This document shows positions 1-25,676 of a stretch of DNA of 25,676 nucleotides, piece after piece. How positions within the stretch are numbered: the first letter of the stretch is position 1; every line of letters begins with the position of its first letter. This DNA is from a virus. Taxonomy: Duplodnaviria; Caudoviricetes. The position numbers and the translations under genes are program-made. The stretch is from positions 1-25,676 of IMG/VR virus record IMGVR_UViG_3300038318_000510; one strand, written 5' to 3'. The notes beneath the pieces were generated by a model that was not told the DNA's origin, did no database searches, and saw only the letters and a list, made by a program, of their open reading frames with translations.

Positions 1-3000
1 TTGGATATATATGGAAAACTTTGTGGAAAAATAAGTGCTATTAACGCTAACACTCTTAAAGTAACATTCAACCAAGCAGCAGATGTTGAAGATGTTGAAC
101 TAGCAGTTACTAGAGGAACTACTAAAGTAGCTGGAACTTTCAAATGGAGTGAAGAAAACAAAGTAGCAACATTTGAAGCTGACGGTAAACTAGTAAAAGG
201 AACTTACACAGTAACAGCTACATCTAAAGCAGATGCAGACTTTAAAGCTACAGGAACTGTTGAAGTAACTGATCAAAAAACAGCTAAAATAGTAATAGAG
301 AATGACGTTGCTTTAACAAGTGATGAAAAAGGACAAGAAAGAAAACAAGCATTTGCATTTTACGATGTAGTAGACCAATATGGTGAATCAGTAAGAGCTA
401 CAACAAATATCACTTGGACGGCAAGTGTAAAAGAAGTAAAGGCAGATAGAACAACGGGACAACTTACGTTAACAAAAGGTGACGGTAATGAGTTCATGTT
501 CAACGAGAAAGTATACATCACGGGAGTAGATACTAAAAATGGTATCTCAGTACAAAAAGAATTAACAATAGGTCAAGCAAGATCATTAGATACTTTAGAA
601 ATTGCAGGATTTGTTAAAAAAGGTACTTCAAAGATAGTAGAAGAATTACCAGCTGGATTTAAGGCAGGAGAATATTCTATGGTATTTGAAGCACTAGACC
701 AAAATGGTAATGTTTATCCAGCAGACAAAGTTTCAGATGCTGATGTAACTTTTGTTTCAGATAATCCATTATTAATAGAAAAAGCATCAGAAGAAGTAAC
801 GAAACTAGTAATAGATGGAGTAGACTACTCAGCAGTAGAAATAACTCCAGGAATGAACCTTGATAAAGGTGGAGAAGTAAACATCACTGCTATAGCTAAG
901 AAAACTGGTAAGCAAACAGTTAAAAATATAGTAGTAGGTGATGTAGCAATACTAGATAGCTTTGAAATGCTAGATCCTTCAGGAATAATAGCAGAAGGAG
1001 AAATAGTAGAAATACCATTTGAAGCAAAAGCTGGTGGCCAAGAAATCACTAACTTCACAACTTTAGCAAGAAAAGCAGGAATAAACGAACTAAAATTAAA
1101 CAAACCATCAACAGGAAGCTTAATACTAAAAGAAAACAACGACGGTACAGCTAAATTATTATACATTCCAGACCCTGCATCATATGCTTGGGATAAATCA
1201 GAAACTACAGATGGACTTGATAGACCAGTTTCATTAACTACAGTAGTAGTAGGTGGAAATGCATCAAATATCATGCTAAATGTAGCAGATAAAGCAAGAC
1301 CAGTAGGAATCAAATCTGTAGACTTTGATAATACATTAGTAGAAAAAGGCGAAACAACAATAACATTATCAAAAGATGCTACTAATAGTTTCACATTCGT
1401 AGACCAATATGGAAGAGAAATGACTAAAGAACTAGCTTATGAATTCTTTGAAGCAGCTGAAGAAGATAAATTCCAATCTGGAACAGAGCTAAAAGACTAT
1501 AAATACTCAATCAAAGCAACATATAAAGGTGAAGATGGAGTATTTAAAGTTAACAATGTTGAGCTTAAAAACAAAGATGCTTTCGAAATAAAAGCAGCAG
1601 CAAGTAATAACACGTTAACATTAGTGGCAGAACAAGAAGTAACAGGTACAGCAAAATCAAACATGGCATTAGATTTTGAGATTATTAGATATAATAAGGC
1701 TGGAACTGCTAACTTTAAAGATGCAGACTTTGACTACACACCAGTAAGTTCAAAGAAAAATGTAGCATTAACAGTTGTAGACATTACAGCAGTTAAAAAC
1801 TTTGAAGTAAAAGAATTACCAAGATTACAAGTAGTTACAAGTAACTCACAATATCCAACAGGAGCAACAATTGATGGTGAATTAAAAGATGGAATGACAA
1901 CAAAAAATGCAGGTTCATTAGAAATTCCAGCTAAAAAAGAAGTTAAAGTAACAGCAGATTACAATGGTAAAGCAGTAACTATACCTGCAGATTATTTAAC
2001 ATTAGAAAGTAATCAATTAAACATTGATGGTGATAACAAAATAACTAATGTTAAAGATTATGTAGCAGCTAGTTCAGGAACAACGGGATCACCTGAAGTA
2101 AGAGGAGTGAACCAAGTTGTAACTATAACAGTTAGTGGTACAGCTACACAAGGAGGAGATATCACTATTAGTGATGGAACTAATAATGTAAAAGTAGCTG
2201 TAGCTGAAAACGATGATGAAGCTGCAGTTGCTGAAAAAATCAGAACTGCAATTGATAATGATTCAAGTTTCATTTTCTCAGCAGATACTACAGAAACAGG
2301 TGCTACAGTAACATTAACAGCTGATGAGCAAAAAGATGATGTAACTATAACATTTGCTGATGCAGATCCTACTACAGGCGTAACTGTATCAATAAAAACA
2401 ACAATCAATGGTAAAGCAGCAGTACCAGCAGTACCAGCAACATCAGCTACACCACAACAAGGCTTTACTTGGGGAGATTTCTATGATGCTAAAACAGCAA
2501 ACTTCCTAAGAAAAGACGCTAAAGCAACTGTAACAGCAAAAGTTTACAAAGGTGAAGATAAAGCACCTGAAAATATGATAAACACAGCTAAGAGAACAAT
2601 ATTACTTTCAGATGCAAAAGCAGTAGCAACAACAATAGAAGGACCAGAAACATTGACAGTAAACCCAAATACTACTAATATCACAGTTGCAGCAAATATA
2701 AAAGGTGCTTACAAAGTATTAGACCAATATGGTGAAGACTTTACAGCAGATAATATTAGCTACAAAGCAATCAATGTTGAAGAAAACAAAGATGGTTATG
2801 TAGATAATAACTTCAAGGTAACTAAGAACGATACAACAGAATTAGCAATAGAAGGGGCAGAAAGAGGAGATACATTTACTCTTGAATTACGTTCTGGAGA
2901 TGCTAAGAAGACAGTAAAAGTAACAGTAGGAGCAGATCTATATGCTAATATTACAAATGGTGATAACAACTATTTAAAGAAATTAATAGGTGATGAAAAA

Positions 3001-3042
3001 GGTAGTGGTTTAGAAAGCCAAAGATTAAACTCACTTAAGTAA
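1..3042 (+). CDS. S-layer protein-like C-terminal region (headless cassette 1); S-layer-like sequence starts at about 34
   Basis: 1013-codon frame rich in T/V/A/K/D/E with repeated DQYG/DQNG motifs typical of Ig-like S-layer domains. No His, and no Cys after codon 8. No signal peptide or SLH repeat. The first 11 codons (MDIYGKLCGKI) look unrelated to the rest. Upstream sequence is outside the window. Confidence 0.7.
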   Translation: MDIYGKLCGKISAINANTLKVTFNQAADVEDVELAVTRGTTKVAGTFKWSEENKVATFEADGKLVKGTYTVTATSKADADFKATGTVEVTDQKTAKIVIENDVALTSDEKGQERKQAFAFYDVVDQYGESVRATTNITWTASVKEVKADRTTGQLTLTKGDGNEFMFNEKVYITGVDTKNGISVQKELTIGQARSLDTLEIAGFVKKGTSKIVEELPAGFKAGEYSMVFEALDQNGNVYPADKVSDADVTFVSDNPLLIEKASEEVTKLVIDGVDYSAVEITPGMNLDKGGEVNITAIAKKTGKQTVKNIVVGDVAILDSFEMLDPSGIIAEGEIVEIPFEAKAGGQEITNFTTLARKAGINELKLNKPSTGSLILKENNDGTAKLLYIPDPASYAWDKSETTDGLDRPVSLTTVVVGGNASNIMLNVADKARPVGIKSVDFDNTLVEKGETTITLSKDATNSFTFVDQYGREMTKELAYEFFEAAEEDKFQSGTELKDYKYSIKATYKGEDGVFKVNNVELKNKDAFEIKAAASNNTLTLVAEQEVTGTAKSNMALDFEIIRYNKAGTANFKDADFDYTPVSSKKNVALTVVDITAVKNFEVKELPRLQVVTSNSQYPTGATIDGELKDGMTTKNAGSLEIPAKKEVKVTADYNGKAVTIPADYLTLESNQLNIDGDNKITNVKDYVAASSGTTGSPEVRGVNQVVTITVSGTATQGGDITISDGTNNVKVAVAENDDEAAVAEKIRTAIDNDSSFIFSADTTETGATVTLTADEQKDDVTITFADADPTTGVTVSIKTTINGKAAVPAVPATSATPQQGFTWGDFYDAKTANFLRKDAKATVTAKVYKGEDKAPENMINTAKRTILLSDAKAVATTIEGPETLTVNPNTTNITVAANIKGAYKVLDQYGEDFTADNISYKAINVEENKDGYVDNNFKVTKNDTTELAIEGAERGDTFTLELRSGDAKKTVKVTVGADLYANITNGDNNYLKKLIGDEKGSGLESQRLNSLK
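35..45 (+). repeat. GTGCTATTAAC direct repeat copy 1 (candidate att/crossover core)
   Basis: Identical to 23314-23324; both copies sit at the 5' extremity of an S-layer-like frame in the same codon phase. Confidence 0.65.
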
Positions 3043-3046
3043 TAAT

Positions 3047-3088
3047 CAAAAGAACTCCAAGGATAGAAATATCTTTGGAGTTCTTTTG
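3047..3088 (+). terminator. Strong intrinsic terminator, probably bidirectional
   Basis: CAAAAGAACTCCAAGGATA-GAAA-TATCTTTGGAGTTCTTTTG: 19-bp stem with one G-U pair, right after the stop of ORF 1..3042. Confidence 0.9.
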
Positions 3089-4548
3089 GCTCTTTGTCAA
3101 GTGTTGGGGTGCGATTCCATTGAGTCGTGCTCCAGTACTAGACTTAGGGCTATTTTAATGTCTACATATATTTAGGAGTGTTTTTAGGCACACTTAATAA
3201 ACCTGCCATTATTTAATTTAAAAAAATCGTACTATCCACATGTATGTAAAATTCTGTTTCTAAATCTACTAAAGTTTTTTATACCATAAGAAACTCTTTT
3301 TAGAACTTTAATCTTATTGTTATAACCTTTTCTGTTGGACCATTTGTATACTTATATTTAAAAGCATTCAATATTTCCTTATACCAGCGTCTATAAGTAT
3401 TGGCTACATCTTCAAAATCCTTTATTCCAGAGCTCTCTGCATTTTTAATCCAATTAGTGAACTCGCTTCTAATTATTGAATAACGCTTTTCTTTACAAAT
3501 CTTATAAAACCATTCTTTTAAGAAATGAGCTTTTCTAAGATCGTCATTGTATAGAAGCATTAAGTCGCACCTTTCCTTTTGCTCATGATCTAGCGTGTCA
3601 TAAGGTTTAAGAATCAGTCTTTTGCTATTTTTATAGTATTTTCTTAGTTTAACAGGCATTGTTTTTTGTAGCCTTCTTCTAATTCGATCAATAGCCCAAG
3701 ATATTTGTCTAACGAAATGATACTTATCTACAATGATCTTTGCATTTTTAAAGAATGTTTTTGCAATGTCTCTGTAAGGCTCCCACATATCTGTAACAAA
3801 AAACTTAGTTTTTAGTCGTTCATTTCTTGGTATATCAAGGAAATATTCGTATAAATGAGACTGCGTCCTATCTGGCAAGATATCAATTACATGTTCATGT
3901 TTTCTAGCCCCGTTGACTAATATACATTGAAATTTACCTGTTTCAGCATTTCCTCTAAACTCATCTATGCAGAGTACTTTAGGCATCTTAGTTGGTTTAG
4001 GGTAGCTAATTCGATTGAAAGTTCTAATAACAGTAGGTATGGATACATTAGCTTGCTTGGCAACATGTGTATAGCTTACTGTTTCTCGGAGCTGGTGACA
4101 AATATACATGATTAGCTGCTTTGTCATTCGTTGATATCTGGGTAACCAAGGATAGTTCTCATAAAAGCGTTTACCACATAAGCAAGCATAACGCCTTTTC
4201 CTCAAAATCAGAATAGATGAATTAATTCCAAAGGGTATATGCTTTATCCTTTGATAACGATAATCATGAACCCTTGAAGTTGAGTTACCACACTTGGGAC
4301 AGATATGAGCATGAGGTTTTGTTTCTAACATAACAAATGTTGTATTGGATAGTTCAAGTGAAACCTTTTTAATAATTACCTCTTCAACTTGAAGAAGATT
4401 TTTGATATAATTAGGGTACACTTATAAAACACCTTCTTTCTTTTTTTCTCGTTGTGGAATACGAAAGTAATGGCAGGTGGTTTATAAGTGTATTTTAATA
4501 TAAAAAAATGCTGGAGTGAAGTACCACCCCAACATTTATTATAGAACC
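3088..4548 (-). mobile_element. ISL3-family insertion sequence (1461 bp)
   Basis: Terminal IRs GGCTCTTTGTCAAGTGTTGGGGTG (3088-3111) and GGTTCTATAATAAATGTTGGGGTG (reverse complement of 4525-4548) match 18/24 and enclose an ISL3 transposase; no flanking duplication. Confidence 0.9.
3232..4421 (-). pseudogene. ISL3 transposase, frameshifted near the C-terminus
   Basis: N-terminal zinc finger (CPKCG...CLCGK) and IDEF, TDMWEPY, DKYH and TNGPTE motifs. The expected tail GYNNKIKVLKRVSYGIKNFSRFRNRILHTCG* continues in another frame after 2 extra A at 3328-3331. Confidence 0.85.
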
Positions 4549-4549
4549 A

Positions 4550-5074
4550 CCAGAGGAGAATTTAGATTTAAGGGTGAGAAGGGACCATGTTCCTTATGAT
4601 ATTTGGAAGAGCCAAGGCTATCTTAAAACTACTGAAGGGAATGTTATACACTATGGTTTTATAGAGAAATTCATAGAAGAACTATGGAAGGACTATAACA
4701 TTAAAGAAATAGCCTTTGATAGATGGGGAGCAGTGCAAATGACTCAAAACCTAGAAGGTGCAGGATTTACAGTAGTTCCCTTTGGGCAAGGGTATAAAGA
4801 TATGAGTCCACCTACAAAGGAACTTATGAAATTAACACTGGAAAAGAAAATAGCCCATGGTGAACACCCAGTACTATCCTGGATGATGGACAATATTCAT
4901 GTAAGAACCGATCCAGCTGGAAATATAAAGCCTGATAAGGAAAAATCCACTGAAAAAATAGATGGTGCTGTTGCTTTAATTATGGCATTAGATAGAGCAA
5001 TAAGAAATGAAGGAAGTAAGTTTGACTTAAATGAGTATTCAACAGAAGAAATGCTAGACAAACTTTGGGGTTAG
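4550..5074 (+). pseudogene. terL: Terminase large subunit, C-terminal nuclease fragment only
   Basis: Frame reads PEENLDLRVRRDHVPYDIW directly from the IS end and contains FDRWGA, QGYKDMSPPTK and KIDGAVALIMA; the ATPase half is absent. Confidence 0.88.
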
Positions 5075-5087
5075 GGGGTGATGGTAT

Positions 5088-6368
5088 TTGAATGTATTTA
5101 ATAAGTTAAAGAATATATTTAGTCCTAAAGCTGAAGCGTTACCAGAGGAAATATCATTAAATGATAGAAGGCTTTTAGAAATATTGGGAGTTGAAAATAG
5201 CGAGCTTAATTACAAAGGTAAAAATGCACTAAAGGAAGCAACTGTGTTTTCCTGTATTAGAATATTGGCTGATAGCATAGGTAAACTTCCTACTAAAGTA
5301 TATAAAAATAATAATGGAAGGCAAAGTGCGACAGAACATTATCTAACCCCAATTTTAAAGATTAGACCTAATCCGTGGATGAGTGCCAGGGATTTTTTTA
5401 AGGCTTTAGAAGTTCAGAGAAATATCTATGGAAATGCTTATGCTTGGATTGAATTTGAAACAGTTGGTAAAAATGCAGGTCATGTTACAGGAATATATCC
5501 CTTAGATAGTTCTAAAGTAGAAATATATATTGATGATATAGGACTACTACCTCATAAAGGTAGACTTTGGTATGTTTACACCGATAAAAAAGGTACTCAG
5601 TATAGGATTGATCCTGATGAGATGTTACATTTCAAGGGACTAACCAGCGATGGAATATTGGGTATGACTCCATTAGAACAACTTAAAAACACCATAGAAA
5701 ATGCAGGAGCTGCAAGTGAATATTTAAATAACTCTTTTAAAACTGGGCTTCAAACCAAAGGAATTATTCACTATATAGGAGATTTAAACCCAGAGGCCCA
5801 AAGAGTATTTAGAGAGAGATTTGAACAGATGGCCAGTGGACTTAAAAATGCCAATAGGGTATCCCTTCTTCCTATAGGATATCAATTTCAGCCTTTAAGT
5901 TTAACCATGGCAGATGCCCAGTTTATAGAAAACACTCAGCTTACCGTAAAGCAAATAGCTGCAGCCTTTGGAATAAAGAACCATCAAATAAATGACCTAG
6001 ATAGAGCAACTCATACCAATGTGGAATATCAGCAAAGGGAATTTTATGTAGATACACTAATGGATATTCTAACTGGCTATGAACAGGAATTAACATATAA
6101 GCTATTCACCAATAAGGAATTAGAAGAAGGCTACTACATTAAGTTTAATGTAAATGCCATTTTAAGAGCAGATCCAAAGACTAGATATGAAGGATATCGA
6201 ATTGCAATTCAATCAGGCTTCTTAACAGCTAATGAAGTTAGAGCTTTAGAAGAATTAGAATCTAAAGAAGGAGGAGATAGACTTTTAATCAATGGAAATA
6301 TGATGCCTATTGAAATGGCAGGTGAGCAGTATAAAAGAGGTGGTGATGAAATTGGGAAAGAAGAATAA
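5088..6368 (+). CDS. Phage portal protein (HK97 family)
   Basis: Motifs TVFSCIRILADSIGKLP, RPNPWM, GNAYA, LHFK, IAAAFG and LTANEVRALEEL; follows terL. Confidence 0.93.
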   Translation: MNVFNKLKNIFSPKAEALPEEISLNDRRLLEILGVENSELNYKGKNALKEATVFSCIRILADSIGKLPTKVYKNNNGRQSATEHYLTPILKIRPNPWMSARDFFKALEVQRNIYGNAYAWIEFETVGKNAGHVTGIYPLDSSKVEIYIDDIGLLPHKGRLWYVYTDKKGTQYRIDPDEMLHFKGLTSDGILGMTPLEQLKNTIENAGAASEYLNNSFKTGLQTKGIIHYIGDLNPEAQRVFRERFEQMASGLKNANRVSLLPIGYQFQPLSLTMADAQFIENTQLTVKQIAAAFGIKNHQINDLDRATHTNVEYQQREFYVDTLMDILTGYEQELTYKLFTNKELEEGYYIKFNVNAILRADPKTRYEGYRIAIQSGFLTANEVRALEELESKEGGDRLLINGNMMPIEMAGEQYKRGGDEIGKEE

Positions 6369-7062
6369 AAGGTTTTGGAACTTTAAAGCCATAGATAAAA
6401 CTACTGGAGAATTAACCCTCTATGGTGAAATATCAAATGAAACTTGGTGGGGAGATGAAGTAACACCTAAAGAGTTTAAAGCTGACTTAGATAATCTTGG
6501 GGAAATAGACACACTAAATATCTACATTAACTCTCCAGGAGGTGATGTATTTGCAGGTCAGACTATTTACTCTATCTTAAAAAGACATAAGGCACATAAA
6601 AATATATATATTGATGGGTTAGCTGCAAGTATTGCTTCAGTTATAGCTATGGCAGGCAATACTATTTTTATGCCTAAAAATGCCATGATGATGATTCATA
6701 ATCCTTGGACTGTAGGCATGGGTAATGCAGATGAGTTTAGAAAACTAGCTGAAGACTTAGATAAAATCCGAGAAAGCCTTATTGCAGCTTATGAAAATCA
6801 CTCGGTACTAACAAGAGATGAGATTATAGAGATTATGGATAGTGAAACTTGGCTAACAGCTACAGAATGTGAAGAATATGGATTTTGTGATGTGGTAGAG
6901 GAAGAAAAGAATATGGTTGCTTCTATAGATGTAGAGGTATTAGGAAGATATAGAAATACACCAAAGGTGTTTTTAACTGAAGAACCAAAATCAGAGAAGA
7001 ATGGACAGAACAAAGAACGAGAATTACTAAAGCAAAAATTATTAATTGAACTAGAGCTTTAG
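6352..7062 (+). CDS. ClpP-like head maturation protease
   Basis: INSPGGDVF, DGLAASIASVI, MMIHNP and ETWLTA motifs. Start is likely TTG 6352 or ATG 6346 after GAGGTGGTG. Confidence 0.92.
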   Translation: MGKKNKRFWNFKAIDKTTGELTLYGEISNETWWGDEVTPKEFKADLDNLGEIDTLNIYINSPGGDVFAGQTIYSILKRHKAHKNIYIDGLAASIASVIAMAGNTIFMPKNAMMMIHNPWTVGMGNADEFRKLAEDLDKIRESLIAAYENHSVLTRDEIIEIMDSETWLTATECEEYGFCDVVEEEKNMVASIDVEVLGRYRNTPKVFLTEEPKSEKNGQNKERELLKQKLLIELEL

Positions 7063-7097
7063 GCTCTTTTTTTATTTCAGAAAGGATGGGATGAATT

Positions 7098-8279
7098 ATG
7101 AGTAAAGAATTAAGAGAAATGCTTCAAGAACTAGAATCAAAGAAAGCAAAGGTAAGAGCACTTCTAGGAGAAGATAAAGTCCATGATGCTGAAAAACTAA
7201 TGGAAGAAGTAAGAGCCTTACAAAAGAAAGTGGCCCTTCAGCAGGAATTAGAGGCAGCTGAAAAGTTTGATTTGGAAGATGCCACACCACTTAATGATAA
7301 CAGCGATACTGATAAAGACCTAGAAGCAGAATATAAACGAGTATTCTTAAAAGGATTAAGGAAACAGAGAATTACTGCAGATGATTACAGCATTATTAAT
7401 GAATATAAGGCTGCTATGCATGAAGGTGGAGTAAGCACTGACCCTGATGGGGATATGGGAATTATTGTCCCAGAGGATATACAAACAAAAATTAATGAGC
7501 TTATGAGAAGTATGAATGATTTATCTAAAATTATTCGAGTTGAAAAGGTAAAGGCATTATCTGGTTCTAGAGTTTTAGAAAAAGACGAGGATATGGTTCC
7601 TTTTCAAGTAGTAGATGAGTATGGAGAAATTAAAGAGATGGATAATCCTAAATTTACACCAGTAACATATAAGCTTGTAAAAAGAGCAGGGTTTTTACCA
7701 ATTACCAATGAGTTATTAAAGGATAGTGACCAAAATATTATAGCCTATGTAACAAGATGGATAGCCAAAAAGCATGTGGTGACTAAAAATAGTTTAATTA
7801 TAGAGATATTAAAGTCTCTATCCAGTAAAGATTTAAAAGACATTAAGGCTATTAAGAAAGTATTAAATGTAGATTTAGATCCTGCATTAAGTCTATCCAG
7901 TACAATCATTACCAATCAAGATGGATTTCAATGGCTAGATGAACAGGAAGATGGTAATGGTAGACCACTTCTTCAAGATGATATTACTCAGACTGGAAAG
8001 AAACTGTTCAAAGGCAGACCAATTGCAGTAGTAGCCAATAGAACATTACCTTCCACTGGAACTACCACTGTAAAAGCTCCATTTATAGTTGGAAACTTTA
8101 AGGAATTAATGGTTCTATTTAATCAAGGAGTTTATGAACTAGCTTCTACAACTACTGGTGGAGACGCTTGGAGAAGAGATACTACTGAACTTAGAACCAT
8201 TACAAGAGATGATTGTGTGAAATGGGATACAGATGCAGCAGTATTTGGAAAGCTTACAATTTCAACAACTGGAGCTTAA
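7098..8279 (+). CDS. Major capsid protein (HK97 fold)
   Basis: N-terminal coiled-coil scaffold domain; IVPEDIQTKI, ITNELLKDSD and DGNGRPLLQ motifs; position in the head module. Confidence 0.92.
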   Translation: MSKELREMLQELESKKAKVRALLGEDKVHDAEKLMEEVRALQKKVALQQELEAAEKFDLEDATPLNDNSDTDKDLEAEYKRVFLKGLRKQRITADDYSIINEYKAAMHEGGVSTDPDGDMGIIVPEDIQTKINELMRSMNDLSKIIRVEKVKALSGSRVLEKDEDMVPFQVVDEYGEIKEMDNPKFTPVTYKLVKRAGFLPITNELLKDSDQNIIAYVTRWIAKKHVVTKNSLIIEILKSLSSKDLKDIKAIKKVLNVDLDPALSLSSTIITNQDGFQWLDEQEDGNGRPLLQDDITQTGKKLFKGRPIAVVANRTLPSTGTTTVKAPFIVGNFKELMVLFNQGVYELASTTTGGDAWRRDTTELRTITRDDCVKWDTDAAVFGKLTISTTGA

Positions 8280-8280
8280 G

Positions 8281-8302
8281 GGGTGGGAAATCCACTCCTT
8301 TT
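8281..8302 (+). terminator. Weak terminator-like hairpin after the capsid gene
   Basis: GGGTGG-GAAAT-CCACTC followed by CTTTT. Confidence 0.45.
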
Positions 8303-8316
8303 GGAGGTGATAAGCC

Positions 8317-8607
8317 TTGCTAATTACACTAAAAGAAACTAAAGAATATTTAAGAGTAGATGGAGATGAAGATGATAGTTTAATAGAATCCCTAATAAAT
8401 GCTTCAGAAGAGTATCTTAAAAATGCCACAGGAAAAACCTTTGATAGTACAAACCCTTTAGCTAGGCTATTTTGCTTAGTTCTAGTAGTAGATTGGTATG
8501 AAAACCGAGGTTTAACTGCTGGAAAGGTAGGCCAAAAGATAAGGCCTGTAATTGATAGTATGCTTACACAGCTTAATTACTGTTATCCAGAGGAGATGGT
8601 GGAATGA
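8317..8607 (+). CDS. Head-tail connector (gp6-like)
   Basis: TLKETKEYLRVDGDEDDSLIESLI...WYENR. Confidence 0.88.
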   Translation: MLITLKETKEYLRVDGDEDDSLIESLINASEEYLKNATGKTFDSTNPLARLFCLVLVVDWYENRGLTAGKVGQKIRPVIDSMLTQLNYCYPEEMVE

Positions 8608-8930
8608 ATCCAGGTGAACTAAATAAAAGAATTACCCTTCAAAGATTAAATACCACCACCAATGAGAATGGCTTTGAAGTTGAAGATTGGAAGGATTTTA
8701 AAACTGTATGGGCAGCTGTTACCAATCTTCATGGAAGAGAATACTTTGAAGCTGCAACAGTGCAAAGAGAAAACACAGTTAAGTTTACTATTCGCTACCT
8801 TAAAAATATAGACACCTCTATGAGGATACTCTTTCAAGGGAAACAATATAACATCACTGCCGTTGATAATATTAAATACAAAAATGTGTATATGGAAATT
8901 AAGGCATTGGAGGTGGATAAGAGTGGCTGA
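8604..8930 (+). CDS. Head closure / head-tail joining protein
   Basis: MNPGELNKRITLQ...WA...GREYFEA...FTIRY. Confidence 0.88.
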   Translation: MNPGELNKRITLQRLNTTTNENGFEVEDWKDFKTVWAAVTNLHGREYFEAATVQRENTVKFTIRYLKNIDTSMRILFQGKQYNITAVDNIKYKNVYMEIKALEVDKSG

Positions 8931-9294
8931 TATGAAGTTAGAAGGAATGGAGAATTTGTTATCTGAAATTGAAAAGCTTGGTAAGACTGGTTCTAGAATT
9001 GAAAATAAAGCATTAAGGGAAGCTGGAGATGTAGTAAAAGAAGCCATTCAAAAGGAAGCACCAATAATAACTGGAAAGTTAAAGGAAAGCATAAATGTAT
9101 CTAGGGTGAAGAATAAGGATGGAGCAAAGCATGTGGAAGTAGGGCCTAATAAGGATGTTTTTTATAGTAGATTTGTGGAATTTGGTACTGTGAAGATGAA
9201 GGCTAATCCCTTTATGGCTAGAGGATATGAAACTTCTAAAGAAAATGCCATGGAGACAATTGAGAAAAGTTTAAAAGAAGGATTAGGGCTATGA
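8923..9294 (+). CDS. HK97 gp10-family protein
   Basis: APIITGKLKESI and FVEFGTVKMKANPFM; GTG start at 8923 after GGAGGTG. Confidence 0.85.
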   Translation: MADMKLEGMENLLSEIEKLGKTGSRIENKALREAGDVVKEAIQKEAPIITGKLKESINVSRVKNKDGAKHVEVGPNKDVFYSRFVEFGTVKMKANPFMARGYETSKENAMETIEKSLKEGLGL

Positions 9295-9617
9295 GTATAA
9301 ATAAAGAAGTTTTATCAGCATTAAAAGATATTCATGTTCCAGTAAGATTTCAAACTTATACAGGTAATGTTGAAACATATATCACCTTTTTCACTTATCT
9401 AGATAGGCCAGAACAACACGCTGATGATTTAGAAATTGCTACTGGTTACTACGTGCAAATTGATTTATGGAGCAAGGGCGATTACACTGAAATTGCAAAA
9501 GAAGTACACCAAAGTATGCTAACAGCCAATTTTACTAAATTAAACTTTTATGATTTATATGAAGAGGATTTAAAGATATATCACAAAGTAATGAGATTTT
9601 TTAAGGAGGTTATGTAA
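9291..9617 (+). CDS. Tail completion / terminator protein
   Basis: Position before the major tail gene; YITF, VQIDLWS and YHKVMRF. Confidence 0.7.
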   Translation: MSINKEVLSALKDIHVPVRFQTYTGNVETYITFFTYLDRPEQHADDLEIATGYYVQIDLWSKGDYTEIAKEVHQSMLTANFTKLNFYDLYEEDLKIYHKVMRFFKEVM

Positions 9618-10184
9618 ATGGCACAAGTAGGATTAAAAGATTTACATTTTGCTATTTTAAATAAAGACACCATAGAAGAATTAACTTATGCTGTTCCTGA
9701 ACCAATGGTAGGAGCTATAAATGCAACAATAAATCCAACAGTAAATACTCAAGAAGTCTATGCTGATGACCAGCTTTGGGAATCTGTATCCGCATTAGGA
9801 AAAATTGATGTGGAGGTAGAAACAGCAGATTTACCTTTAGCAACAAGGGCCAAGTTATTAGGAAATAAGATTGTGGAAGGAGTACTTGTAGAAAACAAGG
9901 CAGACATTCCACCTCATATTGCCCTAGGATTTAAAAGCTTAAAATCCAATGGAAAGTATCGTTATGTATGGCTTTTAAAAGGTGTGGCCCAGCCTATGGC
10001 AGAAGATTATTCGACAAAAAAGGACAATGTAGAGCATAAAACACCTAAGCTTAAACTTACATTTATGCCAAGACTAAATGATGGAGAATGGAAACACACA
10101 GCAGATGAAGATGGTGCAGATTTCCTAGGAGCTGATACTTGGTTTGAAAAGGTTCCAGGAGATACTACAACACAGGAGGTTTAA
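9618..10184 (+). CDS. Major tail (tube) protein, phi13-like family
   Basis: VGLKDLHFA, YADD, ALGFKS and YRYVWLLKG. Confidence 0.88.
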   Translation: MAQVGLKDLHFAILNKDTIEELTYAVPEPMVGAINATINPTVNTQEVYADDQLWESVSALGKIDVEVETADLPLATRAKLLGNKIVEGVLVENKADIPPHIALGFKSLKSNGKYRYVWLLKGVAQPMAEDYSTKKDNVEHKTPKLKLTFMPRLNDGEWKHTADEDGADFLGADTWFEKVPGDTTTQEV

Positions 10185-10187
10185 TAT

Positions 10188-10487
10188 ATGGAGATTATAT
10201 TAAAGAAGGATAAAAAAGATAAGACCTACACCACTGGTTTTATATCTGCAAGGATGGTTAGAAGAACCATTGAAGTATCCCAAGGAGTAGATTTTGATAA
10301 CATTTCTCCAGAGGAATTAGATAAACTAATTGACTATATAGTAGAACTATTTGGTAATCAATTTACTAGAGATGATGTCTACGATGGACTTCAATCTAAA
10401 GACTTAATTCCTACCATCACAAAATGTATTAATGAAGTAGTAGGTGAGATGTCAGAAGTAACAGCAGGTGATGGAAAAAACCAGTAG
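10188..10487 (+). CDS. Tail assembly chaperone (gpG-like)
   Basis: Lies between tail tube and tape measure genes; contains FGNQFTRDDVYDGL; ends with slippery A AAA AAC. Confidence 0.8.
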   Translation: MEIILKKDKKDKTYTTGFISARMVRRTIEVSQGVDFDNISPEELDKLIDYIVELFGNQFTRDDVYDGLQSKDLIPTITKCINEVVGEMSEVTAGDGKNQ

Positions 10488-10498
10488 AGGGGAATGCC

Positions 10499-10654
10499 AT
10501 GGGTCCCCAGGATTTTATAGATAGCCTATATCTAGCACTTCTTGATAAAGGCTGGACATTAAATGAAATTGACTCCATGGATATAATCTACTATTTGAGA
10601 TTATTAACTAAGAAGTTAGGAAATGAAAAAGTATATATTGATGAAATACTATAA
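10499..10654 (+). CDS. gpT-like extension of the tail chaperone (51 aa; not in the ORF track)
   Basis: MGPQDFIDSLYLALLDKGWTLNEIDSMDIIYYLRLL...; this frame is open back to the slippery site, in the -1 frame of the chaperone. Confidence 0.78.
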   Translation: MGPQDFIDSLYLALLDKGWTLNEIDSMDIIYYLRLLTKKLGNEKVYIDEIL

Positions 10655-10702
10655 CACCTAAATCCTAGGTGTATTTTTTATGCCCAAAGGCAGGTGAGAT
10701 AA

Positions 10703-13700
10703 GTGGCAAAGGAAATAGGGAAATTAAATGTAGTGGTAGGGCTTGACTCTACTGGATTTCAAAATGGGGTAAGTAGTTTAAATCGAGAGATGAGAAAGGT
10801 TCAATCTGAGTTTAAGCTTGCCAGTGCTGAAATGGGAAAGCATGGAAAAGGATTAGATAGTCTTAAACTAAAATCAGATAGTTTAACAAAACAAACGGAA
10901 CTTCAAAGGCAAAAGGTAAAGGCTTTAGAAGAAGCCCATCAAAAGTCAGTAGAGACAAAAGGAAAAGATGCCAAAGCTACACAGAATTTAGAGATAAAGT
11001 TAAATAAGGCAAAGACACAATTAGCCTATATGGAGCAGGACTTAAAGAAAGTAAACCAGGAGATAGAACTTCAGTCTTCAGGCTTTTATAAACTAGGTAA
11101 AGCACTGGAGCCTGTTGGTCAGAAGATGCAAGATGTAGGAAAAGAGATGGAAGAGGTAGGTAAAGACTTAACTAAAAAGATTACACTTCCACTAGTTGGA
11201 CTTGGTGCTGCTGCAGTTAAAGTAGGGTCTGATTTTGAAGCTGGTATGAGTGAAGTAGGGGCTATAAGTGGTGCTACAGGTAATGATTTAAAATTGCTAG
11301 AGGAAAAAGCTAAGGAAATGGGTGCTACCACAAAGTTTAGTGCATCTGAATCTGCCGAAGCTTTAAAGTATATGGCCATGGCTGGCTGGGATACCAATCA
11401 GATGCTTGATGGTTTAGATGGAGTTATGATGCTTGCAGCTTCCAGTGGTGAAGATTTAGGTTTGGTTTCTGACATTGTCACCGATGCCCTTACTGCCTTT
11501 GGAATGGAAGCAAAAGAAGCTTCAAACTTTGCAGATTTACTAGCTAGTGCATCCAGTAATTCAAATACAAATGTGGCAATGCTTGGGGAGTCATTTAAAT
11601 ATGTGGCTCCTCTTTTTGGTGCATTGGGATATTCTGCAGAAGATGCAGCCCTTGCTTTAGGACTTATGGCCAATGCAGGAATTAAGGGTTCTCAGGCTGG
11701 AACTTCTCTAAAGACAGCTATAGCAAACCTAGCCAATCCAACAGATAAAATGGCAGCTGCTATGGGCCAATTAGGCATCTCTATCACAGATGCCAATGGA
11801 GAAATGCTTCCATTTAAAGGTGTGATGGATGAATTAAGATTAAAGTTTGCAGGACTTTCTGAAGAACAACAGGCCCAATATGCAGCTACTATATTTGGAA
11901 AAGAAGCAATGAGTGGAATGCTTGCAATCATAAATGCAAGTCCTGAAGATTATGAAAAACTTACTCAAGCTACAAAGGAATACAACGGTGTAGCAAAAGA
12001 GATGGCTGAAACTATGGAGGATAATCTTCAAGGGGAAATTACTAAATTAAAATCTGCTCTTGAAGGTTTAGGAATACAGATATTTGAGATTTTAGTTCCA
12101 CATCTACAAACCTTAGTTGAAAAGCTGCAACTTGTAGTAGAATGGTTTGCTAATCTAAATCCTGCTACTCAGGAAACTATAGTGAAAGTAGCAGCACTTG
12201 CAGCAGCTATAGGCCCACTATTAATCCTTGGTGGAAAGGTTATAGGTGGAGCAGGTACTGTTATTACTTCTTTTTCAAAAGTATCAATAGCTTTAGCTGG
12301 ATTAAAAACAGGAACTGCTGGAGTCACAGTTGCTACTAGTGGAATGGCTACTGGATTTAGTGCAGCAGGAATAGCTGCTAAAGCTGGAGCCTTACTTTTA
12401 AATCCATGGACTTTAGGAATTGGAGCTGCTACAGTGGCAGGTATTGCACTATATAAACATCTTTCAAAAGAAAGTATTCCTACTATAGAGTTGTTTGGAG
12501 ATGAAGTATCTGAGTCTACAAAGAAAGCTGTAGGAGGGTTTTTAGAATTAAACGATGAAGCAACTTTAGCTTTAAATCAACTTTCATGGAGTGGTCAGGA
12601 AGTAACTAAAGAAATGGCAGACGGGATAACAGCAAACTTCTCACAAATGGCAAGTGACATTCAAGCTGGACTAGATAAGCACCATGAAGAGTCTTTAGGA
12701 AAGATACAAAACTTTGTAACTAGCAGTACTTCTCTTTCAAAAGAAGAGCAAGACCAGATTTTAAATAATATGCAGGAAGGTTATGAAAATAGAAAGAAGG
12801 AAATTTCTGATGGTGAAGCAAGGATAAAAGAGATACTTGATACGGCTTCCAGTGAAAAAAGAGCCTTAACTAAATCTGAGCAGGAAGAAATAAATTCTAT
12901 TCAAAAGAAAATGGTGGATATAGGAATTAAGGTTCTATCTGAAAATGAAGTAGAAGCAAAGGCCATTATGGAAAGGATGAAGGCCCAAGCTGGAGAGATT
13001 ACTGCAAAGCAAGCTGCAGAGGTTGTTAAAAATAGTTTAGATCAAAAGGATAAAACCATTAAAGCAGCAGAAGAACAATACAAAGAAGTAGTTAAGGAAA
13101 TCATCAGACAAAGAGATGAATCCAAAACTATTACTAAAGACCAAGCAGATAAGTTAATTAAGGAAGCTACTCGTCAAAAGGATGAATCCATTAAAAAAGC
13201 AGAAGATATGCATGAGAAAGTAGTAGATGAAGCTAAAACTCAAGCCAAAGAACATGTCAACCAAGTAGACTGGGAAACAGGAGAGATTAAGACAAAGTGG
13301 CAGGTTATGAAAAGTGATGTATCCACTAAGGCTAGAGAAATAAAAGAAAATGTAATAAAGAGATGGGAAGAAATTAAAAAAGATTCATCTCAAAAATGGC
13401 AAAATATAAAAACGAACTTAGCTAATAGCTGGAGTTCTATGAAAGAGGATACTATTACTAAAGCTAGAGAAATTAAAGAAGATGTCACCAAAAGATGGGA
13501 AGATATAAAGATATCTACTTCTGAAAATTGGGAAGCAGTTAAAACTTCTGTATCTAGTAGTATTAGTAAAGTAAAAAGTAAAATATCAGAAGGAATAGAA
13601 AAGATAAAAGAATGGAATGCCACAAAGGTAAAAGAAAAGGTATTTAGTATTGTGGAAAAAGTAAAAAGAGTATTTTCAGGTGGGGGAGCAGATTCTAACT

Positions 13701-13936
13701 TTAGCGGAACTAGCTTCTTCCAAGGTGGGTTTACTATGGTAGGAGAACTTGGACCAGAGCTTGTAGAACTTCCAAGAGGAAGTAGGATTTATAACGATAA
13801 TGTGACTAAAAAGATGCTTTCTGGGGATAAAGGTATAACTCAAAACATAGTTATCAACAGTTCTACTCCGTTAACCCCATCTGAAACAGCAAGACAAATT
13901 AAAAATGCATCAAGACAACTTGCTCTTGAATGGTAG
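10703..13936 (+). CDS. Tail tape measure protein (TP901 family)
   Basis: 1077 aa; TKFSASESAEALKYMAMAGW and GIKGSQAGTSL core; periodic Trp repeats near the C-terminus; GELGPELV. Confidence 0.95.
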   Translation: MAKEIGKLNVVVGLDSTGFQNGVSSLNREMRKVQSEFKLASAEMGKHGKGLDSLKLKSDSLTKQTELQRQKVKALEEAHQKSVETKGKDAKATQNLEIKLNKAKTQLAYMEQDLKKVNQEIELQSSGFYKLGKALEPVGQKMQDVGKEMEEVGKDLTKKITLPLVGLGAAAVKVGSDFEAGMSEVGAISGATGNDLKLLEEKAKEMGATTKFSASESAEALKYMAMAGWDTNQMLDGLDGVMMLAASSGEDLGLVSDIVTDALTAFGMEAKEASNFADLLASASSNSNTNVAMLGESFKYVAPLFGALGYSAEDAALALGLMANAGIKGSQAGTSLKTAIANLANPTDKMAAAMGQLGISITDANGEMLPFKGVMDELRLKFAGLSEEQQAQYAATIFGKEAMSGMLAIINASPEDYEKLTQATKEYNGVAKEMAETMEDNLQGEITKLKSALEGLGIQIFEILVPHLQTLVEKLQLVVEWFANLNPATQETIVKVAALAAAIGPLLILGGKVIGGAGTVITSFSKVSIALAGLKTGTAGVTVATSGMATGFSAAGIAAKAGALLLNPWTLGIGAATVAGIALYKHLSKESIPTIELFGDEVSESTKKAVGGFLELNDEATLALNQLSWSGQEVTKEMADGITANFSQMASDIQAGLDKHHEESLGKIQNFVTSSTSLSKEEQDQILNNMQEGYENRKKEISDGEARIKEILDTASSEKRALTKSEQEEINSIQKKMVDIGIKVLSENEVEAKAIMERMKAQAGEITAKQAAEVVKNSLDQKDKTIKAAEEQYKEVVKEIIRQRDESKTITKDQADKLIKEATRQKDESIKKAEDMHEKVVDEAKTQAKEHVNQVDWETGEIKTKWQVMKSDVSTKAREIKENVIKRWEEIKKDSSQKWQNIKTNLANSWSSMKEDTITKAREIKEDVTKRWEDIKISTSENWEAVKTSVSSSISKVKSKISEGIEKIKEWNATKVKEKVFSIVEKVKRVFSGGGADSNFSGTSFFQGGFTMVGELGPELVELPRGSRIYNDNVTKKMLSGDKGITQNIVINSSTPLTPSETARQIKNASRQLALEW

Positions 13937-13946
13937 GAGGTGTGTT

Positions 13947-14798
13947 ATGGAGAAAGTTGTTATTACTAATAAAAATGGAGAAAGCATTACCCTTGGCAAT
14001 CAATCTCCTTATTTTTTAGAAATATTAGATGGAGTTGGAAATATTCCAGTTACAATTGAAAGTCAAAAATCACCTAAACAAGATGGCTCTACTTATATTG
14101 ATAATATGCTAGAAAGTAGAGCCATCTCCATTGAAGGAGTAATTGTTACTAGGTATAATCCTAATGAGGTCTTAAAATGTAGGAGAAAAATGCAAAGAGT
14201 ATTAAACCCAAAGATTGGAGAAGTAATCATCACCTACTATCATGAAGATATGGTTAAGGAAATTAAAGGCATAGTAGAAAATACACCAGTTTTCCCTAGT
14301 GGTGAAGGCAACAAAGGAATTTATTATCAAAAGTATTTATTACATCTACTTTGCCATCAGCCATTTTGGCTTGATACTTATTATGAAAGTAGAGAGATGT
14401 CTTATATTATGGGTGGACTTAAATTTAGATTATTTTTGCCTACCAGCTTTTCTGATAGAGGATTTAAAAGAAAGGCAGTAAATGAAGGAGATGTCTCTAC
14501 TCCAGTTACTATTGAATTCAGGGGCCCTGCTATTAATCCTACAGTAACAAATTTAACAACTGGAGAATCCATAAAGGTAAACAGAGAGCTTGGAGAAGAT
14601 GATATCTTAACAGTATCTACTGCCTTTGGAGAGAAGTATGTAAGAATTAATGGGGAAAATGTATTTCACTATATAGATTTGGATAGCACCTTTTGGTGTC
14701 TTTTACCAGGGGAGAATATTTTAAGCTATGAAAGTAATAATGATAGTGTAAAAACGAAAGTTATTGTAAAGTGGAAAAATAGATACATCGGTCTTTAG
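13947..14798 (+). CDS. Distal tail (Dit-like) protein
   Basis: Follows the tape measure gene; QDGSTY, CHQPFW, NEGDVSTPVTIEF and LLPGEN; ATG 13947 after AGGAGG. Confidence 0.8.
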   Translation: MEKVVITNKNGESITLGNQSPYFLEILDGVGNIPVTIESQKSPKQDGSTYIDNMLESRAISIEGVIVTRYNPNEVLKCRRKMQRVLNPKIGEVIITYYHEDMVKEIKGIVENTPVFPSGEGNKGIYYQKYLLHLLCHQPFWLDTYYESREMSYIMGGLKFRLFLPTSFSDRGFKRKAVNEGDVSTPVTIEFRGPAINPTVTNLTTGESIKVNRELGEDDILTVSTAFGEKYVRINGENVFHYIDLDSTFWCLLPGENILSYESNNDSVKTKVIVKWKNRYIGL

Positions 14799-14812
14799 AA
14801 AGGAGGAAATTC

Positions 14813-16726
14813 ATGGCTGAAAGGTTTCGATTCTTTGACTCAATAGATGGAGAAGATGAAAGATATTATACCGCTGATGAGTTTGCAGAATATTTTAGGC
14901 AGCTGGTAACCAGTGGTATTTTTAATGGCGGAGAAAACCTTCGAGTAACTACAGATGGAACTGATATGAGTGTAAAGATTAAAGAAGGCTATGCTTGGCT
15001 GGAAGGATATTTATATAAGATTGATACTGAACCTTTGAAGCTTACTTTAGATGCAGCAGATCCAAACTTAAATAGAATAGATAGGATTATAATCAGATTA
15101 GATAAAACCCTTGATAATAGATATGTTAGGGCCTTTGTATTAAAAGGGATTCCAGCTCAAGAACCGATAGCACCACAACTTATGAGGGATGAAAACATAT
15201 ATGAGATATCACTTGCACAAATAAGAATTATTGCAGGAAAGTCCTTTATCGGAGAAACAGAAGTAATGGATGAAAGGTTTAATGAAGATGTATGTGGAAT
15301 TGTCAATTCGCTTATAAAAGTAGATACTTCTCATTTAATAAAAGCCTTTGAGGATGAATGGCAAACTTGGTATAACGGGATTAAAGATGAGACCTTTGTA
15401 CCGATTGGAAATCTTAGAGATGGATTTATTAGGACACCTGAAGATTTAATATACTCCATTCCAGATAGTAAATTACAATTTGAAAAGGGGTGGCCAATAC
15501 ACAGAAATATCCCCAAGATGGAATTAGAAGGTCTTGGCTTAAATGAAGATGGAAATTTGTATATCGATACACTTAAAAATGATTATGAAGATGTATTTAG
15601 TCATAATGTTGAAGGGAGTCTATCAAGTGAAAACTTACACGTAGACTCTCAATTAGCTATTCCCTTTACTGTAAACACTGATGTGAAGCATTTACAGATA
15701 ACAATGATCTTGAAAAGATATAGCATTGGTATGATTAGATGCATTATTTGTGGCTCTGATGATGAAGGCTTGCCAGACCTCACAAAGGAAATAGGAAGAT
15801 ATTTTCCTGATTGGCAAGGATATAGTGAGATGAATGATAAATTTTCAGATTTTACATGGGATATGCCATTGAATAGACTTCTTAAAACAGATGAGCAATA
15901 CTATCTTATTTTGTATAGTTGGTCTACAGAGTATTATATAAATGCAGGGTATTCAGATTCACATGGGGAAATGAATTACTTTTTATCTACAAATAAAGGC
16001 TTAACATGGACATCTTATGAAAGAACACCTCGTCTAATCATATCTGGAAAAGAATTAGTAGATGAAGGGGTAGCTACAATAGACTATTCAAATCTAGCAA
16101 ATTTCAAAAAGCATGGGTTGATTAATTTAGAGATTATAGACAATGTGAATTCTTATTATGTAATAGATGTATTAGATTTAGATGGTAATGTAATTAAAGG
16201 AAATATTATATCAGGTAAATATCTATTTGAAGATAATCTCTCTAAAGACACCAAAGTTAGAATAAGACTAATAAAAGTTGGAGAAGAAGAACCAAAGCTT
16301 AAAGGATTCGAACACTTATGGGTAGCAGATACAAGTAAAGTGAGGATTGAACAAGCTATAGTTCCTTCTGATAATACTATCTTTGGACCAGTTAAAACTG
16401 CTAAAAGTAGTACTGCTACGATTTATGCACACGTTCCGTACGCTGGAAGATACAGATTGAAGTGTGAAATAAAAACTAATAATGCTTCAGTTAATGCTAT
16501 TGTTACTGTTTATGAAAATAGTTCTTCAAATGGCAATAGAATCGGATATGCATCTGTTAAAGGAGATGTATACACTCCCATTACTATGGATTTGGAATCT
16601 GTTGCAGCGAACAGTAAAATTGTAATAGTACTAACAACTAGTAATTCATCATACCCAGCAACAATTAGGAATATTGAACTCTGTGGGGAGTATGGTTTTC
16701 AGAATTTAGAGCTGACTGGTATTTAA
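14813..16726 (+). CDS. Baseplate / tail fibre protein, candidate receptor-binding protein
   Basis: N-terminal 170 aa look like a conserved phage tail module (FFDS, YTADEFAEYF, RIDRIIIRLD, YEISLA, DERFNEDVCG); the C-terminus is beta-rich and unrecognised. Confidence 0.7.
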   Translation: MAERFRFFDSIDGEDERYYTADEFAEYFRQLVTSGIFNGGENLRVTTDGTDMSVKIKEGYAWLEGYLYKIDTEPLKLTLDAADPNLNRIDRIIIRLDKTLDNRYVRAFVLKGIPAQEPIAPQLMRDENIYEISLAQIRIIAGKSFIGETEVMDERFNEDVCGIVNSLIKVDTSHLIKAFEDEWQTWYNGIKDETFVPIGNLRDGFIRTPEDLIYSIPDSKLQFEKGWPIHRNIPKMELEGLGLNEDGNLYIDTLKNDYEDVFSHNVEGSLSSENLHVDSQLAIPFTVNTDVKHLQITMILKRYSIGMIRCIICGSDDEGLPDLTKEIGRYFPDWQGYSEMNDKFSDFTWDMPLNRLLKTDEQYYLILYSWSTEYYINAGYSDSHGEMNYFLSTNKGLTWTSYERTPRLIISGKELVDEGVATIDYSNLANFKKHGLINLEIIDNVNSYYVIDVLDLDGNVIKGNIISGKYLFEDNLSKDTKVRIRLIKVGEEEPKLKGFEHLWVADTSKVRIEQAIVPSDNTIFGPVKTAKSSTATIYAHVPYAGRYRLKCEIKTNNASVNAIVTVYENSSSNGNRIGYASVKGDVYTPITMDLESVAANSKIVIVLTTSNSSYPATIRNIELCGEYGFQNLELTGI

Positions 16727-16742
16727 TGAAGAGGTGATTTAA

Positions 16743-17030
16743 ATGAAAGTTATAGTAGATAGGGAAAGTGGGAATATTACTCGAGTCATAAGTAATTCGA
16801 TAGTACCACAGATTTTAAAAGTGAATGAAATTGAAATTACTGTAGAATACCCTGAAATTATAGATGCATTTAATAGAGGAGAAGAAATACTATATAACAA
16901 AGACACAGGAGAGATATATTACGAACCACAAACTGAAATTGACCCTGAAAAGGTAGCTCTTTATGAAGCAGTAGCAAATCTATTTGAAGAGGTACAGGTT
17001 TTAAAAGAGCAGATAGGAGGTGTTAAGTAA
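16743..17030 (+). CDS. Small tail-associated hypothetical protein
   Basis: RBS GAGGTG; C-terminal ALYEAVANLFEE helix; follows the tail fibre gene. Confidence 0.6.
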   Translation: MKVIVDRESGNITRVISNSIVPQILKVNEIEITVEYPEIIDAFNRGEEILYNKDTGEIYYEPQTEIDPEKVALYEAVANLFEEVQVLKEQIGGVK

Positions 17031-17176
17031 TGATGTATAAATATATGATTCCAGTGTATGCATTTTTAGTAAAGGCAGAAGTTAGGACTATAGAAAGTCT
17101 GCCAATTGACTATCAAATACCTGTCGCAGAATATATGGTAGGGATAGTTGAGGAAGAGATAAATGGAACCAATTAG
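17030..17176 (+). CDS. Small CD1375/XkdX-like phage protein (48 aa; not in the ORF track)
   Basis: MMYKYMIPVYAFLVKAEVRTIESLPIDYQIPVAEYM...; RBS AGGAGG; start overlaps the previous stop (TAATG). Confidence 0.7.
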   Translation: MMYKYMIPVYAFLVKAEVRTIESLPIDYQIPVAEYMVGIVEEEINGTN

Positions 17177-18260
17177 AATATTATCACCAAAATTTGATTT
17201 ACAGGGAGAGATAGACAACTATCTTTCCTTTTCTTTTTTAAGAAGATACCACTCTCCTGGGGAGTTTCAGCTGGTTACTAATAGAAAAGTACAAAATGCA
17301 GATAAGCTAAATATTGATCAATTAATCATGCTTGGAGCAGATAAATATAAGACTGGAATTATAAGGCATAAAGAAATAAAGACAAATGAACAGGGAGAAG
17401 AAATCCTAACAGTAAGAGGCTATACACTAGGAGCTATTACAAAACAAAGAATTACTATTCCACTAGATAACCAGGCCACAGATACAATTGAAGCAGATGC
17501 AGAAACAGTGATGAAACATTATGTGAAAAGGAACTGCTTAGATATTCCCAGTATGAAGTTTCCTATGCTCATGATAGCTGAAAATAAGAATAGAGGCCCT
17601 AATATTAAATGGCAAAGTAGATATAAAAATTTAGAAGAAGAGTTGGAAATAATAAGTAACCTATTAGGACTAGGTTGGTATATCTATCCTGACTTCAATT
17701 TAAAGAAGTGGGTATTTGACATATATAATGGAAGGGATTTTTCAGTAAGCCAAAATATTAATCCTCCTGTTATCTTCTCCCCTGAATTCGACAATGTTAA
17801 ATCCCAGGAGTATGTAGATAGTTTATTGGACTATGGAAATTTTGCTATTGTGGCAGGACAAGGTGAAGGTGCGAATAGAGAAATTATAACAGTTGGAAGC
17901 GATGATACTGGTCTTGATAAACACATCATATTTGTAGATGCAAGAGATTTAGAAAATAGTGATGATTTGCCAAGGAAAGGTGAAGCTAAACTTAATGAAC
18001 ATAAAAGAGTTCTTACTTTCCAATCAGAGATACTTCCAGAAGGGCCATTTAAGTATGAGAAGGATTGGAAATTGGGAGATATAGTGACAGTTAAGAATAA
18101 GGACTGGGGTGTTACCATGGATACTAGGATTACAGAGGTAACAGAAATTTATGAAGCAGGTGGTTTTAAGCTAAATGTAACTTTTGGAGAAAGCTTACCT
18201 ACTCTAATGGATAAAATTCAGCGAGAATTAAAAGGTTTTAATAATGTGGTTACAAGGTAA
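17163..18260 (+). CDS. Siphovirus ReqiPepy6 Gp37-like minor tail protein
   Basis: RRYHSPGEFQL, VIFSPEFDN, VAGQGEG, FVDARD and DWKLGDIVTV. Confidence 0.82.
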   Translation: MEPIRILSPKFDLQGEIDNYLSFSFLRRYHSPGEFQLVTNRKVQNADKLNIDQLIMLGADKYKTGIIRHKEIKTNEQGEEILTVRGYTLGAITKQRITIPLDNQATDTIEADAETVMKHYVKRNCLDIPSMKFPMLMIAENKNRGPNIKWQSRYKNLEEELEIISNLLGLGWYIYPDFNLKKWVFDIYNGRDFSVSQNINPPVIFSPEFDNVKSQEYVDSLLDYGNFAIVAGQGEGANREIITVGSDDTGLDKHIIFVDARDLENSDDLPRKGEAKLNEHKRVLTFQSEILPEGPFKYEKDWKLGDIVTVKNKDWGVTMDTRITEVTEIYEAGGFKLNVTFGESLPTLMDKIQRELKGFNNVVTR

Positions 18261-18330
18261 TCTAATGACTTAGAAATAAATTTATTCATTATAACAGGTG
18301 TATGATAAAATACAGTAAGAGGTGAAATTT

Positions 18331-19161
18331 ATGGATTATAGTTTGTTAGATGAGCATTTAGAAAAAATGGAACCTTATTTTAAAAAATGGATCAGAGAAT
18401 ATAATATTATGTTGCTTGATTCTAGCCTTGAAAGTGCTAAATATGAAGTATCAATTGATGCTACATTTAATCCCAAAGATGCAATATGCCAGCAATATAT
18501 GTATTCTATTTATAATGCATTTCGTGAATTGGTAAGAACTTATTGCTATTCAACTTCAGCATACTCAATAGAAAAAGAGCTTAGAGATAAAGAAGAGATT
18601 GCTTGGAGTAATTATTGGAAATATGAGATTAAGAATTACTATTTTAGAAGTATAATTCCTAGATATTTCTCAATTTTAGATTATATAGCTGTTATGATAA
18701 ATGAAATATCAAAGCAAAAATTAATACCTAATATTAGAATTGTAGATTTTAAAAAGATGATGGATAAACTAGTAAGCCTTAAAGATATGGAAAGTGTTGG
18801 ATGGTTAACTGAAAAAGATATCAAAGAAATAAAAGAAATATTTAATGATATACAATCTAGTATTACTAGTGAAGAGAGGAAAATTTTGCGAGATTATAGG
18901 AATAAAGAAACTCATAGATATTTAATAGGGATTGATGAAATAACAGTTTCTACTCATAAAAGGAGATTAACAAAAAAAGAGAAAGAATTATATAAATTAA
19001 AAGGTGACTATGCATATAGCTTTAAAGGGAAACCAGAAATTGAGTTTTCTAAACTGAATACAATTGTTGAAAAATTAATTAATAATCTTGATTTGGTGAT
19101 TTCTAAATTATTAGAATTAGACATAATGAAGAATGTCTTAGTTATAAGGAAAGATGACTAG
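18331..19161 (+). CDS. HEPN-domain protein (Cthe_2314-like), candidate defence RNase moron
   Basis: Helical, very AT-rich, with an R-x4-H motif (YRNKETHR) and an upstream FSILDYIA motif; ATG 18331 follows AGAGGTG. Confidence 0.65.
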   Translation: MDYSLLDEHLEKMEPYFKKWIREYNIMLLDSSLESAKYEVSIDATFNPKDAICQQYMYSIYNAFRELVRTYCYSTSAYSIEKELRDKEEIAWSNYWKYEIKNYYFRSIIPRYFSILDYIAVMINEISKQKLIPNIRIVDFKKMMDKLVSLKDMESVGWLTEKDIKEIKEIFNDIQSSITSEERKILRDYRNKETHRYLIGIDEITVSTHKRRLTKKEKELYKLKGDYAYSFKGKPEIEFSKLNTIVEKLINNLDLVISKLLELDIMKNVLVIRKDD

Positions 19162-19206
19162 AATGTATATACACAAAGATAATAAAAATTAATAGCATGA
19201 AAGATA

Positions 19207-19232
19207 AGGCATCCAATGGATGTCTATTTTTT
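19207..19232 (+). terminator. Terminator-like hairpin after the HEPN gene
   Basis: AGGCATCC-AAT-GGATGTCT followed by ATTTTTT. Confidence 0.55.
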
Positions 19233-19253
19233 ATGCTGAAAGGAGGAAAATGC

Positions 19254-19655
19254 ATGAAAGATATAATCCATACCATCCAAATTATATTTGCAGCCATTGG
19301 TGCATATATTGGTTGGTTTTTAGGTGGATTTGATGGCTTGCTTTATGCACTAGTAGCTTTTGTAGTACTTGACTATATAACAGGTTTGATGGTGGCTATT
19401 TTAGATAAGAAGTTATCTAGTAGCATTGGATTTAAAGGTATTTTTAAAAAAGTACTCATCTTTATATTTGTAGGGATAGGTCACATCATAGACTTTTATA
19501 TTCTCCAAAATGGGAGTGCAGTTAGAACTGCAGTAATCTTCTTCTATTTATCCAATGAAGGATTAAGCATAGTAGAAAATGCTGCAAAGATTGGACTTCC
19601 TGTGCCAGAAAGCTTAAAGAAAGTATTTATAGAATTAAAGAAGGAGGAGGATTAA
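19254..19655 (+). CDS. Phage holin (toxin secretion/phage lysis family)
   Basis: GWFLGGFDGLL, DYITG, LSSSIGFKGIFKK and NEGLSIVEN; ATG 19254 after AGGAGG. Confidence 0.92.
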   Translation: MKDIIHTIQIIFAAIGAYIGWFLGGFDGLLYALVAFVVLDYITGLMVAILDKKLSSSIGFKGIFKKVLIFIFVGIGHIIDFYILQNGSAVRTAVIFFYLSNEGLSIVENAAKIGLPVPESLKKVFIELKKEED

Positions 19656-20333
19656 ATGGCGAGACTTTGCTTGGACTATGGGCATGGTGGAGAAGATCCA
19701 GGAGCCATATATAAAGAACGATGCGAAAAAGATGATACATTAAATCTTGGTAGAGCAGTGGCTAAAATCTTAAGAAGGCATGGAGTTATTGTAGATGAAA
19801 CTAGAACGAAAGATATAACTGTAAGCTTAAAGGAAAGAAGTAACTTTGAAAAGAAGGGTAGATATGATTATTTTATATCCTTCCATCGAAACGCCTTTAA
19901 ACCAGAGAAAGCTAAAGGGGTAGAAACTTATACCTATCTAAATCAAGGGGCAAAGGCTAAAGAGTTAGCTGATAAGATCCAAAATTCTTTAGTGGATGTT
20001 GGCTTTACAGATAGAGGAGTAAAGGCTGCTAACTTTCATGTATTAAGAGAAACTAAAGCACCGGCAGTACTTATAGAAATAGGGTTTATTGATAATAGTA
20101 GGGACAACCAAATATTCGATAATAAGTTTGAGAAAATCGTAAAAGCCATATCAAAAGCAATTTTATCTCAGTTAGGAATTAAATATATAACATCTACTGG
20201 CTCTCCACCAAAGAGTCAAACTCTATATCGAGTGATGGCAGGTTCTTTTAAAGAAAGAGAAAATGCAGAAAGACAAGTTAAAAAATTAAAATCGACAGGT
20301 TTTGATGCCACCATTATGATATTCAATAAATAA
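19656..20333 (+). CDS. Endolysin: N-acetylmuramoyl-L-alanine amidase (Amidase_3) with a SPOR-like C-terminus
   Basis: LDYGHGGEDPGA, EK, ISFHRNA and PAVLIEIGFIDN; C-terminal LYRVMAGSFKERENAE. Confidence 0.93.
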   Translation: MARLCLDYGHGGEDPGAIYKERCEKDDTLNLGRAVAKILRRHGVIVDETRTKDITVSLKERSNFEKKGRYDYFISFHRNAFKPEKAKGVETYTYLNQGAKAKELADKIQNSLVDVGFTDRGVKAANFHVLRETKAPAVLIEIGFIDNSRDNQIFDNKFEKIVKAISKAILSQLGIKYITSTGSPPKSQTLYRVMAGSFKERENAERQVKKLKSTGFDATIMIFNK

Positions 20334-20339
20334 TATTTT

Positions 20340-20372
20340 GCCTTGGACAAATCGTTCAGGGCTTATTTTTTT
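20340..20372 (+). terminator. Terminator of the late operon
   Basis: GCCTTGGAC-AAATC-GTTCAGGGC followed by TTATTTTTTT. Confidence 0.65.
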
Positions 20373-20432
20373 AACCCTAAAAGCCTTAAATTTCTAATAT
20401 AAATCAAGCCTTAATTATAAGTGAAAGTTAAC

Positions 20433-20461
20433 TTGATAATAGTGAAACGTAATTGTAATAT
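20433..20461 (+). promoter_or_regulatory. Putative sigma-A promoter of the recombinase operon
   Basis: TTGATA-17 bp-TAATAT, upstream of RBS AAGGAGG. Confidence 0.45.
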
Positions 20462-20491
20462 GCTAGTACCAAAACATAAGGAGGAGATAGA

Positions 20492-21349
20492 ATGTTGTTA
20501 AGTCAAGAGATACAGGAGTTTTCAAAATATATGAAGCTAATAGACAGGTCAGAGCAAACCATTATAGGATATGAAAAAGAACTGATTTATTTTGATAATT
20601 TCTTAAGTGTAAAACATAATTGCCCAATGTATATAAAAGATATTGAATTGGAGGATATTGAGGATTATCTTCTGGACCAAAAGGAGAGAGGCATAGCAAC
20701 AGCTAGTAGAAGTAGGTCAGTTTACATCTTAAGAAGCTTTTATAAATACTGCGTGAAAAAAGATATTGTTAAGAAAAATATTGCTAATCTAATCGAACCA
20801 GTAAAAGTAAAACAAAAGGAAAGAGACTTTTTAACAGAAGAGGAATTTGAAGCACTTATAGAAGCAATTAGGCAGCCAGTTATTAAAACAGTGGTGCAGA
20901 CTATGTTCTACACTGGTGGGAGAGTATCAGAGATAATTCATTTAAAACTAGAAGACGTGGATTTAGAAAACAAAGTAATGCATATTATTGAAGGAAAAGG
21001 TGGAAAGGATAGGGACATTCCAATCAACAATAAACTTTGCAACATACTACAAAATTATTTAAAAAACATTAGAGAAGCAGATTCTAATAGGTTCTTTGCT
21101 TTAGAAAGTACTGGAAAAGTATCTAGTAGCTATATCAACAGGCTTATTAAAGAAGCTGCAGATGAGATTGGACTTGAAAAAGAAGTATCAGCCCATGTGT
21201 TAAGGCATTCTTTTGGAACAAACCTTTTAGAAAAAGGAGCTTCAGTGGTAAGCATTCAAAAACTACTGGGCCATGCAAACCTAGCAGTAACCACAAGATA
21301 TCTACATCAAGACATGAATAAATTAAGCGATACAGTAAATCTTTTATAG
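20492..21349 (+). CDS. XerC/D-like tyrosine recombinase
   Basis: SAM-like N-domain; complete catalytic set TGGRVSE, GKGGKDR, HVLRHSF, LGH and TTRY; no arm-binding domain apparent at 285 aa. Confidence 0.93.
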   Translation: MLLSQEIQEFSKYMKLIDRSEQTIIGYEKELIYFDNFLSVKHNCPMYIKDIELEDIEDYLLDQKERGIATASRSRSVYILRSFYKYCVKKDIVKKNIANLIEPVKVKQKERDFLTEEEFEALIEAIRQPVIKTVVQTMFYTGGRVSEIIHLKLEDVDLENKVMHIIEGKGGKDRDIPINNKLCNILQNYLKNIREADSNRFFALESTGKVSSSYINRLIKEAADEIGLEKEVSAHVLRHSFGTNLLEKGASVVSIQKLLGHANLAVTTRYLHQDMNKLSDTVNLL

Positions 21350-21360
21350 GAGGGAAAAGG

Positions 21361-22107
21361 ATGAGTGATAATAAACCAATTTATACTTCAAAGGTAAGAA
21401 AGATAATAGAGCTATTGAAATTTCAAACAAGAGATGAAGCTGCAGAGGAATTAGGGTATAAAAACTACAAGAGTTTGGATATGTATATGAGAAGAAAGAA
21501 TTTCAGATTTGATAGTGACAGTGGGCAGTATGTACCAAAGGAAAATAGAGTAGACAAATTAAACCGAGACCCTAAAAGTTATGCACCTATAAAGGTAGTG
21601 AGTATCATCACTGCCTTTGAGGAAGCTAACGCAGACCCAATGCTAATAGCCAAACAAGAAGGATTCAAAGACCATAAGGAAATGGCAGAATATATGGCTA
21701 ATAAGGGTTATGAGTGGAATGCTTATAAAAATAATTATGTAAAGACTATAGGAAAGGTAGAGGAAAAAACAGCAGATGAAGTAATAGAGGAAGTAGTAAC
21801 AACCCAAAGTCCACCGACAGATATAGATGAATACATTCCATTTATCCGATTTCTATATGAGAAAAGAGATGATATTTATCAGTTGTTATCAGGAACTAAA
21901 GAAGATGGAACCATACCAAGATATGTAGTGCCAGGACTTGTTAGAACCAAAGCCATTTATATGAGTGATATGGTGGCAAAGCTTACTGCAGAATTTAGCA
22001 AAGAAAAGAATGTAACCCAAAGAGAAGTCATGGAGGGAGCACTGATTGAATATTTGCAGAAGTATGGGTTTAAGAGGGAAGTTGAATCATTATTGAAGAA
22101 TCAATAA
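21361..22107 (+). CDS. Hypothetical, probably DNA-binding, partner of the recombinase
   Basis: RBS GGAGG 11 nt after the recombinase stop; duplicated HTH-like motif; ribbon-helix-helix-like C-terminus. Confidence 0.6.
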   Translation: MSDNKPIYTSKVRKIIELLKFQTRDEAAEELGYKNYKSLDMYMRRKNFRFDSDSGQYVPKENRVDKLNRDPKSYAPIKVVSIITAFEEANADPMLIAKQEGFKDHKEMAEYMANKGYEWNAYKNNYVKTIGKVEEKTADEVIEEVVTTQSPPTDIDEYIPFIRFLYEKRDDIYQLLSGTKEDGTIPRYVVPGLVRTKAIYMSDMVAKLTAEFSKEKNVTQREVMEGALIEYLQKYGFKREVESLLKNQ

Positions 22108-22154
22108 ATTTAGCGAGAAAAAGAATAGTTTATGCTATAATGGGAGGTGATCAC

Positions 22155-22185
22155 ACTCCAGCAACCTACGGGTCTGGGGTTTTTT
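22155..22185 (+). terminator. Hairpin with C(UACG)G tetraloop and U tract
   Basis: ACTCCAG-CA-ACC-TACG-GGT-CTGGGGT-TTTTT. Confidence 0.6.
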
Positions 22186-22276
22186 ACTTAAAAGCTAAAT
22201 TTTTAAAATAGTTAACATTAATAAAACAATTGGGTATATTAATAGTAAGAAACTAATAAAATAATAAATAAAAGTT

Positions 22277-22315
22277 TTGATTTAGTACTCCTTCTACTGT
22301 ATAATTGTATTACAA
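22277..22315 (+). promoter_or_regulatory. Sigma-A promoter with adjacent palindrome
   Basis: TTGATT-17 bp-TATAAT, then TTGTA-T-TACAA covering the expected +1 region. Confidence 0.6.
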
Positions 22316-22345
22316 GAATATATTATTTGAAAAGGAGGGACGAGA

Positions 22346-22519
22346 ATGGCAACATCATCTTTTAATAAAGATTTCACCTTAAAAACTAAAAAAGCTGTGG
22401 AGTCATTCGAGAGAATAGTTTCCACTCCTACGAAGAGTATTAAAATTGATAAAAAGTTTTTATCGCCTGAAAAAGAAAGGCGAGGTGAGCTTAAATTAAA
22501 ACAAATGTTATCTCGTTAA
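22346..22519 (+). CDS. Small basic protein (57 aa), putative antitoxin (not in the ORF track)
   Basis: RBS AAAGGAGG; MATSSFNKDFTLKTKKAVESFERIVSTPTK...; lies directly upstream of the GNAT gene. Confidence 0.7.
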   Translation: MATSSFNKDFTLKTKKAVESFERIVSTPTKSIKIDKKFLSPEKERRGELKLKQMLSR

Positions 22520-22533
22520 AAAGACTGATAGAA

Positions 22534-23097
22534 ATGAGTGATGAGGAAAAAGCTCAGGAACTCATTTCTATTTTTAATTGTGAGAAGGATAAAGATATTG
22601 AAAACTTTATAAGAGAAAGAGCAATATTATTTGAGAAACTTGGTAAAAGTAGAACCTATCTTATATTTGATGAAGATGAAGAGGAGTTCAAAGTTCTAGC
22701 TTACTTTACCTTAGCAATGCAGGTCTTAAAAATACCTGAAGATTTACTATCGAATCGTAAGACGAAATTTCTTGATGGTTTTAGTTCGAAAATAAGAGGG
22801 GAAAAGATTACTGAATTTCCAACAATTCTAATTGGACAAGTAGGTAAGAATGATTTATTTAAAGAATTAATTTCAGGAAATGAGATTATGCAATATTGTC
22901 TTTCAACTGTATTTAAGGGACAAGCAGTTCTAGCTGGTAGAATCATCATGCTAGAATGTAAAGATATACCGTACATAATTAACCTTTATAAAAAGTTTGG
23001 TTTTCAGAAATTAGAAAAAGATTATGATGAGGATGAGCATATTCAAATGATTAAAATTCTTGAAGAGGATGAAATAATAGAGCCACAAGATCAGTAA
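22534..23097 (+). CDS. GNAT-family acetyltransferase, putative toxin
   Basis: FNCEKDKDIENFI, LAYFTL, ILIGQVGKN, IIMLEC and LYKKFGF resemble AtaT/TacT-type GNAT toxins; the true start may be 22495. Confidence 0.7.
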   Translation: MSDEEKAQELISIFNCEKDKDIENFIRERAILFEKLGKSRTYLIFDEDEEEFKVLAYFTLAMQVLKIPEDLLSNRKTKFLDGFSSKIRGEKITEFPTILIGQVGKNDLFKELISGNEIMQYCLSTVFKGQAVLAGRIIMLECKDIPYIINLYKKFGFQKLEKDYDEDEHIQMIKILEEDEIIEPQDQ

Positions 23098-23244
23098 TGA
23101 TTTAAATATAAGATATATAAAATGCGAATAAAACATTTGAGTAACAAAAATCATTAGAAAACCATTATGAATAATAAGCTTATAAAACCTATCAGTATGC
23201 ATAATGATACTCATTATATGAATGAAGACTAATTTAGGAATATA

Positions 23245-23288
23245 AGAAGGCTCTGAACCTTTGATTTAAGTGGGGTTCAGGGCTTTTT
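23245..23288 (+). terminator. Inverted repeat / terminator just upstream of the second repeat core
   Basis: AGAAGGCTCTGAACC ... GGTTCAGGGCTTTTT, a 15-bp stem with G-U pairs. Confidence 0.6.
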
Positions 23289-23309
23289 GTTATACATAGA
23301 AATAGGTAA

Positions 23310-25676
23310 TTTTGTGCTATTAACCTTGCTGAAGTAAAGGTAACTTTTAATACTGCAGTTGATAAGAAATCTATTGATTTAGCTAATTTTAAATATGATG
23401 GAATTAAGTTAGACGCAAATAATAAAGATGGTTTTACATTGTCCGAAGATGGAAAAACAGTTGTTTTCTTCAAGGATAAAGCCTTCGTTTCAAATCAACA
23501 GCAAACTAGAAAAATTTCACTAAGTGGAATTAAATCAGTTGATGGGAAAGAAATGGCACCAATTGTAGATCAAAAGATTTCATTTATTGATACAGAAGTT
23601 CCTACATTAACAAATGTTGAAGTTATAGGAAACAGATTATTAAAATTAGTTTTCAATGAACCACTTGATAGAACTCTAAATTCAGCTAAGATTTATTCTA
23701 ACTATAGAATTGATAACAAGGCAGTTGTAGGAGATGCTACAGCACCAGTTTCAATTTCAAGAAATAATATAACTCTCACATTAGCTGCAGGATTATCAGC
23801 TGGTGAGCATACAATGAACTTTGTTAATGGTACCGTTAAGGACTATGCAGGTTTTGGAGCAGTTGCACCAGACGTTAAGTTCACTGTTCTTGAAGATACC
23901 GCAAAGCCAGAAATAAAAGAAGTAGCTGCAGCAGAGCAAAATATGCTTGAACTTCAGTTTAATAAAGCAGTTAATGTTAGCAATGCAAAAATTTACTGGA
24001 TGAATGGTGTAGTAAAGAAACAAGCAAGCGTGTACACATTAGCTGATAAATCTTACGTTTATGCGGATTTTTATGATGCAAATCATACAAAAGCTCTTCC
24101 ATTAGTAGAAACTACAGTTTATATTGAAGGTGTAAAAGACTACTATGGAAATGCAATGGATAAAGTTGAATTAAAGGTAAAAGCTAATGCTGATATAACC
24201 AGACCTACTATAAAATCCGTTGTACCAGAATTATACAATGAAAACGGTGCATTTATTGCCACTTTTGATGAGGATGTATTAATTCCTACTTCATGGTATA
24301 ACAAGGTTGTTGTAACTGACAAAGATGGATATAAGGTAACAGTTACAGGTCTACAATATAATACAGATAGTGCTAATAACTCTATTATGAGTGAAGTTAA
24401 GATTCTTGGATCATTCCCAAGTTCAAGTTCACCATATACTGTAACAATTAAAGATTTTCCAGATTTATCACCACAGGAAAATACTAACCTAGTTCAAGAG
24501 TTTAAAATTGGAGTAGACGATACAACAAAACCAAGTGTTCAAAAAGCTACATTTATACCGACAAATAATAGCTTGGTTATAACTTTCTCAAAAGCAGTTG
24601 ATCCAGCAACAGCTGCAGACTTATCAAATTACACTTACGAATACAATGGATTATACATTGCATTCCCAAGTGGTGCAGATGTTGTTATGTCAAATAACTT
24701 GAAAGTAGCTACTATTACATTGCCAGCTTCTTGGTATGTAGGCTCAACACAACTTACTGCTGCAAATTATTTCAATACTGAAAAAAGAATGATAATAAAT
24801 AATATAACAGATTTATTAGGAAATAAGAGGGGTACAGCTACAATACTTACTGATATTGATAAGGGTATTCTTGCAGCAGTAGATAGCGTACAATCCAGAA
24901 GCAAAAATACAATAAGAATTCAATTAAATGCAACAACTGGCAATCTTCCAGTTGAAGCATATGCAGGAGATTTCGAAATTGTATTAGCATCAGATGGCAC
25001 AACAGCAGTTCCTGGATTATATGTAACAGATGCTAAAGTGGATTCAGCAAATAGAAGAATCAATTTAACATTATCAGATGAAATAAATGCAGATGGAAAG
25101 ACATATGGAACACCTGCTGTAGCTTTCGAAGTAAAGACAGTAACAACCCCATCAATAACTAAAGATGCATATAATACTCCATTTGTTATGGCAGCAACAG
25201 TTCCTGCTGACAAAGTAAGTGCTGATTTAGTAATGCCAGCCAGCGGAGTACTTGAAGTAACCGGCAACACAGTTACTGTTCCATTCAATGAACCATTAAC
25301 TACAATTAGTGTTAGTGATAAAGCAGGTACAGCATTTGTAGTTAGAGATAGAAATGGACAAAAATTAACATTTGATGAAGACTATACTGTTATAGCAAGT
25401 GGCAACAATGTATTAATCAATTTTACTGCTTCTCAAGACAGTTTTGTTACTGTAGAGCTTATTGATAATACATTAGTTAAAGACGCTGCTGGTAATTTAG
25501 TAAATGACTTTAGTGCAGTTCAATCTAATGGACCAGTTAATGCACCAGCATATACAATTAATTATGCTACTGAAAAAACTAACGAAGTTATACCAACAAC
25601 AGTAGAATATGCAACAGATGTTGCATTTACAACAGGACGTATGGATGGAACTGGGGCAGTTATTGCTGTAACACCA
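23310..25676 (+). pseudogene. Headless S-layer protein-like cassette 2 (open frame of at least 789 codons, runs off the window)
   Basis: Manual translation found no stop: FCAINLAEVKVTFNTAVDKKSIDLANF... Repeated Ig-like units (DTEVPTLTNV..LVFNEPL, DTAKPEIKEV..LQFNKAV, DITRPTIKSV, DTTKPSVQ..ITFSKAV). In-frame TAA at 23307-23309; no start codon, RBS, signal peptide or SLH at the 5' end. Confidence 0.8.
23314..23324 (+). repeat. GTGCTATTAAC direct repeat copy 2 (candidate att/crossover core)
   Basis: Identical to 35-45. Confidence 0.65.

What the first reader, a model, noticed from the sequence alone, without database searches (positions are those of the whole stretch)
35..23324. Candidate phage-driven S-layer switching: prophage bounded by an in-frame 11-bp repeat, carrying a replacement S-layer 3' cassette
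Seen: GTGCTATTAAC occurs at 35-45 and 23314-23324 (23,279 bp apart, direct orientation). Each copy is exactly where a long S-layer-like frame begins, in the same codon phase (SAINANTLKVTFN vs CAINLAEVKVTFN). Upstream of each copy the sequence is not S-layer-like. Between the copies lie cassette 1, its terminator and a prophage. Known: many Firmicute S-layer proteins have a signal peptide and SLH anchor followed by variable Ig-like lattice domains, S-layers serve as phage receptors, and integrating elements often restore their target gene by carrying its 3' end. Inference: the repeat is the att core at the anchor/lattice junction. Integration would fuse the element's own ~1000-aa lattice region to the host promoter and anchor and displace the former 3' end (cassette 2). 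That replaces the cell surface on lysogeny, which could give superinfection exclusion or antigenic variation, and excision would reverse it. I do not know of this being described. An 11-mer repeat alone is weak evidence in AT-rich DNA; the matching position and phase carry the argument.
Basis: partly seen in the sequence, partly recalled or inferred. Interest (0 to 1): 0.92.

Follow-up and report, generated by a model that had tools for sequence, protein, structure and literature searches.

The report
Phage delivering swappable S-layer coat cassettes
This is the remnant of a bacterial virus whose family sits inside the host's surface-coat (S-layer) gene at one short DNA site, with a different coat-forming gene half lying between that site and the virus genes, so infection likely re-coats the cell and adds a new option to a host DNA switch that likely flips between coats.

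Summary
The repeat is real and is the end site of a phage family; the working core is 9 bp, GTGCTATTA. Of 22 informative relatives, 18 have it just after the integrase module and 3 have a variant core. Three prophages seen end to end run: complete surface-protein gene with the core at an internal junction, whole phage, core, start-less displaced 3' part. Other samples show window cassette 1 and cassette 2 each fused in frame to the same host anchor end, and cassette 2 behind the window's left arm. The window's left arm is the silent end of a host inversion-type S-layer locus. A related integrase/partner pair with this core occurs in Clostridiaceae (17 of 21 carriers). In this window cassette 1 is silent and an ISL3 has removed the phage's left half. 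Recombination was not observed; the states come from different samples. Superinfection exclusion is untested. Nine literature searches found no description.

The parts
1..34 (+). Arm A: non-anchor left arm, the silent side of a host inversion-type S-layer locus (contig starts here)
   Evidence: Same arm precedes two other cassettes in L044 and L045 and cassette 2 in P0121/P0152/P0157; like the arms after chromosomal integrase/partner pairs
35..43 (+). Recombination core GTGCTATTA, left copy (the 11-mer runs to 45)
   Evidence: anchor-side joins fall at position 32 in four runs
34..3042 (+). Cassette 1: start-less S-layer-type lattice region, 1002 aa, inferred to be phage-borne
   Evidence: 46% over full length to anchor-bearing P0003; 51% over 683 aa to the anchor-fused lattice of G164; no Pfam hit
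3047..3087 (+). Intrinsic-terminator-like hairpin after cassette 1
   Evidence: z -9.68
3088..4548 (-). ISL3 element (transposase 3300-4421) without target duplication; marks deletion of the phage's immunity, replication and terS/terL-5' region
   Evidence: same junction in runs X2 and X3
4549..18260 (+). Siphophage late genes: terL remnant, portal, protease, capsid, tail tube, tape measure, Dit, Gp37-like
   Evidence: Pfam; 93-95% nt to the intact prophages of G007 and G429
18322..19161 (+). HEPN-like accessory gene
   Evidence: weak Pfam HEPN_Cthe2314, below cut-off
19197..20333 (+). Holin and amidase
20492..21349 (+). Xer-sized tyrosine recombinase (285 aa), inferred integrase
   Evidence: R144, K172, H235, R238, H261, Y270 invariant in 12 of 12 aligned; below XerC/XerD cut-offs; phage clade 100/100
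21361..22107 (+). Conserved partner protein (248 aa), probably DNA-binding; candidate directionality factor
   Evidence: follows the integrase in the loci examined; no family; weak HTH/RHH leads only
22346..23097 (+). Two-gene cargo in a variable slot (toxin-antitoxin-like by recall; no family hit)
   Evidence: slot content differs among relatives; no hits
23140..23313 (+). Arm B: phage-side arm with a conserved hairpin (about 23247-23287) some 30 nt before the core
   Evidence: 97% to G007 and G429; hairpin motif in 12 of 12 arms listed; fold z -2.1
23314..23322 (+). Recombination core GTGCTATTA, right copy (attR)
23313..25676 (+). Cassette 2: start-less host-type S-layer lattice with Big_5 domains; runs off the window (892 aa in L045)
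   Evidence: Big_5; 98.9% nt to the anchor-fused gene in L045

Best explanation
The window holds the right half of a temperate phage whose family lies at a 9-bp site at the anchor/lattice junction of S-layer-type genes, and the phage likely carries its own lattice cassette, so that integration would put a new lattice behind whichever arm it enters and would push the resident lattice to the phage's far end. Mechanism: the phage attP is arm B + core + lattice. Its Xer-sized recombinase, probably helped by the adjacent partner protein, recombines with the core of the host gene (inferred). In many Clostridiaceae that gene belongs to a two-cassette locus with an inverted silent core and a related chromosomal recombinase pair (layout shown; flipping inferred). 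A lysogen would then have three cassettes. The window is the state with the phage cassette on the silent arm. Run X2 shows the same defective element with cassette 1 on the anchor. L045 shows cassette 2 on that anchor with no phage between the two cores. Shown: layouts and alternative junctions. Inferred: which enzyme acts, direction and rate, S-layer lattice formation, any benefit.
For: 18 of 22 informative relatives have the exact core within 2.1 kb after the partner gene; 11 of the 18 are followed by a frame of 300 aa or more (about 0.015 expected per 3 kb). End-to-end cases: C. liquoris (995-aa CWB2-anchored gene, cores 40.8 kb apart, 654-aa displaced lattice, 25% identical to the installed one), G429, G695 (SLH gene, variant core). 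G696 has the attP order, with the cassette between the phage's right-end and early genes. The anchor end before cassette 2 in L045 equals the 16-nt loose end before cassette 1 in X2. Anchor-type ends join cassette-1 variants in two RNA-library runs, where cassette bins have depth 13-556 (1920 in the first bin of X6) against 0-4 over the IS and terL (contigs only). The three variant-core phages form their own integrase subclade (96/91). 17 of 21 Clostridiaceae carriers of the partner gene have core + long start-less lattice downstream; 7 have an inverted anchor gene within 22 kb; G1097 and G1181 show two cassette types reciprocally swapped. Control: 0 of 11 lattices found by protein similarity in other genomes have the core at the boundary.
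Against: No excision, circle or inversion was seen within one clone; the states come from different assemblies and may be strain differences. G696 is not a proven circle: its ends share a 92-nt inverted match and terL lacks 140 aa. In G429 the two cassettes are 88% identical over 568 aa, so the change there is modest. Two attR frames stop early (L022, L052), as does variant-core L053; L014 has the core upstream and divergent. Three of 21 Clostridiaceae carriers show no core in the DNA fetched. The RNA contigs with cassette-1 variants carry a different anchor end and do not cover the IS or phage. Neither cassette matches a solved S-layer by sequence.
Confidence: 0.77

Rival explanations
1. Plain gene restoration: the phage targets the S-layer gene and carries a 3' part only so that an essential gene survives; coat change is a side effect without selected benefit.
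For: G429 cassettes 88% identical over 568 aa. Near-identical phages (93-95% nt) sit in hosts with unrelated lattices, which argues against the lattice being this phage's own receptor. Integrating elements that restore their target are established knowledge (recalled).
Against: The carried part is 640-1000 aa and only 25-28% identical to the displaced part in G007 and G008, and unrelated in the window. Cassettes differ between near-identical phages. It explains the same anatomy and differs only on function.
Confidence: 0.35
2. All cassettes belong to the host. The phage uses the core only at its right end, or sits between host cassettes, and does not package a lattice.
For: Host loci with 2-3 recombinase/arm/cassette units exist without phage genes in the DNA fetched (G1205, G1089, G1139). 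No virion or closed circle with a cassette was seen. IMG/VR provirus calls G001 and G003 exclude the cassette.
Against: In G007 and G429 the only direct partner of attR is the core inside the anchor gene. G696 has the cassette inside the phage gene order. Cassette 1 is unlike the host's other three cassettes, which resemble each other at 28-39%, and like the lattice of another genome.
Confidence: 0.12
3. The alternative junctions are fixed strain differences or assembly chimeras, not active switching.
For: All evidence is from short-read contigs or separate genomes.
Against: The shared sequence is 9-14 bp, too short to mislead assemblers with longer words (inference). Unitigs in X2 and X3 begin with exactly 30 shared letters (16+14, 17+13), as expected if one anchor branches to several cassettes in one sample (word size 31 recalled). 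Isolate genomes show the same layout.
Confidence: 0.15

Closest known systems
Lactobacillus acidophilus slpA/slpB inversion of the slp segment (passages read in PMC7858073; Boot 1996 seen only as a reference)
   Same: An active and a silent S-layer gene exchanged by chromosomal inversion; matches the host layout of L045, G376 and six more genomes.
   Different: Here the crossover is at the anchor/lattice junction in a 9-bp core, a recombinase/partner pair sits beside the silent arm, and phages and small elements add further cassettes at the same core.
Geobacillus stearothermophilus S-layer variation, PV72 and ATCC 12980 (passage in PMC3919590; the originals were not held or not opened)
   Same: S-layer change by DNA rearrangement with a mobile replicon. 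57 Geobacillus-type proteins share an anchor up to PKVESV and fall into 26 lattice clusters after it.
   Different: Described with plasmids, not a phage. In 10 Bacillales genomes the boundary reads GTGCGATTA, CAGCCGTTA or similar, no start-less cassette lay in the DNA fetched, and the partner gene was in 1 of 5. A lead only.
Prophages and islands that integrate in coding genes and restore or switch them (SpyCI in mutL, HK022; abstract starts in the listings; other examples recalled)
   Same: Tyrosine-recombinase integration inside a gene, with phenotype tied to integration state.
   Different: Those restore, interrupt or re-promote the same gene; here 2-3 kb of coding sequence is replaced by a different lattice.
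Shufflons and gene-altering programmed inversions (passages read in PMC9881135)
   Same: Constant 5' part with interchangeable 3' parts joined at a short site.
   Different: Cassettes arrive on a mobile phage; the passages shown name no S-layer target.
Clostridioides difficile S-layer cassette exchange (passages in bioRxiv 10.1101/2025.04.02.646754) and C. tetani group II intron alternative splicing (PMC3919590, abstract start and passages)
   Same: Clostridial S-layer diversification by swapping parts.
   Different: Homologous recombination of whole cassettes, or RNA splicing; not site-specific, not phage-borne.

Membership tests
Temperate phage with tyrosine integrase (att-bounded prophage) | Direct core repeats at both ends of a complete phage | tested here: met
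   G007 and G429; variant core in G695
Temperate phage with tyrosine integrase (att-bounded prophage) | Recombinase with R-K-H-R-H-Y catalytic set | tested here: met
   (residue roles from established knowledge)
Temperate phage with tyrosine integrase (att-bounded prophage) | Empty site exists | tested here: met
   arm A + cassette 2 proteins; anchor + cassette 2 without phage between the cores, L045
Temperate phage with tyrosine integrase (att-bounded prophage) | Excised circle or virion with attP | tested here: inconclusive
   G696 has attP order but no terminal direct repeat
Temperate phage with tyrosine integrase (att-bounded prophage) | This copy is complete | tested here: not met
   left half replaced by ISL3
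S-layer protein | Signal peptide and wall anchor upstream of the core in expressed form | tested here: met
   CWB2 in G007, SLH in G695 and G012; the L045, G429 and G376 N-termini have no anchor family above cut-off
S-layer protein | Ig-like lattice domains | tested here: inconclusive
   Big_5 in cassette 2; cassette 1 only weak CopC-like matches; the fold job did not finish
S-layer protein | Forms a paracrystalline surface array, dominant surface protein | not testable with these tools
   needs EM and MS
L. acidophilus-type invertible S-layer locus (host part) | Expressed and silent genes in inverted orientation with a shared crossover site | tested here: met
   L045, G376, G1255, G1097, G1141, G1181, G1175, G1257
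L. acidophilus-type invertible S-layer locus (host part) | Both orientations in one clone | not testable with these tools
   only cross-sample and cross-genome states were seen
XerC/XerD (dif) system or IMEX | Score above XerC/XerD curated cut-offs | tested here: not met
   203 and 197 bits against cut-offs 330 and 335; the element has its own recombinase
Integron | IntI family score | tested here: not met
   114 bits against 265; attC folding not tested

The most novel reading that the evidence does not exclude
Phages, small satellite-like elements and host invertases in Bacillota share one recombination site at the S-layer anchor/lattice junction and form a mobile coat-cassette exchange. A phage installs its lattice, can leave by recombination in the shared tract behind the cassettes taking the host's old lattice with it, and so moves whole coats between genera. 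The same site may underlie the classical Geobacillus S-layer variation.
Probability: 0.4. Interest if true: 0.94.

Novelty: new variant of a known kind. Interest (0 to 1): 0.86.

Why it matters
The S-layer is the cell's outermost and most abundant protein and a common phage receptor. A phage that rewrites most of that gene on integration is a form of lysogenic conversion I could not find described (nine searches of open-access full text). It offers a concrete route for the mosaic anchor/lattice structure of Firmicute S-layers and names a site, an enzyme and a culturable strain (C. liquoris DSM 100320) in which to test it. It may also give a compact recombinase/site pair for Clostridia.

Tried and rejected
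The repeat as evidence by itself: rejected. Cassette 1 or arm A in viral contigs: nothing. Arm A in five related genomes: 0 of 5. Isolated phages: best integrase match 32%, no partner gene; plasmids: one 32% partner match, not followed up; P0140 not in plasmids, phages or viral contigs. Arm-B pattern in viral contigs: 4 of 8 hits were chance matches in unrelated phages (L036, L040, L042, L043). TWAGTGC(T/W)ATTA elsewhere in genomes: of 22 sites read only 3 were S-layer junctions, so the core needs context. G399 has distant integrase/partner copies in tandem elements without a core. Partner-protein fold: pLDDT 61, no Foldseek hit at E<=0.001; atlas lead RHH_3 at 0.89, under the tool's threshold. 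Cassette-1 fold never returned. Geobacillus extension at DNA level: not confirmed. No read or contig laying is available for the right end (19500-25676), so the circle junction in runs is unexamined. Fifteen Clostridiaceae genomes were limited and 13 of them unscored, and 2 were unscored, so tallies are floors. Literature searches gave no description; subscription journals are largely not covered, Scholz 2001 was not held, and no supplements were read.
Full report
Observation. The 11-mer is exact at 35-45 and 23314-23324, direct and in phase. Alone it means little: 549 11-mers recur in the window. The window is a whole virus record. It holds cassette 1 (34-3042), a terminator, an ISL3 without target duplication that joins the terminator to about codon 343 of terL, late phage genes, a 285-aa tyrosine recombinase, a 248-aa partner, a cargo pair, a hairpin arm and cassette 2. 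Both cassettes start where full-length homologs pass from anchor to lattice, and they resemble each other only over 24 residues.

The core is the phage end. Integrase and partner searches gave 32 phage-clade loci after merging duplicates; 10 end too early. Of the other 22, 18 have GTGCTATTA 162-2063 nt after the partner gene, 3 have a variant core and 1 (L014) has the core upstream on the other strand. Of the 18 downstream frames, 11 are 300 aa or longer, 5 run off the contig and 2 stop early. The residues around the core vary (CAIT, RAIS, GAIS, SAII), so the conservation is in the DNA; 0 of 11 lattices found by protein similarity in other genomes have it at the boundary. The three variant-core phages form their own integrase subclade, one shared change of enzyme and site.

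The phage's left end lies inside a complete surface-protein gene. In Clostridium liquoris DSM 100320 a 995-aa CWB2-anchored gene has the core at LKVESV|SAIN; a complete phage 94-95% identical to the window follows; 40.8 kb later come arm B, the core and a start-less 654-aa lattice 25% identical to the installed one. G429 shows the same over 43.2 kb, but its two lattices are 88% identical over 568 aa. G695 shows it with an SLH gene and the variant core near residue 829. G696 has the order expected of a free phage, with a long lattice frame (983 aa from the core) between right-end and early genes, but it is not a proven circle. The window, G007 and G429 phages are 93-95% identical yet their left lattices gave no match to each other.

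States of this locus in other samples. Three ENA proteins 98% identical to cassette 2 begin with the translation of the window's left arm. L045 has cassette 2 fused to a full gene and, 5.9 kb away and inverted, the window's left arm with another cassette; L044 has that arm with a further cassette. Run X2 has one contig over 32-4607 (cassette 1, IS, terL; 4 differences) whose 16-nt loose end equals the L045 anchor end. X3, X5 and X6 join cassette-1 variants to a different anchor-type end; in X6 three contigs share that end, one at depth 8062 and the cassette-1 variant at 171. These are contigs, so they show presence, not transcription level or strand. X1 may be the source sample and was not used. 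I laid 4 of the 24 runs listed.

The host layer. The partner gene was found in 21 of 238 scored Clostridiaceae genomes. In 17 of the 21 a core and a start-less lattice of about 650-1300 aa follow it on the same strand, 1 has it divergent and 3 show none in the DNA fetched. Seven have a complete anchor gene with the same core inverted within 22 kb. G1097 and G1181 carry two cassette types in reciprocal positions. These chromosomal recombinases are 43-52% identical to the phage enzyme and lie outside its clade. Their commonest arm (..ggaaatataa) resembles the window's left arm (..ggaaaaataa). G1205, G1089, G1139 and G575 hold further recombinase/arm/cassette units, which suggests tandem accretion.

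How it likely works. Inferred: the phage circle reads arm B, core, lattice, terminator, early genes. Integration at the anchor core installs the phage lattice and moves the old one behind arm B. Host inversion between the anchor core and the silent core can then park the phage cassette on the silent arm, which is the window's state, or bring it back, as in X2. Direct integration at the silent core would give the same window. Excision between the direct cores yields the L045 or P0121 states. In G429 the displaced lattice is followed by 240 bp 98% identical to the phage's left end, and L002 has a similar tract. That suggests lattices left by earlier phages, and a route by homologous recombination for a phage to leave with the host's lattice. 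The partner protein's role is a guess. This copy lacks replication and packaging genes but keeps an intact integrase.

Against. No recombination event was seen in a clone. The benefit is unknown; near-identical phages in hosts with unrelated lattices argue against simple self-exclusion. Neither cassette matches a solved S-layer by sequence, and the cassette-1 fold did not return. The Geobacillus link is only at protein level: PDB surface-layer chains and P0140 diverge right after PKVESVSAI, and 57 proteins fall into 26 lattice clusters after that point, but SbsD reads TAVN, and 10 Bacillales genomes showed variant boundaries with no start-less cassette nearby. The names SbsA and SbsC for those entries, and labels such as ImmA, DUF4411, Rpn, PemK and toxin-antitoxin, are recalled and come from no call.

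Known and new. Inversion-type S-layer switches are known (L. acidophilus, passages in PMC7858073; G. stearothermophilus and Campylobacter as summarised in PMC3919590). Passages of PMC9881135, PMC4902306, PMC13437554, PMC4232325 and bioRxiv 2025.04.02.646754 did not describe a phage-borne lattice. Searches found none; subscription papers and supplements were not seen. Earlier scan notes list host inversion switches in other genomes, none mentioning a phage in the lines shown. Verdict: a new variant built from known parts, well supported as anatomy, untested as function. Interest 0.86.

Noticed in passing
L016 6440-6760, L053 10700-11250, L055 10730-11000, G695 C1:2486: A subgroup of the phages uses another core (CTTATATT[GA]A[CT]) deep inside an SLH protein and replaces only its last third; its integrases form a subclade.
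   Followed up: partly
window 3088-4548: The same ISL3/terL deletion junction occurs in runs X2 and X3 of other studies; X3 also has the uninterrupted terminator flank and an intact terL flank.
   Followed up: partly
window 22110-23140 and equivalents: The slot between partner gene and arm B carries different cargo in different relatives (labels recalled: Rpn-like, ImmA + DUF4411, PemK-like, toxin-antitoxin-like).
   Followed up: no
G429 C1 after 310445 and after 353699; L002 14650-14850; G007: A 170-240-bp non-coding tract follows both installed and displaced cassettes; possible scar of earlier phages or a second exchange site.
   Followed up: partly
L084 18290-18470 (G429): A second cargo + arm B copy 6.9 kb beyond attR ends just before the core position, at what looks like an IS end.
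   Followed up: partly
G008 C22 after the cassette; L013 after 13569; X3 loose end at window 3052: A short repeated element (AAGCTCAGTCGCA ... CTAAAGCGTAGACTGAACTAA) follows several cassettes.
   Followed up: no
G399 C1:337000-362000: Three tandem ~9-kb satellite-like elements with distant integrase/partner homologs and no core.
   Followed up: no
G575 C29:800-12300: A small non-phage element with its own integrase/partner and a GTGCCATTA core + 845-aa cassette sits between a lattice end and the phage's left end.
   Followed up: partly
P0140-P0276, P0145: Geobacillus-type S-layer proteins share an anchor up to PKVESV and diverge after SAI(N); P0145 is a start-less lattice of that type with an arm-like leader.
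   Followed up: partly
window 18322-19161: HEPN-like gene between tail and holin; a similar gene also sits in the non-phage locus L014.
   Followed up: no
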